From assembly GCA_964501135.1 (NCBI GenBank), contig CAZCRI010000003.1:18654-82653 (forward strand): a stretch of 64,000 nucleotides of DNA, read 5' to 3'. This DNA comes from an uncultured Candidatus Saccharibacteria bacterium. GTDB taxonomy: Bacteria > Patescibacteriota > CPR2 > UBA1875 > CAIMLA01. The notes under the pieces were generated by a model. That model worked only from the letters and a program-made list of their open reading frames with translations. It was not told where the DNA came from and made no database searches. Position 1 is the stretch's first letter, and each line of letters begins with the position of its first letter. Shown here one piece after another: positions 1-64,000 of this stretch. A program made the translations under genes and the position numbers.

Positions 1-96
1 TGGAACCGACACCCCAAGCCAAGTGGTGGTGAATTACATATTATGATGACTAAATACCGCGGAAGCCCTCAGGCAACGCGTAAAAAGAGTCTTTTT

Positions 97-236
97 TGAA
101 TACTTTTTGTGACGATAGACAAAAAGTATTACGGAAGTGCCTTGCTTTAGCAAGGAAGGGAAAGCTGTTCTCGATTAACTCAAATAATATTGAGAGAGAT
201 TCCAGCCTTCGCTGGAATGACGGGAGGGTGATAAGT
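97..236 (+). promoter_or_regulatory. Composite upstream element (hairpin H1 100-129, hairpin H2 140-155, hairpin+AATGACGGGAGGG motif 202-228) ahead of topA
   Basis: Perfect 11-bp stem atactttttgt/acaaaaagtat; ccttgc-ttta-gcaagg stem; ccagc-cttc-gctgg followed by aatgacgggaggg. Same module order recurs at 15627-15718 and 21260-21366. Confidence 0.4.
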
Positions 237-312
237 ATTGAATAAAACTTTTATACAAAGTTTTTAAACATTTGACACCACCCACTTTACCCGGTACCAT
301 TAGTCCTTAGTT

Positions 313-2472
313 ATGAAACTTGTAATTGTAGAGTCTCCCGCAAAGGGAAAGACAATAGAGAAATATCTCGGACCGGGCCACAAAGTGATGGCCTCTTTTG
401 GCCATGTCCGTGATTTACCGAAAAGCAACAAGGACGCCGTAGATGTAGAACACGGCTTCAAACCAAAGTACATTATGACTCCCAGGGGCAGCAAAACCGT
501 CCGGGAACTCCGAGCCGCCGCCGCAGGAGCCGACAAAGTATTACTCGCTACCGACCCGGATCGTGAAGGGGAAGCGATTTCTTGGCATCTTGCCGAAGTG
601 CTAAAGCTTAAAGATAAAGATTACGACCGCATCGAATTTCACGAGATTACCAAGGGAGCCGTAGAGAAGGCGGCTGCCAATCCTCGCAAGATAAACATGG
701 ACCTCGTGGACGCACAGCAGGCAAGACGTATTCTAGACCGCTTGGTCGGGTATGATCTTTCTGGTGTAATCTGGAAGAAAGTCCGCTACGGTCTCTCTGC
801 CGGACGGGTACAATCCCCAGCTCTACGCATCATTATGGAACGAGAACGTGAGATTCGAGCCTTCATCTCCGAGGATTTTTGGACCCTAACTGCAGAAACC
901 AAAACTTCCAAAAATGCGCCTCTCTCCCTGACTTGTACAGAGGAACCGAGAAGCAAAGAGCGTCTGGACGAGATAGAAAAGGTAGCAAAGGCCGGTGACT
1001 GGAAGGTATCTAAGGTCAGTAGTAGCGAAGCCAAGCGTGCCCCCAAGGCACCATTTACCACCTCTACCTTGCAACAAACTGCTAGTACTAGACTGGGGTT
1101 TTCGCCATCTCGTACCATGTCTGTAGCTCAGAAACTTTACGAAGCGGGTCTAATTAGCTATATGCGTACCGATAGTACCAATCTCTCCGAGACCGCCATA
1201 GGCCAGATAAAGGAAGTGGTTACCAATAAATACGGCAAGGAATTCCTCTCTCCTCATGTTTATAAAACCAATAGCAAGAATGCTCAGGAAGCCCATGAAG
1301 CGATTCGTCCAACCAACTTTGAACACGAACACGCCGGCCACAACGAGGAGCAAAAGAAACTTTACCAGTTGATCTGGGCACGTACTGTCGCTAGCCAGAT
1401 GGCAGACGCCAAAATGCTCCGCAGCAAGATTACTGCCACATATACTACAGATAAACAGATGCCGACCTTCACTGCCAATGGTAGTCTGATGCAATTTCCA
1501 GGTTGGCTTCTTGCCGATCCTGCAGCAAAGGGAGAGGAAGTAATGCTGCCCGAGGTTACAGAAGGGGAACCACTAACACTCATTGACTTTATTACATTAG
1601 CTAAGCAGACCGAGCCACCATCCCGCTACACCGAGGCTGGCCTGATCAAGGAGCTTGAGAAACGCGGTATCGGTCGTCCTAGTACCTATGCCAGCATTAT
1701 GAAAACTCTTGAGGATCGCGGATATGTAACCAAAGAAGGGCGAACGCTCTTCCCAACAGATACTGGAGATGTCGTCAGCTCATTCCTCGAGAAATACTTT
1801 GCCGAATACATCAGCGACACCTTTACCGCCGAAATGGAGGACGAACTCGACCTTATCTCCAACGGCCAGGCAAAATACGCGCAAATTCTTTCTGATTTCT
1901 ATGGCTTCTTCCGCGAGAAGGTAAAAGAAGAAACTAAGCGTCCGGCAGAACCAGTACCAGCAGATCTACAGTACAAGTGTCCAACTTGCGGAAGCGATAT
2001 GATCATAAAGCTCGGAAAAAATGGTAAGTTTATGAGCTGTTCTCGATTTCCAGAGTGCGAGGGAGCCCTCACTATGGAAGGGCGCGAGATGGAAGGACCC
2101 AAAGAAATAGGGGAATCCTGCCCCGAGTGCGGTGGTGCCCTGATAGAGCGTGAGGGAAAGTATGGAAAGTTTATCTCCTGCAGCAATTATCCAAAATGTA
2201 AATATATCCGCAAAGACGAAAACGAAGAAAAGGCTGGCGGTACAGGCGTCGCCTGTCCAAAATGTAAAAAGGGCGAGATGACAGAAAAACGAGGACGTTT
2301 CGGTGTTTTCTACTCGTGCAATAATTATCCAAAATGTAAGTATGCCATCAAAGCCAAACCTACAGGTAATACCTGTAAAATCTGTGGCTCACTGATGATG
2401 GAAGGAACCAAAACGATCCCAGAGCGCTGCTCGGACAAGGAATGTCCGGGTCACAATCCACATAAGGCTTAA
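313..2472 (+). CDS. topA: DNA topoisomerase I with C-terminal Cys4 zinc-ribbon repeats
   Basis: N-terminal TOPRIM start MKLVIVESPAKGKTIEKYLG; multiple CxxC...CxxC zinc ribbons at the C-terminus; 719 aa. Confidence 0.95.
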   Translation: MKLVIVESPAKGKTIEKYLGPGHKVMASFGHVRDLPKSNKDAVDVEHGFKPKYIMTPRGSKTVRELRAAAAGADKVLLATDPDREGEAISWHLAEVLKLKDKDYDRIEFHEITKGAVEKAAANPRKINMDLVDAQQARRILDRLVGYDLSGVIWKKVRYGLSAGRVQSPALRIIMEREREIRAFISEDFWTLTAETKTSKNAPLSLTCTEEPRSKERLDEIEKVAKAGDWKVSKVSSSEAKRAPKAPFTTSTLQQTASTRLGFSPSRTMSVAQKLYEAGLISYMRTDSTNLSETAIGQIKEVVTNKYGKEFLSPHVYKTNSKNAQEAHEAIRPTNFEHEHAGHNEEQKKLYQLIWARTVASQMADAKMLRSKITATYTTDKQMPTFTANGSLMQFPGWLLADPAAKGEEVMLPEVTEGEPLTLIDFITLAKQTEPPSRYTEAGLIKELEKRGIGRPSTYASIMKTLEDRGYVTKEGRTLFPTDTGDVVSSFLEKYFAEYISDTFTAEMEDELDLISNGQAKYAQILSDFYGFFREKVKEETKRPAEPVPADLQYKCPTCGSDMIIKLGKNGKFMSCSRFPECEGALTMEGREMEGPKEIGESCPECGGALIEREGKYGKFISCSNYPKCKYIRKDENEEKAGGTGVACPKCKKGEMTEKRGRFGVFYSCNNYPKCKYAIKAKPTGNTCKICGSLMMEGTKTIPERCSDKECPGHNPHKA

Positions 2473-2473
2473 C

Positions 2474-2854
2474 ATGAGTAAACCCAAGGAAATATCGTAC
2501 GGATTCAAGATACCCGAAGCCAGCCTCTGGGCACTTGATGTCCCCACCGAAGCAGTTAGCATCGATGAGATTTCATACAATCTAGATATTCCATATTTGG
2601 AACACGAAGGTACCGACGACTGGAATATGAGCATTACCTCGCTGTTAGCAAATTTTAATAACGAACCACATCATGCCGCTCAAGTAGAAAGAGCCAATCT
2701 CGACTACCCGATAGAGTTATACCTATTTGATGGCCGTTGGATTATACTAGATGGAGTCCACAGGCTTACAAAAGCGATTCGCCTAGGAAGAACACAAATC
2801 AAAGCACGACGAATCCCGCAATTAGAAATCGACCGCTTACTCTCTACTTTATAG
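2474..2854 (+). CDS. Hypothetical protein, possible ParB/Srx-like fold (ILDGVHRL...A..LG motif)
   Basis: ATG overlaps topA stop region (translational coupling); C-terminal DGxHR-type motif reminiscent of ParB-like nuclease/sulfiredoxin superfamily; weak. Confidence 0.4.
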   Translation: MSKPKEISYGFKIPEASLWALDVPTEAVSIDEISYNLDIPYLEHEGTDDWNMSITSLLANFNNEPHHAAQVERANLDYPIELYLFDGRWIILDGVHRLTKAIRLGRTQIKARRIPQLEIDRLLSTL

Positions 2855-2885
2855 CAATAAATTTTGAGATTATTAGGAGGACACC

Positions 2886-2984
2886 ATGGCAAAAGGACAG
2901 AATTCACAGAAGAATGTGAAGAAACCCAAGAAAGCAAAGAAGCCAAAGGGCGTACAGGTAACATCGAGTATTACCCCTAGCTAG
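2886..2984 (+). CDS. Small lysine-rich peptide (32 aa) MAKGQNSQKNVKKPKKAKKPKGVQV...
   Basis: Strong RBS aggagg 6 nt upstream of ATG; below ORF-track length cutoff; highly basic. Confidence 0.25.
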   Translation: MAKGQNSQKNVKKPKKAKKPKGVQVTSSITPS

Positions 2985-2985
2985 C

Positions 2986-3204
2986 ATGGACTACAAGAAA
3001 GTATTTTTTACACTTCTTACGACGGTGCTTTTTGTGCTGCTTATTATTGGCGGTTATTTACTAACGAAACAGCAAACCGAGAGGAAGGCTACCCCTTCGG
3101 ACGGTGGTGTCGCTTGTACCATGGAGGCAAGAGTCTGTCCCGACGGCAGCTATGTCAGTCGCAGTGGTCCAAAGTGTGAATTTGCAGCCTGCCCGATGAA
3201 ATAA
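2986..3204 (+). CDS. Small membrane-anchored Cys-rich protein (72 aa, 4 Cys)
   Basis: N-terminal hydrophobic helix then CTMEARVCPDGSY...CEFAACP; no recognised family. Confidence 0.35.
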   Translation: MDYKKVFFTLLTTVLFVLLIIGGYLLTKQQTERKATPSDGGVACTMEARVCPDGSYVSRSGPKCEFAACPMK

Positions 3205-3221
3205 TTAGACGTAAACCACGA

Positions 3222-3268
3222 AAAAACCCACTGCCGGGTAGGTCCTTTCGGATCCACTCAGAAGTGGG
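3222..3268. terminator. Bidirectional stem-loop/terminator between small ORF and sigma factor gene
   Basis: cccactgccgggtaggtcctttcggatccactcagaagtggg; on minus strand followed by tttttt run. Confidence 0.5.
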
Positions 3269-3877
3269 TCAGTTTATCTGCATCTGTATTGCAAGCTTTC
3301 GCTTGGCGCGCTGCAGTGCGTTGTCGACGGCTTTGGGGTGTGACCCCAGTTCGAGAGCGATCTCTACGTAGGAGCGCCCGTTGTAGAACAAGCGCAGGCT
3401 GCTCGCCTCAAACTTCGAAAGAGACGCCGCAAGCCCCTGGCACACCGCCTCGTGCGAGAGTGCTGCCAGACAGACCTCTTCAGCCGAAACAGATGCCTCG
3501 TCGCAGAACACATCTAACAGTGTCCGGTCGCCGTCGCTGGTCATGTCAACGGTACGACTCAGAGAGACATACCCGTTGAGCGGACTGTGCTTCTTACGCA
3601 TAGCCTGCTTCACGGCGGATATGAGATGACGAGAAACACAGAGCTCAGCGAAGCTATGGAACGACGCACCCTTCGAAGGGTCGTAGTCCCAGATCGCTTT
3701 GCAGAGACCGATGTTTCCCTCCTGGACGACATCATCTCGACCTGCTCCTGCCAAGAAGTAGGAACGCGCCCTGGAACGAATCATCGGGCGGTAACGACGG
3801 AAGAGCTCGTCGTAGGCTGATTGGTCGCCCTTACGGGCGGCCACAACCAGCTGAGGATCTGCCTTTTGTGTGTGCAT
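3269..3877 (-). CDS. Sigma-70 family sigma factor, SigH (Spo0H)-like; high-GC (~62%) gene
   Basis: Region 2 (DDVVQEGNIGLCKAI), FAELCVSRHLISAVK, LNGYVSLS...DRTLLDVF and region 4 HTH; resembles Bacillus SigH by memory; strong RBS gggggga before ATG; GC far above neighbouring genes. Confidence 0.85.
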   Translation of the reverse strand: MHTQKADPQLVVAARKGDQSAYDELFRRYRPMIRSRARSYFLAGAGRDDVVQEGNIGLCKAIWDYDPSKGASFHSFAELCVSRHLISAVKQAMRKKHSPLNGYVSLSRTVDMTSDGDRTLLDVFCDEASVSAEEVCLAALSHEAVCQGLAASLSKFEASSLRLFYNGRSYVEIALELGSHPKAVDNALQRAKRKLAIQMQIN

Positions 3878-3932
3878 TTTGTCTCCCCCCGAGACGTCGA
3901 ACTTGCTTTTGCGGGTACAACTTGTCGAGCAA

Positions 3933-3961
3933 GATTATATACCATTTATACCTCCGTGTCA
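3933..3961 (-). promoter_or_regulatory. Consensus sigma-70 type promoter TTGACA-N17-TATAAT for the SigH-like gene
   Basis: Minus strand: ttgaca(3956-3961) 17-nt spacer tataat(3933-3938). Confidence 0.5.
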
Positions 3962-3980
3962 AGATTAATATACCCCAGGC

Positions 3981-4014
3981 AACATTCTAACATTCTATAG
4001 AATGTTAGAATGTT
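3981..4014. promoter_or_regulatory. Perfect palindrome copy 1: aacattctaacattcta|tagaatgttagaatgtt = (ACATTCTA)x2 then (TAGAATGT)x2; abuts -35 (ttgaca 4016-4021) of ArsR-like gene
   Basis: Exact reverse-complement symmetry read directly; identical 32-bp core at 4327-4358 and 8224-8255. Confidence 0.85.
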
Positions 4015-4052
4015 GTTGACAAGAGTCAGTGTACAAGACGTAAGATAAACCC

Positions 4053-4325
4053 ATGGGGAAATCTCCGAAACAACTAGAACGTTATTGTAAAGGGATAGCA
4101 AATCACCACCGCATCAGCATCCTTAATCTTATTCACGACGAACCGGGAATATGCGTGGAAGACATATCAAAGAAACTGGAGACAAGTTACAAGACTGTGG
4201 CCATTCACACTCAAAAACTAGTCCAAGCAGGGCTAGTAAACAAACGCTATATGGGAAAGGAGATGACGCAGGTACTATCTCCCTACGGCGAAACTTTCTA
4301 CAAATTTCTACAATCAATAAAGTAA
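4053..4325 (+). CDS. ArsR/SmtB-family winged-helix transcriptional regulator (90 aa)
   Basis: HHRISILNLIHDEPGICVEDISKKLETSYKTVAIHTQKLVQAGLV is a typical ArsR HTH; flanked on both sides by the 32-bp palindrome. Confidence 0.75.
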   Translation: MGKSPKQLERYCKGIANHHRISILNLIHDEPGICVEDISKKLETSYKTVAIHTQKLVQAGLVNKRYMGKEMTQVLSPYGETFYKFLQSIK

Positions 4326-4326
4326 T

Positions 4327-4358
4327 ACATTCTAACATTCTATAGAATGTTAGAATGT
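4327..4358. promoter_or_regulatory. Perfect 32-bp palindrome copy 2 (between ArsR-like gene stop and rarA start)
   Basis: acattctaacattctatagaatgttagaatgt exact. Confidence 0.85.
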
Positions 4359-4369
4359 ATATGAGAGAC

Positions 4370-5674
4370 ATGGAAAAGAAAAGTATATTTAATTTAAATG
4401 ATGCTCATAAACCGTTAGCGGAGAGGATGCGTCCTACGGACTTTGCCCATTTCTTTGGGCAAGGGGAAATTGTTGGAGAGGGAACGCTGCTACGCCAGAT
4501 CATCGAGAATGACAGCCTCGGGTCGATTATCCTCTGGGGACCTCCTGGAACCGGCAAAACTACCTTGGCACGAATTATTGCCAACCAGACCAAAAGTCAC
4601 TTCGAGGAATTCAGTGCCGTCACAAGCGGGATTGCCGACCTGAGACGGGTGGTAAAGGAAGCCCGCGAACGCCGCGAACTCTATCAGCAAAAGACGGTAC
4701 TTTTTGTTGACGAGATTCATCGTTTTAGCAAAAGTCAGCAAGACGGCTTCTTGCCCCATATTGAGAACGGCACTATAGTCCTCATTGGTGCCACTACCGA
4801 AAATCCAGGGTTCGAGATCAACTCCGCCATCATGTCTCGTTCCAAACTCTTTGAACTAAAGCCTCTTACCGAGGATGATATCAAAAATATCATCAAGCTT
4901 GCCCTCAAGGATAAAGTCAGCGGACTCGGTGAGCGAAAACTTACGATAGAAAAGAAAGCCCTAGACCAGTTAGCCGCCTTCTCGGCAGGGGATGCCCGTG
5001 TAGCCCTAAACTCGCTCGAGATCGCCACCAAGGCAAAACTTTTGAACAACAAAATTACTCAAGAAATGGTAGAACAAGCCCTGAGCAAACGCTTTGTCAG
5101 TGCCTACAAAGGTGGCGCTAATCACTATGACATTATCAGTGCATTTATCAAGTCAATGCGCGGCAGCGACCCTGACGCAGCTATCTACTGGCTCGCCAGG
5201 ATGATCGAGGGCGGGGAAGACCCCAAGTTTATTGCTCGCCGTATGCTCGTCTTTGCCTCCGAAGATATCGGCAATGCCGCACCAATGGCACTGGTCCTTG
5301 CCAACGCTACCTTTGAGGCCGTCACCAAGATTGGTCTCCCCGAGGCTCGAATCAATCTTGCCCAATGCGTAACCTATCTCGCAAGCGCTCCCAAATCCAA
5401 TGCCTCATACCTAGCAATCGATAAGGCGCTAGGCGATGTGCGCAAGGAAACCTTTAGCGGGGTCCCGAAGCACATTGTGAATGCGCCAACAGCTTTTGAT
5501 AAAAGTCAAGGAAAATCATCTGGGTATAAGTATCCTCATGATTACCCGGGCCACTATGTAAACCAGGAATATCTACCACCAGAACTTATAAATAAAAAGT
5601 ACTACTTACCTACCGAGAACGGGGGAGAAGCCGAGATTAAGACTCGCCTTGCTAAGCTAAAAGATAAAAAGTAA
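4370..5674 (+). CDS. rarA: Replication-associated recombination protein A (AAA+ ATPase RarA/MgsA)
   Basis: Walker A GPPGTGKTTLARIIA, Walker B LFVDEIHRF, C-terminal MgsA domain; ORF track starts at 4355 but ATG 4370 (MEKK) has better spacing from gagaga. Confidence 0.9.
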   Translation: MEKKSIFNLNDAHKPLAERMRPTDFAHFFGQGEIVGEGTLLRQIIENDSLGSIILWGPPGTGKTTLARIIANQTKSHFEEFSAVTSGIADLRRVVKEARERRELYQQKTVLFVDEIHRFSKSQQDGFLPHIENGTIVLIGATTENPGFEINSAIMSRSKLFELKPLTEDDIKNIIKLALKDKVSGLGERKLTIEKKALDQLAAFSAGDARVALNSLEIATKAKLLNNKITQEMVEQALSKRFVSAYKGGANHYDIISAFIKSMRGSDPDAAIYWLARMIEGGEDPKFIARRMLVFASEDIGNAAPMALVLANATFEAVTKIGLPEARINLAQCVTYLASAPKSNASYLAIDKALGDVRKETFSGVPKHIVNAPTAFDKSQGKSSGYKYPHDYPGHYVNQEYLPPELINKKYYLPTENGGEAEIKTRLAKLKDKK

Positions 5675-5715
5675 AATACCAGGAGAGCAAACCTCTAATT
5701 TAGAATGGAGACGAT

Positions 5716-7533
5716 ATGTCAGAGATAGCCGAAATCGAGCGACCCCACGGACTAGAAGACAGCACAGAAAACCATCTAGAAGATAGCGAAATTACAGAAA
5801 CTCTTAAGCCTAGAAGCTACGTAGACTCCGATGGTACAGAGAGACAAATCTACACACTAAAGAGCAAAGACGGCAAACCCGTAGAGGTAGTATTCTACTC
5901 TCCAGAGGAGATTCCATTCAACGGTGACGTAGTTTCAGATAAGCACGTCATGATACTGGGCGAACAGCCTAAATGGCGCTCCAAGAAAGAGTGGGATACT
6001 TTTGGGCACAACATCGCAACTGAATCTCTAGGGGGAGTCAATAGCCCCTCTATGAGCCATCAAACAGAGCGGGTTCTTGAAGGTAACGGCTTAATTTTTG
6101 CCGAGTCAAACCCTACGGCGATTCTAGACTTGGCAATGATACTGACAGGGGATTCAAGCAAAGAAGATCAAAATGATCGACGAAACGCCCATCTCAAGAT
6201 AATCACCCCTAGAGCACAAGAGATGATGGACAAAATCATCGCGTGTAAGCTATATGACTCGAACGGCAAAAGAAGAAATGCTAGCAGTTATGAAGGTGAG
6301 GTACTAACCTTGCTCGCCCTGGCTGGTAATAACGAGGCTCAGGAGATACTTGACCGCAGTTACGAGCTGATGCAAAAACAGGATGCCGAAACCGAAGCAG
6401 AATTACAAGATCAAATCGCAGAAATGGGGGAGCGCAACAAAGACTCTGAAGATATGAAGATAGAAGATCTAGTTGCTGTTCATGCCACCCGATATTTACC
6501 AAAAACAATCAGTGGTACCCCGACCATTCGTACCACCTTTGATGCTACGGGCTGGGAAGTTCCACGCGACACCGTTCATTTCTCCCTGAACCATCACGTC
6601 GCTGGTCATATGTATGGTAGCTGGGATGGAGCTCCCTACGTCGTGATATCTTCCCTGGGGGATATGATGGAGACCAATGGCAAACCAGCCTCTCTTAACA
6701 CCGTAGATACTTACTTTGAGGCCACTCCTGGTACAGGGGTGAAACTCCCTGAAAGCACCTGGATAGCTAAGCCAGGAATACTGGCAGAAGGTGAAATCGT
6801 TGCGTTCGATGACGAGAAACAAGAGCTTGTATACAAAAACGAACGAATAAATGCAGCCGATATTGCCAAGCTTTACGAATCTCTCGGCTACGACGAAAAA
6901 CAATGGTTCGAATGGACCGTCCTCGACAGGCTTACTGCCGACCTTAGCCAATATGAAGAATGGTGGCGTATCCATGTCACACAAGAACAAAGCGACCGTG
7001 TTTATGAATATCGAAAAGCTGAGGGTTCGGGTCAAGAAACGACTTTGGCATTCGTTGAATTGGGTGTCGATGAAGCAGTGCGAAAAATCTGTGAAGAGAA
7101 GTTTGGGGTAGTACTCTCGGACAAAGACTTCGCTACTTTATGCAACACCATGCGTTCGTACTTTGCTAGTAAGATAAAAACTTTTGCCATCAACAGTCAG
7201 ATTACCAGAATGGGCTACAAACCAGAGCACGGCGGGATGTGGGCCTGGGGAGACTCCTGGGACGTTACTGGCTCTACCGCAAAGTTAGGTGGTGAGATTG
7301 GAGTTCCCGTAATGGCACACTCCGGCACTATCAATTCCGATATGGAAAGCTATGTACCAAGTGAATTCAGACGAATGAATGCTGAGCCTAGGGCAGACGA
7401 TGATGGTTATGCCCCCGTGAAACCCAAAGACCCTAGAGAAGTGAAAGAAGATGTAAAAACTACTGTTAGGGAAAAGGCTGATAAAATATCACCGCAACTC
7501 CGCCGCGCCCTCTACCTGATGGGGGCGCTCTAG
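5716..7533 (+). CDS. Large hypothetical protein (605 aa), acidic N-terminus, no recognisable domain
   Basis: RBS ggaga before ATG; long uninterrupted ORF at native GC; no motif recognised. Confidence 0.6.
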   Translation: MSEIAEIERPHGLEDSTENHLEDSEITETLKPRSYVDSDGTERQIYTLKSKDGKPVEVVFYSPEEIPFNGDVVSDKHVMILGEQPKWRSKKEWDTFGHNIATESLGGVNSPSMSHQTERVLEGNGLIFAESNPTAILDLAMILTGDSSKEDQNDRRNAHLKIITPRAQEMMDKIIACKLYDSNGKRRNASSYEGEVLTLLALAGNNEAQEILDRSYELMQKQDAETEAELQDQIAEMGERNKDSEDMKIEDLVAVHATRYLPKTISGTPTIRTTFDATGWEVPRDTVHFSLNHHVAGHMYGSWDGAPYVVISSLGDMMETNGKPASLNTVDTYFEATPGTGVKLPESTWIAKPGILAEGEIVAFDDEKQELVYKNERINAADIAKLYESLGYDEKQWFEWTVLDRLTADLSQYEEWWRIHVTQEQSDRVYEYRKAEGSGQETTLAFVELGVDEAVRKICEEKFGVVLSDKDFATLCNTMRSYFASKIKTFAINSQITRMGYKPEHGGMWAWGDSWDVTGSTAKLGGEIGVPVMAHSGTINSDMESYVPSEFRRMNAEPRADDDGYAPVKPKDPREVKEDVKTTVREKADKISPQLRRALYLMGAL

Positions 7534-7555
7534 GCAAATTCTCTATACTATAAAA

Positions 7556-7591
7556 TACCTAGTGTGGTTATTACCACACTAGGTATTTTTG
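7556..7591 (+). terminator. Rho-independent terminator after 605-aa gene
   Basis: atacctagtgtgg-ttatt-ccacactaggtat followed by ttttt. Confidence 0.6.
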
Positions 7592-7605
7592 AATAAGATT
7601 ATACT

Positions 7606-7634
7606 TGACAATTCTGTCCAAAAGACGTATTATA
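7606..7634 (+). promoter_or_regulatory. Promoter TTGACA-N17-TATTAT for high-GC gene 7698-8087
   Basis: ttgaca 7606-7611, 17-nt spacer, tattat 7629-7634. Confidence 0.45.
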
Positions 7635-7697
7635 TGCTGTCGAAATCATTCGACCTACCGACGAGGTTGCCCAAAGGCAACGAGGGGAGGTGGCTTC

Positions 7698-8087
7698 ATG
7701 CCGCCGATTGCTAGCGAAGAAGAGAAGAGGCAGTACATCGAACTTCTCCTGAAGAACGCTCGTAGACTGGACTACCGGTCTATCCTGCGTTCACCGGAAG
7801 TGAAGCAGGAGTTGAACGGTCAGGAACTGCCGTCCAGTCTTCCGGTCTGGACTATTGCCATCGACGCTGATGACACCTACATCGTCACCGGCCTCGACGC
7901 CAAGGGGCAGGAAGTCGTGAACTTCCTCTACACCATCGGTGGAGAAGAGTACGAACCACGACTCACCACCTTTGTGGCCGCCCAGCTGCTCGTCGAAGGG
8001 GCCATCATCGACCTCATCGTCCAGCACGGCCCTGGCCTCTACTCTGATGTCATCATCGACGAGGTTGTTCAGGACATGGTCGGGTAG
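7698..8087 (+). CDS. Hypothetical protein (130 aa), high-GC island gene
   Basis: RBS gaggggagg then ATG at 7698 (ORF track frame opens at 7605); ~58% GC. Confidence 0.5.
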   Translation: MPPIASEEEKRQYIELLLKNARRLDYRSILRSPEVKQELNGQELPSSLPVWTIAIDADDTYIVTGLDAKGQEVVNFLYTIGGEEYEPRLTTFVAAQLLVEGAIIDLIVQHGPGLYSDVIIDEVVQDMVG

Positions 8088-8223
8088 TCGGCATCCACTC
8101 ACAACAAGGTCCGCCAGGAGAAGGCAGCCAGACCCTCGACTTTACCCGAAGTCCGAGCCACATCACGCCCCGTAGGACGTTCTCAACTCGAGAGCGCCCT
8201 CCGGGGCGCTTTCATGTAAAAAT

Positions 8224-8255
8224 ACATTCTAACATTCTATAGAATGTTAGAATGT
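8224..8255. promoter_or_regulatory. Perfect 32-bp palindrome copy 3 upstream of high-GC membrane protein gene
   Basis: acattctaacattctatagaatgttagaatgt exact. Confidence 0.85.
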
Positions 8256-8413
8256 TGTGCTGAGTAATAATTAAGCTAAGGACGGTAAACCCCTTTACAA
8301 AGGCGGAAAAGGGGAATATAATCTGGCCGTCGAGATTCTTCGACGCACTTTGACTGGTGCTTATATTCGAAACGTGGCCTGGCGGCCACCAAGACCTAAG
8401 GAGGCTGGGCCTA

Positions 8414-8965
8414 ATGAACCCAACTCTTCGTTTGACATGGCGCCTCGCGCCCTATATGTTCTTCGCCCTCGGCGGACTGCTCCTCGTAGCTCTCGAACTC
8501 ACCGTCCTGATCCTGATCGGTGTTCACGGTCTGGATGCACTCACGGTGATCGGAACCATCTATCTGGCGTACGTCTGCAAGATGATCGTCGAGTACATGG
8601 GTGGCAACGTGATCGTCAACGAGCTTGGCGAACGCAACGGAAAACCGATCAAGGTCTTCCGTCCTGGCAAGAAGAACATTCGCTTTCTGAAGAAGCTTGG
8701 CTGGTATCACGACTTGGGGAACTACTATCCCGTACTCGTGAACCCTCGTGAGGGCAAGTTTAGCCTCACCAAGCATCTCTTCATGCTCGAACCTGGCTCG
8801 GAGAAGTTCTCCGACCAGCTCCTCGAAGTAGCAGCCACCAACGCGGTGGCCTACGAGGAAATCGCAAAGAAGGTCCAGACCAGCAAGTACTGCGCTTCAA
8901 GTGATCTGAGAAAGTTCGAGAAGGCGAATGCCATCTCGGAGTCAATCAAGGATATCGTGAAGTAG
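8414..8965 (+). CDS. Hypothetical membrane protein (2 TM N-terminus + soluble C-terminus), high-GC island gene
   Basis: RBS aaggagg then ATG 8414 (MNPTLRL...); hydrophobic segments FFALGGLLLVALELTVLILIGV. Confidence 0.5.
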   Translation: MNPTLRLTWRLAPYMFFALGGLLLVALELTVLILIGVHGLDALTVIGTIYLAYVCKMIVEYMGGNVIVNELGERNGKPIKVFRPGKKNIRFLKKLGWYHDLGNYYPVLVNPREGKFSLTKHLFMLEPGSEKFSDQLLEVAATNAVAYEEIAKKVQTSKYCASSDLRKFEKANAISESIKDIVK

Positions 8966-9048
8966 AACACAACCAGACTACAGACAACAGACAACACAGA
9001 ACATAGTCTGAGAAGAATAGTGAGTGTCCCACACCAGTCAAAGCGCAG

Positions 9049-9088
9049 GGGGCCGACCGCGAACAGCGGCCGGCCCCTTTGCCGTTTT
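9049..9088 (+). terminator. GC-rich rho-independent terminator
   Basis: ggggccgaccgc-gaaca-gcggccggcccc then tttgccgtttt. Confidence 0.6.
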
Positions 9089-9144
9089 ACCTTGTTTTAA
9101 GCACTACTCAAGAGTAGAATGTGGTTATACCAAGGAGAAATTCT

Positions 9145-11250
9145 ATGTCAAACCTTAACCTTAGTGATAACGAAAAACGAGATATTCAAAAATATCTTAC
9201 AGAAAATAAACTGCTCCCAGATAAATACAGGTTTCTTCTTTTTGATTCGACTCGTGAAGTAGAACTTATATGGAATGGCATGTCAGATGATATTGAGAGT
9301 TCAGTATTGCCATTTCAGACAATTGAGCATATTGATGAGCCACGAGATGAAGAGAAGATAAACTCTCAACAAGTGTTATTTGACACCTCGGGAAAACAAA
9401 TCGAAGGATGGTCAAATAAGCTTATCTGGGGCGATAACAAATTTATAATATCCTCACTTAAGAATGGCCCTCTTAGAAAACAGATTGAAGCAGAAGGCGG
9501 ACTAAAGTTAATCTATATAGACCCACCATTTGATGTCGGAGCTGACTTTTCTATGGAGGTAGAAGTTGGAGAGAATAACAGTAAGAATATCTTTACAAAA
9601 AAGCCATCGGTAATTGAAGAGGTCGCATACCGGGACACATGGGGAAAAGGCGCTGACAGCTTCATCTCAATGATATATGAACGACTGAAATTAATGAATG
9701 ATTTATTATCTGAAGACGGAAGTATTTACATACATTGTGACTCACGCGTAAATAGTTATATTCGTCTAATCCTTGACGAAGTGTTTGGAAGAGAAAACTT
9801 TGTAAATGAAATTGCCTGGTGCTACACGAGTGGCGGTGCTGGTAAAACAGCTTTTTCAAAAAAACATGATACGATATACCTCTATTCGAAGGCCAATAAG
9901 CACATTTTTAACATTCAATACTATAAGCGTTATGCCCTAATTCAAGAAGGGGAAGAAGTAGGTTTTGATCCTAGGATACAGTACTATAAAGATGAAAAGG
10001 GGAGAAGTTATCGTTTAAATCTTACTCTTGACTGGTGGAGCGACATTGGAATTGTTTCACCAAATAGCAACACAGAAAGGACGGACTATCCAACACAAAA
10101 GCCAGAGGGCTTACTTCAGAGAATAATTGAGACTTCATCAAATAAGGGCGATTTAGTAGCCGACTTTTTCTGTGGTTCAGGTACAACATTGGCAGTAGCA
10201 GAAAAACTGGGTCGTAAATGGATTGGTTCTGATCTTGGACGGTTTTCAATTCACACCACTCGTAAACGAATGATTGGCGTGCAACGAGAACTAAAAAATG
10301 CCGGGACAGACTTTAGACCATTTGAGATACTTAATATCGGTAAATACGAGAGGGAAAAGTACCTCGGTATTAACGATAGTTTGCGCGATGAAGAAAAACG
10401 AATGCAAAGAGAAAATAAGGAACGCGAATTTATCAAACTCATTCTTTCAGCCTATAAAGCCGAGGCTGTAAATTCCTTTAATAATTTCGTTGGGAAGAAG
10501 CGAGATAGGCTGGTAGCCGTGGGGTCAATTGATACGCCAGTAACAAATGACTTTCTGGAGAATATAATTATTGAGTGCAAAGAAAAGCATATTACAAAAG
10601 TAGACATTCTCGGATTTGACTATGAAATGGGCCTGGACTTTGAAACAACAAAGAAGCTAGGTATTGATGTTCAGTTTAAGGTCATACCTCGAGAAGTATT
10701 TGATAAAAGAGCAATAGAAAGAGGGCAAGTAAAGTTCTATGATGTTGCTTACATTGAAGTTAAACCCATTATCAAGGGCAGAGGAAATGAAAAAGAGGTA
10801 GCAATTGAACTAACCGACTTTAGCGTTTTTTACAATCAGGATAATACCGGAGAGGTTGAGGAAAAATTACAGGCCGGCGGCAGTAAAATTGTTATTGAAA
10901 ATGGACAGGTTATTAAAATTTTCAAGGATAAACAAAGCGGTATAGTAGAACGTGAAACTCTCACGAAGAAATGGACAGACTGGATTGATTATTGGTCTGT
11001 TGACTTTGAATTTGAAAGCAAGAAAGAACTTATCAACATCGCAGATCCCGCAACTGGTAGGGAGGAAAAGAAGTGGACTGGTAATTACATTTTTGAAAAT
11101 GAATGGCAATCCTTTAGAACTAAAAAAAACAGAAACTTAGAGTTAACATCTGCATATAAAATTACGTCGAAGGGTAAAATGAAAATTGCTATCAAGGTAA
11201 TTGATATTTTCGGTAACGATACCACCAAGGTAATTGAGGTGAATGTATGA
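9145..11250 (+). CDS. mod: Type III restriction-modification methyltransferase (Mod), beta-class N6A/N4C MTase
   Basis: Motif IV DPPF (IYIDPPFDV) precedes motif I FCGSGTT (ADFFCGSGTTLAVAEKLGRKWIGSD) with TRD between, the Type III Mod order; RBS aaggaga before ATG 9145; low GC (~37%). Confidence 0.8.
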   Translation: MSNLNLSDNEKRDIQKYLTENKLLPDKYRFLLFDSTREVELIWNGMSDDIESSVLPFQTIEHIDEPRDEEKINSQQVLFDTSGKQIEGWSNKLIWGDNKFIISSLKNGPLRKQIEAEGGLKLIYIDPPFDVGADFSMEVEVGENNSKNIFTKKPSVIEEVAYRDTWGKGADSFISMIYERLKLMNDLLSEDGSIYIHCDSRVNSYIRLILDEVFGRENFVNEIAWCYTSGGAGKTAFSKKHDTIYLYSKANKHIFNIQYYKRYALIQEGEEVGFDPRIQYYKDEKGRSYRLNLTLDWWSDIGIVSPNSNTERTDYPTQKPEGLLQRIIETSSNKGDLVADFFCGSGTTLAVAEKLGRKWIGSDLGRFSIHTTRKRMIGVQRELKNAGTDFRPFEILNIGKYEREKYLGINDSLRDEEKRMQRENKEREFIKLILSAYKAEAVNSFNNFVGKKRDRLVAVGSIDTPVTNDFLENIIIECKEKHITKVDILGFDYEMGLDFETTKKLGIDVQFKVIPREVFDKRAIERGQVKFYDVAYIEVKPIIKGRGNEKEVAIELTDFSVFYNQDNTGEVEEKLQAGGSKIVIENGQVIKIFKDKQSGIVERETLTKKWTDWIDYWSVDFEFESKKELINIADPATGREEKKWTGNYIFENEWQSFRTKKNRNLELTSAYKITSKGKMKIAIKVIDIFGNDTTKVIEVNV

Positions 11251-11804
11251 GCCAGCAATTCATTCCTTTTAGCCATGAGGACATAGAACTAAAAAATGCC
11301 TTGGTCGGTAAAGCAAGGGAATTAAGGAGCTCTGAAGATCTTGGTGCACAACTTTCATCGGCACTAATTTACGCAAGTATTACTGAGTATTTAGCCGAGA
11401 ACTTGTTAGCCAACTTAAGATACCTTGTTTATCGCTCCTCCTATGTTGACTTTGCCGGAATAATATTTATTGATGAGAGAAAGAAGACAAATAAGGCACA
11501 AAAGCAAACACTCGGAGACTCCAAGAACAACCTTGGAAAATACAGTTTCCCAGATAAGCCAGATATTATGGCGGTATTAGAGGAGATAAATAAATCAAGG
11601 AATAATCTATTCCACAATCTCGCCAAAGTTAAAGAGTCGGAATTGCATAAGATAGATACAGACATCAAATGTATACAGAATAATACAGAAGAATTTATTG
11701 AAAAAGTAAATGTACTTTATGCTGGTTTGCAGAAATTGGTAATACCAGAGGCGCCCCAAGTGCCGACTGATACTAAGGAGGGAAAAGAAAATGGCACTGC
11801 ATAA
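11247..11804 (+). CDS. Hypothetical 185-aa protein inserted between mod and res (overlaps both)
   Basis: ATGA overlap with mod stop and 14-nt overlap with res start; no motif recognised. Confidence 0.6.
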   Translation: MSQQFIPFSHEDIELKNALVGKARELRSSEDLGAQLSSALIYASITEYLAENLLANLRYLVYRSSYVDFAGIIFIDERKKTNKAQKQTLGDSKNNLGKYSFPDKPDIMAVLEEINKSRNNLFHNLAKVKESELHKIDTDIKCIQNNTEEFIEKVNVLYAGLQKLVIPEAPQVPTDTKEGKENGTA

Positions 11805-14472
11805 AGATTTTCCTAAGGACAAATTTCAAATACTCGACCCAGCGATTAGATGGTTTCCGGCTGAGGAGGATTTACGTAAGGATGGCTACGAAAAACTCCT
11901 GCCGCCTTTCGTACCTGAGTTAAGGGAAAGAGTAGCGGAGTGGCGTAAGGATCACTATGAGGGTGCTAGTAAGACCTCAAAGGCACTTCTAAGCTGGTGG
12001 TTTAAGGAGCCCCATACTATTTATGGCAAAGATGGTACAAGTATAGCTTTTCAATACTATTTTGCACAAAGAGAAGCCGTAGAAACAATCATCTGGTTAT
12101 ATGAAACGGAAAAAGTAGAGGGTAAATACGATTTAATAAAGTTTGACAAACTGGGACGGGTCAGTCCTAATATGTTTAGTGAAGAGTGGCTACGCTTTGT
12201 TATTAAGATGGCAACAGGTAGTGGCAAGACAAAAGTTATGAGTTTGCTTCTCGCCTGGTCTTACTTTCACAAGCTTTATGAAGAAGGGTCCCAGCTTTCC
12301 AAGAACTTCTTGCTCATAACGCCAAATATCATTGTTCTAGACAGGATTAAAAATGACTTTGTAGGTCTCAAGATATTCTACGAAGACCCAATTCTCCCAG
12401 ACAATGGCTACCATGGTCAAAACTGGCAAGATGATTTTCAGTTAAAGCTTCATCTACAGGATGAGGTTGGTGCTATTTCTAAATCTGGAAACATCTTTCT
12501 AACAAACATACACAGAGTGTATGAAGGAAGCATCAACGAGGCTAGTGCTGATGATGTTGATGTATCAAATTATTTTATGGGCAGTAAGGTGACAGGCAAA
12601 ACTAATGACTCAAAGGTAGATTTGGGTGAAATAGTAAGAGATATTGATGAGCTTATGATAATCAATGATGAAGCGCATCATATCCATGATCCGAATATGG
12701 CTTGGTCAAAGTCAATTGAAGATATTCATAACAAACTTCTACAAAAAGGTGGCAAACTTGCCTTGCAAATTGATGTTACCGCGACGCCAAAAAACAATCG
12801 TGGAGAGATTTTTGTTCAGACCGTAACTGACTACCCACTGGTTGAGGCCATCCACCAGGGTGTTGTCAAAAATCCAGTTTTGCCAGATCTTGCTAGCCAG
12901 GCAAAGTTACAAGAAAAACAAAGCTCAATTTTTTCTGAAAAGTATGAAGACTACATCCGACTTGGTGTAGAAGAGTGGGCCAAAACCTATAAAGAACTTG
13001 AACCGACAGGCAAGAAATCGATCTTGTTCATAATGACTGACGATACCAAGAACTGTGATGACGTAGCTGAGTTTTTAGAGAGGAGCTACGCACAACTCAA
13101 AGGGGCTGTTTTAACAATTCACACTAACCAAAGTGGTGAAATATCAGAGACAGTCTCAGGGAAGAAAGAAAAAGAATTACAAGAACTTCGTAAAAAGGCA
13201 AATGAGATAGATAGTCTTGAGAGTCCGTATAGGGTTATCGTTTCGGTACTTATGCTAAAAGAAGGTTGGGATGTAAAGAACGTAACAACTATCGTGGGGT
13301 TGCGACCATATGGTTCAGACTCAAAAATTCTCCCCGAACAAACTCTCGGTCGCGGTCTTCGTAGAATGTATTTTGGACAAGATGTTGAGGAATACGTGAG
13401 CGTCATCGGTACACCTGCATTTATGGAGTTTGTAGAGTCAATCAAGGCTGAAGGTGTTGAGTTAGAAAAGAGAAGAATGGATCGTTCAGGCACTCCGATT
13501 ACACCGACTGTTATTGAGGTTGATACCGCAAATGTCAAAAAGGATATTGATAATCTAGATATTGAGCTGCCAGTTCTTACTCCGAGAATACAGAGAGAAT
13601 ACAAAAATCTGAATCTTTTGAGTGTTGATAAATTCAAACACAAAAGAATCAAAATAAAACAGTTCTCAGAGGAAGAGAAAAAAGAGATTGTTTTCAAGGA
13701 AATAATTGAAGACAAGTTACATCATACAACAGTCCTGAATAGTTCTATTGAACCTAACTATCAAAGTGTAGTTGGATTCTTTGTTCAACGAATTATGAAA
13801 GAACTAAGGTTGTTCGGTTGCTACGATATACTTTTTGGTAAAGTAAAGGTGTTTATAACTCACGACTTATTTGAAAAGGAAGTTGATCTAAACGACTCCA
13901 ATATTCTGAGAAACCTGTCTGAATTAGAGGCAGTCAAAACAATAGTTGAGACATTCAAAAAGGAAATAAATGACCTGACAGTACAGGATGTTGGTGATAC
14001 TGAAATAAAGAATTATCTCAAAGTAAGTAGCGCGAGACCTTTCGTTGTTACTGATGCTAAATATCTTCTACCGAAGAAAAGCGTATTCAATAAGATAGTT
14101 GGAGATAGTGATTTTGAGCTGGAATTTGCAGATTTTCTTGAGAGAGCTGATGATGTTATTTCATTTGCGAAGAACTACCTAGAAATTCACTTCAAGATTG
14201 ACTATAAAAATGCAAGCGGAGCAATTTCCAGCTATTACCCAGATTTCTTTGTCAAAACAGATAATAAGACGGTCTATATTGTAGAAACTAAGGGACGAGA
14301 AGATCTAGACGATATAGAGAAAATTAAGAGATTGGCACAATGGTGTGAAGACGCAACTGAAAGACAAAAGAAGATAGAATACAAGATGCTTTACGTGAAG
14401 CAAGACGAATGGGAGAGATATAGACCAAGTAAATTCACCGAGTTGATTACTAGTATTGGAATGAAGCCATGA
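11791..14472 (+). CDS. res: Type III restriction enzyme Res subunit (SF2 helicase + C-terminal PD-(D/E)xK nuclease)
   Basis: Walker A MATGSGKTKVM, DEAH box IINDEAHHIHD, helicase motif VI-like region, C-terminal YYPDFFV...VYIVETKGRED nuclease motif. Confidence 0.8.
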   Translation: MALHKDFPKDKFQILDPAIRWFPAEEDLRKDGYEKLLPPFVPELRERVAEWRKDHYEGASKTSKALLSWWFKEPHTIYGKDGTSIAFQYYFAQREAVETIIWLYETEKVEGKYDLIKFDKLGRVSPNMFSEEWLRFVIKMATGSGKTKVMSLLLAWSYFHKLYEEGSQLSKNFLLITPNIIVLDRIKNDFVGLKIFYEDPILPDNGYHGQNWQDDFQLKLHLQDEVGAISKSGNIFLTNIHRVYEGSINEASADDVDVSNYFMGSKVTGKTNDSKVDLGEIVRDIDELMIINDEAHHIHDPNMAWSKSIEDIHNKLLQKGGKLALQIDVTATPKNNRGEIFVQTVTDYPLVEAIHQGVVKNPVLPDLASQAKLQEKQSSIFSEKYEDYIRLGVEEWAKTYKELEPTGKKSILFIMTDDTKNCDDVAEFLERSYAQLKGAVLTIHTNQSGEISETVSGKKEKELQELRKKANEIDSLESPYRVIVSVLMLKEGWDVKNVTTIVGLRPYGSDSKILPEQTLGRGLRRMYFGQDVEEYVSVIGTPAFMEFVESIKAEGVELEKRRMDRSGTPITPTVIEVDTANVKKDIDNLDIELPVLTPRIQREYKNLNLLSVDKFKHKRIKIKQFSEEEKKEIVFKEIIEDKLHHTTVLNSSIEPNYQSVVGFFVQRIMKELRLFGCYDILFGKVKVFITHDLFEKEVDLNDSNILRNLSELEAVKTIVETFKKEINDLTVQDVGDTEIKNYLKVSSARPFVVTDAKYLLPKKSVFNKIVGDSDFELEFADFLERADDVISFAKNYLEIHFKIDYKNASGAISSYYPDFFVKTDNKTVYIVETKGREDLDDIEKIKRLAQWCEDATERQKKIEYKMLYVKQDEWERYRPSKFTELITSIGMKP

Positions 14473-15317
14473 ACTGGACTCCCATAATTGAAGCCGTCTA
14501 TACCGCACTCCGTGTCGGGGCTATCATCCTGCCGCTATTTTTGGTTGTTGACTTTCTAAACCACAAATATGGAAACGACATCGAGAATATTCTACGCAAG
14601 TCCCGCAAGTTCATGCCTATCGTCGGCGCCCTCCTCGGCATCTTACCGGGATGCAACGTGGCGGTAGTTACGGCCATCTTCTTTACTGAGGGCATTGCCT
14701 CACTGGGAACCTTGGTCGCGGTACTTATCGCCAAATCGGACGAAGCGCTTTACGTATTCTTACCCCTAGGGTTCAAGTCTTTCTTACCGATATTACTCGC
14801 TAAGCTAGTACTAGCTATTCTTGCTGGATATCTCATAGATTTCCTACCAAAGATGAAAATGCGCGCTGCCAAACTAGAAACCGATATCGAATTCTGCTGC
14901 GCCCAGCATCCACACCACGACGGTAGAAAAGGGGAGATCGTCCACGCCATCAAGCACACCGTTCGTGTAATGCTGATCGTTTTTGTTACCCTAGCACTCT
15001 TCAACTACGTCCAAGATACCTACGGCACCGGTTTCCTGACTGATTTCTTTGGTCACATACGAATACTAGAGCCGATTATTGCCGCCTTTGCCGGACTAAT
15101 ACCGGGCTGTGGCACCAGTATCGCTATCGCAACACTATATGTACAAAAAGTGATTACCTTTGGCGCTGCGGTTGCAGGCCTCTCCACAGCGAGTGGGGAA
15201 GTGTTTGTCGTTCTGGCTGCACGCGGAGTAAAACCAAAGTATCTAGTAACGATTGCGGCGATACTAGTAATCATCAGCTCCATAGCTGGCATTGCGCTTG
15301 ATTTAATCATCAAATAA
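14469..15317 (+). CDS. Integral membrane protein with internal duplication (two LPGC(N/G) motifs), putative permease; translationally coupled to res
   Basis: ATGA overlap with res stop; ~8 hydrophobic helices; ILPGCNVAV and LIPGCGTSIA repeats. Confidence 0.6.
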   Translation: MNWTPIIEAVYTALRVGAIILPLFLVVDFLNHKYGNDIENILRKSRKFMPIVGALLGILPGCNVAVVTAIFFTEGIASLGTLVAVLIAKSDEALYVFLPLGFKSFLPILLAKLVLAILAGYLIDFLPKMKMRAAKLETDIEFCCAQHPHHDGRKGEIVHAIKHTVRVMLIVFVTLALFNYVQDTYGTGFLTDFFGHIRILEPIIAAFAGLIPGCGTSIAIATLYVQKVITFGAAVAGLSTASGEVFVVLAARGVKPKYLVTIAAILVIISSIAGIALDLIIK

Positions 15318-15339
15318 GCACTAATTATTTTTACATTTA

Positions 15340-15508
15340 CCACTTTTGGCAGCAAAAGTGGTGCAAAACTGCCGACTCCTTGCAAAATCGCAAGTGTTGC
15401 TTCTAACTCACTCGTTCTTAAATGACAAAACTCGTAATGCTCAAACATTGTCTTTTAAGATGCTCGCTCGGGTCGTCGCGCGCTGTATTTTGCAGGTCGC
15501 GGAAAGAA
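15340..15508 (+). repeat. ~170-bp repeat R1 (conserved ends, variable middle); inverted partner at 21073-21254
   Basis: ccacttttggcagcaaaagtgg hairpin, tgcaaaactgccgactccttgcaaaatcgc and ctcgggtcgtcgc.cgctgtattttgcaggtcgcggaaagaa shared with reverse complement of 21073-21254. Confidence 0.8.
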
Positions 15509-15626
15509 GAGTGACCTTAAACTCTCATGGATTTGTCTAATTCAGTACACTAACTCTGATTTAAGTTGATGCTGAATAGCCACTGCGAAGGTCCGCAGAC
15601 CGCCGCATTTATAATGTCTTTTTGGA

Positions 15627-15718
15627 TACTTTTGTGACTACGGACAAAAGTATCGGCTAAGCCTTGCTTTAGCAAGGCAAAGAAGAATAGTTTGCTTTAC
15701 CATGGTCGCAATGCAGCA
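15627..15718 (+). promoter_or_regulatory. H1-H2-M composite element copy B (H1 15627-15654, H2 15662-15679, degenerate M ~15701-15718)
   Basis: atacttttgt-gactacgg-acaaaagtat (stem shortened on both arms relative to copy at 100-129, i.e. compensatory); gccttgctttagcaaggc. Confidence 0.45.
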
Positions 15719-15751
15719 CAAGACATACTATTTAAATGTGTTATAAAATCG

Positions 15752-15780
15752 TTGACGTACCACGCCTTTTGTGCTATAAT
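15752..15780 (+). promoter_or_regulatory. Promoter TTGACG-N17-TATAAT for gene 15791
   Basis: ttgacg 15752-15757, spacer 17, tataat 15775-15780. Confidence 0.5.
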
Positions 15781-15790
15781 TGCACTGTAA

Positions 15791-16873
15791 ATGAAAACAG
15801 CAAACCCACAAAAAACAAATATGAAGGGCCAAAAACTCGACGTAAATGCAGAAGTTGAGTTTATTTTTGCTGCTCCAAAGCTAAAAAAAGAGCGCGACCA
15901 AGCTGTCATTACTGATCGCTTTGGGCTTACTGGAGCCAAACCAAAGACCCTAGAGGAAATTGGTAAGGCCCTGGGGATTACCCGTGAGCGCGTGCGACAG
16001 ATCGAGAAAAATACCCTCAAGAAGCTCTCTGACTTTGTTGCTACCGACCTGAGAGGTCAGGAGATTTCTTCGGTTATTCTGGGCGCTATCAAGAGCGAAG
16101 GCGGCGTAGTCCGTGCCACAACCCTAGATAACGACATCCTCGGTGAGAACGCCAGTGCCAAGGCCAAGCACCAGCTTAGCTTTATCGTGGCCTGCTCTAC
16201 CGACATTTCACTATACACAGAGAGCAATCACGCTCATCGCAGCTACTTCATGGCGCCTCTTGCCTCACCAGTAATTGATAAGGTGCTAAAAGAAGCCGTT
16301 TCTATCCTAAAGAGTGAAGATAAGCCAGTAGAAGAGAAGGCACTAGTTGCGAAGATTCGCAAAGCTGTCTCGGATCTAGAGCCCAAGACTATTGTCGCTA
16401 TCATCGCTATCAGTAAGGTAATATTGCGTACTGAGTCGGGTCACCTCGGTCTCTCTCATTGGCGCGACATCAACCCAAAGAGCATCAAGGACAAGACCTA
16501 TTACATTCTAAAGAAACACAACAAGCCACTGCACTATACCGACATCGCTGATCACATTCAGAACTTTGGCGGTAAAGAGAAACATGTCACCAAGCAAGCG
16601 GTACACAACGAGTTGATTCGTGACGAACGTTTTGTCCTGATTGGCCGTGGTATCTACGCACTCTCTGAGTGGGGATACGCCTCTGGTGTTGTTGAGGAAG
16701 TAATCGAAACCGTCCTGATCGAGGCCGGACGCCCAATGCACAAAGACGACATTATCGATGAAGTTCTAAAGCGTCGCATGGTAAAAGAAACAACTATTTT
16801 ACTAAATCTACAAAAAAAGCGCTTCAAAAGGGTAGCGAGAGCAACGTATACTGTATCTAACGGGAGGGAATAA
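15791..16873 (+). CDS. Sigma-70 region-4 (HTH) domain protein with ~280-aa C-terminal extension
   Basis: [27 protein letters not shown] matches the sigma-70 region 4.2 signature; the remainder is unrecognised. Confidence 0.6.
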
Positions 16874-19800
16874 GTGCTGATTCAAGATATTAGCCTGGCG
16901 ATACTCGGCGGAATGTGGTCCGTCGTGGTTTGGACATGGTGGATAGTAGTGCCGATACTTGGCTACTTCACCTGGAAGAACTACAAAAAAGCAGAGTATG
17001 TTGAGGCGATTGAAACAGTCGTTCTCTCGATTAAAATCCCTAAGAATAACGAAAAAGGTCCGATAGCTGCCGAGATGATGCTAGCGGCGCTTCATGGTAT
17101 CTTGCATCCAAAAAGCCAGCAAAAGAAGGGGACTAGTGTACAAGAGCACCTGAGTTTCGAGATTGTCTCGACCCTCAATGCGATTGAATTCTTTGTTTGG
17201 GTACCGACACACCTAAAGGACTTCGTAGAAGGCCAGGTATACGCCCAGTATCCAACCGCCGAGATTACTACTGTTAGTGACTATTCACTCGATATCGATA
17301 TTGACGATGATAAAGTAGACGACGCCGTCGTCGGCACCGAGCTGGTACTGACGAAGGACGAGATTTATCCGATCAAGACCTTTCTGAACTTTGACGTCGA
17401 CCCACTGGCCGGCATTACAGGTATGCTTTCGAAAATTGAGCAAAAGAGTGAACAGGTCTGGATTCAGATTCTCGCCAAGCCTGTCGATGACGAATGGCGT
17501 GATGGCTCACTAGGGCACATTGCGAGCAAAAAGGGTGGGGCTGGCAGTGCTGATACCTGGGTGCATAAGCTAATCGATATTTTGATTATGCCCCTGCAGG
17601 TAATACCATACATGATCAATGCGATCATTTCGCCAATGACACCAGAACAGAAGAAGAAGCAGGAAGAAAAAGAGAAGAAGGAGAAGGAGAAGAAGGAGAA
17701 GGAAGCTCCGAAGCTCTCTCATTCTGAAGAAACTGAACTCTCTGCGATCGAAGAGAAGGCCAATAAGCTTGGGTACAAAGTAATTATCCGTATCTGTTAC
17801 CTCGCCAAAAGCCCTGAGAAAGCCAAGGAGCGCATCCAGGCCGTGATTGGTGCCTTCAAACAATTCAATACTACTAACCTCAATGGTTTTCAGGGGAGCG
17901 GCCTCTACACCGGACAAGACTTCTTGGACGCTTACCGTGCTCGTCTTTTCAATAATCACGGCTACACTCTAAATATCGAGGAACTCGCGAGCCTCTACCA
18001 CTTACCACACGTTTCAGTAGAAACCCCGAATATCCTCTGGACCTCATCTAAAAAGGGCGAGCCACCAAGCAGCTTGCACATTATTGACTCCGAAGACACT
18101 GTCGATAAAGAGCTCACACCGATGGGAACCACTACCTTCCGTAACGGACAGCGTACCTTTGGTATCACTAGAGACGACCGCCGTAGACATATGTACATCA
18201 TCGGTAAGAGTGGTGTCGGTAAATCACGTATGATGGCAAATCTTGCTATCAACGACATCATTAATGGTGAGGGTGTCGCCGTAGTCGACCCACATGGTGA
18301 GCTTATCGAGCTGATCATGAAATACATTCCAAAGGAACGTATCGACGACGTGATTTATCTGAACCCAGCTGACAAAGATTTTCCGATTGGTTTTAATCCC
18401 CTGGAATCTCCAGAGGGAATGCGTGAAGAGACCGCCAAGGGCTTTATCTCGGTACTCAAACGTATGTTTGGGTATTCGTGGGGTCCTCGTTTGGAATACG
18501 TCCTAAACCACACTGTACTGGCTCTCTCTGAGGTAGAAGGCTCAACGATGCTCGGCATCGTCCGTCTCCTGACCGACAAGGGCTATCGCAAGCGCATCGT
18601 CGAGCAAGTTACCGACCCGGTAGTGCAGATGTTCTGGCTCAAGGAATTCTCGACCTATAACGACAAGATGGCCACCGAAACTGTAGCTCCTATCCTAAAC
18701 AAGGTAGGACAATTTACGGCTTCGGCGATAATTCGTAACATCGTCGGCCAGCCGAAGAGTAGTATCGACTTTTCGGAAATAATGAATACCGGAAAGATAC
18801 TTCTCGTGGACCTCTCTACCGGTAAGATAGGGGAGGTAAACTCCGAACTGCTGGGCTCCCTGATCATTACCAAGCTGCAGCTTGCTGCGATGCAACGTGC
18901 CTACATCCCCGAGGAAGAGCGCAAAGACTTCTACCTCTACGTCGACGAATTCCAGAACTTTGCTACTGACTCCTTTGCGACGATTCTCTCAGAAGCCCGT
19001 AAGTATCGCTTGTCCCTCTGCGTGGCCAATCAGTACATTGCTCAGATGGAAGAAACTGTACGCGACGCTGTCTTTGGTAACGTCGGTACTCTCGTCTCTT
19101 TCCGCGTTGGCGCCACTGATGCCTCTTACCTCGAGAAAGAGTTTGAACCAGTATTTACCCAGAACGACCTGATCAACCTCGATAACCGACACATGTATCT
19201 AAATATGCTGATCAACGGCGTTACGAGTATACCTTTCTCAGCGATGTCCCTAAATACACCAGAGATGAAAGAAGATTGCTCGGCGATTGTAAAGGCCGTC
19301 TCGCGCGAGAAATACGGCAAGAAGCGTGAACTGGTCGAGGATGAGGTAAAACACTGGTACAACGTGGACTCAGTAGTTGCTGGTATCAACGCCAACGAGA
19401 AGGACGACCCAATTGTGACCAAACCAAAGCCTACCATTGTTCGTGAAAAATCTGAGCAGGGGAGTACCCCTAGCCAGCCACTACGAGAAAAGAAAGAAAC
19501 TAATATTAATCCCCCTGCCAGCAAGACCACCGAGAGTCCAAAGAAGAGTGACCTTCAGCTCGCCATAATTGCAAATACTAAAAAATCTGGGAAAGCAGCC
19601 GACAAACCTATGACCGAGAAACAAAAAGTAATCGCCGAGCTCGAGAAGAGTGCGGACTACATCGTGCGCCACAAGGACAAGGACGACAAGTACGTCTTTT
19701 TGCCAAACCACAAACCAGAAGGAGTGATTCCTGACAAGCGTGGCCGCCAAAAGGGCAACAACTACAAGAAGAATGGCCAAAAGATCTACGAAGTAAAGAT

Positions 19801-20449
19801 TAGTATGTACGAACCCAAAGAACATGATCTCTTTGGCGATGGTCGTGCTCCTGATGTCTGGGTAGGTACGGCTGCAGAAATGATCGACCAGTTACAGGCT
19901 ATCGGTGCTGGCCTAGGTGGTGGCAGCAAATTCCTCGGCGTCGAGGACCACACAGATACTCCCGCTATCCTAGAAGCGCTCCTTGCAAAGCAGAAAACCG
20001 CATCTACAGAGAAGGCTCGTGAGACGATTGCGGATAAAATCGGGGTAGATACACTATCTAGCCTCAAGAAGGCCGTCAGCGTGCCCGAAAAACCCGTAGA
20101 AGCGGTCAAGGAACCTACTCCAGAGGCAGTAAAAGAAGAAACCAAAACCCCTGAGGTCGAGGTGGCTCCTGAAAAGCCAGCTGCACCCGAGAAAACTGAA
20201 ATAAAAGAAACAACAAAACCCAAAGAACCCGTAGCTGCCGAACCAGTAGGGAAGAGCCTCGAAGAGATCAAGGACGTCCTGCTCTCTGTCTCCCATCCTA
20301 AAGAGCACCCTATTTACCGTGAAAAGGTCGAGAAGCAGATCACCCCAGAGGACTTTCATAACCTTAAAACAATTGAGCCACACGAACGAATCAGGGTGGT
20401 GACCAAAGAACTGAAGCCAGGGGAGACAGTTCACCTAACAAAACCATAA
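16874..20449 (+). CDS. Membrane-anchored VirD4/TraD-like (type IV coupling protein family) P-loop ATPase with long K/E/P-rich C-terminal tail
   Basis: N-terminal TM helices; Walker A IIGKSGVGKSRMMAN and DPHGE (HerA/DUF87-like); FYLYVDEFQNFAT (TraG-D_C type Walker B); low-complexity KEKKEKEKKEKE and PEKP repeats. Confidence 0.65.
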   Translation: MLIQDISLAILGGMWSVVVWTWWIVVPILGYFTWKNYKKAEYVEAIETVVLSIKIPKNNEKGPIAAEMMLAALHGILHPKSQQKKGTSVQEHLSFEIVSTLNAIEFFVWVPTHLKDFVEGQVYAQYPTAEITTVSDYSLDIDIDDDKVDDAVVGTELVLTKDEIYPIKTFLNFDVDPLAGITGMLSKIEQKSEQVWIQILAKPVDDEWRDGSLGHIASKKGGAGSADTWVHKLIDILIMPLQVIPYMINAIISPMTPEQKKKQEEKEKKEKEKKEKEAPKLSHSEETELSAIEEKANKLGYKVIIRICYLAKSPEKAKERIQAVIGAFKQFNTTNLNGFQGSGLYTGQDFLDAYRARLFNNHGYTLNIEELASLYHLPHVSVETPNILWTSSKKGEPPSSLHIIDSEDTVDKELTPMGTTTFRNGQRTFGITRDDRRRHMYIIGKSGVGKSRMMANLAINDIINGEGVAVVDPHGELIELIMKYIPKERIDDVIYLNPADKDFPIGFNPLESPEGMREETAKGFISVLKRMFGYSWGPRLEYVLNHTVLALSEVEGSTMLGIVRLLTDKGYRKRIVEQVTDPVVQMFWLKEFSTYNDKMATETVAPILNKVGQFTASAIIRNIVGQPKSSIDFSEIMNTGKILLVDLSTGKIGEVNSELLGSLIITKLQLAAMQRAYIPEEERKDFYLYVDEFQNFATDSFATILSEARKYRLSLCVANQYIAQMEETVRDAVFGNVGTLVSFRVGATDASYLEKEFEPVFTQNDLINLDNRHMYLNMLINGVTSIPFSAMSLNTPEMKEDCSAIVKAVSREKYGKKRELVEDEVKHWYNVDSVVAGINANEKDDPIVTKPKPTIVREKSEQGSTPSQPLREKKETNINPPASKTTESPKKSDLQLAIIANTKKSGKAADKPMTEKQKVIAELEKSADYIVRHKDKDDKYVFLPNHKPEGVIPDKRGRQKGNNYKKNGQKIYEVKISMYEPKEHDLFGDGRAPDVWVGTAAEMIDQLQAIGAGLGGGSKFLGVEDHTDTPAILEALLAKQKTASTEKARETIADKIGVDTLSSLKKAVSVPEKPVEAVKEPTPEAVKEETKTPEVEVAPEKPAAPEKTEIKETTKPKEPVAAEPVGKSLEEIKDVLLSVSHPKEHPIYREKVEKQITPEDFHNLKTIEPHERIRVVTKELKPGETVHLTKP

Positions 20450-20470
20450 TTTGCAACTGATGCAATCTTT

Positions 20471-20499
20471 ACAGCCCATACCAAATGGGCTGTAATTTT
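20471..20499 (+). terminator. Rho-independent terminator after 1191-aa gene
   Basis: acagcccat-accaa-atgggctgt then aattttg. Confidence 0.6.
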
Positions 20500-21072
20500 G
20501 GCTAAAACAGGCCCGAGCCGGGAGGCCTAATATTTAGGAATATTTAGATATATATCAAAACAAGGGGGTCTACGCTGAGGGAGCGGAAGGTCCCGGAGAA
20601 AAGATATATTATGAGTATTTACTTAGTTTCTTTGCTGCTTACTGGCCTGTCATCTCGGCGATTGATATTGTGTCGCACAATATATCTTGGACGACATTGC
20701 GCATTCTGAGATTCCCGGGTGTAGTTGGTCATCCAAAAGGAGTTTTAAACGTACATTTTCCCTATATATAGGCACAAACCGCGGGTCTAGCTTCCCAAAT
20801 TTGGGCCGCTTGGTCTGGTCAATATGATTTGTAGAACCTGTAAAAGACAGCCAAATAATCTGGCTGGAATCTGACGATCATTTGCAATTAATACTTAGTT
20901 TCCGCTCGCCTACCAAGAGTTTGAAACGAGACTGAATAAGATAATAATTAATTAACATTTAATATAATATTAGTTAATTCTTTTGCTCACTTGCCCACTC
21001 CCCCAGGTCTCCCCCAATAATCGGAAAATAGATTGCCGCGTCACTACGCTCCTCGCAATGACGTAGGGGTGT

Positions 21073-21254
21073 TTCTTTCCGCGACCTGCAAAATACAGCG
21101 AGCGACGACCCGAGTGACTATCATAAAAAATAATGTTTGACCCCGACGCTACCGTCGGGAGAGTTTTGCTTTTTATGAAGGAACGAAGTAGGAGTGACAC
21201 TAGCGATTTTGCAAGGAGTCGGCAGTTTTGCACCACTTTTGCTGTCAAAAGTGG
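21073..21254 (-). repeat. Repeat R2, inverted copy of R1
   Basis: Ends near-identical to R1 in reverse complement; middle ~80 bp diverged. Confidence 0.8.
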
Positions 21255-21259
21255 TAAGG

Positions 21260-21366
21260 ATTTGTGACTACGGACAAAATTACTAACGTGTTGAGAAAGA
21301 GATCCTGAAACAAGTTCAGGATGGCGTGTAGGTGAGATTGCCGCGCTTCGCTCGCAATGACGAGGG
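21260..21366 (+). promoter_or_regulatory. H1-H2-M composite element copy C (H1 21260-21280, H2 21302-21322, M 21343-21366)
   Basis: atttgt-gactacgg-acaaaat; atcctgaa-acaag-ttcaggat; gcgcttcgctcgcaatgacgaggg. Confidence 0.4.
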
Positions 21367-21453
21367 CTATGGACGAGATTCCTCCACTACCTACTCGTGC
21401 CGAGGCTAGTTCGGGCTGGCTGGCTTGCGACCAGGAATGACAGAAGAATAGGA

Positions 21454-22296
21454 TTACTTATAAAAGATGCGATTAGCAATCCGGAGATCGATATACTCCA
21501 GCTTACTCCCACTACTCTTGGCATCAGCCAACACTCGCTTAAGACTGACCACCTCACCCTTGGCGCTACGGCTTGTATCAAAGTATACATACCAGCCCTG
21601 GTCGGTCGTAACCTTAAGGTCGCTAATGATATCCATAATCTCGTAGCGGACTTGCTTGGCACCAGTCTCTGGAAAGAGGCTCTGCAGGTCCTTGTAGAAG
21701 ACCACCGAAGCTTGTGGCAAGACTTTATCGCCCACTCGGACAGGAAGGTTCTTGGTATCAACAAAGACCGGCAGCGCGGCGTATTTATCCTGATAATTGG
21801 CCCAGATGTAGCCAAGATCATCTACAAGATACTTGTGGTCTAGCGTTTGCCAGACAAGCAGGGGACTCTTCTCTACTATCTCCACTCGGACAGCATGCTG
21901 CCCCAGCCTAGTTACGGAGATATTATCTACCCCGGTCACCTTCTTTAGCCGGCCCGAAAGGCCAAAGATTCCATAAGTAATAATATTATTATCCAGAAAT
22001 GTCTTGCCGTTCTCCGCGGCCCTCGTGAGCTCTCCCCTATTTACGAATTTCGTGGCCGAGAACTCGACCTTGGTAACGCCAAAAATCCCTGAGATGAATA
22101 CTAGGTAGATCAGCGCACCGAGGAGCAAAACAAAAAGAAGCGGGTACCAAATACCCTTACTGCTTCGCCTCTCCTTTACTTCTTCGGTCCGGGAATAGAT
22201 CGAAGGCTGCCTGAGCCTTCGGGCGCTTGCTGGCCTATTCAGTTTCCTTAATCTTTTCCTCAGGGGTTTCCTCCTCCACCTTTGTCTCTTGAGCAA
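21454..22296 (-). CDS. ftsQ: Cell division protein FtsQ/DivIB-like (POTRA)
   Basis: Basic N-terminus, single TM, periplasmic domain; position immediately downstream of murG in the dcw cluster. Confidence 0.65.
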   Translation of the reverse strand: MLKRQRWRRKPLRKRLRKLNRPASARRLRQPSIYSRTEEVKERRSSKGIWYPLLFVLLLGALIYLVFISGIFGVTKVEFSATKFVNRGELTRAAENGKTFLDNNIITYGIFGLSGRLKKVTGVDNISVTRLGQHAVRVEIVEKSPLLVWQTLDHKYLVDDLGYIWANYQDKYAALPVFVDTKNLPVRVGDKVLPQASVVFYKDLQSLFPETGAKQVRYEIMDIISDLKVTTDQGWYVYFDTSRSAKGEVVSLKRVLADAKSSGSKLEYIDLRIANRIFYK

Positions 22297-23434
22297 AACT
22301 GGTACCTAAGTCATAAACAATGTCGGCCACAGCACCGGCAGCCTCTGGTGAAGCTAGCTTGGATAGTTTGGCGGCAAGACCAGCACGTTCCTCGGGGTTT
22401 TCAAAAAGATAGTCTATCTTTCGTTCTAGAATGCGTGGCGTCAGACTTTCCTGAAGGACAAGCATTGCAGCGCCCATACGCGAGAGGATTTTGGCGTTGG
22501 AAACCTGATGGCCATTTGCCGATGAAGCCAGTGGAATCAGAATCGCTGCCTTCTCGAGAGCGGCAATCTCGGCAATAACATTGTTCCCCGCCCTAGAAAT
22601 CACCAGATCAGAAACTGCAAGAGCATCCTTGAGATTCCCAGAAAGGAAGTTGTAAAGATGATAATTTGCAGCCAGTTCTGGTGCAAGCTTGCTGGCCTGG
22701 AAACCGAGCCAATCATAATCACGCTCGCCGGAAACATGAATAATCTGATACTTGGCAAGCAGCTTGGCAAGCGATTCGGAAACTACCTGATTGATCACGA
22801 GGGAGCCCTGACTACCGCCAATAACAAAAAGAATTGGAAGTTTGTCGTGCAGGCGAAATTCGGTCATCGCGCGCTCTTTGCTACCATCGTAAATATCGTT
22901 ACGGACAGGATTGCCAGTATATACAAGTTTTTCCTTCTCTACCTCAGTATATGACTTTAGCGGATATGAAACACAGACCTTGTCGGCCCTCTTGGCCAAA
23001 ATCTTGTTGGAAAGCCCCATGACGCTATCTGATTCGTGGACCACAACCGGATAACCTAGAGAGTGCGCCGCTAAACCTACAGGCAAACTAACATAGCCGC
23101 CCTTGGTAAAGACAACATCAGGGTCGAACTCGGCAACGATTTCCTTTGCCTCAAAGTATCCACGAACAAAACGAAAAAAGTCGACAATGTTTTTGTACAA
23201 AGTAGTTGGGTCGATAATGTTGAGCCAAGTAGCCGCATGATAACGCCGAAATTTGCCCGCACTAATGCCGACGTACTTAAGCCCTGTCTGAGGGATAATC
23301 TTACTCTCCAAGCCTTCCTTGGATCCTATATATAAAAGCTCTACTGTACTATCTAGCTTTTGCAGTTCTACGACGACCGCGAGAACCGGCGAAATATGAC
23401 CACCAGTTCCACCGCCCGAGACGACTATTCGCAT
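22235..23434 (-). CDS. murG: MurG, UDP-GlcNAc:lipid I N-acetylglucosaminyltransferase
   Basis: MRIVVSGGGTGGHISP N-terminal glycine loop; GT28 architecture; start probably at MRIVV rather than ORF-track Met at 23455. Confidence 0.9.
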   Translation of the reverse strand: MRIVVSGGGTGGHISPVLAVVVELQKLDSTVELLYIGSKEGLESKIIPQTGLKYVGISAGKFRRYHAATWLNIIDPTTLYKNIVDFFRFVRGYFEAKEIVAEFDPDVVFTKGGYVSLPVGLAAHSLGYPVVVHESDSVMGLSNKILAKRADKVCVSYPLKSYTEVEKEKLVYTGNPVRNDIYDGSKERAMTEFRLHDKLPILFVIGGSQGSLVINQVVSESLAKLLAKYQIIHVSGERDYDWLGFQASKLAPELAANYHLYNFLSGNLKDALAVSDLVISRAGNNVIAEIAALEKAAILIPLASSANGHQVSNAKILSRMGAAMLVLQESLTPRILERKIDYLFENPEERAGLAAKLSKLASPEAAGAVADIVYDLGTSFAQETKVEEETPEEKIKETE

Positions 23435-24578
23435 CCATTCCTCCTTGTTCAACATGTCTTGAAATACTCAGTAGTATACCGCAAGCAAATAAAATCATTA
23501 CCAGCGATGTCCCACCATAGCTGATAAATGGTAATGGAACCCCTGTGAGTGGCATCAGGCTCAGGATTGCGAGGATATTGATAAAGGCCTGAGCAATAAT
23601 CCAGGTAGTGATTCCAGTTGCCATCAGGCGCGAGAAAGTATCTGGTGCGCCCTTTGCTATTTTATATCCCCTGACCCCAAAAAGCAAAAAGACTACCACG
23701 ACGAGTCCGGCCCGGATAAGACCGAGCTCTTCGGAAATTACGGCAAAGATAGAGTCTGTGGCGGCCTCGGGGAGATAGTTAAACTTCTGGCGACTACGAC
23801 CAAAACCCAGGCCAGTAAGGCCCCCGGTTCCAATTGCCAGTAAGGCCTGGGAGATTTGATAACCGGCGCCGCTCTTGTCGAGATCCGGATGAAGAAAGGT
23901 TGTAAGCCTAGCTAAACGATATGGGGCTAATGCAATGAGACCAGCCACCACCGCAAACCCTGCTCCAATACCTGCAAAAATGTGCCGCATACGCGCTCCC
24001 GCAACAAAGAACATTACAGCGGCGCTAATTACAATAACCGAGGTTGTTCCCATATCGGGCTGTAGCAATACAAGGAACGCCACTGACCCCACTATTGCTG
24101 CAAAGGGTAAAACCCCTTTGTATAAATCCTTGATATCCTCACCTTTCCTCTCTAACCAGTAGGCCAGAAAAATGATCAAAGACAGCTTCATGGACTCCGA
24201 CGGCTGGAAGGTCGTAAACCCTAGGTTGATCCAACGCGAAGCTCCGTTGTGAGCAAAACCAATTCCGGGCAACATTACTGCCACTAGTAATATTAGATTC
24301 GCTATGAAGAATATTGGCGCAATTCGTTTCCAAAAGCTGTAGTGGATTCTAGATATGATATATAAGGCGATGAGGCCAACTGCTGCCCAAGAAAGCTGTG
24401 AAAAAAAGTAGTAGTTCTCCCTGCCAAGGCCAGTTTTGCTCATTACAACCGAGGCCGAAGAAATCATGATTAGTCCAAAAACGAGGAGGGCGGAAATCAG
24501 TAAAATCAATAAATAATCAGGGCGACCAGTCCCTCCACTCTCACGTCCTTCTTTGATTTTACTTCTTGTCAGTGCCAT
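23349..24578 (-). CDS. ftsW: SEDS-family peptidoglycan glycosyltransferase FtsW
   Basis: 10-TM SEDS pattern; dcw-cluster position between mraY and murG. Confidence 0.85.
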   Translation of the reverse strand: MALTRSKIKEGRESGGTGRPDYLLILLISALLVFGLIMISSASVVMSKTGLGRENYYFFSQLSWAAVGLIALYIISRIHYSFWKRIAPIFFIANLILLVAVMLPGIGFAHNGASRWINLGFTTFQPSESMKLSLIIFLAYWLERKGEDIKDLYKGVLPFAAIVGSVAFLVLLQPDMGTTSVIVISAAVMFFVAGARMRHIFAGIGAGFAVVAGLIALAPYRLARLTTFLHPDLDKSGAGYQISQALLAIGTGGLTGLGFGRSRQKFNYLPEAATDSIFAVISEELGLIRAGLVVVVFLLFGVRGYKIAKGAPDTFSRLMATGITTWIIAQAFINILAILSLMPLTGVPLPFISYGGTSLVMILFACGILLSISRHVEQGGMDANSRLGRWNWWSYFAGSRGRRRTAKAR

Positions 24579-25637
24579 TTATCTTGGGCCGCTCCCCATG
24601 AGAGCTACGACGACGCCCATAAAGGCCGAGATAGCACCGATTATCCAGAAACGCATAGTTACCTTGGTCTCGGGCCAGCCCATAGCCTCAAAGTGATGAT
24701 GAATTGGTGCTGAATGAAAAACTTTTTTGCCATGACGCAATTTCTTGGAGGCAATCTGAATGATATCCGAGAGCGTCTCGACGACAAAGACAGAACCAAT
24801 AATCGGGAGCACAAGAGCGGTATTGGTCAGCATAGCGACCACGCCAAGGGTAGCGCCCAGGGCGACCGCACCGGTATCTCCCATAAAGAAACGGGCCGGA
24901 TAAACGTTGAACCAGGTATAAGCAAGTACCGCACCCATGACGGTGCCACAAAAGGCGGCGATACCGAAGTTGCCCTGGAAGAAAGCAATAATCGCATAAG
25001 CACCAAAGGCAGCAGAGAGTAATCCACCAGAAAGACCGTCCAATCCGTCGGTGATGTTGACCGCACTAGCAGTGGAAACCACAACCAAGATAAAGAGCGG
25101 GATGTAGAGCCAGCCGATGCTGAGATCCCCCACCATCGGAATATGCACCACGTTCCAACCAAGTTTCACATAAAACCACCAAGAACCTAGAGCAGCAAAG
25201 GCGGTAAGCCAGGAGAATTTTACCTTTGCCCGAAGGCCAGCGATACCGCCAACGGAATTGATATTGATATAGTCATCGATAAGCCCGAGTAAGCCGACCG
25301 AAATGAGAGTAAAAAGCGGTAGCCAAGTCTGGGCTTTATCAAAATTGAAGAAAAGCGTAATGATACCGACTACGCCCCAGATAATCATTCCGGCCATTGT
25401 CGGGATGTTGCGCTTGTGCTTCTCTGCATGGAGACTGCTATAAACCGTGGCCGCTTCGTTGTTCTTGCCCATCGATGTTTCGCGAGGCTGTTTCCACCAC
25501 TTAAATTTGTAGGCAAAATAGGTAAATATCGGGGTTACGAGAAGCGCAAAGATAAAGCTCACCGAGGTAAAACTAAGGATTCGGACTAGCTGGGGAATAA
25601 TCGCCTGCTCGTTGAAAGAAATTGCGGAATTAATCAT
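24579..25637 (-). CDS. mraY: Phospho-N-acetylmuramoyl-pentapeptide transferase MraY
   Basis: Polytopic membrane protein with the usual MraY conserved blocks (DDYIN..., HHHFE). Confidence 0.9.
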   Translation of the reverse strand: MINSAISFNEQAIIPQLVRILSFTSVSFIFALLVTPIFTYFAYKFKWWKQPRETSMGKNNEAATVYSSLHAEKHKRNIPTMAGMIIWGVVGIITLFFNFDKAQTWLPLFTLISVGLLGLIDDYININSVGGIAGLRAKVKFSWLTAFAALGSWWFYVKLGWNVVHIPMVGDLSIGWLYIPLFILVVVSTASAVNITDGLDGLSGGLLSAAFGAYAIIAFFQGNFGIAAFCGTVMGAVLAYTWFNVYPARFFMGDTGAVALGATLGVVAMLTNTALVLPIIGSVFVVETLSDIIQIASKKLRHGKKVFHSAPIHHHFEAMGWPETKVTMRFWIIGAISAFMGVVVALMGSGPR

Positions 25638-25690
25638 CTAGTTTTCTCCATTTTCATAAATATTCTCGCACAAATAAGCACAATTTACTA

Positions 25691-27424
25691 TTAGTTTACC
25701 GGCTCGGTCGGCGGGATTTGATAATACTTGAGAAGGAAGTCAAGCATCTGCCCCACGACTGGCGCCGCGGTACTCTCTGCCCAATCAACCCCCTTGGGGT
25801 TGTCGATTTTAGCCAGGACAACAAAGTTTGCGTCTGGGGCTACTGGGAAGCCAATAAAGGTACCGATGTTCTTACCGTCCTCGTAGCCAGTACCGTCGGC
25901 CTTAATCACCTGTGCCGTCCCAGTTTTGCCTGCAATCTTATATCCCTTTACTGCCGCTTGTTTCCCGTGACCTTTGATCACAACATTGCGGAGCATTTCT
26001 TTCATATCGGCCGAGGCGGACTTGGAAATTACCTGGCGAACTTCCTTGGGGGCAGTCTTGGTTTCCTTGCCGGTAGGGCTCACTGTCTTATCGACGATAT
26101 ATGGCTTCATCATTTTGCCGTCGTTTGCAATTACAGCATAGCTGACCAACATTTGTAGTGGCGTCATGGAGATACTTTGCCCGAAACTCATGGTGGCATA
26201 GCCGTGTTCGTTGAGCTCATCTGGCTCGTAGACACGTCCCTTGGCCTCGCCATCAAACTCTATCCCGGTCTTCTCACCAAAGCCAAATTTCTTGATGTAT
26301 TCGTAAAATAAGTTCTTCCCCAGCTTCTGTTCCACATATGTCGTGCCGGTATTAAGCGACTGCTCGAGAACATAGCTCATGGTCTGGAGTCCGTGAGCCT
26401 TGAGGTCGGAATTCTTGATGGAATTACCGTTTAAGACCACGGAACCGGTATCGGTATAGGTGTCGGTTGGCTTTATCTTGCCTGCATCTTCGCCCGCTGC
26501 CAGCGTCACTGCCTTGAACACCGATCCCGACTCGTAAACATCGGTAACCGCACGGTTTTTGAAGGCGGTGTAGTCCTTGACTTCTGTATATTTGTTGGGG
26601 TCAAAGGTTGGCGCGTTCGCCATCGCCAAAATCTTACCATTAGTCTTGTCCATGACAATCACCGAACCGCCATCGGCAGAGAATTTCTTTACCGTTTCGG
26701 CCAGGTACTTCTCGGCGGTTCCCTGAATATACCGGTCAATCGTAAGGTAGATACTACTGCCATCTACCGCCGGCTTGGAACCTTTATCAGCAAAGGCGAT
26801 TTTGATTCCGTTAGAGTCAGTCTCTTCGTTCAGATAACCGTTTTGGCCCTTCAGAATGTCGTTGTAGCGACCTTCGATGCCATAATTGCCATCGCCTTCA
26901 TTGTTTACAAAGCCCAAAACCGAGGCCGCAAGGGTATTTTCGGGGAAGATCTGCCAATTCTCGGCCTGAAAACCGACTCCTTTGAGCTTTAGCGCCTTTA
27001 GGGCGTCACCTTCGGCTTTCGTAAGTTTGTGTTTTACCACCAAATACATCGATTTGGGATCCCACTTTGCCTCTATCTCCTCTCGCTTGACGCCAAGAAC
27101 CGAAACTAGTGAGGTCAGGACCTTTTCTTTATCTTCTACTTCCTTGGGGCTAATATAAACCAAATCTAGGGTTTGGCTGCTGGCAAGCAAAAACGGCGAC
27201 CCCGAGAGCGTATCGGTAGCATAGACACTCCCCCTTTTGGCAAAGATAGTATCTTTCATCGAGTGCTGTGAGGTGGCCAAGGCCACGTACTGGTCTCGGT
27301 CTACAACCTGAACATAGAAAAGTCGGACCAAAATTACTGACGTTAGGATAACAAAAATAGAAACCACGAGTGGTATTCTATCGATATTGGTTGTTTGGCG
27401 ACTCTTGTATCTTTTCATTTTCAC
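25691..27424 (-). CDS. ftsI: Penicillin-binding protein (class B transpeptidase, FtsI/PBP2 type)
   Basis: N-terminal TM, SxxK (SVFK), KTGT (AGKTGTAQV) motifs. Confidence 0.85.
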   Translation of the reverse strand: MKMKRYKSRQTTNIDRIPLVVSIFVILTSVILVRLFYVQVVDRDQYVALATSQHSMKDTIFAKRGSVYATDTLSGSPFLLASSQTLDLVYISPKEVEDKEKVLTSLVSVLGVKREEIEAKWDPKSMYLVVKHKLTKAEGDALKALKLKGVGFQAENWQIFPENTLAASVLGFVNNEGDGNYGIEGRYNDILKGQNGYLNEETDSNGIKIAFADKGSKPAVDGSSIYLTIDRYIQGTAEKYLAETVKKFSADGGSVIVMDKTNGKILAMANAPTFDPNKYTEVKDYTAFKNRAVTDVYESGSVFKAVTLAAGEDAGKIKPTDTYTDTGSVVLNGNSIKNSDLKAHGLQTMSYVLEQSLNTGTTYVEQKLGKNLFYEYIKKFGFGEKTGIEFDGEAKGRVYEPDELNEHGYATMSFGQSISMTPLQMLVSYAVIANDGKMMKPYIVDKTVSPTGKETKTAPKEVRQVISKSASADMKEMLRNVVIKGHGKQAAVKGYKIAGKTGTAQVIKADGTGYEDGKNIGTFIGFPVAPDANFVVLAKIDNPKGVDWAESTAAPVVGQMLDFLLKYYQIPPTEPVN

Positions 27425-27469
27425 TTACCGTAACTCGTATTATACAGGAGCGGCTGCTTGTAAGTCGAT

Positions 27470-27811
27470 TTATTTGATATTTACCGCCACGTTTGTATTT
27501 GCTGGGACATAATTGATTTTTGAAACTGGAACCATCCCAGATTTGGCAATCCCGGCATCAAGATTCTGGATTGACTGAAGCCTGGAAGCCTCGATCTGGA
27601 GTCTCTCGTTGTCTAGCCTAAGCTCTTGCTGCACACGTTCTAGTTTGGCAATATCATAGCCACTGGTGGCCATCTTGTTTGACTGCGACAGATATAAAAG
27701 TCCCAACACAAAGGTTAGGGCAACCACAGAGATCACAACGCCCATACGTGATAGTTTGAAGGTCGGTTTGAATTCCTTCCTAAACTTACGTCTTTTTGCG
27801 CGATCTCTCAT
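27470..27811 (-). CDS. ftsL: FtsL-like small bitopic division protein (coiled coil)
   Basis: Basic N-terminus, single TM, heptad-rich C-terminus; sits between rsmH and ftsI. Confidence 0.5.
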   Translation of the reverse strand: MRDRAKRRKFRKEFKPTFKLSRMGVVISVVALTFVLGLLYLSQSNKMATSGYDIAKLERVQQELRLDNERLQIEASRLQSIQNLDAGIAKSGMVPVSKINYVPANTNVAVNIK

Positions 27812-27851
27812 TTGTGTTCCCCTCCCCTATTTGTTTGTTTTTGCTATTTTA

Positions 27852-28781
27852 TTAAATCTTTTCGATAATTCTGAGTTTGGCACTTCGGCTGCGTGGATTT
27901 GTTGCCAGCTCTTCCTCGGTTGCCACGATTGGCTTCTTGGTAATTACCACCCCGTCTGCTTCCTTGCCGCAGATACACTTGGGAAAATCTGGTGGACAGG
28001 TGCATGGGTTGGCCCGTTCTCGCATGAAATCTTTGACAATTCTATCCTCGAGCGAATGAAAACTGATTACTGCGAGCCTAGCTCCAGGTTGTAGCAGCTC
28101 CATCGCCTTGGGCAGAAACTCTCGAAGGACCCCTAGTTCGTCATTTACGACGATTCGGAGCGCCTGGAAAGTCTTGGTCGCAGGGTTTACCCGCTCTGGC
28201 CAAAATCTTCGTGGTATCGCTGCGGATACAATTTCAGCTAGCTCTTTGGTGGTTTCAATGTACTTTTGGTCTCTTGCTTCAGTGATTCTAGTTGCGATCC
28301 GGTAAGCGAATTTCTCTTCCCCGTACTCGCTGATGACTCTTGCCATCTCGTCTGTATCCCACTCGTTCACAATACTTGCTGCGGTAAGTGGATTTTCCTT
28401 GCTCATTCGCATATCTAGTGGTCCGTCTTCTTTGAATGAGAAGCCTCTTTCGGCTTCATCAAGCTGATAGCTCGAAACCCCGATATCTGCAAGAATTCCC
28501 CCGTCTACAGGCATCTCCTGGGCCGCTTGCGCAATCTCGGTGTAGTTGCCGAGATAAGGCATAAAACGCTCTCCGAAGGGCTGTAAACGCTTTGCAGCGT
28601 AGTCTAGGGCGGTTGCATCCTGATCAATTCCGATTAACCGTCCGTCTGGACCCGTAAGCTCCAAGATTTTCTCGCTGTGTCCCCCAAAACCGAGGGTTGC
28701 GTCGATAAAATTCTTATCACTTGTAGGTCTAAGACCGTGAATTACTTCTTGTAAAAGAACTGGAATGTGTGGGCTGTTCAT
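27852..28781 (-). CDS. rsmH: 16S rRNA (cytosine1402-N4)-methyltransferase RsmH (MraW)
   Basis: SAM-binding DATLGFGGHS; start at MNSPHIPVL with RBS aggaga. Confidence 0.9.
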   Translation of the reverse strand: MNSPHIPVLLQEVIHGLRPTSDKNFIDATLGFGGHSEKILELTGPDGRLIGIDQDATALDYAAKRLQPFGERFMPYLGNYTEIAQAAQEMPVDGGILADIGVSSYQLDEAERGFSFKEDGPLDMRMSKENPLTAASIVNEWDTDEMARVISEYGEEKFAYRIATRITEARDQKYIETTKELAEIVSAAIPRRFWPERVNPATKTFQALRIVVNDELGVLREFLPKAMELLQPGARLAVISFHSLEDRIVKDFMRERANPCTCPPDFPKCICGKEADGVVITKKPIVATEEELATNPRSRSAKLRIIEKI

Positions 28782-28954
28782 CTTTTTCTCTCCTGTGAGC
28801 AAGTAGCTAGCAGTCAGTTGAGCAAGTAGTGCTCGTGACTTTACGTAGAAATTTAGTTGGGCTAAATTTGAGGTGGATGTTATAGATAGAAAGGTGCGTG
28901 CTGGCTGCTAGCTATCTGCTGAGGAGAAAACCGTATTTTACTGTAAAGGTTCGC

Positions 28955-29386
28955 CTAAATACCCAGTTCTTCGGCAATATTGACACTGTCCTTCTCGACT
29001 TGAGATTTGTATACTTCCCAAGCAGCTGGTGCCCAGATCTCGACATGGTCACCAAGGCCAGTAACTACAGTGGCGCCCTCGATACCAGCGTAACCACGAA
29101 GGGCGGCTGGAACGTTGACTCTCCCCTGTTTATCAATCTCTACTGGAAAGGCGCTGGCAAGCATAAAACGAGCGTAAGCACGAGCTTTTGCCTGTGTTAG
29201 GGGCAAACTCATAAGACGCTCTGCCTCAAACTCCCAACCTTCCTTTGTAAATATAGAAAGACAATTATCTAAGCCCTTCGTAACCACAGCCCCTTCTGAG
29301 AGCTGACCACGAAACTTGGCCGGGATAGCTAGCCTTCCTTTGTCGTCTATATTGTGTTGATATTCCCCGATAAACATCCGTATCAC
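28955..29386 (-). CDS. mraZ: Transcriptional regulator MraZ
   Basis: Tandem MraZ/AbrB-fold repeats: MFIGEYQHNIDDKGRLAIPAKFR ... GRVNVPAALR. Confidence 0.9.
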   Translation of the reverse strand: MIRMFIGEYQHNIDDKGRLAIPAKFRGQLSEGAVVTKGLDNCLSIFTKEGWEFEAERLMSLPLTQAKARAYARFMLASAFPVEIDKQGRVNVPAALRGYAGIEGATVVTGLGDHVEIWAPAAWEVYKSQVEKDSVNIAEELGI

Positions 29387-29518
29387 CTCTTTCCCTCGTT
29401 TACCCTAGAAAAATCGTAGAATTTTCTAGGAAAGGAGCAACCGAGCAATGGTGGAGCAAGTTACTTTAGTAAGTTGCGGAACCTGGTCTCGGATTGCGAC
29501 GCGTGGAGTAGGGGGAAA

Positions 29519-29545
29519 ACCCTCCGCTTCCCCACTATTCCCCAC
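29519..29545 (-). promoter_or_regulatory. Putative MraZ operator: direct repeats GTGGGG/GGAGGG with 10-bp periodicity upstream of mraZ
   Basis: Minus strand reads gtgggg-aata-gtgggg-aagc-ggaggg; MraZ is known to bind direct repeats with ~10-nt spacing in other bacteria. Confidence 0.4.
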
Positions 29546-29715
29546 GTGTCACCATTTTATACCACCATATACCACTTGTCTATACTTTTGAGAGATTTTC
29601 CCCCACTGTGCAGCATTTTAGCTTTATTTGCCCTTTGCATGGCTAAAATATAATAAGTAAAATCCCCCACTTGTCGTGCACTTTGTACACTTATCCACAT
29701 AGCAAAAAATTTCAT

Positions 29716-29742
29716 AATAAAAAAGAGCCGCAAGTGCGGCTC
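29716..29742 (-). terminator. Rho-independent terminator after rplA
   Basis: gagccgc-aagt-gcggctc with T-run on minus strand. Confidence 0.6.
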
Positions 29743-29762
29743 TAGTTATGAACAGGGAAAAA

Positions 29763-30611
29763 TTATTTAGTAGCTAGCTTTACGCCAGGTCCCATAGTAG
29801 TTGCAAGCGAGATTCCCTTGATGTAGGTCCCCTTTACACCACTAGGCTTCACACGAACGATAGTGTCGAGTAGTGTGTTGTAATTCTCTACTAGCTTCTC
29901 CTCGTCGAATGATACCTTACCGATGATGAGGTGCATCGTACCAGTCTTGTCGACTTTGTACTCGATCATGCCCTTCTTGATATCGGCAACAACCCTACCT
30001 ACGTTTGGCGTTACAGTGCCAACCTTTGGATTTGGCATCAGACCCTTGGTACCAAGGATTTTACCAATCTTACCAAGTTTTGGCATCATATCTGGAGTGG
30101 CGACTACGATTTCGAAATCGAGCCAACCCTTTTCGATCTTGGCAATAATGTCTTCGCCGCCAACAAAATCAGCGCCCGCATCCTTGGCTTCCTTTTCCTT
30201 CTCACTACCAACAATCGCAAGTACCTTCTTGGTCTTACCTGTGCCGTGGGGAAGAACTAAGCTCCCGCGAACCTGTTGCTCTGAATTTTGAGGATCAACG
30301 TTCAAACGAATGTGAACTTCTACAGAAGAATCAAACTTGGTAACTGCAGTCTTCTTCATAACGTCTACAGCTTCCTCGATGGCATACTCTTTGGTCTTAT
30401 CGACAATACCGACTACAGCGCGGTACTTCTTACCAAAACGCTTTTCGGAATGCTTAAGCTTCTTTTTGTCTGACTTGACAGCAATTTTAGTGCTTTTCTT
30501 TGCTGCAGCCTTCTTTGGCTTCTCTGCGACTACTTCGGCAACAACTTCTGGCTGTACTTCGGTAGCTTCTACGACTTCTTCGGTTTTCTTTGTGGCTTTC
30601 TTCTCTGCCAT
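29763..30611 (-). CDS. rplA: 50S ribosomal protein L1 with ~50-aa K/E/A-rich N-terminal extension
   Basis: Canonical L1 core after extension. Confidence 0.9.
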   Translation of the reverse strand: MAEKKATKKTEEVVEATEVQPEVVAEVVAEKPKKAAAKKSTKIAVKSDKKKLKHSEKRFGKKYRAVVGIVDKTKEYAIEEAVDVMKKTAVTKFDSSVEVHIRLNVDPQNSEQQVRGSLVLPHGTGKTKKVLAIVGSEKEKEAKDAGADFVGGEDIIAKIEKGWLDFEIVVATPDMMPKLGKIGKILGTKGLMPNPKVGTVTPNVGRVVADIKKGMIEYKVDKTGTMHLIIGKVSFDEEKLVENYNTLLDTIVRVKPSGVKGTYIKGISLATTMGPGVKLATK

Positions 30612-30668
30612 GGTATTCTCCTTTGTGGTTCAAACCTCCGACACTATGTCCGGAGTCCCACTATTGGT

Positions 30669-31094
30669 TTATTTTTCTACTTCGATGCCCATGCTACGTG
30701 CAGTTCCGGCAATAACCTTTTCGGCTTGCTCGATGCTGTGTGCATTTAGGTCTTCCATCTTCTTTTCAGCAACTGCGCGCAACTGGTCTTTGGTCATGGT
30801 AGCAACTTTGTCTTTCTTTGAGTTTGCAGAACCCTTGGCTAGACCAATCTCGCTCTTGATAAGAACTGAGGCTGGTGGCTGCTTCATGATAAAGTCAAAT
30901 GTGCGATCCTCGTAGATATTGATAACACAAGGAATCGTAACGCCCATCTTGTCCTTCGTCTTGTCGTTGAACTGAGAACAGAAGTCCATGATGTTTACAC
31001 CTGTAGGCCCGAGAGCCGTTCCGACTGGAGGAGCAGGATTAGCCTGTCCGCCCTTGACTTGAAGTTTTACCTTCTTTGTAATTTTCTTTGCCAT
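30669..31094 (-). CDS. rplK: 50S ribosomal protein L11
   Basis: [25 protein letters not shown] is the typical L11 N-terminus. Confidence 0.95.
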
Positions 31095-31244
31095 TTTATC
31101 TCCTTCGTGGTTTTAGCGAGCGTTTGCTCTCCCACTAACTTTACATTTCTAATTGATATTGAATTCATAAATTGATTTATCTATAACTGTTTCCCGTGCT
31201 GTTTCGAGCTAGTTTCCCGCTTTCGCGGGAATGACGGGAGGGGA

Positions 31245-31787
31245 TTAAATCTTTTTTACTTGTAGACTGTCGAGCTCAACTGGGGTTTCGCGGCCAAACA
31301 TGTTGACCATAACCTTGATCTTACCCTTGTCCTGATCGACATCCTCTACCGCACCATCAAAGCTCTTGAAAGGCCCGTCGATGATACTAACTAGGTCACC
31401 CTTGCGTAGATCAATCTGGAACTTAGGCTCTTCGATACCCATACGACGCTGAATCAGTGAAACCTCAGCATCGCTCATTGGGATTGGAGCAGTACCAGAA
31501 CCGATGAAACCAGTAACCTGAGGCGTGTTGCGTACTACGTACCAACTATCGTCAGTTACAATCATTTCCACCATGACGTAACCTGGGAAGATTCGCTTCT
31601 CGACTGTACGACGACGACCATTCTTGATTTCGATGGTTTTTTCCTTTGGTACAATGACGTCAAAAATCTTGTCCGACATATCGAGAGACTTGATTCTCTG
31701 CTTCAGGTTATCCGCAACTTTCTCTTCGTAACCAGAGTAAGTATGGATAACGTACCAATTTCTACCTTCACTAACCTGCTTTGACAT
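31245..31787 (-). CDS. nusG: Transcription antitermination factor NusG
   Basis: NGN + KOW domains; WYVIHTYSGYE start. Confidence 0.9.
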   Translation of the reverse strand: MSKQVSEGRNWYVIHTYSGYEEKVADNLKQRIKSLDMSDKIFDVIVPKEKTIEIKNGRRRTVEKRIFPGYVMVEMIVTDDSWYVVRNTPQVTGFIGSGTAPIPMSDAEVSLIQRRMGIEEPKFQIDLRKGDLVSIIDGPFKSFDGAVEDVDQDKGKIKVMVNMFGRETPVELDSLQVKKI

Positions 31788-31796
31788 ATGTGGCTC

Positions 31797-32000
31797 CTAT
31801 TTCTTCAACGTTAGTAACTGTGCGAGGCCTTTTTGTAGGCCGAAGTCTGTGAGACCGAGGAAAACCCCGATAACAAGCGACAGTATCAATACTGCCAGGG
31901 TCATTTCGAGAACCTGCTTTCTAGTAGGCCAAACGACCTTCGAAAGCTCGATCCACGACTCTTTGAAATATCCAGTGATTTTACCGAAAAATTTCTTCAT
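31797..32000 (-). CDS. secE: Preprotein translocase subunit SecE
   Basis: Small single-TM protein directly upstream of nusG. Confidence 0.8.
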   Translation of the reverse strand: MKKFFGKITGYFKESWIELSKVVWPTRKQVLEMTLAVLILSLVIGVFLGLTDFGLQKGLAQLLTLKK

Positions 32001-32083
32001 TTTCTCTCCAAAATTCCTTGGATTTTAAAAAAGCCTCTCGGCTTCTAAATACAGTAATATTCTACCTAAAATATACCGTTATG

Positions 32084-33349
32084 TCAATCACTTTGAGGTG
32101 CCGGATTTAAGACTACTGAAGATTTCTGCACTACTGGGTTTGTGCCTTCATTCAGTCTCTCGTCTAATTCTGAAATAACCTCGCCAATTTGTTCAATGAC
32201 ACCAACAACAAGAGCATTCCCCATACAAAAAAATCTGAATTTCTCAGGCATACCAGTATTTGTCCAGTTGGCTGGAAACCCATTTATCTTTTCCGCCTCA
32301 ACAGGAGTTAATGTTCTAATCCCGTCTTTATCCTCTACGTAATGAGTACTACGATTAATGCTCGACTCCGAGGTCAACATTGTTCTAGCTGGCCTTGTAG
32401 CGGGGTCTGGGAAAACAACTGTCCCTTCTGCATAGTTATAAGTAAATCCATCCTTAGTTGTTCTTACTTCCCTTTTCCCCTCTTTGGTTTTTTTTGCGGC
32501 TGCCAACTGAGAATCCGAGAGGTAATAACGTTCATCAGCGCCTTTTTCAAGAATATCACCCAGCAACGCACGCTTTCCAAAATATACAGGTTCATAGTCT
32601 GACATTTTAACAACTCCAGAAATCATTGAACCAATATTTAGAAACTTCCCAGAATCGTACTTCTCGGAGACTGAAAAAGTATCAGAGAACCTAGCCATAT
32701 CAAAAATGACTTCTTTGCCTTTTAGCTTGTAATTAAACTTACCCTTATAGAGGTGATCTTCTGATAATTCAAAATTACCTCCACTATGTAATTTCAAATT
32801 TCGTTTATAGGCAAAAATGTAAACCCTTCGTCTTCTTTGTACGAAGCCGTAGTCAGCCGCGTTAACAACCATCCACTGAACATCATAACCATTCTTATCA
32901 AGAGACTTCAGAACAATCGCAAAATCTCTTCCTCGCTGTGAGGATGGTGATTTCAATAGCCTATCCACATTTTCCAACAAGATGTATTTTGGATTTCTTT
33001 TTGAAATAATTTTATCAATTTCCCACCAGAGGACGCCCTTTTTCCCTTGAATTCCAGCAGCTTTCGTTCTGGCTACCGAATAATCCTGACAAGGAAATCC
33101 CCCTACCAATAAATCATGCTTTGGCGGATTTTGTGCCAATACCGCGATGTCTTCGTTACTATGGAAGTCCTCTCTAAAGTTCTGTTGATAGCAATCAAAT
33201 GCGTGTTGAGACTTTTTACCTGGCTCCCATTGATTGGCCAAAATTGTCTCAAAAGAGCTACTGGCTGCCTCCAGACCAAGTCGAAAACCACCTACACCCG
33301 CGAAAAGCTCTAATACCTTAATTTTATTGTCTGATTTATTTTTATTCAT
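32084..33349 (-). CDS. DNA (cytosine-5)-methyltransferase
   Basis: Motif I FAGVGGF, motif IV GGFPCQDYS, ENV motif (LLENV). Confidence 0.9.
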   Translation of the reverse strand: MNKNKSDNKIKVLELFAGVGGFRLGLEAASSSFETILANQWEPGKKSQHAFDCYQQNFREDFHSNEDIAVLAQNPPKHDLLVGGFPCQDYSVARTKAAGIQGKKGVLWWEIDKIISKRNPKYILLENVDRLLKSPSSQRGRDFAIVLKSLDKNGYDVQWMVVNAADYGFVQRRRRVYIFAYKRNLKLHSGGNFELSEDHLYKGKFNYKLKGKEVIFDMARFSDTFSVSEKYDSGKFLNIGSMISGVVKMSDYEPVYFGKRALLGDILEKGADERYYLSDSQLAAAKKTKEGKREVRTTKDGFTYNYAEGTVVFPDPATRPARTMLTSESSINRSTHYVEDKDGIRTLTPVEAEKINGFPANWTNTGMPEKFRFFCMGNALVVGVIEQIGEVISELDERLNEGTNPVVQKSSVVLNPAPQSD

Positions 33350-33421
33350 AATTTATCTGTTACTATTATAAGTGTAACAAAGGTTCAAGTAAAGATCAAT
33401 CTTTAAAGAATGGAGTAAAAC

Positions 33422-34036
33422 ATGGAATATACTGTTTATTCACATCGCCACGGGTTAGCTGTAGCGCTTTCAGAGGAAGATAATCGAAGGCTCTGGACTG
33501 AGATTCTCGAATCGCTCGACTCTATAAGCGAGGAGGATATTATTAACTCTTTTCAAAACACCGCCAGAAAGACCAAGAGCATTTCCGATACGATAAACAA
33601 GCTTATTGACGAGCGCATGGTGGCAAAGAACTGGCATAGACAAAGTGAAATATTCAAAGACTCACATTACAAGAGTGAATCATACCGCCTAGATTTTGCA
33701 AAAGGAAACTATTCAGTAGAGGTCGCCTTTAATCACTCACAAGTCGCCCCGTGGAATCTAATAAAACCCGTACTAGCAAGTGAGCTTAATCACGTTGAGA
33801 AAGAAATTCAAACAGACATCGGGGTCATAATCTGTGCAACTCACGACATGCAGAAAGCCGGCGGATTTGATAATGCCATCGGAACGGCAGAAAAATACCT
33901 TGGCCTACTAAAGCCAATGTACAATATGCTAACCACTCCTACCATCATAATTGCCCTAGAGAAACCCAAATCTTTCAAAATAGCCCAAACAAAAAACAAC
34001 ATTCAAAGGTTTGATGCTGTTATTGAAAGAATTTAA
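33422..34036 (+). CDS. Putative Type II restriction endonuclease (divergent partner of the C5-MTase)
   Basis: Divergently transcribed 72 bp from the MTase start; possible D...E-x-E-like segment RLDFAKGNYSVEVAF; family not recognised. Confidence 0.35.
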   Translation: MEYTVYSHRHGLAVALSEEDNRRLWTEILESLDSISEEDIINSFQNTARKTKSISDTINKLIDERMVAKNWHRQSEIFKDSHYKSESYRLDFAKGNYSVEVAFNHSQVAPWNLIKPVLASELNHVEKEIQTDIGVIICATHDMQKAGGFDNAIGTAEKYLGLLKPMYNMLTTPTIIIALEKPKSFKIAQTKNNIQRFDAVIERI

Positions 34037-34428
34037 GTTCTCTTACCTTCTAGATATTCTTCAATTACTGGGACGATGTTGGGCGCAGAGTCTGTAGGTA
34101 AATGACGAACATCAAACCAGTCCCACTCTCGGATATCTGCCCCCGGAGTAATCTCCCCTTTTCTGGTAGATAAGTAGTGGATGAGTATTACGACTTTATC
34201 GGGCATATCTATCATCATTGGCTTTAGCGGCCGAATAAGATCTACAGCAAGGCCCATCTCTTCCATGACTTCGCGCTTGGCAACCTCCTCGAGCGAGATG
34301 TCGGTCTGCTCTGCCCTACCACCGACAAACTTCCAAAAGGCATCGTCACCGTGTTTGTTGAGGAGTACCTTCCCGTTCTCGATGATTACCGGGCCGGAAG
34401 CAATAATAATAGGTTTAGTAGATTTCAT
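34033..34428 (-). CDS. NUDIX hydrolase
   Basis: Nudix box GGRAEQTDISLEEVAKREVMEEMGL. Confidence 0.8.
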   Translation of the reverse strand: MKSTKPIIIASGPVIIENGKVLLNKHGDDAFWKFVGGRAEQTDISLEEVAKREVMEEMGLAVDLIRPLKPMMIDMPDKVVILIHYLSTRKGEITPGADIREWDWFDVRHLPTDSAPNIVPVIEEYLEGKRT

Positions 34429-34477
34429 GAATATATTTTAACATAAATAAAATAACCCTGATTATTCATGGTTATTT

Positions 34478-34551
34478 TGGCAGGGGCGGAAGGAATCGAA
34501 CCCTCAATAAAGGTTTTGGAGACCTTCGTTATACCGTTTAACTACGCCCCT
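34478..34551 (-). tRNA. tRNA-Trp (anticodon CCA)
   Basis: Cloverleaf parsed by hand: acceptor aggggcg/cgcccct, anticodon stem aaggt/acctt, loop ctCCAaa, T-loop ttcgatt, 3' CCA encoded. Confidence 0.85.
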
Positions 34552-34577
34552 TCAAAGCCCACTTCGGGGCTTACATA

Positions 34578-34748
34578 TTATTTAGTTTCTTTGTGCAGTG
34601 TGTGAACGTGTTCGCGCTTACAGAACTTCTTGATTTCCAAGCGAGCTGTAGTGTTACGAGTGTTTTTTGTAGTAGCGTAATTACGCTCCTTACATTCAGT
34701 ACACTCAAGTGTAATCACTGGACGAATGTCTTTTTTCTTAGTTGCCAT
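34578..34748 (-). CDS. rpmG: 50S ribosomal protein L33
   Basis: [32 protein letters not shown]...; only the C-terminal 56 codons of ORF-track entry 34578-35006 are real. Confidence 0.9.
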
Positions 34749-34768
34749 TTGATCTCCTAATCTTTCTA

Positions 34769-34844
34769 TGGAGCCCACCACCAGGATTGAACTGGTGACC
34801 TCATCCTTACCATGGATGCGCTCTACCGACTGAGCTAGGTGGGC
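34769..34844 (-). tRNA. tRNA-Thr (anticodon GGT)
   Basis: Acceptor gcccacc/ggtgggc, D-arm agctcagtcggtagagc, anticodon stem catcc/ggatg with loop atGGTaa, T-loop ttcaatc, CCA encoded. Confidence 0.85.
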
Positions 34845-34870
34845 GCAAATCGGCTTAATAATAATTAATA

Positions 34871-34956
34871 TGGTGGGGAGTGAGGGATTCGAACCCCCGA
34901 AGGCGTATGCCAACAGATTTACAGTCTGCTCCGTTTGACCGCTTCGGTAACTCCCC
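34871..34956 (-). tRNA. tRNA-Tyr (anticodon GTA), type II with long variable arm
   Basis: Acceptor ggggagt/actcccc, anticodon loop ctGTAaa, long variable arm, T-loop ttcgaatcc, CCA encoded; 86 nt. Confidence 0.85.
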
Positions 34957-35161
34957 ACGTCGTCGGAATCCGCTAACGTATTTTGATGCCACCGCTTCAG
35001 TAGCACCTATCTACTTTCGCGATTCCTCCTCTTTCGACAAAACCCAGGTTTTGTCGAGTAACCATCGAAAAGCGTTAGATTTTCGATGGAAAGGAAGAAT
35101 AACGAGAAGCCAAAGTGGTTTTATTTTGTAAAACTGCGACGGCTGTCAGTTTATTCTGACG

Positions 35162-35236
35162 TGGAGCCGCCTGTCGGACTTGAACCGACGACCGACTGTT
35201 TACAAAACAGTTGCTCTACCACTGAGCTAAGGCGGC
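35162..35236 (-). tRNA. tRNA-Thr (anticodon TGT)
   Basis: Acceptor gccgcct/aggcggc, D-arm agctcagtggtagagc, anticodon stem actgt/acagt with loop ttTGTaa, T-loop ttcaagtcc, CCA encoded. Confidence 0.8.
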
Positions 35237-35314
35237 GTAATAAAAAGAGACGTCTGGAGGCCTCTTTGAACCAGAATATTATAACAAAAAGAGAGGCAAA
35301 GGTCAACGAAAGCG

Positions 35315-36043
35315 TTAGCTTTGGTCTAGTCTTGCGAGTTTACGATGCGCTTCTAGGTTTGCCGGCTCAAGCTCTACTATCTTCTCCAGAGCTTTCTTTG
35401 CCTCTGACTTATCGTCTGCTGCGAGTGCTGCGGTAACTAAAGCATTCAAGTAACCCATATTCTCTGGCTCTAGATCGACTGCGCTTGCGAGGGCACTTAC
35501 CTGTCGCTTTATATTGCCAGCCTTCTCTGCCGCCAGCGCCAGATTGATATAACGGTGTGGGACGTGCGTATCCAGAGCTACAGCATGTTCGTAAGCCGTC
35601 ACTGCTTCGTCATATTTCTTGAGCTGCATCAACGCCATACCGAGGCTAGTGAGAGCGGTATCGTTTGTTGGCTCGAATTCAATTACCTTTTTTAGTGCTT
35701 CTGCAGCACCCTCGAATTCGCTCTGCTCGAGATAGAGATTACCAAGCCCGAGATAGGCATTGACGTTCTTGTGGTCCTTTACCAGGATGGCAAGGTATTT
35801 CTTCTCCGCTTGTTTGAAACGATTACCTCGAACCAGCTTGTTTGCTTCCTTGATGATACCTTTGTGCTCTCTTTCAGCTTTTTTTTCTGTCTTCTCGGTG
35901 TCGAGAACCTCCTGAATACGCTCCCCGATCTTCTTTACTTCACGTTTTTGACCCAAGATAATTTCGGTATCGTTTCCGGTACCCTTGATCGCAAAATATA
36001 AAACCGCCCCACCAATTACAAGTAACAAGATGTAAGAGATCAT
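35315..36043 (-). CDS. Membrane-anchored TPR-repeat protein
   Basis: N-terminal TM then repeated A..Y..G / LGNLYLEQSEFEGAAEALKKVIEFEP TPR units. Confidence 0.7.
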   Translation of the reverse strand: MISYILLLVIGGAVLYFAIKGTGNDTEIILGQKREVKKIGERIQEVLDTEKTEKKAEREHKGIIKEANKLVRGNRFKQAEKKYLAILVKDHKNVNAYLGLGNLYLEQSEFEGAAEALKKVIEFEPTNDTALTSLGMALMQLKKYDEAVTAYEHAVALDTHVPHRYINLALAAEKAGNIKRQVSALASAVDLEPENMGYLNALVTAALAADDKSEAKKALEKIVELEPANLEAHRKLARLDQS

Positions 36044-36699
36044 TTTACTCTCCTTGCCACCGGTTTATTCCCTGCTTCATAGGCGAGGCAGCACATTAGT
36101 CTGCCGCACATACCGGTTACTTTACTGGCGTTTACGTTATTTTCATATTGATCTCTAGCCATATCCATAGTGACACTCTCAGTACGGGTAAGAAAACGCT
36201 TACAACAAACTGGCTGACCACAAATCCCGTAGCCATCAAGTAATTTCGCCTCGTCCCTAGGACCGATCTGGCGCATCATGACGCCCTTTTTCCACTCCCG
36301 GGAAAGCTCACGGATCAGGTCGCGGAAGTCTACCCTGGCATCTGCCGTAAAGTAACAAACTACTTTTTCACCATCAAAGGAAAGCTCGGTTCGTACCGGC
36401 TTCATCACAAGAGATCCGGCAAGAACGGCTTCTTTGAAACGGTCAAAATATTCTGCGCCACCCTCGATCATGCGATTGTATCGATCGATATCTTTCTCAT
36501 CTGCGACGCGGATAATCTCCTTCACGTCCTCTTCATTCTCTGGCTTAATCTCCTTGTTGAGATAAACTACCCGGCCAATCTCCTTGCCTTGCGCTGTCTC
36601 GACCAAAACCCAATCATTAAGCTCCGGCTTGGCTACGCCTGGCTTGAAATCATATATTCTAACTGCAGAATTAAACTGCACACCAACAACTTTTAACAT
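36040..36699 (-). CDS. PSP1/YaaT-family protein (RicT-like)
   Basis: C-terminal Cys cluster CGQPVCCKRF...MCGRLMCCLAYE typical of PSP1 domain; follows holB as in many bacteria. Confidence 0.75.
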   Translation of the reverse strand: MLKVVGVQFNSAVRIYDFKPGVAKPELNDWVLVETAQGKEIGRVVYLNKEIKPENEEDVKEIIRVADEKDIDRYNRMIEGGAEYFDRFKEAVLAGSLVMKPVRTELSFDGEKVVCYFTADARVDFRDLIRELSREWKKGVMMRQIGPRDEAKLLDGYGICGQPVCCKRFLTRTESVTMDMARDQYENNVNASKVTGMCGRLMCCLAYEAGNKPVARRVK

Positions 36700-37610
36700 T
36701 AGATACTCCTCAATAAAACTGATTCGAAAACTAGCTTTGGATTAATATTTTTTCTTAGTAATTCGTCCCCTGCTGCAAGTGCATCTAGCGCGGAAACGAT
36801 GTCAGTAAGTTCACTCTCCTTTTTTTGCAGCTCAGTTGCTAGCAAAATCCTGCGAATAGTTGCTGAAATAGCTGGAATCTGATCCCTGAGCCCTTCCTTG
36901 ACCGAGGCTAGCTTGGCTGCTAGAAAGAGTTTATCCACGATACTATCTGAGCGGAAAACACGGAGGAAATTCTCTCCTTCGCGAATCTGAGCATTGGCAT
37001 CTACCTCAGTCTCACTGAGTCCGACTGCCATCCCGACGCGTCCAGCAGCTACAATCGAGAGGTCCTTGGCCCGCTCCTTCTTTACCCCTAATTCCTGATT
37101 CAGGTATTCAAAAACTACCTTGTCGGAAACTGGCCCAAAATTCACTTGTCTGGTGCGTGAAACAATCGTAGGAAGCAAGGTAGCCTTATTCTCGGTCGTC
37201 ATAATGATTACCGTATTGTCCTTTGGCTCCTCTAGCGTCTTTAGAAACGAATTGAGCGCTTGGACGGTAAGATCCTGGACGTGAGTAATGACCGCCACAC
37301 GATATTTGGACTGGTATGGCATCATGGCAAGCTGCCTAGTAATTTCACGAACCTCTTCGACCCCAGCTCCGGTACTAGAGAGAAAGTGGAGATCTGGATG
37401 CGACATAGAAGCTACCAGGTGGCAACTCGGACAATCACACTCCTCCTTCGCCTCTAGCTTGCAAAGTAGTGTGCGTGCCATCTCGACTGCAAAAGTGGTT
37501 TTGCCCACCGATACCGGCCCGGAAAACAAATAGGCATGGCTGAAAGTCTCGTTCTTTAAAGAATCCGAGAGAATTTTCTGGGCTTTTTCGTTGCCGATAA
37601 TCGCTTTCAT
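36699..37610 (-). CDS. holB: DNA polymerase III delta-prime subunit
   Basis: AAA+ P-loop GPVSVGKTTFAVEMARTLLC and Zn-module-like CDCPSCH. Confidence 0.85.
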   Translation of the reverse strand: MKAIIGNEKAQKILSDSLKNETFSHAYLFSGPVSVGKTTFAVEMARTLLCKLEAKEECDCPSCHLVASMSHPDLHFLSSTGAGVEEVREITRQLAMMPYQSKYRVAVITHVQDLTVQALNSFLKTLEEPKDNTVIIMTTENKATLLPTIVSRTRQVNFGPVSDKVVFEYLNQELGVKKERAKDLSIVAAGRVGMAVGLSETEVDANAQIREGENFLRVFRSDSIVDKLFLAAKLASVKEGLRDQIPAISATIRRILLATELQKKESELTDIVSALDALAAGDELLRKNINPKLVFESVLLRSI

Positions 37611-37643
37611 GTTCCGTTATTATACACGGAATGAGGCCTTTTC

Positions 37644-38495
37644 TCAATCTTCGAGCGTGCTCAGAATGCTCGTAAGTTCCACAGGCAACGGTGAGATAAA
37701 TTCCTGTCTTTTGCCTGTTTTGGGACTTGTAATAGTGAGGCTATACGCGTGAAGAAAAACTCGTGATTGCTCCTTGCCGCCGTAGCGCAGATCGCCGTAG
37801 AGTGGATGTCCGATAGAGGAAAAGTGAGTTCTGATCTGATGAGTCCTACCTGTCTTAGGCATAGCGTCCAAAAGGGTCCACTCCTGATATCTCTTTATCA
37901 CGGTAAAGTCTGTAACGGCTCCGCGACCTTCATGAACTGGAATAATCTTACCTCGCGCATTTAGGCTACGCCCCAGGCTGATGTCGATGGAACCCTGATT
38001 TTCGGCCACAATTCCGCTGGCTAGTGCCTTGTACACCTTCTTTACTTTGCGGTCATGGAATTGTTTCTTTAGATTCTCTGCCGCCTTCTCAGTCTTCGCA
38101 AGTACCATTACACCGGAAGTTCCCTTGTCGAGGCGATGAACCACAAATACCGGTTGCGGTAAAAGTTCAAAAACGGTGAGGTCCTTCTCGCCCGGTGCTG
38201 GGTGAGTAGTAATGCCAGATGGTTTATCGATTACGATAATCTCTGAGTCTTGGTAGAGCACAGGAATGTCAGTAACCTGCTCATTCCTGATGAGTTTATG
38301 GCATACTACTGTATCACCAGCTATTACCTTCCGGTTACTCTTTGCCACTTCCCCATTCACCGTAATCTGTCCGGCAGCAGCTAGTTTCTGAGCAGCACTA
38401 CGAGTAATTTCACATTTTTCGGCCACAAAAATATCTAGGCGCTTCCCAGAATTTGCCGTATCTACTAATATGTCTTGTACAATATTTTTATTCAA
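37644..38495 (-). CDS. RluA-family pseudouridine synthase with N-terminal S4 domain (RluD-like)
   Basis: Catalytic HRLDKGTSGVMVLAKT motif. Confidence 0.85.
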   Translation of the reverse strand: MNKNIVQDILVDTANSGKRLDIFVAEKCEITRSAAQKLAAAGQITVNGEVAKSNRKVIAGDTVVCHKLIRNEQVTDIPVLYQDSEIIVIDKPSGITTHPAPGEKDLTVFELLPQPVFVVHRLDKGTSGVMVLAKTEKAAENLKKQFHDRKVKKVYKALASGIVAENQGSIDISLGRSLNARGKIIPVHEGRGAVTDFTVIKRYQEWTLLDAMPKTGRTHQIRTHFSSIGHPLYGDLRYGGKEQSRVFLHAYSLTITSPKTGKRQEFISPLPVELTSILSTLED

Positions 38496-39461
38496 TTATC
38501 CGACCAAGTCGGCAACGCCTTCTAGCTGTGTGCGGTTGCCCATCACAATTAGTTTATCACCCTGATGTAATAGTTCGGTTCCTAACGGATTAATCTTGGT
38601 CTTTCCGTCCTTCTGATTTATCGCTAGGATAGTCACACCTGTTCGATCTCGAGAAATTGCTCCGGCAATTGTTTTGCCAATAAGGAATGAGGTCTTTGGA
38701 ATCTCTATCTCCTCTACCTCTAGTTCATCATGTCGAGAATCGACAATAACATCCAGAAAGTCGAGAACCCCTGGGCGCAGAGCCATAGTGGCCATGTGAT
38801 AACCACCGATCTGATAAGGTGTCGCTACTCTGTTGGCACCACCTTTTTCGAATTTCGGAATATTCTCTTCGTAATTTGCTCTGGCTACAATGTAAAGCTC
38901 TGTATTTAGGGAGCGCGCCGTCAGTGTAACAAAGAGGTTGTCGGTGTCCTCACCAAGACAAGTGATAAGCGCCTTGGCCTTCTCGATTCCAACCTTGGTC
39001 AAGCTCTCTTCCATTGTAGGGTCAGCACAAACCGCGTTGTAACCCTTGTCGGTCGCCTTCTTCACCTCTCGCTGATCTCTATCGATAATGACAAAGGCAG
39101 CCTTGTCGTGAGAAAGCTCGTCCGCAACCTGTGTACCGACTCTTCCGTATCCGCAAACTATGTAGTGACCTTCCATTTTGTTCACATTCTTCATAATTTT
39201 GTTCTTCCTCCTGCTCTCCTTAAATTGCCCGCCCATAAAGTAGTCGGCAGCGAGCCTCAGCAAATACGCTACGACTATGTAGCTGCCAATAATTAATATT
39301 ATTGATAAAATTTGTTCCCAAACGGGGTCATCGACGCCATGCAGGAAATGGCTGAGTAAGATGATGGCTGTAGAGTAAAAAGCCCGCCATGGGGTCTCGC
39401 CACCAACTACCATAAAGCCAAGCATGCCAAAAGTAAGCATCCCGCCCAACACCAAAAGCAT
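38496..39461 (-). CDS. Potassium channel protein with TrkA-N/TrkA-C (RCK) domains
   Basis: Two N-terminal TM helices; Rossmann YIVCGYGRVGTQVADEL. Confidence 0.75.
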   Translation of the reverse strand: MLLVLGGMLTFGMLGFMVVGGETPWRAFYSTAIILLSHFLHGVDDPVWEQILSIILIIGSYIVVAYLLRLAADYFMGGQFKESRRKNKIMKNVNKMEGHYIVCGYGRVGTQVADELSHDKAAFVIIDRDQREVKKATDKGYNAVCADPTMEESLTKVGIEKAKALITCLGEDTDNLFVTLTARSLNTELYIVARANYEENIPKFEKGGANRVATPYQIGGYHMATMALRPGVLDFLDVIVDSRHDELEVEEIEIPKTSFLIGKTIAGAISRDRTGVTILAINQKDGKTKINPLGTELLHQGDKLIVMGNRTQLEGVADLVG

Positions 39462-39551
39462 CTTCCTTAAAGCATTATTCTCGTTCAGTTGTTCCCTCCT
39501 GTGTAATTAGATAATAACATATAGCTGCTGCCAAGTTAAGCATGAATATTT

Positions 39552-39580
39552 AACAAAAAAGCCCCCGCAAGGGGGCTTTT
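39552..39580 (-). terminator. Bidirectional rho-independent terminator downstream of rpsI
   Basis: aaaaaagcccccgcaagggggcttttt. Confidence 0.7.
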
Positions 39581-39590
39581 TATAATATAC

Positions 39591-39995
39591 TTAACGTTTT
39601 GAGAACTGAGGAGCTTTACGGGCTCTCTTGAGACCTGGTTTCTTACGCTCCTTCTCACGAGGATCGCGAGTGAGATAGCCTACCTTACGCAATGTAGTTT
39701 TGTTCTCTTCATCGAGCTCAACTAGGGCACGAGCAACGCCGAGACGAACTGCCTCTGACTGTGCTGCCTTACCACCGCCTGTAGCGATAGCACTTATCGA
39801 AAACTTCTCGATGTTACCTGTAAGTGTAAGCGGCGCATAGACGGCGTCTACGAGGTTCTTATCACCAAAGTAATCTTCTACACTCTTACCGTTTACGGTA
39901 GAAGCGCTTTTCTTTTGAATAAGGCGAACACGAACGGTAGCTTCCTTGCGTCGGCCTAGTCCAAAAAAGTATTTTTCTGCTGCTTTTTCTGCCAT
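39591..39995 (-). CDS. rpsI: 30S ribosomal protein S9
   Basis: C-terminal ...KRARKAPQFSKR. Confidence 0.95.
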   Translation of the reverse strand: MAEKAAEKYFFGLGRRKEATVRVRLIQKKSASTVNGKSVEDYFGDKNLVDAVYAPLTLTGNIEKFSISAIATGGGKAAQSEAVRLGVARALVELDEENKTTLRKVGYLTRDPREKERKKPGLKRARKAPQFSKR

Positions 39996-40004
39996 ATCTG
40001 TCCC

Positions 40005-40439
40005 CTAACCCTGAATCTTTAATACTTCAGGCTTCTGAGCTGTATGGTCGTGCTCTGCACCTGGAAATAATTTCATTTTTGCAATAATCTCTGAAGCTAA
40101 ACGGTTCTTTGGTAGCATACCCTTAACTGCCTCATAAACTACCTTGCGAGAATCCTTGGCAAGCACCTCTTCGAGGCTAAGCTCACGCATGCCTCCAGGA
40201 AAACCACTGTAGTTGTAATATTTCTTCGCAAGAAGTTTGTTGCCAGTTACGGCTACCTTGTCGGTGTTGATTACGATTACATAATCACCGCAATCTACGC
40301 TTGGAGAAAAGTTTGCCTTGTTCTTACCACGAAGTACGTCTGCAATAACAACAGCAAGTCTTCCGAGAGTAGCACCAGAGGCGTCGACAATAAACCACTT
40401 CTTTGTAATGTCTGCTGGTTTTGTTACATGAGTTTTCAT
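40005..40439 (-). CDS. rplM: 50S ribosomal protein L13
   Basis: Sequence family match. Confidence 0.95.
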   Translation of the reverse strand: MKTHVTKPADITKKWFIVDASGATLGRLAVVIADVLRGKNKANFSPSVDCGDYVIVINTDKVAVTGNKLLAKKYYNYSGFPGGMRELSLEEVLAKDSRKVVYEAVKGMLPKNRLASEIIAKMKLFPGAEHDHTAQKPEVLKIQG

Positions 40440-40440
40440 A

Positions 40441-40932
40441 CTACTTGTCCTCTTTCTTGGTTGCTACTTTTTTTGCAGCTGGTTTCTTGGTGGCTACCTT
40501 CTTTGCAACAGGAGCAGCTTTTTCAGCTTTCTCGGCCTTTGGCTTGCTAGCAACTACCTTTTTGGTAAGTTTATCAGCATCAACGAGCTCAATGATAGCC
40601 ATTGGAGCGGCATCGCCGGCACGAAAACCTGTTTTTACAATACGGGTGTATCCGCCATTGCGATCCTTGTAGATAAGAGTGATTTCTTTCATAAGCTTCT
40701 GAACCGCATTCTCGCCGTATAGGTAAGCGCTAAGCTTACGTACTGCAGCAAGGTCGCCCTTCTTAGCTACGGTAATCAATTTCTCAACAATTGGCTGAAC
40801 TTCTTTTGCCTTAGGCGTAGTAGTTTTTACCTTTTCAAAGAGAATTACTGAAGTTGCAAGACCGCGCATCAGAGCTTTGCGCTGAGCGGATTTTCGGCCT
40901 AATTTTCTTGTGCTATAACTGTGTCTATGCAT
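40441..40932 (-). CDS. rplQ: 50S ribosomal protein L17 with K/A-rich C-terminal extension
   Basis: MHRHSYSTRKLGRKSAQRKALMRGL. Confidence 0.9.
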   Translation of the reverse strand: MHRHSYSTRKLGRKSAQRKALMRGLATSVILFEKVKTTTPKAKEVQPIVEKLITVAKKGDLAAVRKLSAYLYGENAVQKLMKEITLIYKDRNGGYTRIVKTGFRAGDAAPMAIIELVDADKLTKKVVASKPKAEKAEKAAPVAKKVATKKPAAKKVATKKEDK

Positions 40933-40934
40933 AA

Positions 40935-41864
40935 CTACTCGCTAAGTCCCTCGAACCCAAGCTCTACGAGCTTGTCTTTTACTTCATCGTAAGCCTTGCT
41001 TCCAAAACCCTTGAGAGTCTTTAGCTCACCGTCGGTAAGCTTTAGGATGTCGGCTACGGTCTTAATATCATTATTCAAAAGTGCATTTGTAGTGCGTGGA
41101 GAAAGATTAACTTCCTCGATTAGGATGTCGGCACCTTCTTCGTTGCTTACGACTTCTTCGCAATTACCGCGAGCTGTAACGTCCTTACCAGCAAGAACCA
41201 TGAAGTGGTCTACTAGAATCTCAGATGCCTGAGCAACAGCCTCTGAAGGTGTAATAACCCCATTGGTTTCAACTTCGATAATAAGCTTATCTAGGTCGGT
41301 CATCTGTCCAACACGAGTACTCTCAACGTTGTAACGAACACGACGGATTGGGCTATAAAGTGCGTCTACAGCGATAACGCCGATGCCGAGCTTGCCGCCA
41401 TCACGCTTCTCTACTGGGACATAACCACGACCCTTCTCGATATAAACTTCGAGCTCGAGTTTAGCAGATTTGCCATCTAGAGTAGCAATTACCTGTTCTG
41501 GGTTTGTGATTTCAATATCAGCATTCTTCTCAAATGACTTTGCTGTAACAACACCGTCACCAGAAGCAACTAGCTTAAGGGCAACAATTTCATCAGAAAA
41601 AGATTTAACGCTAAGCTTCTTTAAGTTAAGGATAATCTCAACTACATCTTCTTTGACGTTCTTTAGTGTGCTGAACTCGTGGTTTGCACCCTCAATCTTA
41701 ACGCCAGTAACTGCAGCGCCTGGTAAACTTGATAGGATTACGCGACGAAGCGAATTTCCTAAAGTCATACCATATCCAGGGAAAAGTGGTTCGATGCTAA
41801 ATGTAGCAACGTTGCCTTCTTCGTGGATGGTCTTTAATTCTGGTAAATGGATTTCATACAACAT
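40935..41864 (-). CDS. rpoA: DNA-directed RNA polymerase alpha subunit
   Basis: N-terminal dimerisation domain and C-terminal CTD. Confidence 0.95.
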   Translation of the reverse strand: MLYEIHLPELKTIHEEGNVATFSIEPLFPGYGMTLGNSLRRVILSSLPGAAVTGVKIEGANHEFSTLKNVKEDVVEIILNLKKLSVKSFSDEIVALKLVASGDGVVTAKSFEKNADIEITNPEQVIATLDGKSAKLELEVYIEKGRGYVPVEKRDGGKLGIGVIAVDALYSPIRRVRYNVESTRVGQMTDLDKLIIEVETNGVITPSEAVAQASEILVDHFMVLAGKDVTARGNCEEVVSNEEGADILIEEVNLSPRTTNALLNNDIKTVADILKLTDGELKTLKGFGSKAYDEVKDKLVELGFEGLSE

Positions 41865-41894
41865 GTTAGTGCTCCTTAAGTACTTAGGATTACT

Positions 41895-42530
41895 TTATTT
41901 CGAATACAATTCAACGATTAGCTGTTCATTGATCTCAGGATCAAGTTCGCTACGTGCTGGGATAGATAATACTTCACCGGTAATCTTTTTGGCGTCTAGT
42001 TTGAGCCAGCTTGGAGTAGAAGCCTTGGCAACAAGTGCAGGTAAAACTTCTTTATAGAATTTGCCGTTTGTGCTCTCTTTGATAAACTCGATTTTGTCTC
42101 CGACACGTACCTGATAAGAAGGAATGTTTACTTTCTTACCGTTTACTGTGAAGTGATCGTGGTTTACAAGCTGTCTAGACATACTACGTGAAGGAGCGAA
42201 ACCGAGACGATAAACTACATTGTCAAGCCTTGTCTCTAGGAGTTGGAGAAGAATTTCACCAGTAACACCTTGCTTGCGATCGGCCTTTTCGAAATAATTA
42301 CGGAACTGGGTTTCCAGTACGCCATAAATTCGTTTAACCTTCTGCTTCTCGCGTAGCTGGAACAAGTAGTCACTTGGTTTCCCGCGTCTGCGGCTAAGAC
42401 CGTGCTGACCAGGAGCGTAGTTACGCTTAATCATGGTACACTTTGGACCTTCGCATTTTTCGCCCTTAAGCATAAGTTTTACGCCTTCGCGGCGACATTG
42501 TCTACATTTTGCTGTTAAAATTCTTGCCAT
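41895..42530 (-). CDS. rpsD: 30S ribosomal protein S4
   Basis: MARILTAKCRQCRREGVKL. Confidence 0.95.
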   Translation of the reverse strand: MARILTAKCRQCRREGVKLMLKGEKCEGPKCTMIKRNYAPGQHGLSRRRGKPSDYLFQLREKQKVKRIYGVLETQFRNYFEKADRKQGVTGEILLQLLETRLDNVVYRLGFAPSRSMSRQLVNHDHFTVNGKKVNIPSYQVRVGDKIEFIKESTNGKFYKEVLPALVAKASTPSWLKLDAKKITGEVLSIPARSELDPEINEQLIVELYSK

Positions 42531-42559
42531 ATAACTCTACTCTTCTTATAAAATAATTA

Positions 42560-42943
42560 TTAAACTCTACGAGCCTTTGGAGGGCGGCATCCATTATGTG
42601 GAATTGGAGTAACGTCCTTGATTGATGAAACATAGATACCAGAGGCATTGAAAGCACGCACTGCAGAGTCACGGCCAGAACCGATACCCTTAACAAAAAC
42701 CTCTACCTTCTCTAGGCCATAAGCTTTTGCCTTTTCGATAGCGGTTTCAGCGGCAATCTGCGCTGCATAAGGTGTGGACTTGCGAGAACCCTTGAAGCCA
42801 GAAGCTCCAGCGGTTGCCCAAGAGATTACCCCACCATCTTTATCAGAAATAGTGATGATAGTATTGTTAAAAGTAGCCTGGATATGTACTTGTCCGTGCG
42901 CTACTACCTTCTTGATTTTCTTTTTCTTGACTACTTTTGCCAT
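42560..42943 (-). CDS. rpsK: 30S ribosomal protein S11
   Basis: Family match. Confidence 0.95.
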
Positions 42944-42989
42944 AATTCTCTTTGTTGTTATAAGTTTATAAAAATACTATTGTTGTGAC

Positions 42990-43373
42990 TTAAGTCTTCG
43001 AGACTTTCTTCTTTCCGCTACCCATAGTGACTCTCTTGCCACGTTTGGTGCGGGAATTCGTCTTGGTGCGCTGACCATTTACTGGTAGACCAAGTTTGTG
43101 ACGGATACCACGGTATGAAAGAATTTCCTTGAGACGGCTGATGTTCTGAGTTACTTCGCGGCGTAGGTCACCCTCTACCTTGTAGTTTTTCTCAAGAATT
43201 TCACGAATTCGATTCAATTCAGTCTCAGTAAGGTCCTTTACGCGAACATCTGGACTGACATTTGCCTGAACCAAGATCTTCTGACTACGGGTAAGCCCGA
43301 TACCATAAATATAAGTAAGAGCAATCTCTACTCTTTTGTCGGTTGGAATATTTACACCTGAGATTCTAGCCAA
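42990..43373 (-). CDS. rpsM: 30S ribosomal protein S13
   Basis: [26 protein letters not shown]. Confidence 0.95.
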
Positions 43374-43382
43374 GACTAACTC

Positions 43383-43499
43383 CTAATTACCCTGACGCTG
43401 TTTGTGTTTTGGATTTTCACAAATCACACGTACAACGCCTTCGCGCTTAATGACTTTACATTTCATACAAATTTTCTTTACAGATGGACGTACTTTCAT
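43383..43499 (-). CDS. rpmJ: 50S ribosomal protein L36
   Basis: Hand translation [38 protein letters not shown] (below ORF-track cutoff). Confidence 0.9.
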
Positions 43500-43500
43500 A

Positions 43501-43728
43501 CTATTTTTCCTTGTGTCTATAAACTACTCTACCCTTCGAGAGATCATATGGTGTCATCTCGATTGTGACTTTGTCCCCTGGCAGGATCTTAATGTAGTGC
43601 ATTCTCATTTTTCCTGAAATATGCGCTAAAATAACATGCCCGTTCTCTAGCTCTACCCGAAACATTGCGTTCGGAAGGGTCTCAAGGACGGTTCCTGTCA
43701 GTTCAATTACTTCCTTTGTTTCACTCAT
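43501..43728 (-). CDS. infA: Translation initiation factor IF-1
   Basis: S1-like fold; ...[35 protein letters not shown]. Confidence 0.95.
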
Positions 43729-43983
43729 TACTGTTTACTATGTCCTTCTCGTGACAGTTATAAATTATACACATCTTGGGGCCTTTTGACAAGAGTTTTG
43801 TGAGACTATTTGTGATTTCAACGCATTTATATATCTATGTCTATTGCTTGTCGTTCTAAAACTCATAATTTTGGCTGTAAATTGCGCTAACTTCGTCGAG
43901 ATACAGGAATATCCCTTCTTATTTGTCACAATTTTCGCTCAAAATTCTGAGTTTTATAATCGACATGAAATCACTCACAGTCT

Positions 43984-45294
43984 CTAGAACTCGTCATAAC
44001 TTCTCGTGATAAGCTGCGCATCGAGCTGATTCTTGATCTCAATGGCTACACCAACCACGATTAACACCCCCGTGCCGCCTACTGTCAGATTGGCGTCACC
44101 AGTGAGTGGTTTTAAGGCAAATGGAAGTACCGCTATAAGCGATAGGAACATGGCACCCCAAAGAGTAATGCGGTTGATCATGAAATTTAGATACTTCTCG
44201 GTCTGAGTTCCTGGACGAATACCAGGAATAAATCCCCCTTGCTTCTGTAGATTCTCGGCTACTTCGTTTGGTTTAAAGTAGATAAAAGTAGAAAAGAAAG
44301 TAAAGGTAAATACCAGGAGGAAGAGTGCTACAGCGTAAGGGTTCGTGCTTGGAGCAAAAGTGGTCTGTATCCATTTGGCGCTACTAGCAATCCAGGCCGT
44401 CTTTGCACTCGAGAGAAATCCAATCATTGAAGGCACATTCATAAATGCGCTCGCGAAAATAATTGGGATAACACCGGACATATTGAGACGAAGTGGCAAA
44501 AAGGTGTCGATGCCACCGTAAAGCTTGTCACCACGCATCTTCTTGGCGTAAGAAATAGGAAGTTTACGCAGGGCTTCTGTAATGAGGACGATAAGTCCGA
44601 TAACTACGATAGCAAGGACCGCGACCACCAGAATTTTGACCAACTCTGTACTCTGAAACTCACCGACGAAGAGTTTCTGAATTTGCTGACCAATGGTTTG
44701 TGGCAACCGTGCAATAATACCGGCAAAAATAATCATACTAATACCGTTACCGATACCCTTTTCGGTAATTAGCTCACCAAGCCACATCAGAAGCATAGTA
44801 CCAGCAGTAATACTAGTAAGCATTACCGACCACTGCCAGATACTAAGATTGTTTAGGAACGTCATGTTAGCACCACTACTGGCGCTTTGTAGTAAACGAA
44901 TCATTCCAAATCCCTCAACTAGAGCGATAGGAATCGCGATTAGGCGGGAATATTGATTGATTTTATTGCGCCCCTGCTCCCCTTCTTTGGACAGACTCTC
45001 GAAACTAGGCACGATAATAGTAAGCAATTGCATAATAATCGATGCTGTAATGTATGGTCCAACGGCAAGCATCGCGATTGAAAACCGACTAATACTTCCA
45101 CCCGAGAAGATATCCAGAAAAGAAAGTACAGCATTACTAGAGAAGGTTGTGGAAAGGAATTGACGTACTAGCGCTGGATCTGGACCCGGAATTGGGATAT
45201 GCGAAATAACACGATAGACAAGAAGTAGACCCATAACATAGGCGATTTTCTTGAGCAGATCGCGACTCGCAAATATTTTCTTTAAGTAGCCCAT
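43984..45294 (-). CDS. secY: Preprotein translocase SecY
   Basis: 10-TM SecY pattern. Confidence 0.95.
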   Translation of the reverse strand: MGYLKKIFASRDLLKKIAYVMGLLLVYRVISHIPIPGPDPALVRQFLSTTFSSNAVLSFLDIFSGGSISRFSIAMLAVGPYITASIIMQLLTIIVPSFESLSKEGEQGRNKINQYSRLIAIPIALVEGFGMIRLLQSASSGANMTFLNNLSIWQWSVMLTSITAGTMLLMWLGELITEKGIGNGISMIIFAGIIARLPQTIGQQIQKLFVGEFQSTELVKILVVAVLAIVVIGLIVLITEALRKLPISYAKKMRGDKLYGGIDTFLPLRLNMSGVIPIIFASAFMNVPSMIGFLSSAKTAWIASSAKWIQTTFAPSTNPYAVALFLLVFTFTFFSTFIYFKPNEVAENLQKQGGFIPGIRPGTQTEKYLNFMINRITLWGAMFLSLIAVLPFALKPLTGDANLTVGGTGVLIVVGVAIEIKNQLDAQLITRSYDEF

Positions 45295-45323
45295 CAGATA
45301 TCCCCCTTCCTCGTAATCGAGGT

Positions 45324-45782
45324 TTAGTTTTTATCAGTAGTGGCTTTTTCGGCAACCTTTTCGGTCTTCTTGACCGGAGCGGCAACTGCACGGGCAGCTT
45401 CACTCATCTTATCTAGTTCAAAAATAAGCTCGTTGGTGTATTTGGTGCTATGAACAACTTTATAGCCAGCACGAACGTTGGCAATCATACCTTCAGCAAC
45501 TAGGGTCTCGACAGTAACTTTGCTCCCCTTTTTCAAGTGATTAAACTTGTCTAATGGCAAAGTAGTTGCCTTGGCAGTAAGAGCCTTAAAGCCAGGCTTT
45601 TTCGGTACGCGCTGAGCAAGTGGAAGCTGACCACCCTCGAAACCTGGGCGAATCTTCTTACCAGTTCTTGAGAGCTGACCCTTGGTACCACGACCAGCGG
45701 TCTTACCCTTACCAGAACCAATACCGCGACCTACGCGCTTATTGTCTTGTTTGATGTTTCCAAAAAGTGATTCTAATTTCAT
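45324..45782 (-). CDS. rplO: 50S ribosomal protein L15
   Basis: Family match; no L30 gene between rpsE and rplO. Confidence 0.9.
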
Positions 45783-46366
45783 TACTTGGCCTCCTCGACG
45801 ACTTCGTGTCGAGATCCCGACTGTGACGTCGGGGCAGTTATTACATCTACTACAACCTTCTCGACTTTCGTCTTTGAAGAAACTGGTGTAGCTTTTAGGT
45901 CTTTAAGTGCCAAAATAGTGGCATAAGCATTGTTGATTTTGGAGTTTGAACCAATCATCTTGGATAGGATATCGCGGATACCAGCAGCTTCCAGCACAGC
46001 ACGAACGGCTCCACCGGCGATAACTCCAGTACCTTCAGAGGCTGGTTTTAAGAAAACATAGGCACCGCCCTTACGAGCTGAAAGCTCATGAGCAATGGTG
46101 GTACCATTTAGGTTTACTTCGATCATGTCACGTTTTGCACGTGCTACAGCTTTTTGGACTGCAGTCATGACTTCATTACCTTTGTCTACACCGACTCCAA
46201 CTTTACCCTTTTTGTTTCCGACAACTACTGTTGCACGGAAGCGCAGTCTACGACCACCCTTTACAACGCGAGTAACACGGTCGATAGAAACTACCTTTTC
46301 CTCGAACTCTGGTGCTTCACCGAATTCCTGGTTCTTTCTGTCTCTTGGATTTGTATCTCTCATCAT
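45782..46366 (-). CDS. rpsE: 30S ribosomal protein S5 (N-terminal extension)
   Basis: Family match. Confidence 0.9.
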
Positions 46367-46371
46367 AACTC

Positions 46372-46719
46372 CTAAAATTCTAGCCCGTTAGTACGCGCTG
46401 CTTCGGCAAGTGCCTTCACTCTACCGTGATATAGCTTACCACCGCGGTCAAAAACTACTGATTTAACTTTGGCTTTCTTTGCTAGTTCTGCAATCGCAGC
46501 ACCAACAGCCGCAGCTTTTTCGGTTTTTGTACCCTTGGCAGCTAATAGTAAATCACTCGTGTAAGCAATAGTGTTTCCGGATTCGTCGTTAATCACCTGA
46601 GCAATAACGTGCATGTTGCTAACGCTTACGGATAGACGTGGGCGAAGAGCCGTACCGAATACCTTGCTACGAATACGATTTTTGCGACGATCTTTCTTTA
46701 TAAATCTTTCTAGCATCAT
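46372..46719 (-). CDS. rplR: 50S ribosomal protein L18
   Basis: Family match. Confidence 0.9.
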
Positions 46720-46725
46720 AGCTCC

Positions 46726-47262
46726 TTACTTCGCACCCGTCTTACCAGCTTTGCGTCTGATAGTCTCGGTTACATATTTAACACCCTTACCTTTGTAAGG
46801 TTCTGGCTTTCGAAATGCGCGGATTTCTGCTGAAGTCTGACCAACAAGTTGTTTGTCGACGCCAGATACAGTAACAATGTTTTTCTCTACAGCGATGGTA
46901 ATGCCAGCTGGGGCAATAAACTCGATTGGGTGAGAATAACCAAGGTTTAGAGTAAGCTTAGAACCAGAAACTGCGGCACGATAACCGATACCGTTGATCT
47001 CTAGTTCTTTCTTAAAGCCCTCAGAAACCCCGACAACCATGTTGTTGATTAGAGTTCGAACCAAGCCATAAAGCTCAGCGCTGGTAGGATCTTCGACAGT
47101 CTTTGTAACTAAAAGTGTATTTTCGTTCTGAGCAACAGCAATCTTGTCGCTAAACTCATATGAAAGCTCGCCCTTAGAGCCTGTAACTTTGATGTTCTGT
47201 CCGTTTATTTCGACAGAAACACCGCTTGGTAATGTGATTGGTAATCTTCCTATTCTTGACAT
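46726..47262 (-). CDS. rplF: 50S ribosomal protein L6
   Basis: Family match. Confidence 0.95.
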   Translation of the reverse strand: MSRIGRLPITLPSGVSVEINGQNIKVTGSKGELSYEFSDKIAVAQNENTLLVTKTVEDPTSAELYGLVRTLINNMVVGVSEGFKKELEINGIGYRAAVSGSKLTLNLGYSHPIEFIAPAGITIAVEKNIVTVSGVDKQLVGQTSAEIRAFRKPEPYKGKGVKYVTETIRRKAGKTGAK

Positions 47263-47271
47263 ATTACTCTC

Positions 47272-47649
47272 CTACCAAACTTTACAGATTAATTCGCCAC
47301 CGAGACCGAGTTTCTTGGCTGATTTACCGCTCATAACACCTTTTGAGGTAGAGATAATGACCAAACCATGACCCTGAAGAACTCGTGGAATCTCTTCCTT
47401 GCCGACGTAAACACGACGACCAGGCTTTGATACACGGACCAATTTCTTGGTATCTGTGCCAGCGATATTCGCGAGGATAGTTGCGCCGCTGTTCTCAAGT
47501 GAAAATTCACCGATATAACCTTCAGTTTTTAAGACCTTTAAGATCTCGATTTTTAGCTTTGATGCAGGAATAACAACGCTTTCCTTGTGCACCATTCGTG
47601 CATTTCGGATACGTGTCAGCATATCTGCAATTGGATCTGTTGTTGCCAT
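47272..47649 (-). CDS. rpsH: 30S ribosomal protein S8
   Basis: [17 protein letters not shown]. Confidence 0.95.
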
Positions 47650-47660
47650 AATGTTACTCC

Positions 47661-47846
47661 TTACCAGCTTGATTTGGTTACACCAGGGATTTCTCCCTTG
47701 CTTGCCAGTTCTCTAAAACAGATACGACACATGTCGAATTTGCGCAGATATCCGTGTGGACGACCACATAGTGCACAACGGGTGTAAGATCTGCTTGAAA
47801 ACTTAGGCGTTTTCTTTGCTTTTGCGATTAATGATTTCTTTGCCAT
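47661..47846 (-). CDS. rpsZ: 30S ribosomal protein S14 type Z (zinc-binding)
   Basis: [23 protein letters not shown]. Confidence 0.9.
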
Positions 47847-47855
47847 CTCTATCCT

Positions 47856-48395
47856 CTAATCCTTAAATGGAAAACCAAGTTTAGTCAGTAGGGCCTTGCC
47901 TTCAGCGTCGGTTTTTGCGCTGGTTGCAACGTTTACCTGTAATCCAAAGGTGTTTACTGCTTCTTCGAAGCTAATCTCTGGGAACACACCATACTCTTTG
48001 ATACCAAGTGAGTAATTACCGTGTCCATCGAAAGCGTTACCTTTGATACCGCGGAAGTCACGAACGCGAGGTAAGGTGACGTTTACTAGACGATCTAGAA
48101 ACTCATACATACGCTCGCCGCGTAGAGTGACGCTTGCGCCAATGTTCATGCCTTCACGAATCTTGAAACCAGCGATAGACTTACGAGCCTTGTTGATAAC
48201 GGGTGCTTGACCTGCAATCTTGGTAAGACCAGCGATTACTGGATCAAGGGCCTTGGAATCAGCAGATGCTCGGCCAACGCCAGCGTTAATTACTACCTTG
48301 GTAACTTTTGGAATCATGTTGACGTTCTTATAACCGAACTCGGTCTGAAGAAGAGCGGCAACCTTTTCTTTGTATAAATCTTTCATTCTTGCCAT
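47856..48395 (-). CDS. rplE: 50S ribosomal protein L5
   Basis: Family match. Confidence 0.95.
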   Translation of the reverse strand: MARMKDLYKEKVAALLQTEFGYKNVNMIPKVTKVVINAGVGRASADSKALDPVIAGLTKIAGQAPVINKARKSIAGFKIREGMNIGASVTLRGERMYEFLDRLVNVTLPRVRDFRGIKGNAFDGHGNYSLGIKEYGVFPEISFEEAVNTFGLQVNVATSAKTDAEGKALLTKLGFPFKD

Positions 48396-48398
48396 CTC

Positions 48399-48713
48399 TT
48401 ACTCCTTCACAATCGCTTGGCATTTCTTGCACAAACGTGCTTTCTTGCCGTCTTTAGCGATACTATAACCGATACGGGTTGGCTTGCCACATTTAGGACA
48501 AACGAGGGCTACGTTGGAAAGCGAGAGCGGCTTTGCAATCTCGAGGATTCCACCAGCAGCGTTCTTCTTGCTTGGCTTTACGGCCTTCTTGACTAGATTA
48601 ATCCCAGCAACGATAACCTTGTTATCACGAACGAGGACCTTGCTAACTTCACCAGTCTTACCCTTGTCTTTACCGGCAGTAATGTATACTTTGTCGTTTT
48701 TTAGAATCTTCAT
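48399..48713 (-). CDS. rplX: 50S ribosomal protein L24
   Basis: KOW domain. Confidence 0.9.
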   Translation of the reverse strand: MKILKNDKVYITAGKDKGKTGEVSKVLVRDNKVIVAGINLVKKAVKPSKKNAAGGILEIAKPLSLSNVALVCPKCGKPTRIGYSIAKDGKKARLCKKCQAIVKE

Positions 48714-48721
48714 ATTCGTTC

Positions 48722-49090
48722 CTACAATACTTCTGGCGCTAGGGAAACAATCTTCATATAGCCCTTCTCACGAAGTTCGCGAGCTACTGGGCCGAAGATA
48801 CGAGTACCTCTAGGCTGATTATTCTTGTCAATCAGGACTACAGCGTTGTCATCAAATTTGATGGTGCTGCCGTCTTTGCGGATAAAATCTTTACTAATGC
48901 GGACTACCACTGCCTTTGCAACTTCTTTCTTCTTAGCGTTACCGCCTGGAAGAGCAGACTTTACGGAACAAGTGATAATGTCGCCGAGACTTGCGTAGCG
49001 TCTCTTGGAGCCACCGAGAACCTTGATGCAAAGAACTTCTTTCGCGCCAGTGTTGTCAGCAACTTTTAATCTTGTCATATGCTGAATCAT
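48722..49090 (-). CDS. rplN: 50S ribosomal protein L14
   Basis: [18 protein letters not shown]. Confidence 0.95.
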
Positions 49091-49091
49091 C

Positions 49092-49343
49092 TTATTTCTC
49101 CAAATCCTTCTCTGTCAGGACTTTCACAAGTGACCAACGTTTGGTCGCAGACAATGGACGAGATTCTTCAATCACAACCATGTCCCCTGCTTTGGCTATA
49201 CCAGCCTCGTCATGAGCAGCAAACTTAGTAGAAACGCTATACTTTTTCTTGTAAAGCGGGTGTTCTTTGACACGATCAACGAGAACGACGATAGTCTTCT
49301 CCATCTTGTCTGAAACAACCTTACCTGTTAGTGTTCTTTTCAT
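49092..49343 (-). CDS. rpsQ: 30S ribosomal protein S17
   Basis: Start at internal [10 protein letters not shown]; ORF-track N-terminal extension probably spurious. Confidence 0.85.
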
Positions 49344-49344
49344 C

Positions 49345-49563
49345 TTACTTCTCCCCCGTCTGCTTCTCTGCTTCGAAGATCTCGCGTTCACGGAGAACAG
49401 TCTTGATCTGAGCAATGAGCTTTCGGCTTTTTGCAACCTCGCTCACATTTGTGAGCTCTCTACCAGCGATAGCGAAACGATCCTTTAGGAGCTTAGCTTC
49501 TGTATCGGCTAGCAATTTCTGTAGGCTTTTTAGGTCCTTTTCTACTAGTTCTTTAGCTTTCAT
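49345..49563 (-). CDS. rpmC: 50S ribosomal protein L29
   Basis: Family match. Confidence 0.9.
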
Positions 49564-49984
49564 CGCTCTCTCCTTGGGAATCTTTCACAATAATCTTGGT
49601 TTTGATTGGTAACTTATGTTTTGCGAGACGTAATGCTTCGCGGGCAATCTCTGGTGACACACCATCCATCTCGAAGAGGATTCTTCCTGGCTTCACAACT
49701 GCTGCGTAGTGGTCGATATTACCTTTACCACTTCCCATGCGAACTTCGTTTGGTTTCTTGGTGATTGGCTTGTCTGGGAAAATACGGATCCAGATCTTAC
49801 CACCACGTTTGATATAACGAGTCATTGCACGACGAGCAGCTTCGATCTGACGTGAGGTAACCCAGGCTGGCTCTAGAGCCTTGATGGCGTACTTACCAAA
49901 GTCGATGTTGGTTCCTCTGCCAGCCTTGCCGGTCTGAGGATTTTTCTGCATCTTTCGATACTTGGTCTTCTTAGGCTGTAACAT
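49553..49984 (-). CDS. rplP: 50S ribosomal protein L16
   Basis: [11 protein letters not shown] start. Confidence 0.9.
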
Positions 49985-50636
49985 CAGTAGCCTCCGATTT
50001 CTTCTTCTTTTCAATCATGCCAGTGAAAACCCAAACCTTGACCCCGATAATTCCGTAAGTGGTCTTGGCACGGCTAGTTGCATATTTGATATCAGCATCA
50101 ATAGTAGCTAGTGGGATCTTGCCCTTGATTACGAACTCAGAACGAGCGATTTCGGCACCGTTCAAACGTCCGCCAACCATGATCTTGACACCCTTAACGC
50201 CGGCACGTTGTGCCTTCTCTACTGCCTGACGCATTGCGCGCTTGAAAGCGATACGGCGTTCTAGCTGCTGTGCGATGTTATCGGCAATAATCTGAGCATT
50301 GGTATCTGGATTCTTAACTTCGAAGACGTTGATGTCTTTGATCTTACCGGTTGTAAGCTTGGCAAGTTTAGTCTTGAGCTCAGTAGCTCCGGCTCCGCCG
50401 CGTCCGATGACAACACCTGGTTTTGCGGTATGGATACTAATGCTAACCTGATTGGCATTACGCTCAATCTCAACATTAGCGATACCAGCGCGCATTCCAA
50501 GCTCTTTTAAGATGAAACGACGAATCATAATATCTTCATGCAGAAGTTTTGCGTAGTCACGTTTGGAAAACCAGCGTGAGGTCCAGTTCTTGCTTACCTG
50601 AAGACGGAAACTGATTGGATTTACTTTATGTCCCAT
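49971..50636 (-). CDS. rpsC: 30S ribosomal protein S3
   Basis: [12 protein letters not shown]. Confidence 0.95.
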
Positions 50637-51052
50637 TACTTGACCTCCTCTGGAGTAGCTTTGACAGCTTTCTTCACTTCTTTAGCTTCAGCCTTGGCTG
50701 CCTTCTTTACTTCTTTTGCCTCAGCTCCAGAAACCACGACAATAATGTGGCTGGTGCGCTTTAGAAGCGGTGAAGCCATACCCTTGGAACGTGGGCGGAA
50801 ACGCTTTAGGCTTGGACCTTGATCAACTGTAAGCTTGGTAATTACTAGCTCTTCACGAACTAGACCAAAATTGTTGACTGCGTTTGAAACTGCCGAGTTG
50901 ATAGCTTTACTAATGATCCCAGCGGCTTTCTTTGGAGTGAACTTGAGGGTAGTCATCGCAGAAACTGCATTCTGACCACGAACAATATCAGCAACCAATC
51001 GTGCTTTCTTTGGGGAGATACGAATATATTTCTCTACTGCGCGTACTTCCAT
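50636..51052 (-). CDS. rplV: 50S ribosomal protein L22 with K/A/E-rich C-terminal extension
   Basis: Family match. Confidence 0.9.
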   Translation of the reverse strand: MEVRAVEKYIRISPKKARLVADIVRGQNAVSAMTTLKFTPKKAAGIISKAINSAVSNAVNNFGLVREELVITKLTVDQGPSLKRFRPRSKGMASPLLKRTSHIIVVVSGAEAKEVKKAAKAEAKEVKKAVKATPEEVK

Positions 51053-51324
51053 TACTTCTTCCCCTTCGCGAGCTTACCACCGTGACCACGGAACTTACGT
51101 GTTGGTGAAAATTCACCGAGACGATGACCTACCATGTTTTCAGAAACGAAAACTGGTGTGTGCTCTTTGCCGTTATGAACCGCAAAAGTGTGGCCTACAA
51201 ACTCAGGAATGATGACAGCGGCACGAGACCAGGTCTTGATAACCTTTTTGTCGTTCCCGAGAGCATCAACCTTACGCACGAGGCGTTCGTCTATATATGG
51301 ACCTTTTTTCAGTGATCTAGACAT
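51052..51324 (-). CDS. rpsS: 30S ribosomal protein S19
   Basis: [12 protein letters not shown]. Confidence 0.95.
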
Positions 51325-51333
51325 CTTTACCCC

Positions 51334-52173
51334 TTACCTTCGGCCCTTTTTGCGGCCTTTAACAATATACTTACTTGATAATTTCTTCTTATTTCTAGTC
51401 TTTAGACCGAGTGCCTTAGCACCCCAAGGTGTCTTTGGTCCGCCCATTAGAGCGATTGAAGTACCACCTTCACCACCACCGTGTGGATGGTCTACTGGAT
51501 TCATAGCCTTACCACGGACAGAAGGACGGAAACCCATGTGACGAGTACGTCCGGCCTTACCTACCTTGATGTTGCTATGATCAGAATTTGAGACAGTACC
51601 GATAGAGGCACCACAATTCTCTGAAACTAAACGGATTTCACCAGAAGGCAACTTAATCTGAACCATGCCAGCCTCTTTCGCCATAATCTGAGCCTTGGTA
51701 CCAGCCGAGCGAGCGAGCTGTGCGCCCTTACCAGGCTGCATCTCTACTGCGTAGACGATAGTACCAACTGGAATGTCGCGAAGAACCTTGCGGTTTCCTG
51801 TGCGGATTTCAGCATCTTCACCGAAGGCAAGCTTGGCGCCAACCGTAACTCCAGTAGGAGCCACGATGTAGGCCTTTTTGCCATCTTCTTTGGTGACTAG
51901 AGCGATACGAGCGGAACGATTTGGATCGTACTCGATAGATTCCACAGTAACAGTTGTGTTTCCAAGCATCTTTAGGTCGATTAGACGATAAAGACGTTTG
52001 ACGCCACCACCACGATGACGAACGGTAATCTTGCCCTGAGAGTTACGACCGGCTTGGCTTTTTAAGCCAAATGTCAGTGACTTCTCGGGACTTTTCTTTG
52101 TAATATCGGCAAAATCGTCGACGGACATGCCGCGTCTTGCGTTGCTAGTTGGTTTTACTAATCTGATACCCAT
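51334..52173 (-). CDS. rplB: 50S ribosomal protein L2
   Basis: Family match. Confidence 0.95.
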   Translation of the reverse strand: MGIRLVKPTSNARRGMSVDDFADITKKSPEKSLTFGLKSQAGRNSQGKITVRHRGGGVKRLYRLIDLKMLGNTTVTVESIEYDPNRSARIALVTKEDGKKAYIVAPTGVTVGAKLAFGEDAEIRTGNRKVLRDIPVGTIVYAVEMQPGKGAQLARSAGTKAQIMAKEAGMVQIKLPSGEIRLVSENCGASIGTVSNSDHSNIKVGKAGRTRHMGFRPSVRGKAMNPVDHPHGGGEGGTSIALMGGPKTPWGAKALGLKTRNKKKLSSKYIVKGRKKGRR

Positions 52174-52175
52174 CT

Positions 52176-52460
52176 CTAAATTCCCTTAAAGTCCTCTATC
52201 GTTTCACCCTTTTTGATGGTAACGATAGCCTTTTTAAAATCACTTCTCTTGCCGAAAGATTTACCAAATTTCTTAATCTTACCAGCGATAATAACGGTAT
52301 TGACGGCAGTAACATGTACCGAGAATGCCTTCTCTACAGCCTGGGCGATTTCGGTTTTTGTAGCGTCGATGTCGACTACAAATACGTACTTGCCTAGGTC
52401 AGCAGAAGCAAAGCTCTTCTCTGAAATTACTGGTCTTTTTAGGACGCTTAACTGTTTCAT
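52176..52460 (-). CDS. rplW: 50S ribosomal protein L23
   Basis: Family match. Confidence 0.9.
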   Translation of the reverse strand: MKQLSVLKRPVISEKSFASADLGKYVFVVDIDATKTEIAQAVEKAFSVHVTAVNTVIIAGKIKKFGKSFGKRSDFKKAIVTIKKGETIEDFKGI

Positions 52461-53077
52461 TATTTGGCCCCCAATACTTCGTTTGTCTTCTCTAGAGCGT
52501 CAGCGACAAATACCATCGTGTCGGACCAAAGAATGTCATAAACGTTTAGGTTACGGTAATCACATACGCGGACGTTTGAAAGATTACGTGATACTAGGAT
52601 TGCCTGTTCGGTGAGGCCAGTCATAACGACAAGCTTCTTGCCAGTGGCAATCTTCTCGATTGCAAGGGCGAAATCCTTGGTCTTTGTAAACTCAAACTTA
52701 TCTAGAACTACAGAGCTGTCCTTGCGAGTAGCAAGAGCAGAAAGTACCGCTCCTGAACGTTTCTTCTTAAGAACCTTAAGAGTGAAGTTCTGAATCCCCG
52801 TAGGTCCGAAAGTTGTACCACCACCACGCCATAGCGGGTTACGGATAGAACCAGTACGAGCGCGGCCAGTACCCTTCTGAGCGTAAGGTTTCTTACCACC
52901 ACCAGAGACTTCGGCACGTGTCTTTACCTTGGCGCTAGCGGCACGGCGTGCAGCAAGCTGTGCGGTAACAACTTCGTGAATCAGTGCTGGATTTACTGGT
53001 GCATCAAATAAAGTGACTTTTACGTCCTTATCTGCCTGTTTTGTGCCTTTTGTATCGTATACTGCAATCTTCATCAT
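52460..53077 (-). CDS. rplD: 50S ribosomal protein L4
   Basis: Family match. Confidence 0.95.
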   Translation of the reverse strand: MMKIAVYDTKGTKQADKDVKVTLFDAPVNPALIHEVVTAQLAARRAASAKVKTRAEVSGGGKKPYAQKGTGRARTGSIRNPLWRGGGTTFGPTGIQNFTLKVLKKKRSGAVLSALATRKDSSVVLDKFEFTKTKDFALAIEKIATGKKLVVMTGLTEQAILVSRNLSNVRVCDYRNLNVYDILWSDTMVFVADALEKTNEVLGAK

Positions 53078-53700
53078 TAACCTCTCAGCACCACAATCCC
53101 CTTGCGTGGTCCTGGAATAGCACCCTTGATCGCAAGTGTATTGTTTTCTTTATCGATACTAATAATTTCTAGGTTCTTTACAGTCACCTTCTCGGCACCC
53201 ATGTGGCCTGCCATACGCATGCCCTTCATAACGTGCTGAGGATAACCTGCACCAATAGATCCTGGTGCGCGATAGTTGTGTGAGCCATGTGTCTTTGGTC
53301 CAGTTGTAAAGTTGTGACGCTTTACAGTACCTGCAAAACCTTTACCCTTGGAAGTACCAGTAGCAGCAAGGAGCTGGCCAACCTCAAAAGTGTCAACGCT
53401 AATAACGTCGCCAACCTTGATAGTTACCGCTTCTTCACCTTCTGGAGCAACCTCTACGAGATCAAACTCGCGAAGTACTTTTGGCACTGCGCCAGAGCTC
53501 TTGACGTGCCCAGCCAGTGGCTTGTTGATACGTTTGTCCAAGCCAAAACCGAGCTGAACAGCGCTATAGCCGTCAACTTCTGGTGTTTTCACCTGAACAA
53601 CAGTACAAGGACCCGCTTCTACGACGGTCACAGGCACAACAGTACCCTTCTCGTCAAAGATGTGAGTCATTCCGATTTTTTTACCGATCAATGCCTTCAT
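53077..53700 (-). CDS. rplC: 50S ribosomal protein L3
   Basis: Family match. Confidence 0.95.
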   Translation of the reverse strand: MKALIGKKIGMTHIFDEKGTVVPVTVVEAGPCTVVQVKTPEVDGYSAVQLGFGLDKRINKPLAGHVKSSGAVPKVLREFDLVEVAPEGEEAVTIKVGDVISVDTFEVGQLLAATGTSKGKGFAGTVKRHNFTTGPKTHGSHNYRAPGSIGAGYPQHVMKGMRMAGHMGAEKVTVKNLEIISIDKENNTLAIKGAIPGPRKGIVVLRG

Positions 53701-53820
53701 TGTTCATCCTTTTTACTCAATAAAATACTTTTCGACAGACAAACAGTTTCTGCGGGCGTTCGTGCAGACTTGTTCATCCCCCGATGGTTTTTTGCGAATA
53801 TATCTTTTTACGCAAGAACA

Positions 53821-53849
53821 ATTGTATATAAAATATGGGTAAATGTCAA
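53821..53849 (-). promoter_or_regulatory. Consensus promoter TTGACA-N17-TACAAT at the edge of the high-GC insertion, reading into rplC
   Basis: Minus strand: ttgaca (53844-53849), 17-nt spacer, tacaat (53821-53826). Confidence 0.5.
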
Positions 53850-53863
53850 CTATTTTGGTCGAC

Positions 53864-53892
53864 GTGGGCAGCGGGGTTTCCCCGCCGCCCAC
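53864..53892. other. GC-rich stem-loop (gtgggcagcgggg-tttc-ccccgccgcccac) flanked by gtcgac repeats, 3' of island gene 53913-54236
   Basis: 13-bp stem with one mismatch; no clear U-tract. Confidence 0.5.
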
Positions 53893-53912
53893 GGTCGTCG
53901 ACGTTGACGCGT

Positions 53913-54236
53913 CTAGTGGCCCTCGGCCTGCTCCTTACGAGCCCTGTCGATTCGGATAGCCTCCTCGTAGTTGTAGACCGACTTGAGTCGCTTGAAGCCC
54001 TCAGGATTCTCGCGATCAAGTTCCTGCCAAGTTGCGAGGTCCATGCCCCGAAGGGCAAAGATGGTCTCGCGAGCCCGTGTCGCGTCTCCCCACAGATCAG
54101 GTTCGAGCTCGACCGCCTGTTCGACAAGAGTGTCGAGAGTCACCTCGGGGCACCCCTGCTTCCCAGGGATAGCGTACCTCGGTCCCTGACGAATGAAGAA
54201 CAACATCTGAGCATAGAACTGGTCGATTTCGTTCAC
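53913..54236 (-). CDS. Hypothetical protein (107 aa), high-GC insertion between rpsJ and rplC
   Basis: ~56% GC ORF in an operon position that is normally rpsJ directly followed by rplC. Confidence 0.5.
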   Translation of the reverse strand: MNEIDQFYAQMLFFIRQGPRYAIPGKQGCPEVTLDTLVEQAVELEPDLWGDATRARETIFALRGMDLATWQELDRENPEGFKRLKSVYNYEEAIRIDRARKEQAEGH

Positions 54237-54269
54237 TGCATCACCTTCCTCTTTGGCTTCATGGCTATG

Positions 54270-54800
54270 CTAGAAGAGCTCGCCCTGGCCGTCACCGGCA
54301 CCCGTAAGCTTCTGGAACTTGGCCTTCGCTCTCGCTTCTTCCTTGGCCTTCTTCTCGGCCTTCATAGCCCTGTCAGCAGCCATAATCGCCGCTGTGTCGA
54401 GAACGTTCGCCTCGGCACGTGCAAAGATGGCAGACAACTCTGAAGTAGACAACGAGCCGATGGCACGAGAACGGAACTCAACGAGCCGATACTGGCTAGG
54501 CGCCAGCATATCAACGTCGATTCCGTAGTCCATACGCAACTTGGCAGCAATCAGGTGACCGTAATTACGGTCAACAGTATCTCCGTGGTTGTCCTTGAGC
54601 CAGGCATTCTTCTGTTCGACACTGACTACAAAACTCACACGGTATTTGGACCTGCCAAGCACCTCGAACTCAGCCACCCAGGGGCAGTTCGGGCGCTTAA
54701 CTCCAGCTTCTTGCTCTGTAAGCAAAGCTGTCACTGAGACCACCCCTTCCAGGGTACTATTTGACGTCAACGAACACCACTTCACGGTGTGAAGCGACAC
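54270..54800 (-). CDS. Hypothetical protein (up to 176 aa; true start may be internal GTG after ggaagggg), high-GC insertion, K/A/E-rich C-terminus
   Basis: High GC; no motif recognised. Confidence 0.45.
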   Translation of the reverse strand: MSLHTVKWCSLTSNSTLEGVVSVTALLTEQEAGVKRPNCPWVAEFEVLGRSKYRVSFVVSVEQKNAWLKDNHGDTVDRNYGHLIAAKLRMDYGIDVDMLAPSQYRLVEFRSRAIGSLSTSELSAIFARAEANVLDTAAIMAADRAMKAEKKAKEEARAKAKFQKLTGAGDGQGELF

Positions 54801-55259
54801 TATAATTTAATACTAAATTGCCATTTTGTCAATAATCTGACCTTCTCCTCTCCCCGAAAAATCGCCCGGGCTCGCAGCCCCGACTATCCTCGAATGCTAG
54901 AAATTATTGCAAGTTTACTCAGCAAAATTTCGTACAGGGCGTTCTGGGTTCGATTTTTCTTGAACTTTGGGATACCTTTCTTTTAAGAGAAAGGTATCAA
55001 GAAACGTAGTATTAAGATTCCCTTCTTCAAGGGAATGACAGGAAAATGGGGCACAAAGAAATCCTGTCCGATGATTCCGACTGGACGAATATTGGACTCG
55101 TCGGAGAATCAAATTCAAGATGCCAGGAGAAAGGCTGGGTTCCTGGCTTACGACCAGGAATGACAATACCAGTAATCAAAAGGAGCCCCCAGGGGCCCCC
55201 TTTTGATAGTTATTACCCCGACGTTCGTCGGGATCTCGCAAAAGCAATCCGCCTTTGCT

Positions 55260-55580
55260 TTACATCTTGATTTCGATGTCTACTCCGGCTGGAAGTGAAA
55301 GACTCATCAAACTATCTACTGTCTTCGCAGTGAAGTCAGTAATGTCGATCAGGCGCTTGTGCACCCGCATCTCGAACTGTTCACGTGCGTTCTTATTGAC
55401 GTTGCTAGCACGGTTTACGGTGATAGGAGTTCTATCGGTTGGTAGTGGGATTGGTCCTGCTACCTTCGCACCGCTGCGTACTGCAGTCTCAATAATCTGC
55501 GTTGTCGACTGGTCAATAATCTTGTTATCGTAAGCCTTCAGTTTGATTCGGATTCTCTGTTTTTCGTTTTTCTCAGCCAT
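55260..55580 (-). CDS. rpsJ: 30S ribosomal protein S10
   Basis: Start at [18 protein letters not shown] (internal to ORF-track entry). Confidence 0.95.
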
Positions 55581-55629
55581 ATGTCTCCTTCTAGTTCCCA
55601 GGGTCACATTGCCCTGCTATCTATAAGTT

Positions 55630-55665
55630 TTAGTTTATTATAAGATCCCCGCTTGCGCGGGGATC
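55630..55665 (-). terminator. Stem-loop/terminator after tuf
   Basis: gatccccgc-ttgc-gcggggatc followed on minus strand by ttataataaac. Confidence 0.5.
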
Positions 55666-55674
55666 TGTGTGAAT

Positions 55675-56850
55675 CTATTTGTTGATCTTGGTAACTACAC
55701 CAGCGCCAACTGTACGGCCACCTTCGCGGATAGCGAAGCGAAGACCTTCCTCGATAGCGATTGGCTGGATAAGCTTAACGGCCATCTTGACGTTATCGCC
55801 AGGCATAACCATTTCGCCTTCGAACTCGATCTCACCAGTTACATCAGTTGTACGGATGTAGAACTGAGGCTTGTAACCCTTGAAGAAAGGAGTGTGACGT
55901 CCGCCTTCTTCTTTGGTAAGAACGTATACTTCAGCGTCGAACTCAGTATGAGGTGTAATAGAACCAGACTTAGCTAGAACCATTCCGCGCTCAATATCAT
56001 TCTTTTCAATACCGCGTAGTAGTAGGCCAGCATTGTCACCAGCTTGTCCCTGCTCGAGCTGCTTTTTAAACATCTCGATACCAGTAACAACGGTCTTGCG
56101 AGTAGGTTTGATACCAATGATTTCTACTTCGTCGTTGATCTTAACAACACCACGGTCGATACGACCAGTAGCAACTGTACCACGTCCCTTGATAGAGAAA
56201 ACGTCTTCTACAGCCATCATGAAAGGCTTGTCAGTATCACGAGTAGGCTCTGGAATGTATTCATCAAGAGCGTTCATAAGCTCCATGATTGACTCTTCGT
56301 ACTTAGCATCGCCTTCAAGCGCCTTAAGAGCTGAACCACGAATGATAGGTGTGTTGTCACCATCATATTTGTACTTAGTAAGAAGTTCACGAATTTCCAT
56401 CTCAACAAGGTCAAGCATCTCTGCATCATCAACCATGTCGCATTTGTTCATGTAAACAACGATTTGTGGAACACCAACCTGGTAAGCAAGTAGGATGTGC
56501 TCACGAGTCTGTGGCATAGGACCGTCAGTAGCAGCCACAACCAAGATAGCGCCGTCCATCTGTGCAGCACCAGTGATCATGTTCTTTACGTAGTCGGCAT
56601 GTCCAGGACAGTCAACGTGCGCATAGTGACGCTTGTCTGTCTCATACTCTTGATGAGAAGTAGCAATAGTAATACCGCGCTCGCGCTCTTCTGGAGCGTT
56701 GTCGATGTCGGCAAACTTTCTAGCAGTAGCTAGGCCTTTCTTTGCTAGTACAGATGTAATAGCAGCTGTCAGGGTTGTCTTACCATGGTCAACGTGTCCG
56801 ATAGTACCAACGTTTACATGGGGCTTGTCTCTCTTATAAACTTCAGCCAT
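55675..56850 (-). CDS. tuf: Elongation factor Tu
   Basis: [27 protein letters not shown] motifs. Confidence 0.97.
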
Positions 56851-57132
56851 TTGGTCTCCTTGTAAGTTTTTACTTTGTTAATTTTGTTTAATATTCTTGG
56901 TAATACACTTTAAATCCCCCGCGTCCTTCGTGACGTGGCGGATATGTATTCATTTGGCCTACAAATATTACTATATATCACTACTTTGTGCAAGTATTTA
57001 ATAGTGAAAGTTCATAAAATTTGTAATGCCATAAGGTCTATAACGTAGAAGGCCGCGTGCCCGCCTCCTCGTCTGCTTTCGCAGAGAAGTGCGGACCCAC
57101 GGCCCAGAAGGAATTCGTCACCTTCGCTGCGC

Positions 57133-57672
57133 CTAAGCGCTTGGAGAGTGACCACTGTTGGCGAGACGCTCACCTATGGCAAGGTAGAGCACACAGGCGA
57201 GCACGATGAAGGCAGTAACCACAAGCGAGCCGGGCCAAACGGCGAGCGGTGTCCAAAGCAGCCACCGTGGAGCATGGTAACCGACTACTGCCAGTACAGC
57301 GAGGTACTCGACGAAGAGCACTACAGCCGTTACCAGCTTCCAGTGCTCGATTGACGAAAGGACCAAGCCCAACACTGCATACCAGAAGTCGCTGGGATGC
57401 ATCCTCGAACGCGACGCTCTGGAGCCGGCCGTGCGCGGCATCGTGTTGTAGACTCCGCTCTTGTGGCAAGCCACGTTGGAGCAGTGCGGACACTGCCCAG
57501 TAGACTTCTGCCAGAAGCACTGGAAACCACCAGACCACAGAAGGTAAGCGACCAGGGAGACGCCTCCCACAACCGCAAGCGCGAGCAGCGCTACTCCGAA
57601 GACAGCCAGTCTCTCGACCGCATCTCCGAAGAGAACGAGCATCGTCGTGATGCCAACCGTGTCGCTGTTCAT
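57133..57672 (-). CDS. Hypothetical polytopic membrane protein with CPHC motif, high-GC island between fusA and tuf
   Basis: ~62% GC; 4-5 hydrophobic helices; overlaps upstream ORF by ATGA. Confidence 0.5.
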   Translation of the reverse strand: MNSDTVGITTMLVLFGDAVERLAVFGVALLALAVVGGVSLVAYLLWSGGFQCFWQKSTGQCPHCSNVACHKSGVYNTMPRTAGSRASRSRMHPSDFWYAVLGLVLSSIEHWKLVTAVVLFVEYLAVLAVVGYHAPRWLLWTPLAVWPGSLVVTAFIVLACVLYLAIGERLANSGHSPSA

Positions 57673-57929
57673 GACATCCCCAATTCAGTAGGTCTCGGGC
57701 CAAAATCGGCGATGTTTACGACAACGTCCCCTACCTGCAGGTCATGAACCGAATCCTCTTCGGTCACAACCAGAGGCTGTGTGCACAACTGGTAGTTGCG
57801 CTTGTCGGTCTTACCGAGCTGCTCCACCAGCCCACGAGAGTAATCGAGCGTGACAGATGTCGCCAGCGGCGGAAGCTCCTCGGTTGATATCGCCCTACCT
57901 CCCGGCAGGGAGACAATGACTTTACTCAT
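57669..57929 (-). CDS. Hypothetical protein (86 aa; ORF-track alternative 57669-58058), high-GC island
   Basis: RBS ggggggttgacc then ATG at 57929 (MSKVIVSLPGG...). Confidence 0.4.
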   Translation of the reverse strand: MSKVIVSLPGGRAISTEELPPLATSVTLDYSRGLVEQLGKTDKRNYQLCTQPLVVTEEDSVHDLQVGDVVVNIADFGPRPTELGMS

Positions 57930-57949
57930 GGTCAACCCCCCATCTGGCG

Positions 57950-58087
57950 TTAGGCGCCCTCGTCGTTGCCCAACTGAACCGGCAGCAATCCACTCTCGAC
58001 CAGAACCCACAGGCCCCAAGCTGCGAAGCAGACCAAGTAGACCACGGCGGTCCACCACAGGTCACTCAACTTCTTCTTCATATTCAT
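57950..58087 (-). CDS. Possible 45-aa single-TM peptide (MNMKKKLSDLWWTAVVYLVCFAAWGLWVLV...)
   Basis: Hand translation; sits directly downstream of promoter P2; overlaps alternative long ORF so only one of the two can be real. Confidence 0.3.
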   Translation of the reverse strand: MNMKKKLSDLWWTAVVYLVCFAAWGLWVLVESGLLPVQLGNDEGA

Positions 58088-58147
58088 CCCCTCGTCTCTT
58101 CAAGGTGCACGCCGTAAGGCGCATGCACCTTTGGCTTCAATGGCGGT

Positions 58148-58176
58148 ATTATATGCCGAATGGTGGCTAAAATCAA
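58148..58176 (-). promoter_or_regulatory. Promoter P2 TTGATT-N17-TATAAT inside high-GC island
   Basis: Minus strand ttgatt (58171-58176) 17-nt spacer tataat (58148-58153); core ggtattatatgccgaa duplicated at 59150-59166. Confidence 0.5.
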
Positions 58177-58249
58177 GGAAAACGAAAAGGCCACGAACCG
58201 CATGGCCTTCCCGAACTATTGCGAGAAATGCTATTGCGTGTCGTGGCCT

Positions 58250-58570
58250 CTATGTGTACCTCTGGCAGGCAAGGCAGACCCTGAAACCGAAGTCCTTGAC
58301 CAGGATGTTCATCACAGCCTCGTCGACCAGGAAGCATGCCGAGTTTGTAGAGTCACGCCGGCGTTCGGCGTAAATCTCGGCGAATTCTGCACGAAACTCG
58401 TCGAAGTCGACAAGGTCACGGCAGACAAGAACCCGGCAGTTGTTGTAGTAACGTCCGCATGCTGAGTGTGTCCACTCCCTGTCACGCCTTGCGATGTGCA
58501 GTACCTTGGAGCCATCGATTACGACGTACCAGGGCTTCTCACCAGACCTGAGCCGAAAGCTCCTACCCAT
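58250..58570 (-). CDS. Hypothetical protein (106 aa, Cys-rich), high-GC island
   Basis: High GC ORF; no motif recognised. Confidence 0.4.
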   Translation of the reverse strand: MGRSFRLRSGEKPWYVVIDGSKVLHIARRDREWTHSACGRYYNNCRVLVCRDLVDFDEFRAEFAEIYAERRRDSTNSACFLVDEAVMNILVKDFGFRVCLACQRYT

Positions 58571-58596
58571 CAGTTTCCTCCGCTCATGTCGTAACC

Positions 58597-58845
58597 CTAG
58601 CCGAGATCTTCAGCTGCCGTGATAACCTTGGCCAGTACGGAAGCGAGGTTCTTCGCGTCGCTGAGGTCGAGGGTCTGGTACCCTGACGTCGAAGCGTCTA
58701 CCAGGCTCTTGGTCCAGATGCGAACCCTCGGCTCGTCCCCCTTCTTCTCACCAGGATTCGCCATGGCATCGAAAACAGGTGCCTTGATGCACGATTCGAT
58801 CGTAGTACCATCGGCATCCAAGTGCCAAGTATTACCTCTACTCAT
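58597..58845 (-). CDS. Hypothetical protein (82 aa), high-GC island
   Basis: High GC ORF. Confidence 0.4.
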   Translation of the reverse strand: MSRGNTWHLDADGTTIESCIKAPVFDAMANPGEKKGDEPRVRIWTKSLVDASTSGYQTLDLSDAKNLASVLAKVITAAEDLG

Positions 58846-58860
58846 AGTCTTACACCTCCT

Positions 58861-59109
58861 CTACCAGTCTCGCTGATGCTCAGGTACACCACATGCCGCT
58901 AACCAACAGTATCGCACTGCTCGATAGCCGAGATATATGGGTATCCACGAGAGGATAGCCAATCCCTCCTTCCAATTCGGCAGATCCTTCGGCGCCCCCT
59001 CGCTGAAAACAACCCAAAGTAGGGCAACGGCGCCGATCAGCCACAGCAGACCGATGGCCGCGAAAGGAGCAATCTGGACAAACTGGAACAACGTCATCGT
59101 AGACCCCAA
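58861..59109 (-). CDS. Hypothetical small membrane protein (82 aa; may start at second ATG 59097)
   Basis: Two hydrophobic helices; downstream of promoter P1. Confidence 0.45.
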   Translation of the reverse strand: MGSTMTLFQFVQIAPFAAIGLLWLIGAVALLWVVFSEGAPKDLPNWKEGLAILSWIPIYLGYRAVRYCWLAACGVPEHQRDW

Positions 59110-59156
59110 TCTATGGTACGCGCCGCCAGGCGCTTTATACCTGACTTTGTGCCGGT

Positions 59157-59185
59157 ATTATATGCCGAAAACCGGCAATAATCAA
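59157..59185 (-). promoter_or_regulatory. Promoter P1 TTGATT-N17-TATAAT inside high-GC island
   Basis: Minus strand ttgatt (59180-59185) 17-nt spacer tataat (59157-59162). Confidence 0.5.
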
Positions 59186-59316
59186 CGTTTTTAACGCCAA
59201 TTTGCCCTGTGGCGCGTCTACAGCCCCTAGAACACACGATTAATATGACGCGTCTAAAATACGACCACCTAAATACTCCTTGCTTCAGCAAGGGAAGAAA
59301 CGAGATTAGTACCAAT

Positions 59317-59345
59317 CAAAAAGACCTCATTACTGAGGTCTTTTT
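59317..59345 (-). terminator. Rho-independent terminator after fusA
   Basis: aaaaagacctcattactgaggtctttttg. Confidence 0.75.
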
Positions 59346-59370
59346 GTATACAAGAGTTGTACAATCTACT

Positions 59371-61491
59371 TTATTCTGCCTGTTTCTTACCGCGCTTAGC
59401 GATAATTTCCTGGGCAACATTTCCTGGTACTTCCTCGTAGTGATCAAACTCCATAGTACTAGTACCACGACCTTGAGTCATCGAGCGAAGGTTGGTAGCA
59501 TAACCAAACATCTCAGCAAGTGGGACGAAAGCATCTACAATCTTGGCGTTACCACGATCTGACATCTGCTGAATGCGTCCACGCTTTGAGTTTAGGTCAC
59601 CCATAATATCACCCATATACTCTTCTGGTACGGTAACTTCTACCTTCATGATAGGCTCAAGGATGATAGGAGTAGCCTTGCGTACACCTTCCTGAAGCGC
59701 CATGGAACCGGCAATTTTGAAGGCCATTTCGTTCGAGTCAACCTCGTGAAATGAACCGTCATAAAGAGTAACCTTGACGTCAACTACTGGATAACCAGCG
59801 ATAACACCATTGTCGAGAGCTTCCTTGATACCGTTTTGTACCGGGTTGATATATTCTTTTGGAATCGCGCCACCAACAATCTTGTTAATAAACTCAAATC
59901 CTAGACCTTCTTCGTTAGGCTCAATCTCAATCCAAACATGACCATACTGACCACGTCCACCAGACTGACGAACAAACTTACCTTCTTGTTTTACCTTGCC
60001 CTTGATAGACTCACGATAAGCAACCTGAGGTTTACCAACATTTGCCTCGACCTTGAACTCTCGCTTCATACGATCTACAAGGATATCTAGGTGAAGCTCA
60101 CCCATACCAGCGATAATGGTCTGACCAACTTCTTCGTCCGTATGTACACGGAAAGTAGGATCTTCTTCTGCAAGACGTGCAAGTGCCATGCCCATCTTAT
60201 CTTGGTCGGCTTTTGTCTTAGGCTCTATAGCAATCTCGATAACTGGCTCTGGGAATGTAATATTCTCAAGCTTGATTGGATGTGCTACATCGCAAAGAGT
60301 ATCGCCAGTAGTGGTCTTACCAAGACCAACAGCGGCTGCAATATCACCTGAATAAACTTCACTTAGCTCTTCTCTGTGATTTGCGTGCATCTGTACGATA
60401 CGACCGATACGCTCCTTGCTACCAGTAGTGGCATTTAGGACGTATGAACCCTTCTGTAGAACACCACGATATACACGGAAGAAGATAAGCTTACCAACGA
60501 AAGGGTCTGCGGCTACCTTGAAAGCAAGGGCTGCAAATGGCTCATCGTCAGTAGCTGAGATCGCGAGATCATCACCAGTCTTCTCATCGACAGCGTGTGC
60601 TGGAATAACATCAAGTGGTGATGGTAGATAGTCGATGATAGCATCTACAAGTATAGAAACGATTACACCACGACCATCTCCGCCCAAATATGGATAGAAA
60701 TTACCAGAAACTGTCGCTTTACGGACTAGTTTTTTCAACTCTTCAGCAGTAAATGTTCCACCTGCAAGGTATTTTTCCATAGCATCATCGTCATATTCGA
60801 CGACTTTTTCGATAAGCTCTTCACGGTACTTCTCTACCTTGTCCATCATATCTGCAGGAACCTCGACTTCTTCGAGCTTCTTGTCAGTATACTCTTTGTA
60901 CATATAGGCTTTCATCTCGATAAGATCGACGGCACCCTTGATAGTCTGCTCATGACCGATCGGTAAGAAAATAGGATATGCATTTTTAGATAGTCTATCG
61001 CGAACAGAGTCGAGAGTCTTATAAAAGTCTCCACCTGTCTGGTTGATCTTGTTGGCGAAAAACATACGAGGAACGCTGTATTTGTCAGCCTGACGCCATA
61101 CTGTCTCAGACTGTGGCTCTACGCCCATCTTGCCATCCAAAATAACGACAGCACCGTCTAGTACACGCAAAGAACGCTCTACTTCTACAGTAAAGTCCAC
61201 GTGACCAGGAGTGTCGATGATATTGATACGGTGTTTTTTCCAGAAACAAGTAGTAGCAGCGGAAGTAATCGTGATACCACGCTCTTGTTCTTGCTCCATC
61301 CAGTCCATAGTTGCGGCACCTTCATGCACTTCACCGATCTTGTGAACACGTCCTGAGATATACAAGATACCTTCTGTGACAGTGGTCTTACCTGCATCGA
61401 TGTGCGCAATAGTACCAATATTTCTAGTTTTTTCGAGTGAATATTCTCTAGGCATATAGTTAAGCTCCAATTTCCAAGTACCAAATTCCAA
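59371..61491 (-). CDS. fusA: Elongation factor G
   Basis: [21 protein letters not shown] motifs; 706 aa. Confidence 0.97.
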
Positions 61492-61566
61492 ATAATTTCG
61501 CGGATTTTAGTATTGGAACTTAGGTATTTATTTGTTATTTGTCGTTTGATATTTGCAATTTATCAA

Positions 61567-62043
61567 TTAGTAACGAGCAAAGTGAGCAAAAGCCTTGTTG
61601 GCTTCGGCCATACGGTGAGTATCTTCCTTTTTCTTCATGGCGATACCAATGCTGTTGTAAGCATCAACTAGCTCAAGGGCGAGTGCCTTTGAGAAGTCCA
61701 TACCCTTACGGTTGCGGGCAGCATCACGAATCCAGCTGAAGCCGTAGTGCATACGACGATCACCCTTTACTTCCATCGGTACCTGGTATGTAGCACCACC
61801 GATGCGGCGTGATTTTACCTGAACTACCGGTGAAACGTTCTTGATGGCGGTTTCGAAGATTTCCAAAGCTGGCTTACCCAGCTTCTTCTCGGCTTCTTCC
61901 ATTGCTCCGTATACTAGGTTCTGAGCAAGACTCTTCTTGCCGTCGAGCATTACCTTGTTGATAAATTTGGACACGATTACGCTACCATACTTTGCGTCTG
62001 GTAACAGGATTCTTTTTTCTACTTTTCTAGGATCTCTTGGCAT
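61567..62043 (-). CDS. rpsG: 30S ribosomal protein S7
   Basis: Family match. Confidence 0.95.
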   Translation of the reverse strand: MPRDPRKVEKRILLPDAKYGSVIVSKFINKVMLDGKKSLAQNLVYGAMEEAEKKLGKPALEIFETAIKNVSPVVQVKSRRIGGATYQVPMEVKGDRRMHYGFSWIRDAARNRKGMDFSKALALELVDAYNSIGIAMKKKEDTHRMAEANKAFAHFARY

Positions 62044-62150
62044 ACTTCTCCTTCGTAAGAGTCAGGATTTGCCCTGCTCTCGATGAATACTTTAGCTGCT
62101 CTCTACCCAGGTGGAGCAGCTAATAGCACTGCATTTATTTATAATTTGTA

Positions 62151-62558
<408 letters not shown>

Positions 62559-62599
62559 ATTTTCCCTTTTCCTTTGAAAATCTTATAGATTTTAACAAA

Positions 62600-64000
62600 T
62601 TATTTGTTCTTTTGCAATGATTGAGCAAAGCCCGTTCCGGCTGGAATCAGCTTACCAATAATCACATTCTCTTTAAGACCTTTGAGTTCGTCGACCTTAC
62701 CGGCTACTGCGGCGCTAATAAGTACTCTGCTAGTTTCCTGGAAGGAAGCTGCAGAGAGGAAGCTATCGGTTGTGATAGAAACCTTGGTAATCGAGAGGAG
62801 AAGGTTTGTAAATTCAGCAATCTTCTTTTTCTCTTTCTTTGTCTTGTTGTTCGTACGCTGCATTGCAGAACGAGAAACAATTTCACCAGCGATAAAGTTG
62901 GTATCATTTGCCTCGTCAATGCGGCAGCGTGAGAACATCTGACGGATAATAATTTCGATGTGCTTGTCATTGATCGTCTGACCCTGAGAAGCATATGTCT
63001 GCTGAACTTCAGTCATGATGTAACGTTCTACTGCGTTCTCACCCATAAGCTTCAGCGCATCCTGTAGATTCCATGAACCTTCAGTAATTTGGTGACCAAC
63101 CTCTACTGTGTCACCATCTTTGACGTAAACACCTACCTGCTGAGGAACTTCGTAGCTCTTGATTTCAGCATCGCGGACTACGCGAAGGGTACCATCTTTG
63201 ATCTTAACGATACCGGCATTCTTTGCCTTTACAGGCTTCTTACCGTCCTTGGTAGCGAGAACGTCCTTCATCTCGACCTTCTGATTGTTCTTGACCTCTG
63301 GTGTTAGACCAGTCATGTCATAAACATCTTCGGAAAGTACATCTGAAACAATGTCGATCTTGTGCTTACCGTTAGCGTTGGTGATCACAATCTTACCCGA
63401 AATTTCGGCTAGAATTGCCTGACCCTTTGGCTGACGAGCTTCGAAAAGCTCTTCTACACGAGGCAGACCCTGTGTGATGTCAACGCCAGCAATACCACCA
63501 GCATGGAAGGTTCTCATCGTTAGCTGTGTACCAGGCTCACCGATAGATTGTGCGGCGATAATACCGACAGCTTCACCGAGAGCGATCAAACCACCACGTG
63601 CTAAGTCGGAACCATAACAGTGTTGGCAGATTCCCCACTCTGACTCACAGGTGAGTGCAGAACGGATCGTAACTTCAGTAATCTGAGCGACATCAAGCTT
63701 GGCAAATTCATCAGTGCCGATAAGCGTACCCTTCTTGAGGATAATCTCACCAGTTTTCTCGTCCACTGCGTCTTTGGCAAGCACACGGCTGATAACGCGA
63801 GCCGAGAAATCTTCACCAATTTTCTTAGATTCAGTCTTGGTGATGACAGTACCATTCTTGGTACCACAATCCTTCTCGGTAACAACAACTTCCTGGGAAA
63901 CGTCTACCAAACGACGTGTCAGGTATCCAGAGTCGGAAGTCTTAAGCGCGGTATCGGAAAGACCCTTACGTGCGCCGTGAGTTGATGAGAAGTATTCTAG
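62600..64000 (-). CDS. rpoC: DNA-directed RNA polymerase beta-prime subunit, C-terminal part (5' end outside window)
   Basis: Frame stays open to the window edge: ...EYFSSTHGARKGLSDTALKTSDSGYLTRRLVDVSQE... Confidence 0.9.
   Translation of the reverse strand, partial: LEYFSSTHGARKGLSDTALKTSDSGYLTRRLVDVSQEVVVTEKDCGTKNGTVITKTESKKIGEDFSARVISRVLAKDAVDEKTGEIILKKGTLIGTDEFAKLDVAQITEVTIRSALTCESEWGICQHCYGSDLARGGLIALGEAVGIIAAQSIGEPGTQLTMRTFHAGGIAGVDITQGLPRVEELFEARQPKGQAILAEISGKIVITNANGKHKIDIVSDVLSEDVYDMTGLTPEVKNNQKVEMKDVLATKDGKKPVKAKNAGIVKIKDGTLRVVRDAEIKSYEVPQQVGVYVKDGDTVEVGHQITEGSWNLQDALKLMGENAVERYIMTEVQQTYASQGQTINDKHIEIIIRQMFSRCRIDEANDTNFIAGEIVSRSAMQRTNNKTKKEKKKIAEFTNLLLSITKVSITTDSFLSAASFQETSRVLISAAVAGKVDELKGLKENVIIGKLIPAGTGFAQSLQKNK

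Follow-up and report, generated by a model that had tools for sequence, protein, structure and literature searches.

The hairpin-rich regions of the window (the whole 64-kb stretch of DNA that was analysed) appear to form a mosaic of intergenic hairpin repeats from at least three independent dispersed families, and neither a single RNA module nor a leader, a reading to which we assign a probability of roughly 55%. The families are a structured unit of ~120 nt, hereafter the A-type unit (Family 1), a hairpin designated M (Family 2) and a 185-nt repeat with an H1-like hairpin at its end, designated type B (Family 3). Taken as a whole, the analysis suggests that this mosaic is comparable to the NIME of Neisseria and the BIME of enterobacteria and probably acts as single-stranded DNA. 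We observed the repeats through their sequences, covariation, copy distribution and indel polymorphism, and M also through its fit to a published pattern. A preliminary description had joined three hairpins, H1, H2 and M, into one module with the same order at three loci. These hairpins are present where they had been placed, but there is no single three-part unit: locus 1 is complete, locus 2 has H1 and H2 only, and locus 3 consists of a remnant H1 and inserted hairpins, and the positions are upstream of promoters, not in leaders.

In the A-type unit, a nested hairpin P0/P1, in which the closing helix P0 (GACU..AGUC) encloses the hairpin P1, is followed in order by RGTC-T5-6, H1 and H2. H1 has an A/T-rich stem of 11-12 bp and an 8-nt loop, GAC-N4-G. 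The covariance model R1 identified only two full copies in the window, both on the plus strand, with 94.7 bits (E = 4.5e-25) for copy 1 and 106.7 bits (E = 1.5e-28) for copy 2, scores that are not independent evidence because R1 was trained partly on these two copies. Copy 1 (38..165) comprises P0 at 48-51/88-91, P1 at 58-61/77-80 with an inner stem at 65-67/72-74 and the loop CTCA, the flank GAGTC at 87-91 with its T-run at 92-97, H1 with its stem at 99-110/119-130 and the loop GACGATAG at 111-118, and H2 at 140-155. Copy 2 (15564..15687), whose ortholog in the related locus L011 occupies 6150-6273, has P1 at 15584-15587/15604-15607 (inner stem 15590-15593/15598-15601), GTC at 15616-15618, a T-run at 15619-15623, H1 at 15625-15635/15644-15654 with the loop GACTACGG at 15636-15643, and H2 at 15661-15678. 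An H1-like hairpin with a different loop, GATACCTTTCT-TTTAA-GAGAAAGGTATC, was also found on the plus strand at 54971..54998 (R1 E = 0.0095; DNA fold -9.6 kcal/mol).

The H1 core TTGTGAC-N-A-N-R-GACAA occurs exactly at 107, 15632 and 21262, in each case on the plus strand. The stems of copies 1, 2 and 3 measure 12, 11 and 5 bp, not 11, 10 and 6 bp as first given, but the matched changes on both arms are real (5T/5A versus 4T/4A; AATAC/GTATT versus GATAC/GTATC). Folded as DNA hairpins, H1 copies 1 and 2 reached -8.8 kcal/mol (z -8.7) and -8.5 kcal/mol (z -7.5), and copy 3 only -1.8 kcal/mol (z -1.2). The H2 sequence CCTTGCTTTAGCAAGG is matched exactly at 140 and 15662 and, with one mismatch, at 59278. 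The hairpin ATCCTGAA..TTCAGGAT (21303-21323), also counted as H2 at the third locus, is unrelated to it and resembles an M-type hairpin.

What is present of H1 at the third locus is a remnant (21260..21280, plus strand; 5-bp stem, loop GACTACGG), which is conserved in L011, lacks P0/P1, the T-run and H2, and is joined to a type B repeat. This right type B copy (21073..21257, plus strand; -9.6 kcal/mol) includes two hairpins, one extra (21142-21160) and one terminal (21232-21255). The left copy (15337..15508, minus strand) is 80% identical, inverted, to 21073-21257, matches R1 weakly, terminates in the H1-like hairpin CCACTTTTG-GCAG-CAAAAGTGG and has no counterpart at the syntenic place in L011. 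A comparison by blastn further revealed a 167-nt insertion at 21286..21452 (plus strand), where L011 has 3 nt. The insertion contains three M-type hairpins, at 21303-21327 (the supposed third H2), 21340-21366 and 21378-21445, and pieces of it match M copies elsewhere in L011; both the "H2" and the M of copy 3 thus lie in a segment that is missing from a close relative. At a decayed site 3' of fusA (59220..59314, plus strand), only an H2-like hairpin (59278-59293) is left, and the relative L018 has a full A-type unit and M at that site. A degenerate MITE with random distribution, raised earlier as the opposing outcome, comes near to what we found, in that close relatives differ in which repeat families they have and M is a member of the known NTS/SRM repeat class. 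Presence/absence polymorphism does occur, but terminal inverted repeats and target-site duplications, the hallmarks of MITEs, were detected at the borders of neither the A-type unit nor the 167-nt insertion.

The second family, M, consists of a hairpin and AATGACGGGAGGG; in reverse complement, it is the Ssn-related motif (NTS/dRS3) of Neisseria. In Neisseria, the NTS, CGTCATTCCCGCGMAVGCGGGAATCYRG, forms a hairpin on one DNA strand only, which is bound and cut as single-stranded DNA by the 94-aa GIY-YIG nuclease SsnA, and it limits the integration of transforming DNA (PMC11893778). Repeats of the SRM class are multi-copy and extragenic, with their orientation set by one strand, and follow the pattern HGTCWY-N0-2-YYVSBRH-N0-5-WNVSBRG-N0-2-RNCYNB, a hairpin with an oriented GTCAT flank; their genomes have a small single-domain cd10448 GIY-YIG (ssn) gene that is usually flanked by the motif (PMC11893778). 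The window contains eight M copies, all intergenic and with the NTS strand always minus. Two of the eight fit the SRM pattern exactly, at 195-222(-) and 31209-31236(-), and these account for two of the three sites matching the pattern in the window, compared with 0.33 expected from 100 dinucleotide shuffles. A looser test for a hairpin with GTCAT gave three more fits, at 55017, 55140 and 21378-21445 (the last with one arm mismatch), and the hairpins at 21030-21070, 21303-21327 and 21340-21366 were assigned as M-type by eye.

M copy 1 (195..228) reads CCCTCCCGTCATTCCAGCGAAGGCTGGAATCTCT on the minus strand and folds as a DNA hairpin at -7.7 kcal/mol, and the copy between nusG and rplK (31209..31242), CCCCTCCCGTCATTCCCGCGAAAGCGGGAAACTAG on the minus strand, is a near-exact Neisseria NTS. 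The minus-strand hairpin at 21030..21070, just 5' of the right type B copy, appears on the plus strand as AGATTGCCGCG..CGCAATGACGTAGGGG, and those at 55017..55043 and 55139..55168 read GTCATTCCCTTGAAGAAGGGAAT and GTCATTCCTGGTCGTAAGCCAGGAA on the minus strand. The motif GGAATGACGGGAGGG, by which M had been recognized, occurs without change at 214-228 and, beyond the reported loci, at 31228-31242, but copy 3 provides only the approximate match GCAATGACGAGGGC and copy 2 only a degenerate trace; in JTS-AC303, a related MAG, the ortholog of copy 2 carries an intact M-type hairpin. A motif regular expression detected no GIY-YIG/ssn gene in the 64-kb window or in the ~90 fetched loci, which cover a small part of each genome, so the link between M and Ssn rests on motif identity.

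The families are associated in their arrangement. The order H1-(H2)-M on a single strand was observed in ~11 of 16 aligned units from two related groups of loci, one Saccharibacteria-like (the window, L003, L011, L018, L040 and L080) and one typified by L007 (with L046, L049 and L084), indicating that the association is real but not obligatory. All eight M copies and all three H1 copies of the window keep one orientation despite a flip in gene orientation at 21.4 kb, and all 12 sites with GTCAT and a hairpin in the window and related loci are on the strand opposite the A-type unit.

The hairpins had been proposed to serve topA and gene 15791 as a cis-regulatory leader RNA, and two copies do lie 130-210 nt 5' of the start codons on the coding strand. 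We give this proposal almost no credence. Sigma-70-like promoters are predicted 3' of both modules, at 272..300 (plus strand; TTGACA-17-TACCAT) for topA, in which TopA domains were found and whose ATG is at 313, and at 15752..15780 (plus strand; TTGACG-17-TATAAT, TG-extended) for the sigma-r4/HARE-HTH gene 15791, which starts with the ATG at that position. Since these predicted promoters separate the modules from the start codons, the modules are located upstream of the -35 box. In a set of 64 distinct loci, the unit had the same orientation as the genes in 15 co-directional pairs and the opposite orientation in 11, with 8 convergent and 3 divergent settings, and many units point away from the downstream gene. 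No neighbouring gene class or protein family recurs at ~64 loci, and M lies antisense between nusG and rplK. With promoters 3' of the modules, mixed orientation and no recurrent neighbour family, the loci do not have the character of leaders or riboswitches.

The A-type unit is an undescribed structured element common to Patescibacteria; it is non-coding and non-autonomous and is carried by Saccharibacteria-like genomes and by lineages that read UGA as a codon. The further copies anticipated in the preliminary description are numerous: searches yielded 31 genome loci and 59 metagenome loci, about 60 distinct loci overall, with none in the viral contigs searched. All multi-copy genome records that name a lineage are Patescibacteria or Saccharibacteria, and the other multi-copy carriers are two unclassified 'bacterium' MAGs. 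Where copies could be counted, genomes had several (at least 7 in the MAG ELA691 and 4 in JTS-AC303), and one 363-kb contig has 3. A large share of the metagenome loci comes from genomes reading UGA as a codon. A 30-nt core is kept between the Saccharibacteria-like and UGA-codon lineages, which is unusual for a selfish repeat and counts against the repeat reading. Much of the H1 stem and loop was prescribed by the search patterns, and conservation at these positions is in part an ascertainment effect; conservation in the flanks reaches far beyond H1.

The earlier view that structure is preserved over sequence holds for P1 and the base of H1, which covary. Paired cells of the A-type alignment amounted to 89.6%, compared with 35-49% in slid-partner controls, and none of 500 shuffles scored as high. 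Double changes occur in nine pairs, including six of the eight pairs of P1, and RNAalifold recovered the outer P1 helix and H1. Rfam 15 gave no family match at A-type units, even with the threshold relaxed to E <= 10 (best E = 0.22); at gathering score the hits were limited to tRNAs for the window and to a single tmRNA and a single tRNA for the loci. No conserved reading frame was found in the unit, as the end of the ATGACT.. frame varies and the frame is broken by 1-nt differences between copies, and the ends of antisense ORFs in UGA-codon genomes are not conserved.

RNA-like features of the unit are its nested P0/P1 helices and the presence of a U-run after a hairpin. The unit might be a small RNA gene or an RNA-level element in which P0/P1, H1 and H2 form in the transcript and the H1 loop binds a protein or RNA. 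We regard this as rather unlikely. In its favour, the nested helices covary, the units are intergenic in either orientation as independent genes are, and they are conserved across distant lineages. In addition, a pairing is possible between T(n+1)G of the flank and CA(n)G in the 3' arm of H1, with a T.G wobble tolerated by the plus strand only, and in three separate locus groups it changes in step with stem length. However, the Saccharibacteria-like group has no conserved -35/-10 5' of ATGAC, no promoter-like site was predicted for the L070 or L023 units, and none of H1, H2 and M is followed by a U-tract; units are gained and lost between close relatives and are fixed in orientation relative to a known DNA-level repeat. 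Mismatches in the H1 stem are balanced (G.T 5 versus A.C 4) and do not discriminate between single-stranded DNA and RNA.

It is improbable that the unit is a terminator or insulator, with P0/P1 and the U-run terminating upstream transcription and H1/H2 serving as back-up or roadblock hairpins before the next promoter. Many code-11 copies have a hairpin directly against the T5-6 run (17 of 58 with dG <= -8 kcal/mol and <=2 unpaired nt), the window copies lie just 5' of strong promoters, and convergent sites exceed divergent ones (8 versus 3), but the near balance of co-directional pairs (15 versus 11), the very weak pre-T-run hairpin in rumen UGA-codon lineages (-1 to -5 kcal/mol) and a consensus terminator scan that did not call the sites argue against it, and the conserved H1 loop stays unexplained. 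Slightly more doubtful still is H1 as a double-stranded DNA site bound by a protein dimer, be it an operator or the core site of a recombinase with 11-8-11 geometry like loxP/dif. Its 11-bp inverted arms around an asymmetric 8-bp spacer are recombinase-like, the same spacer, GACTACGG, occurs in copies 2 and 3, which lie on either side of a two-gene module, and the L076 loop is inverted relative to its flanks. Nevertheless, matched 4/4 versus 5/5 arm lengths and free outer-stem covariation in a single genome are hairpin-like, no recombinase or regulator recurs nearby, and the left type B copy is missing at the syntenic place in a relative.

Under the preferred reading of a hairpin-repeat mosaic, the hairpins would act, or be propagated, as single-stranded DNA of one strand. 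M would be targeted by an Ssn-type nuclease whose gene lies elsewhere in the genome, and H1, whose loop is conserved and whose GTC-T-run flank is rigidly spaced, would be the recognition structure of a putative lineage-conserved single-strand-specific protein. A further reading, a little less probable than an RNA element, is that RGTC-T5-6 and H1 form a Patescibacteria-wide single-strand signal for a putative conserved protein, or else an RNA switch operating through an alternative helix of the T-run and A-tract. In its single-strand form, the signal could be a counterpart of NTS/Ssn controlling the cutting or recombination of incoming or replicating single-stranded DNA.

The host group consists of obligately DNA-scavenging episymbionts, which are thought to depend on DNA uptake, and the genomes of Patescibacteria are tiny and poor in repeats. 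A structured element of ~120-330 nt, kept in several copies from Saccharibacteria-like to UGA-codon lineages, implies a conserved partner and function. The presence of NTS-type hairpins in a Saccharibacteria-like genome suggests that restriction of single-stranded DNA in the manner of Ssn may be at work in these organisms. For annotation, such regions should not be labelled as leaders, riboswitches or small ORFs.

In comparison with known systems, M is like the NTS in that its minus strand has CGTCAT, an ATTCC..GGAAT hairpin and C, corresponding to CGTCATTCCCGCGMAVGCGGGAATCYRG, and in being oriented, intergenic, multi-copy and clustered near some genes. It differs in its conserved 5' flank CCCTCC, in the A/T-containing or long, bulged stems of several copies, which are outside the published pattern, and in its Saccharibacteria-like host; the main text of PMC11893778 makes no mention of Patescibacteria. 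The A-type unit shares with intrinsic terminators a P0/P1 hairpin directly before T5-6 in many copies. Unlike them, its orientation is independent of the upstream gene, its hairpin is weak in UGA-codon lineages, and its most conserved part, H1, comes after the T-run.

REPs are imperfect palindromes of 20-40 nt with a conserved 5' GTAG and hundreds of copies, and the RAYT gene is flanked by them. An assignment to RAYT-associated REP/BIME was rejected, as GTAG is not conserved (loops GACGATAG, GACGACGG and others) and H1 has three copies in 64 kb; the A-type unit is also far longer and more structured than a REP. No transposase-like family, and no tnpA, tnpB or RAYT gene, was found near the units at ~64 loci. 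PATEs, which derive from IS200/IS605, are non-coding, without terminal inverted repeats or target duplications, and have a sub-terminal hairpin with a rigidly spaced single-stranded flank. The A-type unit resembles these and other HUH/Y1 targets in that GTC-T5 ends 12-13 nt before the loop, but no conserved cleavage tetranucleotide is definable at its borders. In NIME and BIME, several types of short palindromic unit recur in a set order and orientation in intergenic regions and vary between close relatives. The window differs from these in having three H1 and eight M copies in 64 kb, not hundreds. It is a mosaic like NIME in that dRS3-like M hairpins border its type B and A-type units, the arrangement that RS units have in Neisseria.

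The repeated hairpins of the window are best explained as a mosaic, in intergenic DNA, of several hairpin-repeat families that are independent of one another. The preliminary description had claimed an ordered module of a long hairpin (H1), a short hairpin (H2) and a third hairpin (M) at three loci, namely at topA (copy 1), at gene 15791 (copy 2) and at 21260-21366 (copy 3), and this was borne out in part. The H1 core TTGTGAC-N-A-N-R-GACAA was present exactly at all three places (107, 15632 and 21262, all on the plus strand), with stems of 12, 11 and 5 bp in copies 1, 2 and 3, respectively. Folded as single-stranded DNA, H1 reached -8.8 and -8.5 kcal/mol in copies 1 and 2 (z of about -8) and merely -1.8 kcal/mol in copy 3 (z -1.2). 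The H2 sequence CCTTGCTTTAGCAAGG was found exactly at 140 and 15662 and as a variant at 59278, and the M sequence GGAATGACGGGAGGG exactly at 214 and at 31228, the latter between the minus-strand genes nusG and rplK. The three-part order is complete only at the first locus; the second lacks M, and the third has another "H2" and an approximate M.

In true copies, conservation extends upstream of H1 for about 60 nt, and we refer to the whole as the A-type unit. It begins with ATGACU and a hairpin, P1, which consists of an outer helix YRCG/CGYR, an inner helix of 3-4 bp (GGTC/GACC, GAGC/GCTC, GCC/GGC, AGTC/GACT or AAC/GTT) and a CNCA loop. An A-rich linker follows and ends in RGTC, which pairs back with GACU to form helix P0; next come a run of 5-6 T, H1 and usually H2. 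Covariation was measured on an alignment of 16 A-type units (A2), in which 89.6% of cells were paired, compared with 35-49% when partners were slid, and nine pairs had changed on both sides, six of them among the eight P1 pairs. None of 500 shuffles matched these values, supporting the earlier claim that structure is kept, and RNAalifold independently recovered the outer P1 helix and H1. The outer H1 stem covaries freely (GATAC/GTATC, GCCAC/GTGGC, GCTAC/GTAGC, TTTAC/GTAAA, GCATAC/GTATG). Much of the stem and the ends of the loop were set in advance by the search patterns, so that conservation at these positions partly reflects ascertainment. A covariance model of the unit (R1), run over the window without filters, recovered full copies at 15564-15687 (106.7 bits) and 38-165 (94.7 bits) and otherwise weak matches only.

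The A-type unit is widespread in Patescibacteria. In a scan of one genome per species, the only genomes with several copies of the H1 core were MAGs carrying a Patescibacteria or Saccharibacteria label and two MAGs labelled only "bacterium"; copy numbers were four in JTS-AC303, seven in ELA691, two in CAZEFH01 and one in ELA653. Matches in other phyla were single and lacked common flanks. A metagenome scan that left the middle four bases of the H1 loop free yielded 59 A-type loci, and a scan of IMG/VR returned 0 matches, so a viral origin was set aside. The loci form several distinct groups with a common core of RGTC-T5-6, 1-2 nt, an 11-12-bp stem, GAC-N4-G and the return arm; the 5' and 3' extensions differ among groups, and a large rumen group has units of about 230 nt, ELA691-like genomes units of about 330 nt. 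The rumen contigs (L033-L089; GC 0.27-0.36) each carry two to three near-identical units of about 230 nt, and because they are densely coding only with UGA as a codon (code 25), we take them to represent Patescibacteria lineages that use this code. In ELA691, tandem repeats of ACATTCGTTAGGCATTCAGAG lie upstream of the copy near 6462 (L020), and every unit is also closed by the motif ACATTCGTAGGCATT. No Rfam family matched the unit in the window and 16 loci in either gathering or E-value mode, and literature searches turned up no published account of a Patescibacteria repeat or sRNA; the A-type unit thus appears to be undescribed.

The distance from the end of the T-run to the H1 loop is 12-13 nt in nearly all copies, and across A-type loci the length of the T-run follows that of the T/A tract in the H1 stem. 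The triplet of flank T, stem T and stem A was 5/4/4 in 34 distinct units, 6/5/5 in six units spread over three separate groups, and C+T5/5/5 in a further three. Because the two lengths track each other, the sequences fit an alternative helix in which T(n+1)G would pair with CA(n)G of the H1 3' arm. A GAGUC/GACUC pseudoknot was rejected (complementary in the rumen group only, 3 bp elsewhere), and a triplex in which the T-run would form U.A-U triples with the stem was dismissed on geometric reasoning. The loop sequence ACTACG resembles the pMV158 nick site, which we regard as a coincidence since the loop varies. One rumen copy (L076, 142-173) has conserved flanks but an inverted H1 loop, possibly the result of a palindrome-mediated inversion.

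A serious rival is that the A-type unit is an sRNA or RNA switch, a reading that fits both the covariation of nested helices and the wobble within the alternative helix. For an sRNA, however, no promoter-like site was predicted for the unit itself in two other locus groups. Wobble pairs in H1 gave no strand signal (5 vs 4). Neither strand of the unit has a conserved reading frame: the frame of a candidate small leader peptide (ATG ACT ... TGA in H1) is not conserved, and antisense ORFs of about 120 aa that span the rumen units when code 25 is applied have unconserved ends and lack proper starts.

The gene context argues against the earlier leader or cis-regulatory reading. A strong sigma-70-type promoter (TTGACA-17-TACCAT, 272-300) lies between the module and the topA ATG at 313, and another of this type and strength (TTGACG-17-TATAAT with TG, 15752-15780) between the module and the ATG at 15791. 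Orientation was mixed among 64 distinct loci: between co-directional genes, the unit lay in their orientation 15 times and in the opposite one 11 times, and eight loci were convergent and three divergent. All-against-all clustering of 295 neighbouring ORFs revealed no family recurring across locus groups, no gene-class association, and no associated transposase, recombinase or nuclease. We consider a terminator or insulator, a duplex protein-binding site and a leader to be progressively less likely.

Comparison with JTS-AC303, a close relative (83-86% identity over aligned stretches), revealed turnover of these elements. At copy 3, the window has 167 nt (21286-21452) where JTS-AC303 has 3 nt, and this insert contains the "H2" and M of copy 3 together with a third M-type hairpin; downstream of fusA, JTS-AC303 has a full unit with M (262 nt) and the window 95 nt with an H2-like hairpin only. 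A separate 185-nt repeat, type B, occurs at 15337-15508 (minus strand), inverted relative to 21073-21257 (plus strand) and 80% identical to it. A composite transposon bounded by these copies was rejected, since JTS-AC303 lacks the left copy at the syntenic position. The type-B end, GCAGTTTTGCA-CCACTTTTG-CTGY-CAAAAGTGG, echoes the layout of T-run and H1. An additional hairpin, CCCCGACGCTACCGTCGGG (21142-21160), is found in the right copy and resembles one at 55207-55224.

The window holds several other features. A perfect 32-35-nt palindrome, ACATTCTAACATTCTATAGAATGTTAGAATGT, occurs at 3982-4016, 4327-4361 and 8224-8258, and is probably the operator of a 90-aa winged-helix (ArsR/MarR-like) regulator at 4053-4325, because two copies flank its gene. 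The repeat GGCGGTATTATATGCCGAA..AATCAA (37612-37647, 58141-58176 and 59150-59185), also kept in another A-type locus (L018), may be promoter-like. A low-GC island at 9121-14472 (0.385-0.42), with DNA methylase and ResIII/endonuclease protein genes, resembles a type III restriction-modification system. Gene direction is rightward as far as about 21.4 kb and leftward from there on, and the cumulative GC skew has its peak at 16-20 kb; this stretch (about 16000-22000) could mark a replication terminus or merely a coding-strand effect. A terminus or Ter-site was not retained, as gene convergence and the skew change at 17-21 kb are inseparable from coding-strand effects.

A text search with the M sequence led to a study of the Neisseria Transformation Sequence (NTS), CGTCATTCCCGCGMAVGCGGGAATCYRG, which includes the dRS3 repeat ATTCCC-N8-GGGAAT (PMC11893778). 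The 94-aa GIY-YIG nuclease SsnA binds and cuts the NTS as single-stranded DNA only and on one strand only, the presence of SsnA lowers transformation by DNA that carries the NTS, and ssn homologs in many bacteria are accompanied by related "SRM" hairpins (PMC11893778). By sequence, M belongs to this repeat class: two copies of M, read on the minus strand as CGTCATTCCCGCGAAAGCGGGAAACTAG (31209-31236) and CGTCATTCCAGCGAAGGCTGGAATCTCT (195-222), exactly fit the published degenerate SRM pattern, which matched three times in the window against 0.33 expected. Copies with a looser fit are found at about 21030-21070, 21303-21327, 21340-21366, 21378-21445, 55017-55043 and 55139-55168. The NTS strand is the minus strand in all eight window copies despite the switch in gene direction at 21.4 kb. 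The 12 clean sites with GTCAT plus a hairpin, of which the window has five and related loci seven, are without exception on the strand opposite to that of the A-type unit. In this fixed relative orientation, an M-type hairpin follows about 11 of the 16 aligned units at a distance of no more than about 150 nt. Besides a bidirectional terminator, the repeat-packed intergenic region next to rpsJ/tuf (54800-55260) contains two M/NTS-like hairpins and one resembling H1 (54971-54998). A regex search of the window and fetched loci, a small fraction of the genomes, returned no GIY-YIG ORF. By analogy, we have moderate confidence that the Ssn mechanism would extend to M.

We favour the A-type unit as a putative recognition structure acting at the single-strand level, because its orientation is fixed relative to M, independent of gene orientation, and its flank-to-hairpin geometry is rigid. 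In Neisseria, NIMEs consist of RS units flanked by dRS3. The mosaic in the window is comparable to these NIMEs and to the BIMEs of enterobacteria.

Follow-up and report, generated by a model that had tools for sequence, protein, structure and literature searches.

GC3-rich, self-contained accessory units with a SigH-like sigma factor gene among them in a probable Paceibacteria-like CPR genome

The window (the entire 64-kb stretch of DNA that was analyzed; GC 46.0%) includes a GC-rich gene for a SigH-family alternative sigma factor (hereafter sigma), located between topA and rarA, and two further GC-rich ORFs, B1 and B2 (Table 1). Segmentation, a check proposed in the initial annotation, recovered only four long high-GC segments, two of which cover sigma and the B1–B2 block, and two of which lie in islands C and D. 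The initial annotation described the latter as ribosomal-operon islands; they are indeed GC-rich, but contain no rRNA, and are cassettes inserted between ribosomal-protein or elongation-factor genes, with island C splitting the S10 and L3 genes (S10 operon) and island D splitting fusA and tuf (str operon). The two units of island D have near-identical TTGATT-17-TATAAT promoters (at about 59186 and 58176).

Table 1. Positions of the GC-rich units and associated features in the window.
Feature	Position	Strand	Description
High-GC segment 1	3047-3987		Segmentation, 300-nt windows
Sigma terminator	3221-3268	-	Intrinsic; 20-bp imperfect hairpin + T-run, inverted repeat 3226-3245 / 3250-3269
Sigma	3269-3877	-	SigH-family alternative sigma factor, 202 aa; Pfam Sigma70_r2 + r4_2; GC 0.571, GC3 0.66
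Sigma leader + promoter	3878-3962	-	Shine-Dalgarno in loop of GUCUC/GAGAC hairpin (5'UTR)
Sigma promoter	3962-3934	-	TTGACA-17-TATAAT, 12/12 match
Palindrome copy 1	3982-4013		Perfect, 32 nt; between divergent sigma and ArsR-like promoters
ArsR/SmtB-like winged-helix regulator	4053-4325	+	Pfam HTH_24 + HTH_5; NCBIfam HTH_metalloreg, under cut-off; GC 0.41
Palindrome copy 2	4327-4358		12 nt upstream of likely rarA start (ATG 4370)
High-GC segment 2	7601-9096		Segmentation, 300-nt windows; sub-blocks 7651-8210, 8373-9085
B1 promoter	7605-7633	+	TTGACA-17-TATTAT, 11/12
B1 promoter + leader	7605-7697	+	5' hairpin 7639-7654, hairpin 7666-7681, Shine-Dalgarno 7682-7690
B1	7698-8087	+	129-aa ORFan; GC about 0.57, GC3 0.73
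B1 3' element + terminator	8148-8216	+	19-bp hairpin 8166-8208
Palindrome copy 3	8224-8255		Between B1 terminator and B2 promoter
B2 promoter	8294-8322	+	TTTACA-17-TATAAT, 11/12
B2 promoter + leader	8294-8413	+	85-nt leader; P1 8329-8344, long-range arm 8346-8358, P3 8374-8389, Shine-Dalgarno 8398-8404
B2	8414-8965	+	183 aa; two N-terminal TM helices + small soluble domain; GC 0.536, GC3 0.73
B2 3'UTR	8966-9090	+	Long-range arm 9033-9045, terminator hairpin 9049-9077
Type III R-M operon	9121-14472	+	Methylase, 185-aa ORF, Res; GC 0.37-0.38
High-GC segment 3	53748-54761		Segmentation, 300-nt windows
Island C	53748-54850	-	Between rpsJ and rplC; promoter, C1 54270-54734, C2 53913-54236, terminator 53863-53893
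High-GC segment 4	56968-59263		Segmentation, 300-nt windows
Island D	56968-59263	-	Between fusA and tuf; two units
Island D ORFs D1-D3		-	D1 58861-59097, D2 58597-58845, D3 58250-58570
Island D ORFs D4-D6		-	D4 57950-58087, D5 57669-57929, D6 57133-57672

The contrast between short GC-rich islands and their native neighbors, noted previously, was confirmed: the sigma, B1, and B2 ORFs have 54–57% GC and GC3 of 0.66–0.73, against GC3 of 0.49 in the native gene pool and GC of 0.414 (ArsR-like gene), 0.483 (rarA), 0.473 (605-aa ORF), and 0.487 (topA) in adjacent genes. The earlier values of ~62% and ~58% GC hold as local peaks in 200-nt windows (up to 0.62 and 0.60), but not as gene means (0.571 for sigma; 0.536–0.57 for B2 and B1); the block 7601–9096 as a whole has 53.5%. 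The anomalously low GC reported for the type III restriction-modification (R-M) operon (37–38%) was likewise found. Relative to native genes, the shift is mainly at third codon positions (GC3 +0.19), with smaller rises at GC1 (+0.05) and GC2 (+0.03), and thus amino-acid composition does not account for it; expression-linked codon bias is also excluded, because GC3 is only 0.35–0.51 in native genes with high expression (ribosomal proteins, tuf). GC3 is 0.62–0.73 in 10/10 island ORFs, and islands C and D belong to the same compositional class as sigma, B1, and B2. In the suggested comparison of codon usage, RSCU correlations are higher among islands (0.55–0.69) than between island and native genes (0.17–0.45), and are 0.49–0.64 between islands and Coriobacteriia-type sigH genes.

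The top three promoter-like sites within 2800–9300 lie exactly 5' of the sigma, B1, and B2 ORFs and are near-consensus sigma-70 promoters, and a GC-rich terminator hairpin lies 3' of each ORF, in agreement with the promoters and stem-loops of the initial annotation. Compared with shuffled sequences, the complete transcripts are folded much more stably (z = -7.0, -3.5, and -4.0). Within coding regions, the excess of structure under synonymous shuffling is only modest (island mean z -1.74 vs. native -0.91, p = 0.024), and the ranges overlap. No integrase, transposase, or flanking direct repeats were found around the GC-rich units.

For sigma, the top NCBIfam models are all SigH equivalogs (best NF006148, 204.2 bits vs. 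a cut-off of 208), with scores slightly under every SigH equivalog cut-off. Outside the sister genomes, its closest relatives are Coriobacteriia SigH (58–60% amino-acid identity), and such donor-like genomes have 61–67% GC. A neighbor-joining tree places the three CPR sigma copies as sister to the Coriobacteriia clade (bootstrap values of 100% and 90%, the latter for this placement), a relation that could be distorted by the long CPR branches in the 189 columns used. The gene is probably a SigH xenolog from a Coriobacteriia-type member of the Actinomycetota. It has the region 2 and region 4 architecture of SigH (sigma-H/Spo0H-type) of Bacillota and Coriobacteriia, but, unlike these, it occurs in a CPR genome and is unusually fast-evolving; it also lacks the ~15-aa N-terminal extension and C-terminal RCxxC tail of Coriobacteriia SigH. 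Coriobacteriia sigH follows cysS-yacO-yacP (in a Coriobacteriia MAG: cysS, SpoU-type methylase, NYN [YacP-like], sigH), whereas orthologs of the present gene occur at the same topA|rarA locus in sister genomes L001 (66.5%) and L094 (53%), and are absent from that locus in L092/L093.

Between sister genomes carrying sigma, dN is 0.27 for sigma vs. 0.036–0.055 for topA and rarA, a rate ~7 times that of its neighbors, although the gene is kept under purifying selection. Because it occupies one locus in three sister genomes, between which 4-fold sites are saturated or nearly so, the transfer would have been single and ancient, predating their split, which argues against a recent import. The leader differs from that of L001 at 4/64 nt, compared with a coding-sequence nucleotide identity of 71.5%, and the terminator is near-identical in L001 and partly kept in L094.

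B1, an ORFan specific to its lineage, has the same promoter-leader-ORF-terminator format. It has no Pfam, PHROG, NCBIfam, or PADLOC match, only weak matches and no real homolog among 1.84e9 representatives, and a single, probably spurious IMG/VR match (36% over 59 aa); its AlphaFold2 pLDDT is 42. The B1 3' element recurs in L001 (93–96% identity), 3' of two unrelated GC-rich ORFs; five metagenome matches to it were dismissed as chance matches. For neither B1 nor B2 was a donor or vehicle found.

The B2 family (AlphaFold2 pLDDT 64) comprises only 13 homolog clusters (39–58% identity), with none in GTDB representatives or IMG/VR. The initial annotation had named homologs confined to other CPR genomes of similar local GC heterogeneity as evidence against import, and B2 largely conforms to this: all seven loci read are on low-GC contigs, with B2 GC3 of 0.63–0.74, and gene-by-gene reading of two (L003, L006) revealed local heterogeneity like that of the window. 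B2 neighborhoods differ from genome to genome. The whole unit (promoter, leader, 3'UTR, terminator, and 5'–3' pairing) is conserved among these low-GC genomes. The promoter and leader are conserved across seven genomes, with four different helix sequences in P3; the leader has no Rfam match, and 120 viral matches to its motif were all chance matches. A 13-bp helix between 5'UTR (8346-8358) and 3'UTR (9033-9045) is included in the minimum-free-energy fold and can form in 7/7 genomes, with one pair covarying (U-A/A-U/C-G). Base pairing between 5'UTR and 3'UTR of one mRNA is likewise known for S. aureus icaR (PMC3868564) and B. subtilis hbs (PMC5737220), and in B2 the complementarity is kept across species; however, the icaR pairing masks the Shine-Dalgarno, whereas the B2 5' arm is ~40 nt upstream of it and does not mask it. 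The arms may alternatively have a DNA-level role as an inverted repeat. B2 4-fold divergence is 0.485, vs. 0.69 expected at saturation and 0.63–0.74 in flanking orthologs; for B2, dS is about 1.0, dN about 0.32, and omega about 0.3. This low synonymous divergence suggests spread between lineages, although it could instead reflect RNA-structure constraint.

The GC-rich units are at or near a gene-turnover hotspot. Among three sister genomes, the sigma–rarA spacer varies and the rarA–s360 interval is completely different in each, with each genome having its own non-homologous GC-rich ORFs; B1 and B2 are absent from the syntenic interval of the closest sister genome (20 kb compared). The R-M operon adjoins B2 inside the same variable interval. 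In the window, the ArsR-like gene lies between palindrome copies 1 and 2, and the L001 sigma–rarA spacer is without this cassette. Six exact palindrome half-sites were found vs. 0.88 expected.

The initial annotation suggested repeated acquisition of the islands from a high-GC donor, with transfer from the actinobacterial host of a Saccharibacteria-like epibiont as an attractive explanation; in this model, each island would be a separate import of fairly recent date, and its GC an unameliorated donor signature. The grouping of sigma with Coriobacteriia SigH and the codon-usage correlation with Coriobacteriia-type sigH are compatible with such imports, as is foreign DNA uptake by CPR bacteria (dprA adjoins topA in sister genomes), but we regard this explanation as very unlikely. 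The named TopA relatives are Nomurabacteria, Paceibacterota, Taylorbacteria, and Kaiserbacteria, and the gap between S5 and the next ORF is too small for L30; by its TopA relatives, the organism appears to be a Paceibacteria-like CPR bacterium and not a member of the Saccharibacteria, and no actinobacterial host is to be assumed. The acquisition of sigma appears to predate the divergence of three lineages between which synonymous sites are saturated, B1 is an ORFan, and B2, with low-GC flanks and conserved control elements at the loci read, has no detected homolog in actinobacteria or GC-rich genomes (5.8e9 proteins). An actinobacterial origin holds for sigma only; the classification of these units as accessory or foreign is upheld.

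Alternatively, all cassettes except sigma could be fast-evolving, lineage-specific native genes in which GC3 is actively maintained, either by selection for very stable, structured mRNAs with paired ends or because they lie in a recombination hotspot with GC-biased gene conversion, such that composition would be uninformative on origin. This we consider unlikely. GC3-richness does persist in sigma and B2 despite saturated neutral sites in flanking genes, and the strongly folded transcripts, the more structured coding regions, the conserved and covarying UTR structures, and the low synonymous divergence of B2 are all in its favor. However, the coding-region excess overlaps the native range, B2 has different neighborhoods in different genomes, and sister genomes with 95% identical TopA have completely different cassette content, which points to gain and loss. 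Recombining accessory genes are also usually AT-rich. Distinctly unlikely is an origin from a phage, plasmid, or integrative element of higher GC that circulates in the CPR clade, with the cassettes as its moron-like remnants or its cargo. As in phage morons, the units are independent, with their own promoter and terminator and deviant base composition, and separate genes that are conserved or that neighbor each other in relatives (PMC3594210); furthermore, many products are small membrane proteins, cassettes adjoin R-M systems in the window, L003, and L006, composition is uniform across all islands, and a 3' element is reused by unrelated cassettes. Unlike morons, the cassettes are in a cellular chromosome without a surrounding prophage, and their vicinity contains no genes for integrase, capsid, or replication. 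PHROG gave no significant match for the non-sigma products (best E 0.02), sigma matches only generic phage sigma-factor families, the viral leader-motif matches are due to chance, and IMG/VR contains no credible relatives of the B2 family, sigma, B1, C1, or the palindrome (no credible viral contig for four queries, including the B2 family alignment). Lastly, abrupt composition changes in a metagenome-derived contig might indicate assembly or binning chimeras, with high-GC reads of another organism in a CPR contig. This is extremely improbable: three independent assemblies have the sigma cassette at one and the same locus, B2 loci were recovered from JGI, ENA, NCBI, and Logan assemblies (one ~848-kb contig in 8 assemblies), and island borders match AT-rich native-type promoters and terminators.

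The GC-rich stretches are therefore best read, with moderate confidence, as three self-contained accessory units of a GC3-rich cassette class, with GC-richness a persistent property of the pool and not a mark of recent actinobacterial import. In Patescibacteria, horizontal transfer is reported to be mostly Patescibacteria-to-Patescibacteria, R-M systems are among the transferred genes, and accessory DNA is part of streamlined CPR genomes (PMC12455944). Compared with the islands described there, the present units are very small (0.6–2.3 kb), GC-rich rather than AT-rich, and devoid of mobility genes. Every unit brings a consensus promoter of its own, and the S10 and str operons are each split by one of the islands.

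In each of the three units, a consensus sigma-70-type promoter and a structured leader precede a single ORF, which is followed by an intrinsic terminator; the class (GC3 0.62–0.73), including islands C and D, is scattered through a Paceibacteria-like CPR genome. The GC-richness of the class might stem from a donor pool of higher GC, from selection favoring strongly folded mRNAs, or from biased gene conversion. Under this accessory-unit reading, sigma would have been captured once, in an ancestor shared by at least three sister genomes, then vertically inherited with its own promoter, leader, and terminator, and would act as an alternative sigma factor. B2 would be a cassette encoding a membrane protein, moving or being exchanged in its entirety between related lineages with small genomes, with its mRNA ends held together by the conserved 5'UTR–3'UTR helix, which would serve mRNA stability or expression control.

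Judged from its TopA relatives and from the lack of space for an L30 gene, this genome is, on sequence grounds, a Paceibacteria-like CPR and not a member of the Saccharibacteria. The named relatives of TopA (64-66% identity) are Candidatus Nomurabacteria, Paceibacterota, Taylorbacteria, Kaiserbacteria, and Azambacteria. S5 and the ORF that follows it (window 45324-46366, ahead of secY) adjoin directly, with no space for L30, the absence of which is reportedly a CPR trait; a 152-aa ORF at the position of L15 has no Pfam match at 1e-5. The initial annotation had considered, as a conditional premise, a Saccharibacteria-like epibiont with an actinobacterial host, which is not borne out by the Paceibacteria-type relatives of TopA, and such a host cannot be presumed. 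All window proteins, including EF-Tu, are singletons at 90% identity. Background GC3 varies strongly among close relatives (TopA identity 80-95%), from about 0.33 in a more AT-rich relative (L092/L093) through 0.44 (sister genome L094) and 0.49 (the window) to 0.5-0.6 (sister genome L001).

The window as a whole has 46.0% GC, and sliding-window segmentation yields only four long GC-rich segments in its 64 kb: 3047-3987, 7601-9096 (two sub-blocks), 53748-54761, and 56968-59263. The first two recover the three GC-rich ORFs previously reported within 3200-9100, namely a SigH-like gene (sigma), an ORFan of 129 aa (B1), and a 183-aa membrane protein (B2); the 62% and 58% GC ascribed to them hold as local peaks and not as gene means (0.536-0.571). 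Genes adjoining the three ORFs have a GC content of 0.41-0.49, the native pool has a GC3 of 0.49, and the type III restriction-modification operon is low in GC (37-38%), as had been claimed. Because the excess sits mainly at third codon positions (GC1 is raised by only 0.05, and GC2, nearly constant, by only 0.03), amino-acid composition, an alternative raised in the initial annotation itself, is ruled out as the source of the shift. The codon bias of highly expressed genes is likewise ruled out, as ribosomal-protein genes and tuf are low in GC3. All ten island ORFs have a GC3 of 0.62-0.73, and the correlation of their RSCU values is 0.55-0.69 among themselves, 0.17-0.45 when native genes are the comparison, and 0.49-0.64 for Coriobacteriia-type sigH genes. 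The GC-rich stretches therefore have the atypical base composition and codon usage by which genomic islands are recognized.

Coordinates and base composition of features in the window
Feature	Position	Strand	GC	GC3
Sigma (SigH-like gene)	3269-3877	-	0.571	0.66
Palindrome, copy 1	3982-4013			
ArsR-like gene	4053-4325	+		
Palindrome, copy 2	4327-4358			
B1 (129-aa ORFan)	7698-8087	+	about 0.57	0.73
3' hairpin element	8148-8216			
Palindrome, copy 3	8224-8255			
B2 long-range helix, leader arm	8346-8358			
B2 leader hairpin P3	8374-8389			
B2 (183-aa membrane protein)	8414-8965	+	0.536	0.73
B2 long-range helix, 3' arm	9033-9045			
185-aa ORF	11247-11804			
Inverted repeat, left	15337-15508			
Inverted repeat, right	21073-21257			
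Second low-GC islet	31869-34082		~0.40	
Island C (rpsJ/rplC)	53748-54850	-		
Island D (fusA/tuf)	56968-59263	-		

The three ORFs are organized as self-contained transcription units. The best three sigma-70-type promoter matches of the region (12/12, 11/12, and 11/12) lie directly upstream of sigma, B1, and B2, and a GC-rich hairpin with a T-run follows each ORF, so that the near-consensus promoters and stem-loops noted earlier at the islands are upheld. The 'ribosomal-operon islands' of the initial annotation contain no rRNA (Rfam searches at the gathering threshold across the window, and at E <= 1 for 3150-9150, detected neither rRNA nor any other known RNA); they are small-ORF cassettes between rpsJ and rplC (island C) and between fusA and tuf (island D). 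Both carry their own promoters and terminators and break gene junctions that are usually contiguous, and past each insert a new promoter-like site precedes rplC or tuf. Folding of the whole island transcripts is far stronger than that of their shuffled versions (z = -7.0, -3.5, and -4.0), and coding regions alone show a modest excess of structure against synonymous shuffles (mean z -1.74 vs. -0.91, p = 0.024). A GTCGA..TCGAC 5' hairpin was rejected as a general cassette signature, being restricted to B1 and the B2 family.

The product of the sigma gene contains sigma regions 2 and 4, both past the cut-offs (PF04542, 1.3e-13; PF08281, 4.3e-07). Its best matches are SigH equivalog models, none of which reaches its cut-off (NF006148, narrowly missed at 204.2 bits vs. 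208; TIGR02859, 194.4 vs. 294.8), consistent with a divergent member of the family. Among 6,580 homologues, a single 67% match is followed by SigH of Coriobacteriia at 58-60%; in a GTDB scan, Coriobacteriia-type genomes (48-55%) and Bacillota (mostly 44-51%) are among the 80 loci retained out of at least 600 matches. The 67% match is from L001 (GCA_041738615.1), in which sigma occupies the same position (topA, small peptide, sigma, rarA); L094 (GCA_964511435.1) also has sigma at this locus, at 53% identity, and the topA locus of L092/L093 is without it. The location between topA and rarA in the window and its sisters is not the canonical cysS-SpoU-NYN/YacP-sigH neighborhood, which is found in a Coriobacteriia MAG (cysS, SpoU methylase, NYN (YacP), sigH). 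In a neighbor-joining tree the three CPR sigmas fall inside the SigH clade, where they are monophyletic (100% bootstrap) on long branches, sister to the Coriobacteriia clade (90%), and within an Actinomycetota group (86%).

Fourfold-degenerate sites of topA and rarA differ by 0.56-0.73 among the three genomes, at or near saturation, and between the window and L001 dN is 0.27 for sigma vs. 0.036-0.055 for topA and rarA. Sigma identities are 66.5% (L001) and 53% (L094), against 95% and 80% for TopA. The promoter, the terminator, and a 64-nt leader are conserved, the leader being nearly invariant (four differences relative to L001). GC3 is 0.60-0.66 in all three copies, which under a simple decay model, reasoned and not computed, would lie at or above the expectation for such divergence; the Coriobacteriia-type genomes with sigH relatives have 61-67% GC, and the GC3 of their sigH is 0.76-0.86. 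We conclude that sigma represents a single ancient capture from a Coriobacteriia-like lineage, followed by vertical descent with fast but constrained evolution. The high-GC actinobacterial donor of the initial annotation, which had proposed repeated host-to-epibiont acquisition, is retained for sigma, as an ancient event, and for sigma only.

Homologues of B2 amount to only 13 clusters among 5.8e9 proteins (39-58% identical), and no match was found in IMG/VR or in GTDB species genomes, where the genome that holds the window was likewise missing. Seven independent B2 loci were read, one of them on a contig of ~848 kb that is present in eight assemblies. B2 has a GC3 of 0.63-0.74 at all seven, and the remainder of each locus has a GC content of 0.42-0.50; at the two loci read gene by gene (L003 and L006), B2 lies among other small GC-rich ORFs. 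Fourfold-degenerate sites of B2 differ by 0.485 on average, against a saturation expectation of 0.69 and against 0.63-0.74 for flanking orthologues in the same genome pairs; the pattern is star-like, with dS of about 1.0, dN of about 0.32, and omega of about 0.3. This leaves two readings, a spread of the cassette among lineages that had already diverged or a constraint on its synonymous sites. Recent import from Actinobacteria agrees with neither, and the host-transfer interpretation of the initial annotation is contradicted for B2. An AlphaFold2 model (pLDDT 64, too weak for fold searches) suggests two transmembrane helices and a small alpha/beta domain.

Conservation of the B2 unit extends outside the coding sequence to the promoter (CCCTTTACA-N17-TAtAAT), a leader of ~85-90 nt, the 3'UTR, and the terminator. 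The leader hairpin P3 covaries, with four different helix sequences, and matches no Rfam family. A 13-bp long-range helix joins the leader to a segment just ahead of the terminator, a pairing seen in the window and at L003, L006, L097, L099, L101, and L102. Over its 13 pairs, 97.8% of cells are paired, as opposed to 21-35% in slid registers, and only 1 of 500 shuffles reaches its score; covariation is seen at the only pair that varies, which is U-A, A-U, or C-G and is paired in all seven genomes. The minimum-free-energy fold of the B2 transcript includes the helix. The leader and 3'UTR of B2 are thus complementary in a conserved way, and a compensatory change maintains the pairing, as is looked for in icaR- or hbs-type mRNAs. 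The end-pairing recalls icaR and hbs (PMC3868564, PMC5737220), although the B2 helix leaves the Shine-Dalgarno sequence unmasked. The alternative that the B2 inverted repeats are transposon ends is unlikely, because the conserved promoter and terminator fall outside them. A viral source, pursued through a 14-nt leader motif, was rejected, as all 120 IMG/VR matches are without the extended leader or without the partner arm.

B1 is equipped with a promoter, Shine-Dalgarno sequence, and terminator, and its GC pattern is of the coding type; searches among 1.84e9 representatives gave only weak, repeat-like matches, and its AlphaFold2 model (pLDDT 42) is too weak for fold searches. A terminator-like hairpin element of ~70 nt occurs downstream of B1 and twice in L001 (4454-4506 and 5136-5205), the copies being 93-96% identical. 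It follows three unrelated GC-rich ORFs (B1 and two in L001), and L001 and the window are only ~81% identical in their housekeeping DNA. A metagenome scan for this element returned five chance matches only. Other intergenic elements are conserved or recur in unrelated contexts (window 54851-54992 and L001 16822-16956, 79%; window 192-239 and 31206-31253, 77%) and may be small RNAs or regulatory hairpins.

The presence of the three cassettes of 3200-9100 is patchy. B1 and B2 are missing from the syntenic interval of L001 and L094, as sigma is from the topA locus of L092/L093; the rarA-s360 interval has wholly different contents in the three genomes, and each sister genome has GC-rich ORFs of its own, which lie at other sites and are not homologous. 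All-against-all BLASTP revealed no paralogy between islands, and the B1, B2, C, and D proteins have no significant match in Pfam, PHROGs, or PADLOC (nor, for B1 and B2, in NCBIfam). Integrase and transposase domains are missing from the ORFs of 2400-9200; a search for flanking direct repeats found none, and tRNAs are 25 kb away. A donor lineage is identifiable for sigma, and none was found for B1 or B2.

Among known systems, the cassettes resemble phage morons (PMC3594210) in having their own promoter and terminator and a composition unlike that of their neighbors, but differ in having no phage or prophage context: PHROG searches of the non-sigma products gave no significant match (best E 0.02), no phage gene is nearby, and no credible relative came up in IMG/VR when the B2 family, sigma, B1, C1, or the palindrome was the query. 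Integron gene cassettes, defined by a promoterless ORF, attC, and intI, differ in that each unit here has its own consensus promoter and no integrase; the 32-nt palindrome has just three copies, which do not delimit every cassette. Horizontal transfer in Patescibacteria takes place mostly among Patescibacteria (PMC12455944), a picture into which the cassettes fit in general.

The palindrome is perfect (halves ACATTCTAACATTCTA and TAGAATGTTAGAATGT, each with a -10-like hexamer, TAGAAT). Copies 1 and 2 flank the low-GC ArsR-like gene, which is missing from L001, and copy 3 separates the B1 terminator from the B2 promoter. The palindrome is probably the operator of the ArsR-like regulator. Elsewhere in the window, a 5.5-kb segment is enclosed by two inverted repeats of ~170 nt (86-90% complementary); it codes for a sigma-region-4/HARE-HTH protein together with a TrwB/DUF8128 coupling-protein-like ATPase of 1191 aa. 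A second low-GC islet, encoding a C5 cytosine methylase and a BglII-like endonuclease, adjoins a cluster of four tRNA genes, and in the type III operon the 185-aa ORF that separates the methylase gene from Res has weak CARF/Csx1-like PADLOC matches (E = 1e-4).

A broader reading, which we consider improbable when all of its parts are taken jointly, is that the cassettes form a distinct CPR class of 'chromosomal moron': tiny, autonomously transcribed units that would spread between lineages, reaching even the S10 and str operons, despite the lack of recognizable mobility genes. Under this reading, GC-rich, hyper-structured, end-paired mRNAs would be the selected trait (for example, for ribonuclease resistance), and the captured, fast-evolving SigH and the putative palindrome-binding ArsR-like repressor may belong to a control circuit.

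CPR genomes are tiny, and little is understood of how these bacteria acquire new functions. Here, a regulatory gene (SigH) crossed from Actinomycetota into a Paceibacteria-like clade and has long been retained. Base composition alone misdates and mis-sources such transfers, as in this lineage GC-richness outlasts the saturation of neutral sites. The covarying 5'-3' UTR helix of B2 is a candidate for a new cis-acting mRNA architecture and is directly testable. Should hosts of this lineage come to light, a concrete hypothesis, past contact with Coriobacteriia, would follow from the sigma phylogeny. The findings also point to a reservoir of miniature cassettes for which even the most conserved ribosomal operons can serve as insertion sites.

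Follow-up and report, generated by a model that had tools for sequence, protein, structure and literature searches.

A conserved 32-bp palindrome as the putative operator of a 90-aa ArsR/SmtB-fold protein in Patescibacteria

The window, which is the whole 64-kb stretch of DNA that was analysed, carries a gene for a 90-aa winged helix-turn-helix (wHTH) protein between a divergent sigma-factor gene and rarA, and three copies of one palindrome (P1, P2, and P3) are located around this gene and ahead of a membrane protein gene further downstream. The features are listed below.

3269..3877, minus strand: SigH-like sigma-70-family gene (Pfam Sigma70_r2/r4), divergent from the wHTH gene
3934..3962, minus strand: sigma-gene promoter, TTGACA-17-TATAAT (12/12), 20 nt from P1
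3982..4013, no strand: P1, upstream site of the wHTH gene, 2 nt before TTGACA (4016-4021)
4016..4046, plus strand: putative wHTH promoter, TTGACA (4016-4021), 19 nt, TAAGAT (4041-4046)
4053..4325, plus strand: wHTH gene, 90 aa, ArsR/SmtB fold (Pfam, PDB matches, AlphaFold), proposed reader of the palindrome
4327..4358, no strand: P2, downstream site of the wHTH gene, ahead of rarA
4370..5674, plus strand: rarA/mgsA (replication-associated recombination ATPase; Pfam MgsA_C/AAA), candidate P2 target
8224..8255, no strand: P3, solo copy, 7 nt past a conserved terminator-like module (8148-8216)
8294..8322, plus strand: promoter-like site TTTACA-17-TATAAT (11/12), ahead of the gene at 8414-8965
8414..8965, plus strand: 183-aa membrane protein predicted from sequence, candidate P3 target

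The promoter of the wHTH gene was read directly from the sequence, its 19-nt spacer falling beyond the range of the promoter scan; the 6 nt from TAAGAT to the ATG at 4053 correspond to leaderless geometry. The sigma gene scored 204 bits against the NCBIfam SigH model (cut-off 208), and its promoter is kept in a close relative (locus L123) that has no palindrome. The start of rarA was set at 4370 by homology, using the N-terminal register shared with L123; the database gene call is 4361, where a database protein 100% identical to RarA begins. No family match was obtained for the 183-aa membrane protein in Pfam or NCBIfam, and AAGGAGG is located 10 nt upstream of its ATG.

The 32-mer ACATTCTAACATTCTATAGAATGTTAGAATGT occurs in exact copies at 3982-4013, 4327-4358, and 8224-8255, with 0 expected by chance in the whole 64-kb window. 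An earlier note on this DNA had reported the three exact copies and placed them correctly relative to the genes, giving the first as 3981-4014, an interval one base off at each end. P1 and P2 are perfect palindromes of 36 bp (3980-4015 and 4325-4360), and P3 is one of 32 bp. Of the 15 occurrences of the 8-mer ACATTCTA in the window, 12 fall within the three palindromes. Beyond the three copies, no match to the 32-mer was found in the window at up to 3 mismatches, and 100 shuffles gave 0 matches; a relaxed family search of the 64 kb, with thresholds of at least 13/16 arm pairs and at most 9 differences from the consensus, returned no palindromes besides P1, P2, and P3. The claim that the window contains no other such repeat is correct for this palindrome family and incorrect otherwise, as other repeat families are present. 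P1 sits between the divergent sigma and wHTH genes, its centre at about -55 relative to the ATG/TSS of the wHTH gene and at about -70 relative to the TSS of the sigma gene. P2 begins 1 nt past the TAA stop of the wHTH gene and stops 2 to 11 nt short of the candidate start codons of rarA; its outer repeat, TGTTAGAAT (4348-4356), is extended -10-like and lies 4 to 13 nt before these starts. P3 is located 38 nt upstream of the promoter-like TTTACA-17-TATAAT.

The ArsR-like assignment of the adjacent protein was borne out by Pfam, PDB sequence matches, and AlphaFold structural neighbours. Pfam returned HTH_5 (arsR family) with 26.5 bits (cut-off 22), HTH_24 with 32.1 bits (cut-off 21.9), and also MarR, and the family profile matched HlyU (2.6e-7), CadC, and CzrA among PDB sequences. 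The score against NCBIfam HTH_metalloreg was 40.6 bits, which is under the cut-off of 55 and points to a divergent subfamily. The AlphaFold model (pLDDT 89.8) contains helices at residues 5-15, 18-29, 35-42, and 46-58, strands at 62-67 and 70-75, and a helix at 77-89, and the winged helix-turn-helix order a1-a2-a3-aR-b1-b2-a5 is present. The top 30 PDB structural neighbours of the model comprised CadC, SmtB, HlyU, CzrA, ArsR, and PagR at TM 0.72-0.82, the best being CadC, SmtB, HlyU, and CzrA (TM 0.75-0.82). In the family alignment, none of the a3N cysteines, the a5 His/Asp/Glu residues, or the BigR/HlyU-type cysteine pair is conserved, nor is any other cysteine; conservation in the a5 region is confined to Y78, G79, F85, and F89, and invariant histidines are found in a2 (His18) and in the recognition helix (His52). 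The missing sensing sites lower the case for a metal sensor and not that for membership of the ArsR/SmtB family, some members of which have no such site. An exact look-up of the window's wHTH protein in the protein collection returned no record; gene callers miss this gene, which is apparently leaderless.

The distribution of the palindrome was determined using two samples, one picked by site and one by protein. The inner 20-mer was found at 44 sites in 41 loci of species-representative genomes (596 Gb), with about 0.5 expected by chance; nearly all of these loci belong to Patescibacteria (CPR) of many classes, nearly all carry the full 32-mer, and 11 of the 41 have the wHTH gene directly beside the motif. 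Viral contigs gave 0 matches to the 20-mer. The second sample, 80 metagenome loci picked solely by homology to the 90-aa wHTH protein with the palindrome ignored, contained the family palindrome upstream of the gene in 75 loci and downstream in 72, and in about 70 of the 80 the gene is bracketed by two palindromes, which answers in the affirmative the question raised earlier of whether motif and regulator co-occur in related genomes. The regulator and palindrome module recurs almost letter for letter across uncultivated Patescibacteria. The copy number is low, as the earlier note had expected, with 0-4 palindromes per fetched locus and 3 in the 64-kb window, and not that of a high-copy dispersed repeat. 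The genes next to the palindromes form a heterogeneous set. Those recurring in distant lineages encode a Cys-rich protein of about 590 aa (five times; no match in Pfam, NCBIfam, or PDB) and, twice each, RadC, RNase Y, a DEAD-box helicase, DHH/DHHA1, and NUDIX; RarA, RmuC, PIF1, RNase HI, HhH-GPD, MsrA, and SOD were found as well. An NrdR-box interpretation was considered for a variant at locus L022 and for an ATP-cone ORF in L040 and was dropped, the neighbouring genes having no nrd link.

The four half-sites recognised in the window correspond to a pattern conserved across the family, AYATTC-YN-AYATTC-TN, in which four hexamers (two direct and two inverted) are spaced at 8 bp and separated by variable 2-bp spacers. 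Positions A3, A9, A11, and T15 are near-invariant, and positions 8 and 16 are variable. In about 60 homologous loci, the upstream palindrome overlaps or abuts the regulator's own promoter, and the geometry is leaderless: a TATAAT-like -10 sits 1-15 nt past the palindrome and the ATG 5-8 nt past the -10. In the class of loci with 42-47 nt between palindrome centre and ATG, the palindrome's own TTGGAA lies 17 nt upstream of the -10. The downstream copy overlaps the stop codon and encodes the final T-F-stop in most family members. The two copies differ at position 7/26: 44 of 67 upstream copies carry C/G there, and 51 of 67 downstream copies carry T/A. At other genes, the palindrome is located a few bases ahead, with start codons usually 5-19 nt beyond it. 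For about 40% of the downstream copies there is no co-directional gene close by, so an operator function for the following gene cannot be the whole explanation of that copy. A comparison by eye of downstream copies that have a gene shortly after them with the other downstream copies showed no clear difference in how often the -10-like A is kept. The spacing between the two palindromes (303-430 bp across loci) showed no 10.5-bp phasing (R = 0.05, p about 0.83), and phased DNA looping between the copies is unsupported.

Regulator residues in the recognition helix and wing appear to change together with palindrome variants, at clade level and uncorrected for shared ancestry. The centre tetranucleotide is identical between the two palindromes in 56 of 67 loci, against a mean of 27 and a maximum of 38 under permutation. 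Regulators with Asn48 in the recognition helix have sites centred on TATA (8 TATA and 1 TATG), a centre found at only 1 of about 138 Thr48 sites; these counts are uncorrected for phylogeny. Loci L112 and L100 have ACAAACT hexamers alongside F46D/E, S50G, and a changed wing, and GH-wing regulators go with TCTGATATTCT (TGAT); both are clade-level associations uncorrected for phylogeny. A mutual-information scan of protein columns against site positions was dominated by phylogenetic signal and is of qualitative use only.

On these grounds, we put at roughly three in four the probability that the 90-aa ArsR/SmtB-fold protein has the 32-bp palindrome as its operator and that the two constitute a Patescibacteria-wide module. 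Adjacency, promoter overlap, co-variation, and fold give strong comparative support to the proposal, first made for this window, that the palindrome is a candidate operator of the adjacent ArsR-like protein; the half-site pattern and the low copy number support it further. The module would consist of a regulator gene enclosed by two operators, with a few extra operators ahead of other genes. The regulator would bind as two dimers, as in the 12-2-12 operators of the ArsR family, and would repress its own gene; at the other copies it may repress transcription that starts at or just past the palindrome. The canonical outer repeat TGTTAGAAT, extended -10-like, may then serve as a transcription start element near target start codons, and the symmetric T7C/A26G change usual in the upstream copy would abolish that -10 and generate TTGGAA, which in one class of loci is placed 17 nt before the regulator's own -10. 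Candidate targets in the window are the regulator (P1 and P2), rarA (P2), and the membrane protein at 8414-8965 (P3); the sigma gene is a less certain target of P1. The position of P1 and P3 in the window, upstream of -35 elements with centres near -55, -70, and -89, is more typical of activators and counts against repression.

The palindrome could also be read as a pair of back-to-back promoters for an alternative sigma factor, of which the SigH-like protein encoded next to it would be a candidate, with no repressor involved. SigH/ComX-type -10 elements contain GAAT, four GAAT/TAGAAT motifs face outward from the palindrome, start codons follow 5-19 nt beyond it, a SigH-like gene adjoins it in the window, and RadC, RmuC, and similar genes recall competence regulons. 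We nevertheless regard this explanation as very improbable: only one other locus has even a weak sigma-gene match (L006, 27% identity), a relative with the same sigma gene lacks the palindrome, a promoter needs neither perfect symmetry nor compensatory evolution, and the variants upstream of the regulator lose the -10-like A yet stay conserved.

Action in the transcript, as a REP-like terminator, stabiliser, or processing site, would account for the hairpin of 14-17 bp that can form on each strand (-12 to -15.3 kcal/mol with DNA parameters, z -8 to -9), for compensatory changes that keep the symmetry, and for the extending arms. Many copies are tightly placed between co-directional genes and a few between convergent genes, and a simple terminator scan flagged P2 and P3 on the minus strand. 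G·T mismatches, however, were without strand bias (sense versus antisense, 40 versus 33 upstream and 35 versus 39 downstream), no T-tract enrichment was found past the stem, and several loci have separate GC-rich terminators past the downstream copy; a terminator or structured RNA was rejected on these three observations. P1 separates two divergent promoters and is upstream of each, a search of 3000-9500 against Rfam (E up to 1) yielded nothing beyond a spurious miRNA match, and an RNA hairpin would leave the near-universal link to one DNA-binding protein and the co-variation unexplained. A role in RNA is accordingly given very little weight.

Comparison with the closest relatives, which are syntenic and have identities of 95% for TopA and 91% for RarA, showed that the whole palindrome-wHTH-palindrome unit is absent at this locus in L123 and in L126-L129. 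The homologous sequence ends about 20 nt ahead of P1 and picks up again about 20 nt past P2. In L123, the sigma and rarA genes are neighbours, each with its own promoter and no palindrome, and the rarA promoter (TTGAAA-17-TAGAAT-6-ATG) occupies the place of the palindrome's TAGAAT in the window. Given this sigma/rarA pair without a palindrome, P1 may be near the sigma promoter simply as a consequence of an insertion, and the link of P1 to the sigma factor may be incidental. The single circuit of sigma factor, RarA, and membrane protein suggested in the earlier note is weakened. That note had anticipated neither the absence of the unit in close relatives nor the upstream/downstream difference at one position, and its claims did not extend to the phylum-wide conservation and hairpin-like symmetric evolution found here.

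The absence of the unit, the one such case found, is what a mobile cassette or recombination site would predict, with palindrome-wHTH-palindrome as a portable unit that moves inside CPR genomes and from one to another, and solo copies as footprints or seeds. The unit's GC content in the window (38.5%, against about 48% in the flanks), the lack of a conserved neighbourhood of the regulator across loci, and the divergence of the regulator, whose best database match does not exceed 62% identity while RarA relatives reach 84-93%, agree with such mobility. Set against this, over 55 loci the regulator gene follows its flanks in GC content (r = 0.75, mean difference -1.5%), as a resident gene would, and the window contains no linked transposase or recombinase and no target-site duplication. 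The palindrome has no asymmetric spacer and, its arms running into the outside flank, is not a sharp element end, while promoter geometry, the upstream/downstream difference, and protein-site co-variation favour regulation. A mobile cassette as the explanation is unlikely; it is compatible with an operator, and the two are not mutually exclusive.

The putative operator was compared with known systems. The ArsR/SmtB autorepressors with 12-2-12 operators (SmtB, CzrA, CadC, BigR, NolR, and HlyU) are alike in fold and size, and their genes also stand beside an inverted-repeat operator at the promoter. SmtB and CzrA are known to bind as two dimers per site, with which a four-half-site palindrome is compatible. 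Unlike these systems, the present family does not conserve the known metal/thiol sensing sites, has perfect palindromes of 32-58 bp in place of imperfect 12-2-12 repeats, places a second putative operator over the gene's stop codon, and keeps its site near base-for-base over many Patescibacteria classes. HrcA-CIRCE, NrdR boxes, and LexA boxes are cases in which a few near-identical palindromes are kept with one regulator, its own operon included, and the pairing of near-identical sites with one regulator over vast distances is shared here. They differ in protein family, in having sites of 14-27 bp, and in that the regulon considered here has no single clear theme; to our knowledge, neither symmetric compensatory evolution nor bracketing of the regulator gene has been reported for their sites. 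Sites on both sides of a regulated unit are also known from lambda CI OL/OR and the lac/gal auxiliary operators, a likeness that suggests cooperative action at a distance, whereas the unit enclosed here is only a 270-bp regulator gene and its 303-430-bp spacing has no helical phasing. REP/BIME and Xer-site 'dif modules' are likewise intergenic hairpin-capable palindromes, and the window's gene with two palindromes behaves as an indel relative to close relatives. In contrast to these elements, copies are few per genome and not hundreds, and the sequence is cross-class and not species-specific; no RAYT, transposase, or recombinase is linked to the copies examined, and the palindrome shows a tight association with a single regulator gene and with promoter geometry. 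A REP/MITE-type dispersed repeat was rejected on 3 copies per 64 kb, 0-4 per fetched locus, identity across classes, and no adjacent transposase-like gene.

No prior description of the module was found in the full-text literature, searches with the literal sequences included, which is not proof of novelty as subscription papers are incompletely covered. Patescibacteria make up a large share of bacterial diversity and are almost all uncultivated, and we know of almost no characterised gene regulation among them. A regulator-operator pair conserved near base-for-base provides a concrete hypothesis of one 90-aa protein and one 32-bp DNA, and the palindrome offers a route to regulon prediction in thousands of metagenome-assembled genomes. 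Palindrome and regulator could also serve as a portable, tightly defined control element in the few cultivable Saccharibacteria.

The symmetric evolution of the palindrome goes beyond what protein recognition alone predicts. Changes in arm pairs were symmetric in 27 cases and one-sided in 19, and the arms extend with variable sequence to up to 28-29 nt. Symmetry and variable arms probably arise from hairpin-templated arm correction at replication (quasi-palindrome template switching) or from selection for cruciform formation, either one acting in addition to protein binding. The arm extensions copy coding sequence into the opposite flank, and for either process the palindrome would be an unusually clean natural case. 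A structural DNA element, forming a cruciform for chromosome organisation or replication and bound by the wHTH protein as a structure-specific binder in a parS/ParB-like logic, would fit the identical low-copy sequence throughout the phylum with one copy at the binder's gene, the perfect symmetry with an AT-rich or TGCA centre and long arms, and a protein without conserved sensor residues. It seems highly doubtful, since the copies occur strictly between genes, at fixed distances from -10 elements and start codons, a promoter-relevant position distinguishes upstream from downstream copies, and the protein shares its fold with classical repressors that bind duplex DNA.

A broader and rather unlikely proposal treats the palindrome as a self-symmetrising, cruciform-capable element and an outward promoter for leaderless genes on both strands, which together with its sensor-less reader would be a portable cassette controlling a supercoiling or replication-stress regulon. 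Such a cassette could relocate, as in the window, and give rise to solo copies that bring further genes under control, often genes of DNA/RNA maintenance and oxidative repair. Its regulon would then extend over the Patescibacteria, with supercoiling or replication stress as a possible signal in place of a small-molecule ligand.

The 32-mer ACATTCTAACATTCTATAGAATGTTAGAATGT occurs, as previously noted, in three exact copies in the window, at 3982-4013 (P1), 4327-4358 (P2) and 8224-8255 (P3). No further near-match was found in the 64 kb at up to three mismatches, none occurred in 100 shuffles, and a relaxed search of the window for the wider palindrome family returned the same three copies only. 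The perfect palindrome measures 36 bp in P1 and P2 and 32 bp in P3, and the TATA-centred form found in the window is a minority variant of the family. The features next to the copies are:

3269-3877, minus strand: SigH-like sigma gene, left of P1 (204 bits vs a cut-off of 208)
20 nt left of P1: sigma promoter, a perfect TTGACA-17-TATAAT
from 4016: regulator promoter, TTGACA (4016-4021), 19 nt, TAAGAT, 6 nt, ATG
4053-4325, plus strand: regulator ORF, 90 aa, enclosed by P1 and P2 and matching the HTH_24, HTH_5 (arsR) and MarR models
right of P2: rarA
38 nt downstream of P3: promoter-like site TTTACA-17-TATAAT

The start of rarA is probably ATG 4370 by N-terminal homology with relatives (MEKKSIF... 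vs MTAKSLF...); the database call is ATG 4361.

An earlier note had proposed the palindrome as operator of the adjacent ArsR-like protein, and this proposal is well supported by the comparative evidence, which gives the predicted operator a probability of roughly three in four. Beyond the operator itself, we infer the direction of control, the stoichiometry, the signal and what the downstream copy does. The inner 20-mer TAACATTCTATAGAATGTTA was searched against bacterial and archaeal genomes, one for each species, and matched 41 loci, vs about 0.5 sites expected by chance, with the full 32-mer present at almost all of them. The matching taxa were Saccharibacteria, Jorgensen-, Wolfe-, Nomura-, Brenner- and Zambryskibacteria, Paceibacter, Spechtbacterales and Peregrinibacteria, together with a handful of unclassified 'bacterium' bins and a single short contig from an Omnitrophota bin. 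Being nearly unchanged over many classes of Patescibacteria, the sequence is not an artefact of assembly and not peculiar to this locus. Viral contigs gave no match to the 20-mer, and Rfam none to the palindrome.

The winged-helix (wHTH) family of the regulator is tight (88-100 aa), with homologues 50-60% identical to the window protein, 218 clusters at E <=1e-10 among 1.84 billion representatives, and only Patescibacteria among the homologues with a source name. The window protein itself is missing from the protein collection, and an uncalled gene is the probable reason. At 11 of the 41 loci with the motif, a homologue directly adjoined it. For an unbiased test, 80 metagenome loci were picked by protein similarity alone; a palindrome of the family lay just upstream of the regulator gene in 75 and overlapped its 3' end in 72, the co-occurrence for which the earlier note had suggested a check. 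The commonest forms were ACATTCCAACATTCTGCAGAATGTTGGAATGT upstream and ACATTCTAACATTCTGCAGAATGTTAGAATGT downstream, and in most family members ACA TTC TAA of the palindrome supplies the final two codons and the stop (...KTF*).

The AlphaFold model of the regulator (pLDDT 89.8; order a1-a2-a3-aR-b1-b2-a5) had CadC, SmtB, HlyU, CzrA, ArsR and PagR as its best structural neighbours (TM 0.72-0.82), in agreement with the profile-sequence matches of the family. None of the known ArsR/SmtB-family sensing sites is conserved in it. Invariant residues were found in a1/a2 (KQLER, KG, NH-R), the recognition helix (K47, H52, L56, QAGL) and the wing (LSPYG).

Over 81 loci the half-site consensus was AYATTC-YN-AYATTC-TN, near-invariant at A3, A9, A11 and T15 and variable at positions 8 and 16 (the centre); the whole site consists of four hexamers repeated every 8 bp, which agrees with the four half-sites first described. 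Both copies of a locus had the same centre tetranucleotide at 56 of 67 loci, against a permutation mean of 27 and a maximum of 38. Asn48 of the recognition helix went with a TATA centre (8 TATA sites and 1 TATG), an association at clade level with shared ancestry uncorrected, and TATA occurred at only 1 of about 138 Thr48 sites. Palindromes with ACAAACT for ACATTCT (two loci) accompanied regulators with F46D/E, S50G and a changed wing, and GH-wing regulators were paired with TCTGATATTCT palindromes. All these protein-site associations are at clade level and uncorrected for phylogeny, and a mutual-information scan was dominated by phylogenetic signal.

The upstream palindrome covers the -35/spacer region of the regulator promoter. 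It is followed within 1-15 nt by a TATAAT-like box, often preceded by TG, and because the ATG lies only 5-8 nt beyond this box, the regulator mRNA appears to be leaderless. In one class, with the palindrome centre 42-47 nt from the ATG, the upstream variant places TTGGAA exactly 17 nt upstream of the -10. Among 67 upstream copies the pair at positions 7 and 26 was C/G in 44; among 67 downstream copies it was T/A in 51. The canonical outer repeat, TGTTAGAAT, is extended -10-like and faces outward on both strands, and the C/G variant loses its key A. Gene starts near downstream or solo copies often lie 5-19 nt past the palindrome. The two copies of a locus are 303-430 bp apart except at one locus (median about 320), and no 10.5-bp phasing of this distance was seen.

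Variation within the palindrome consists mostly of symmetric double substitutions (27 pair changes keeping Watson-Crick symmetry vs 19 one-sided). The arms run past 16 nt into sequence that varies from site to site, and reach at least 19 nt in 40 of 75 upstream copies vs about 1.5% expected. Two fetched loci have palindromes of 56-58 bp (arms 28-29 nt), perfect in L054 and with two mismatches in L102, and beside downstream copies the coding sequence on the left is mirrored in the non-coding sequence on the right, e.g. tgaaaACATTC...GAATGTtttca. Protein binding alone does not explain the symmetric changes and arm extensions. Quasi-palindrome template switching is a known replication-associated mutational process, and the symmetry probably arose by such hairpin-templated correction between arms or, alternatively, by selection for cruciform formation. 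The window copies can form a 14-17-bp stem on each strand (-12 to -15.3 kcal/mol as DNA). That the palindrome acts as an RNA terminator or other RNA structure is unlikely, because G·T vs A·C mismatches show no strand bias, no T-tract is found at the palindromes, and several loci have ordinary GC-rich terminators behind them.

ArsR-family autoregulators with inverted-repeat operators are a known kind of system, to which the window module, read as regulator and operator, belongs. It differs from known members in four features for which no description was found: near-identity of the site across Patescibacteria, bracketing of the regulator gene by two copies, a systematic divergence of upstream from downstream copies, and the self-symmetrising long palindromes. 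The full-text literature, searched with literal sequences included, gave no published description of the palindrome or regulator.

Genes beside non-regulator copies encode RarA (window), RmuC, RadC (2), PIF1 helicase, RNase HI, HhH-GPD glycosylase, NUDIX (2), DEAD-box helicases (2), DHH/DHHA1 (2), RNase Y (2), MsrA, SOD, an NDH-like oxidoreductase, MurC, glycosyltransferases, iPGM and archaease. In comparative work, membership of a regulon is usually judged by whether the same gene families recur in distant classes. These candidate targets are a mixed set with a lean towards oxidative repair and the maintenance of nucleic acids, and no theme is claimed. After the regulator itself, the most recurrent candidate is a Cys-rich protein of about 590 aa (560-600 aa; N-terminus CxNCxxxFxIxxxDFxFY), found beside the palindrome five times in three to four lineages, among them Saccharibacteria, Jorgensenbacteria and Nomurabacteria, and matching nothing in Pfam, NCBIfam or PDB. 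Its genes in the fetched loci are:

L007, 1843-3633
L015, 1350-3032 and 3077-4825
L017, 5646-7355
L030, 1532-3334

In another locus, L022, a variant pair with six symmetric changes (ACACTATAACATTATATATAATGTTATAGTGT; 4404-4435 and 5956-5987) flanks a 476-aa no-family ORF, 2.3 kb from a canonical copy; the outer halves of the variant resemble an NrdR box, and the variant copies may point to a second, paralogous reader. L055 and L073 have a tRNA-like GCGGGATCGTCTAA... about 40-70 nt after the downstream palindrome, with its own -10 (TGTGGTAATAT), so a tRNA may be among the targets in some lineages.

The window RarA is identical (100%) to a database entry, and its relatives share 82-93% of residues with it. 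In the closest relative, L123 (TopA 95%, RarA 91% identical), and in four other relatives, dprA-topA-...-rarA synteny is kept, with no wHTH gene or palindrome within 7-15 kb. Comparison of window 3963-4380 with L123 6852-6974 showed that nucleotide homology ends at the sigma -35 (~3962) and resumes inside rarA (~4380); L123 rarA has a promoter of its own, TTGAAA-17-TAGAAT-6-ATG. Since the P1-gene-P2 unit (38.5% GC vs ~48% in the flanks) is missing in five syntenic relatives, it is an indel at this locus. The nearness of P1 to the sigma promoter is then probably incidental, which weakens the single circuit of sigma factor, RarA and membrane protein that the earlier note had drawn. A minority reading, which could coexist with the operator reading, makes the unit a portable cassette; against it, regulator gene GC tracks flank GC over 55 loci (r = 0.75), which argues for a mostly resident gene. 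The sigma gene has 57% GC vs 46% for the window. Either it evolves fast or it has been exchanged, since its identity is only 66% in a relative with TopA at 95%, and 53% where TopA is at ~82%.

A 10-kb segment, 5641-15573, has no counterpart at that place in L123 and is thus a variable island whose GC is mixed (35-57%). Within it lie P3, two small genes of high GC, a 605-aa ORF without a family match and, at 9121-11250 and 11791-14472, a type III-like restriction-modification pair. A 70-bp terminator-like module, CACGCCCCGTAGGACGTTCTCA...GAGAGCGCCCTCCGGGGCGCTTT, at 8148-8216 recurs in L123 (11585-11654, 12284-12336; 93-96% identity) behind unrelated small genes, with no palindrome after it there. 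The perfect 17-bp-stem hairpin at 7552-7589, AAAATACCTAGTGTGG TTAT CCACACTAGGTATTTT, after the 605-aa ORF, is a normal bidirectional terminator and has no relation to the palindrome family. About 5.6 kb is flanked by two adjacent inverted-repeat pairs (97 nt at 86%; 68 nt at 90%), at 15337-15508 and 21073-21257. Short hairpins related to them, GCCTTGCTTTAGCAAGG, lie at 139, 15661 and 59277, and 192-239 resembles 31206-31253; together these look like an intergenic repeat family or a mobile segment.
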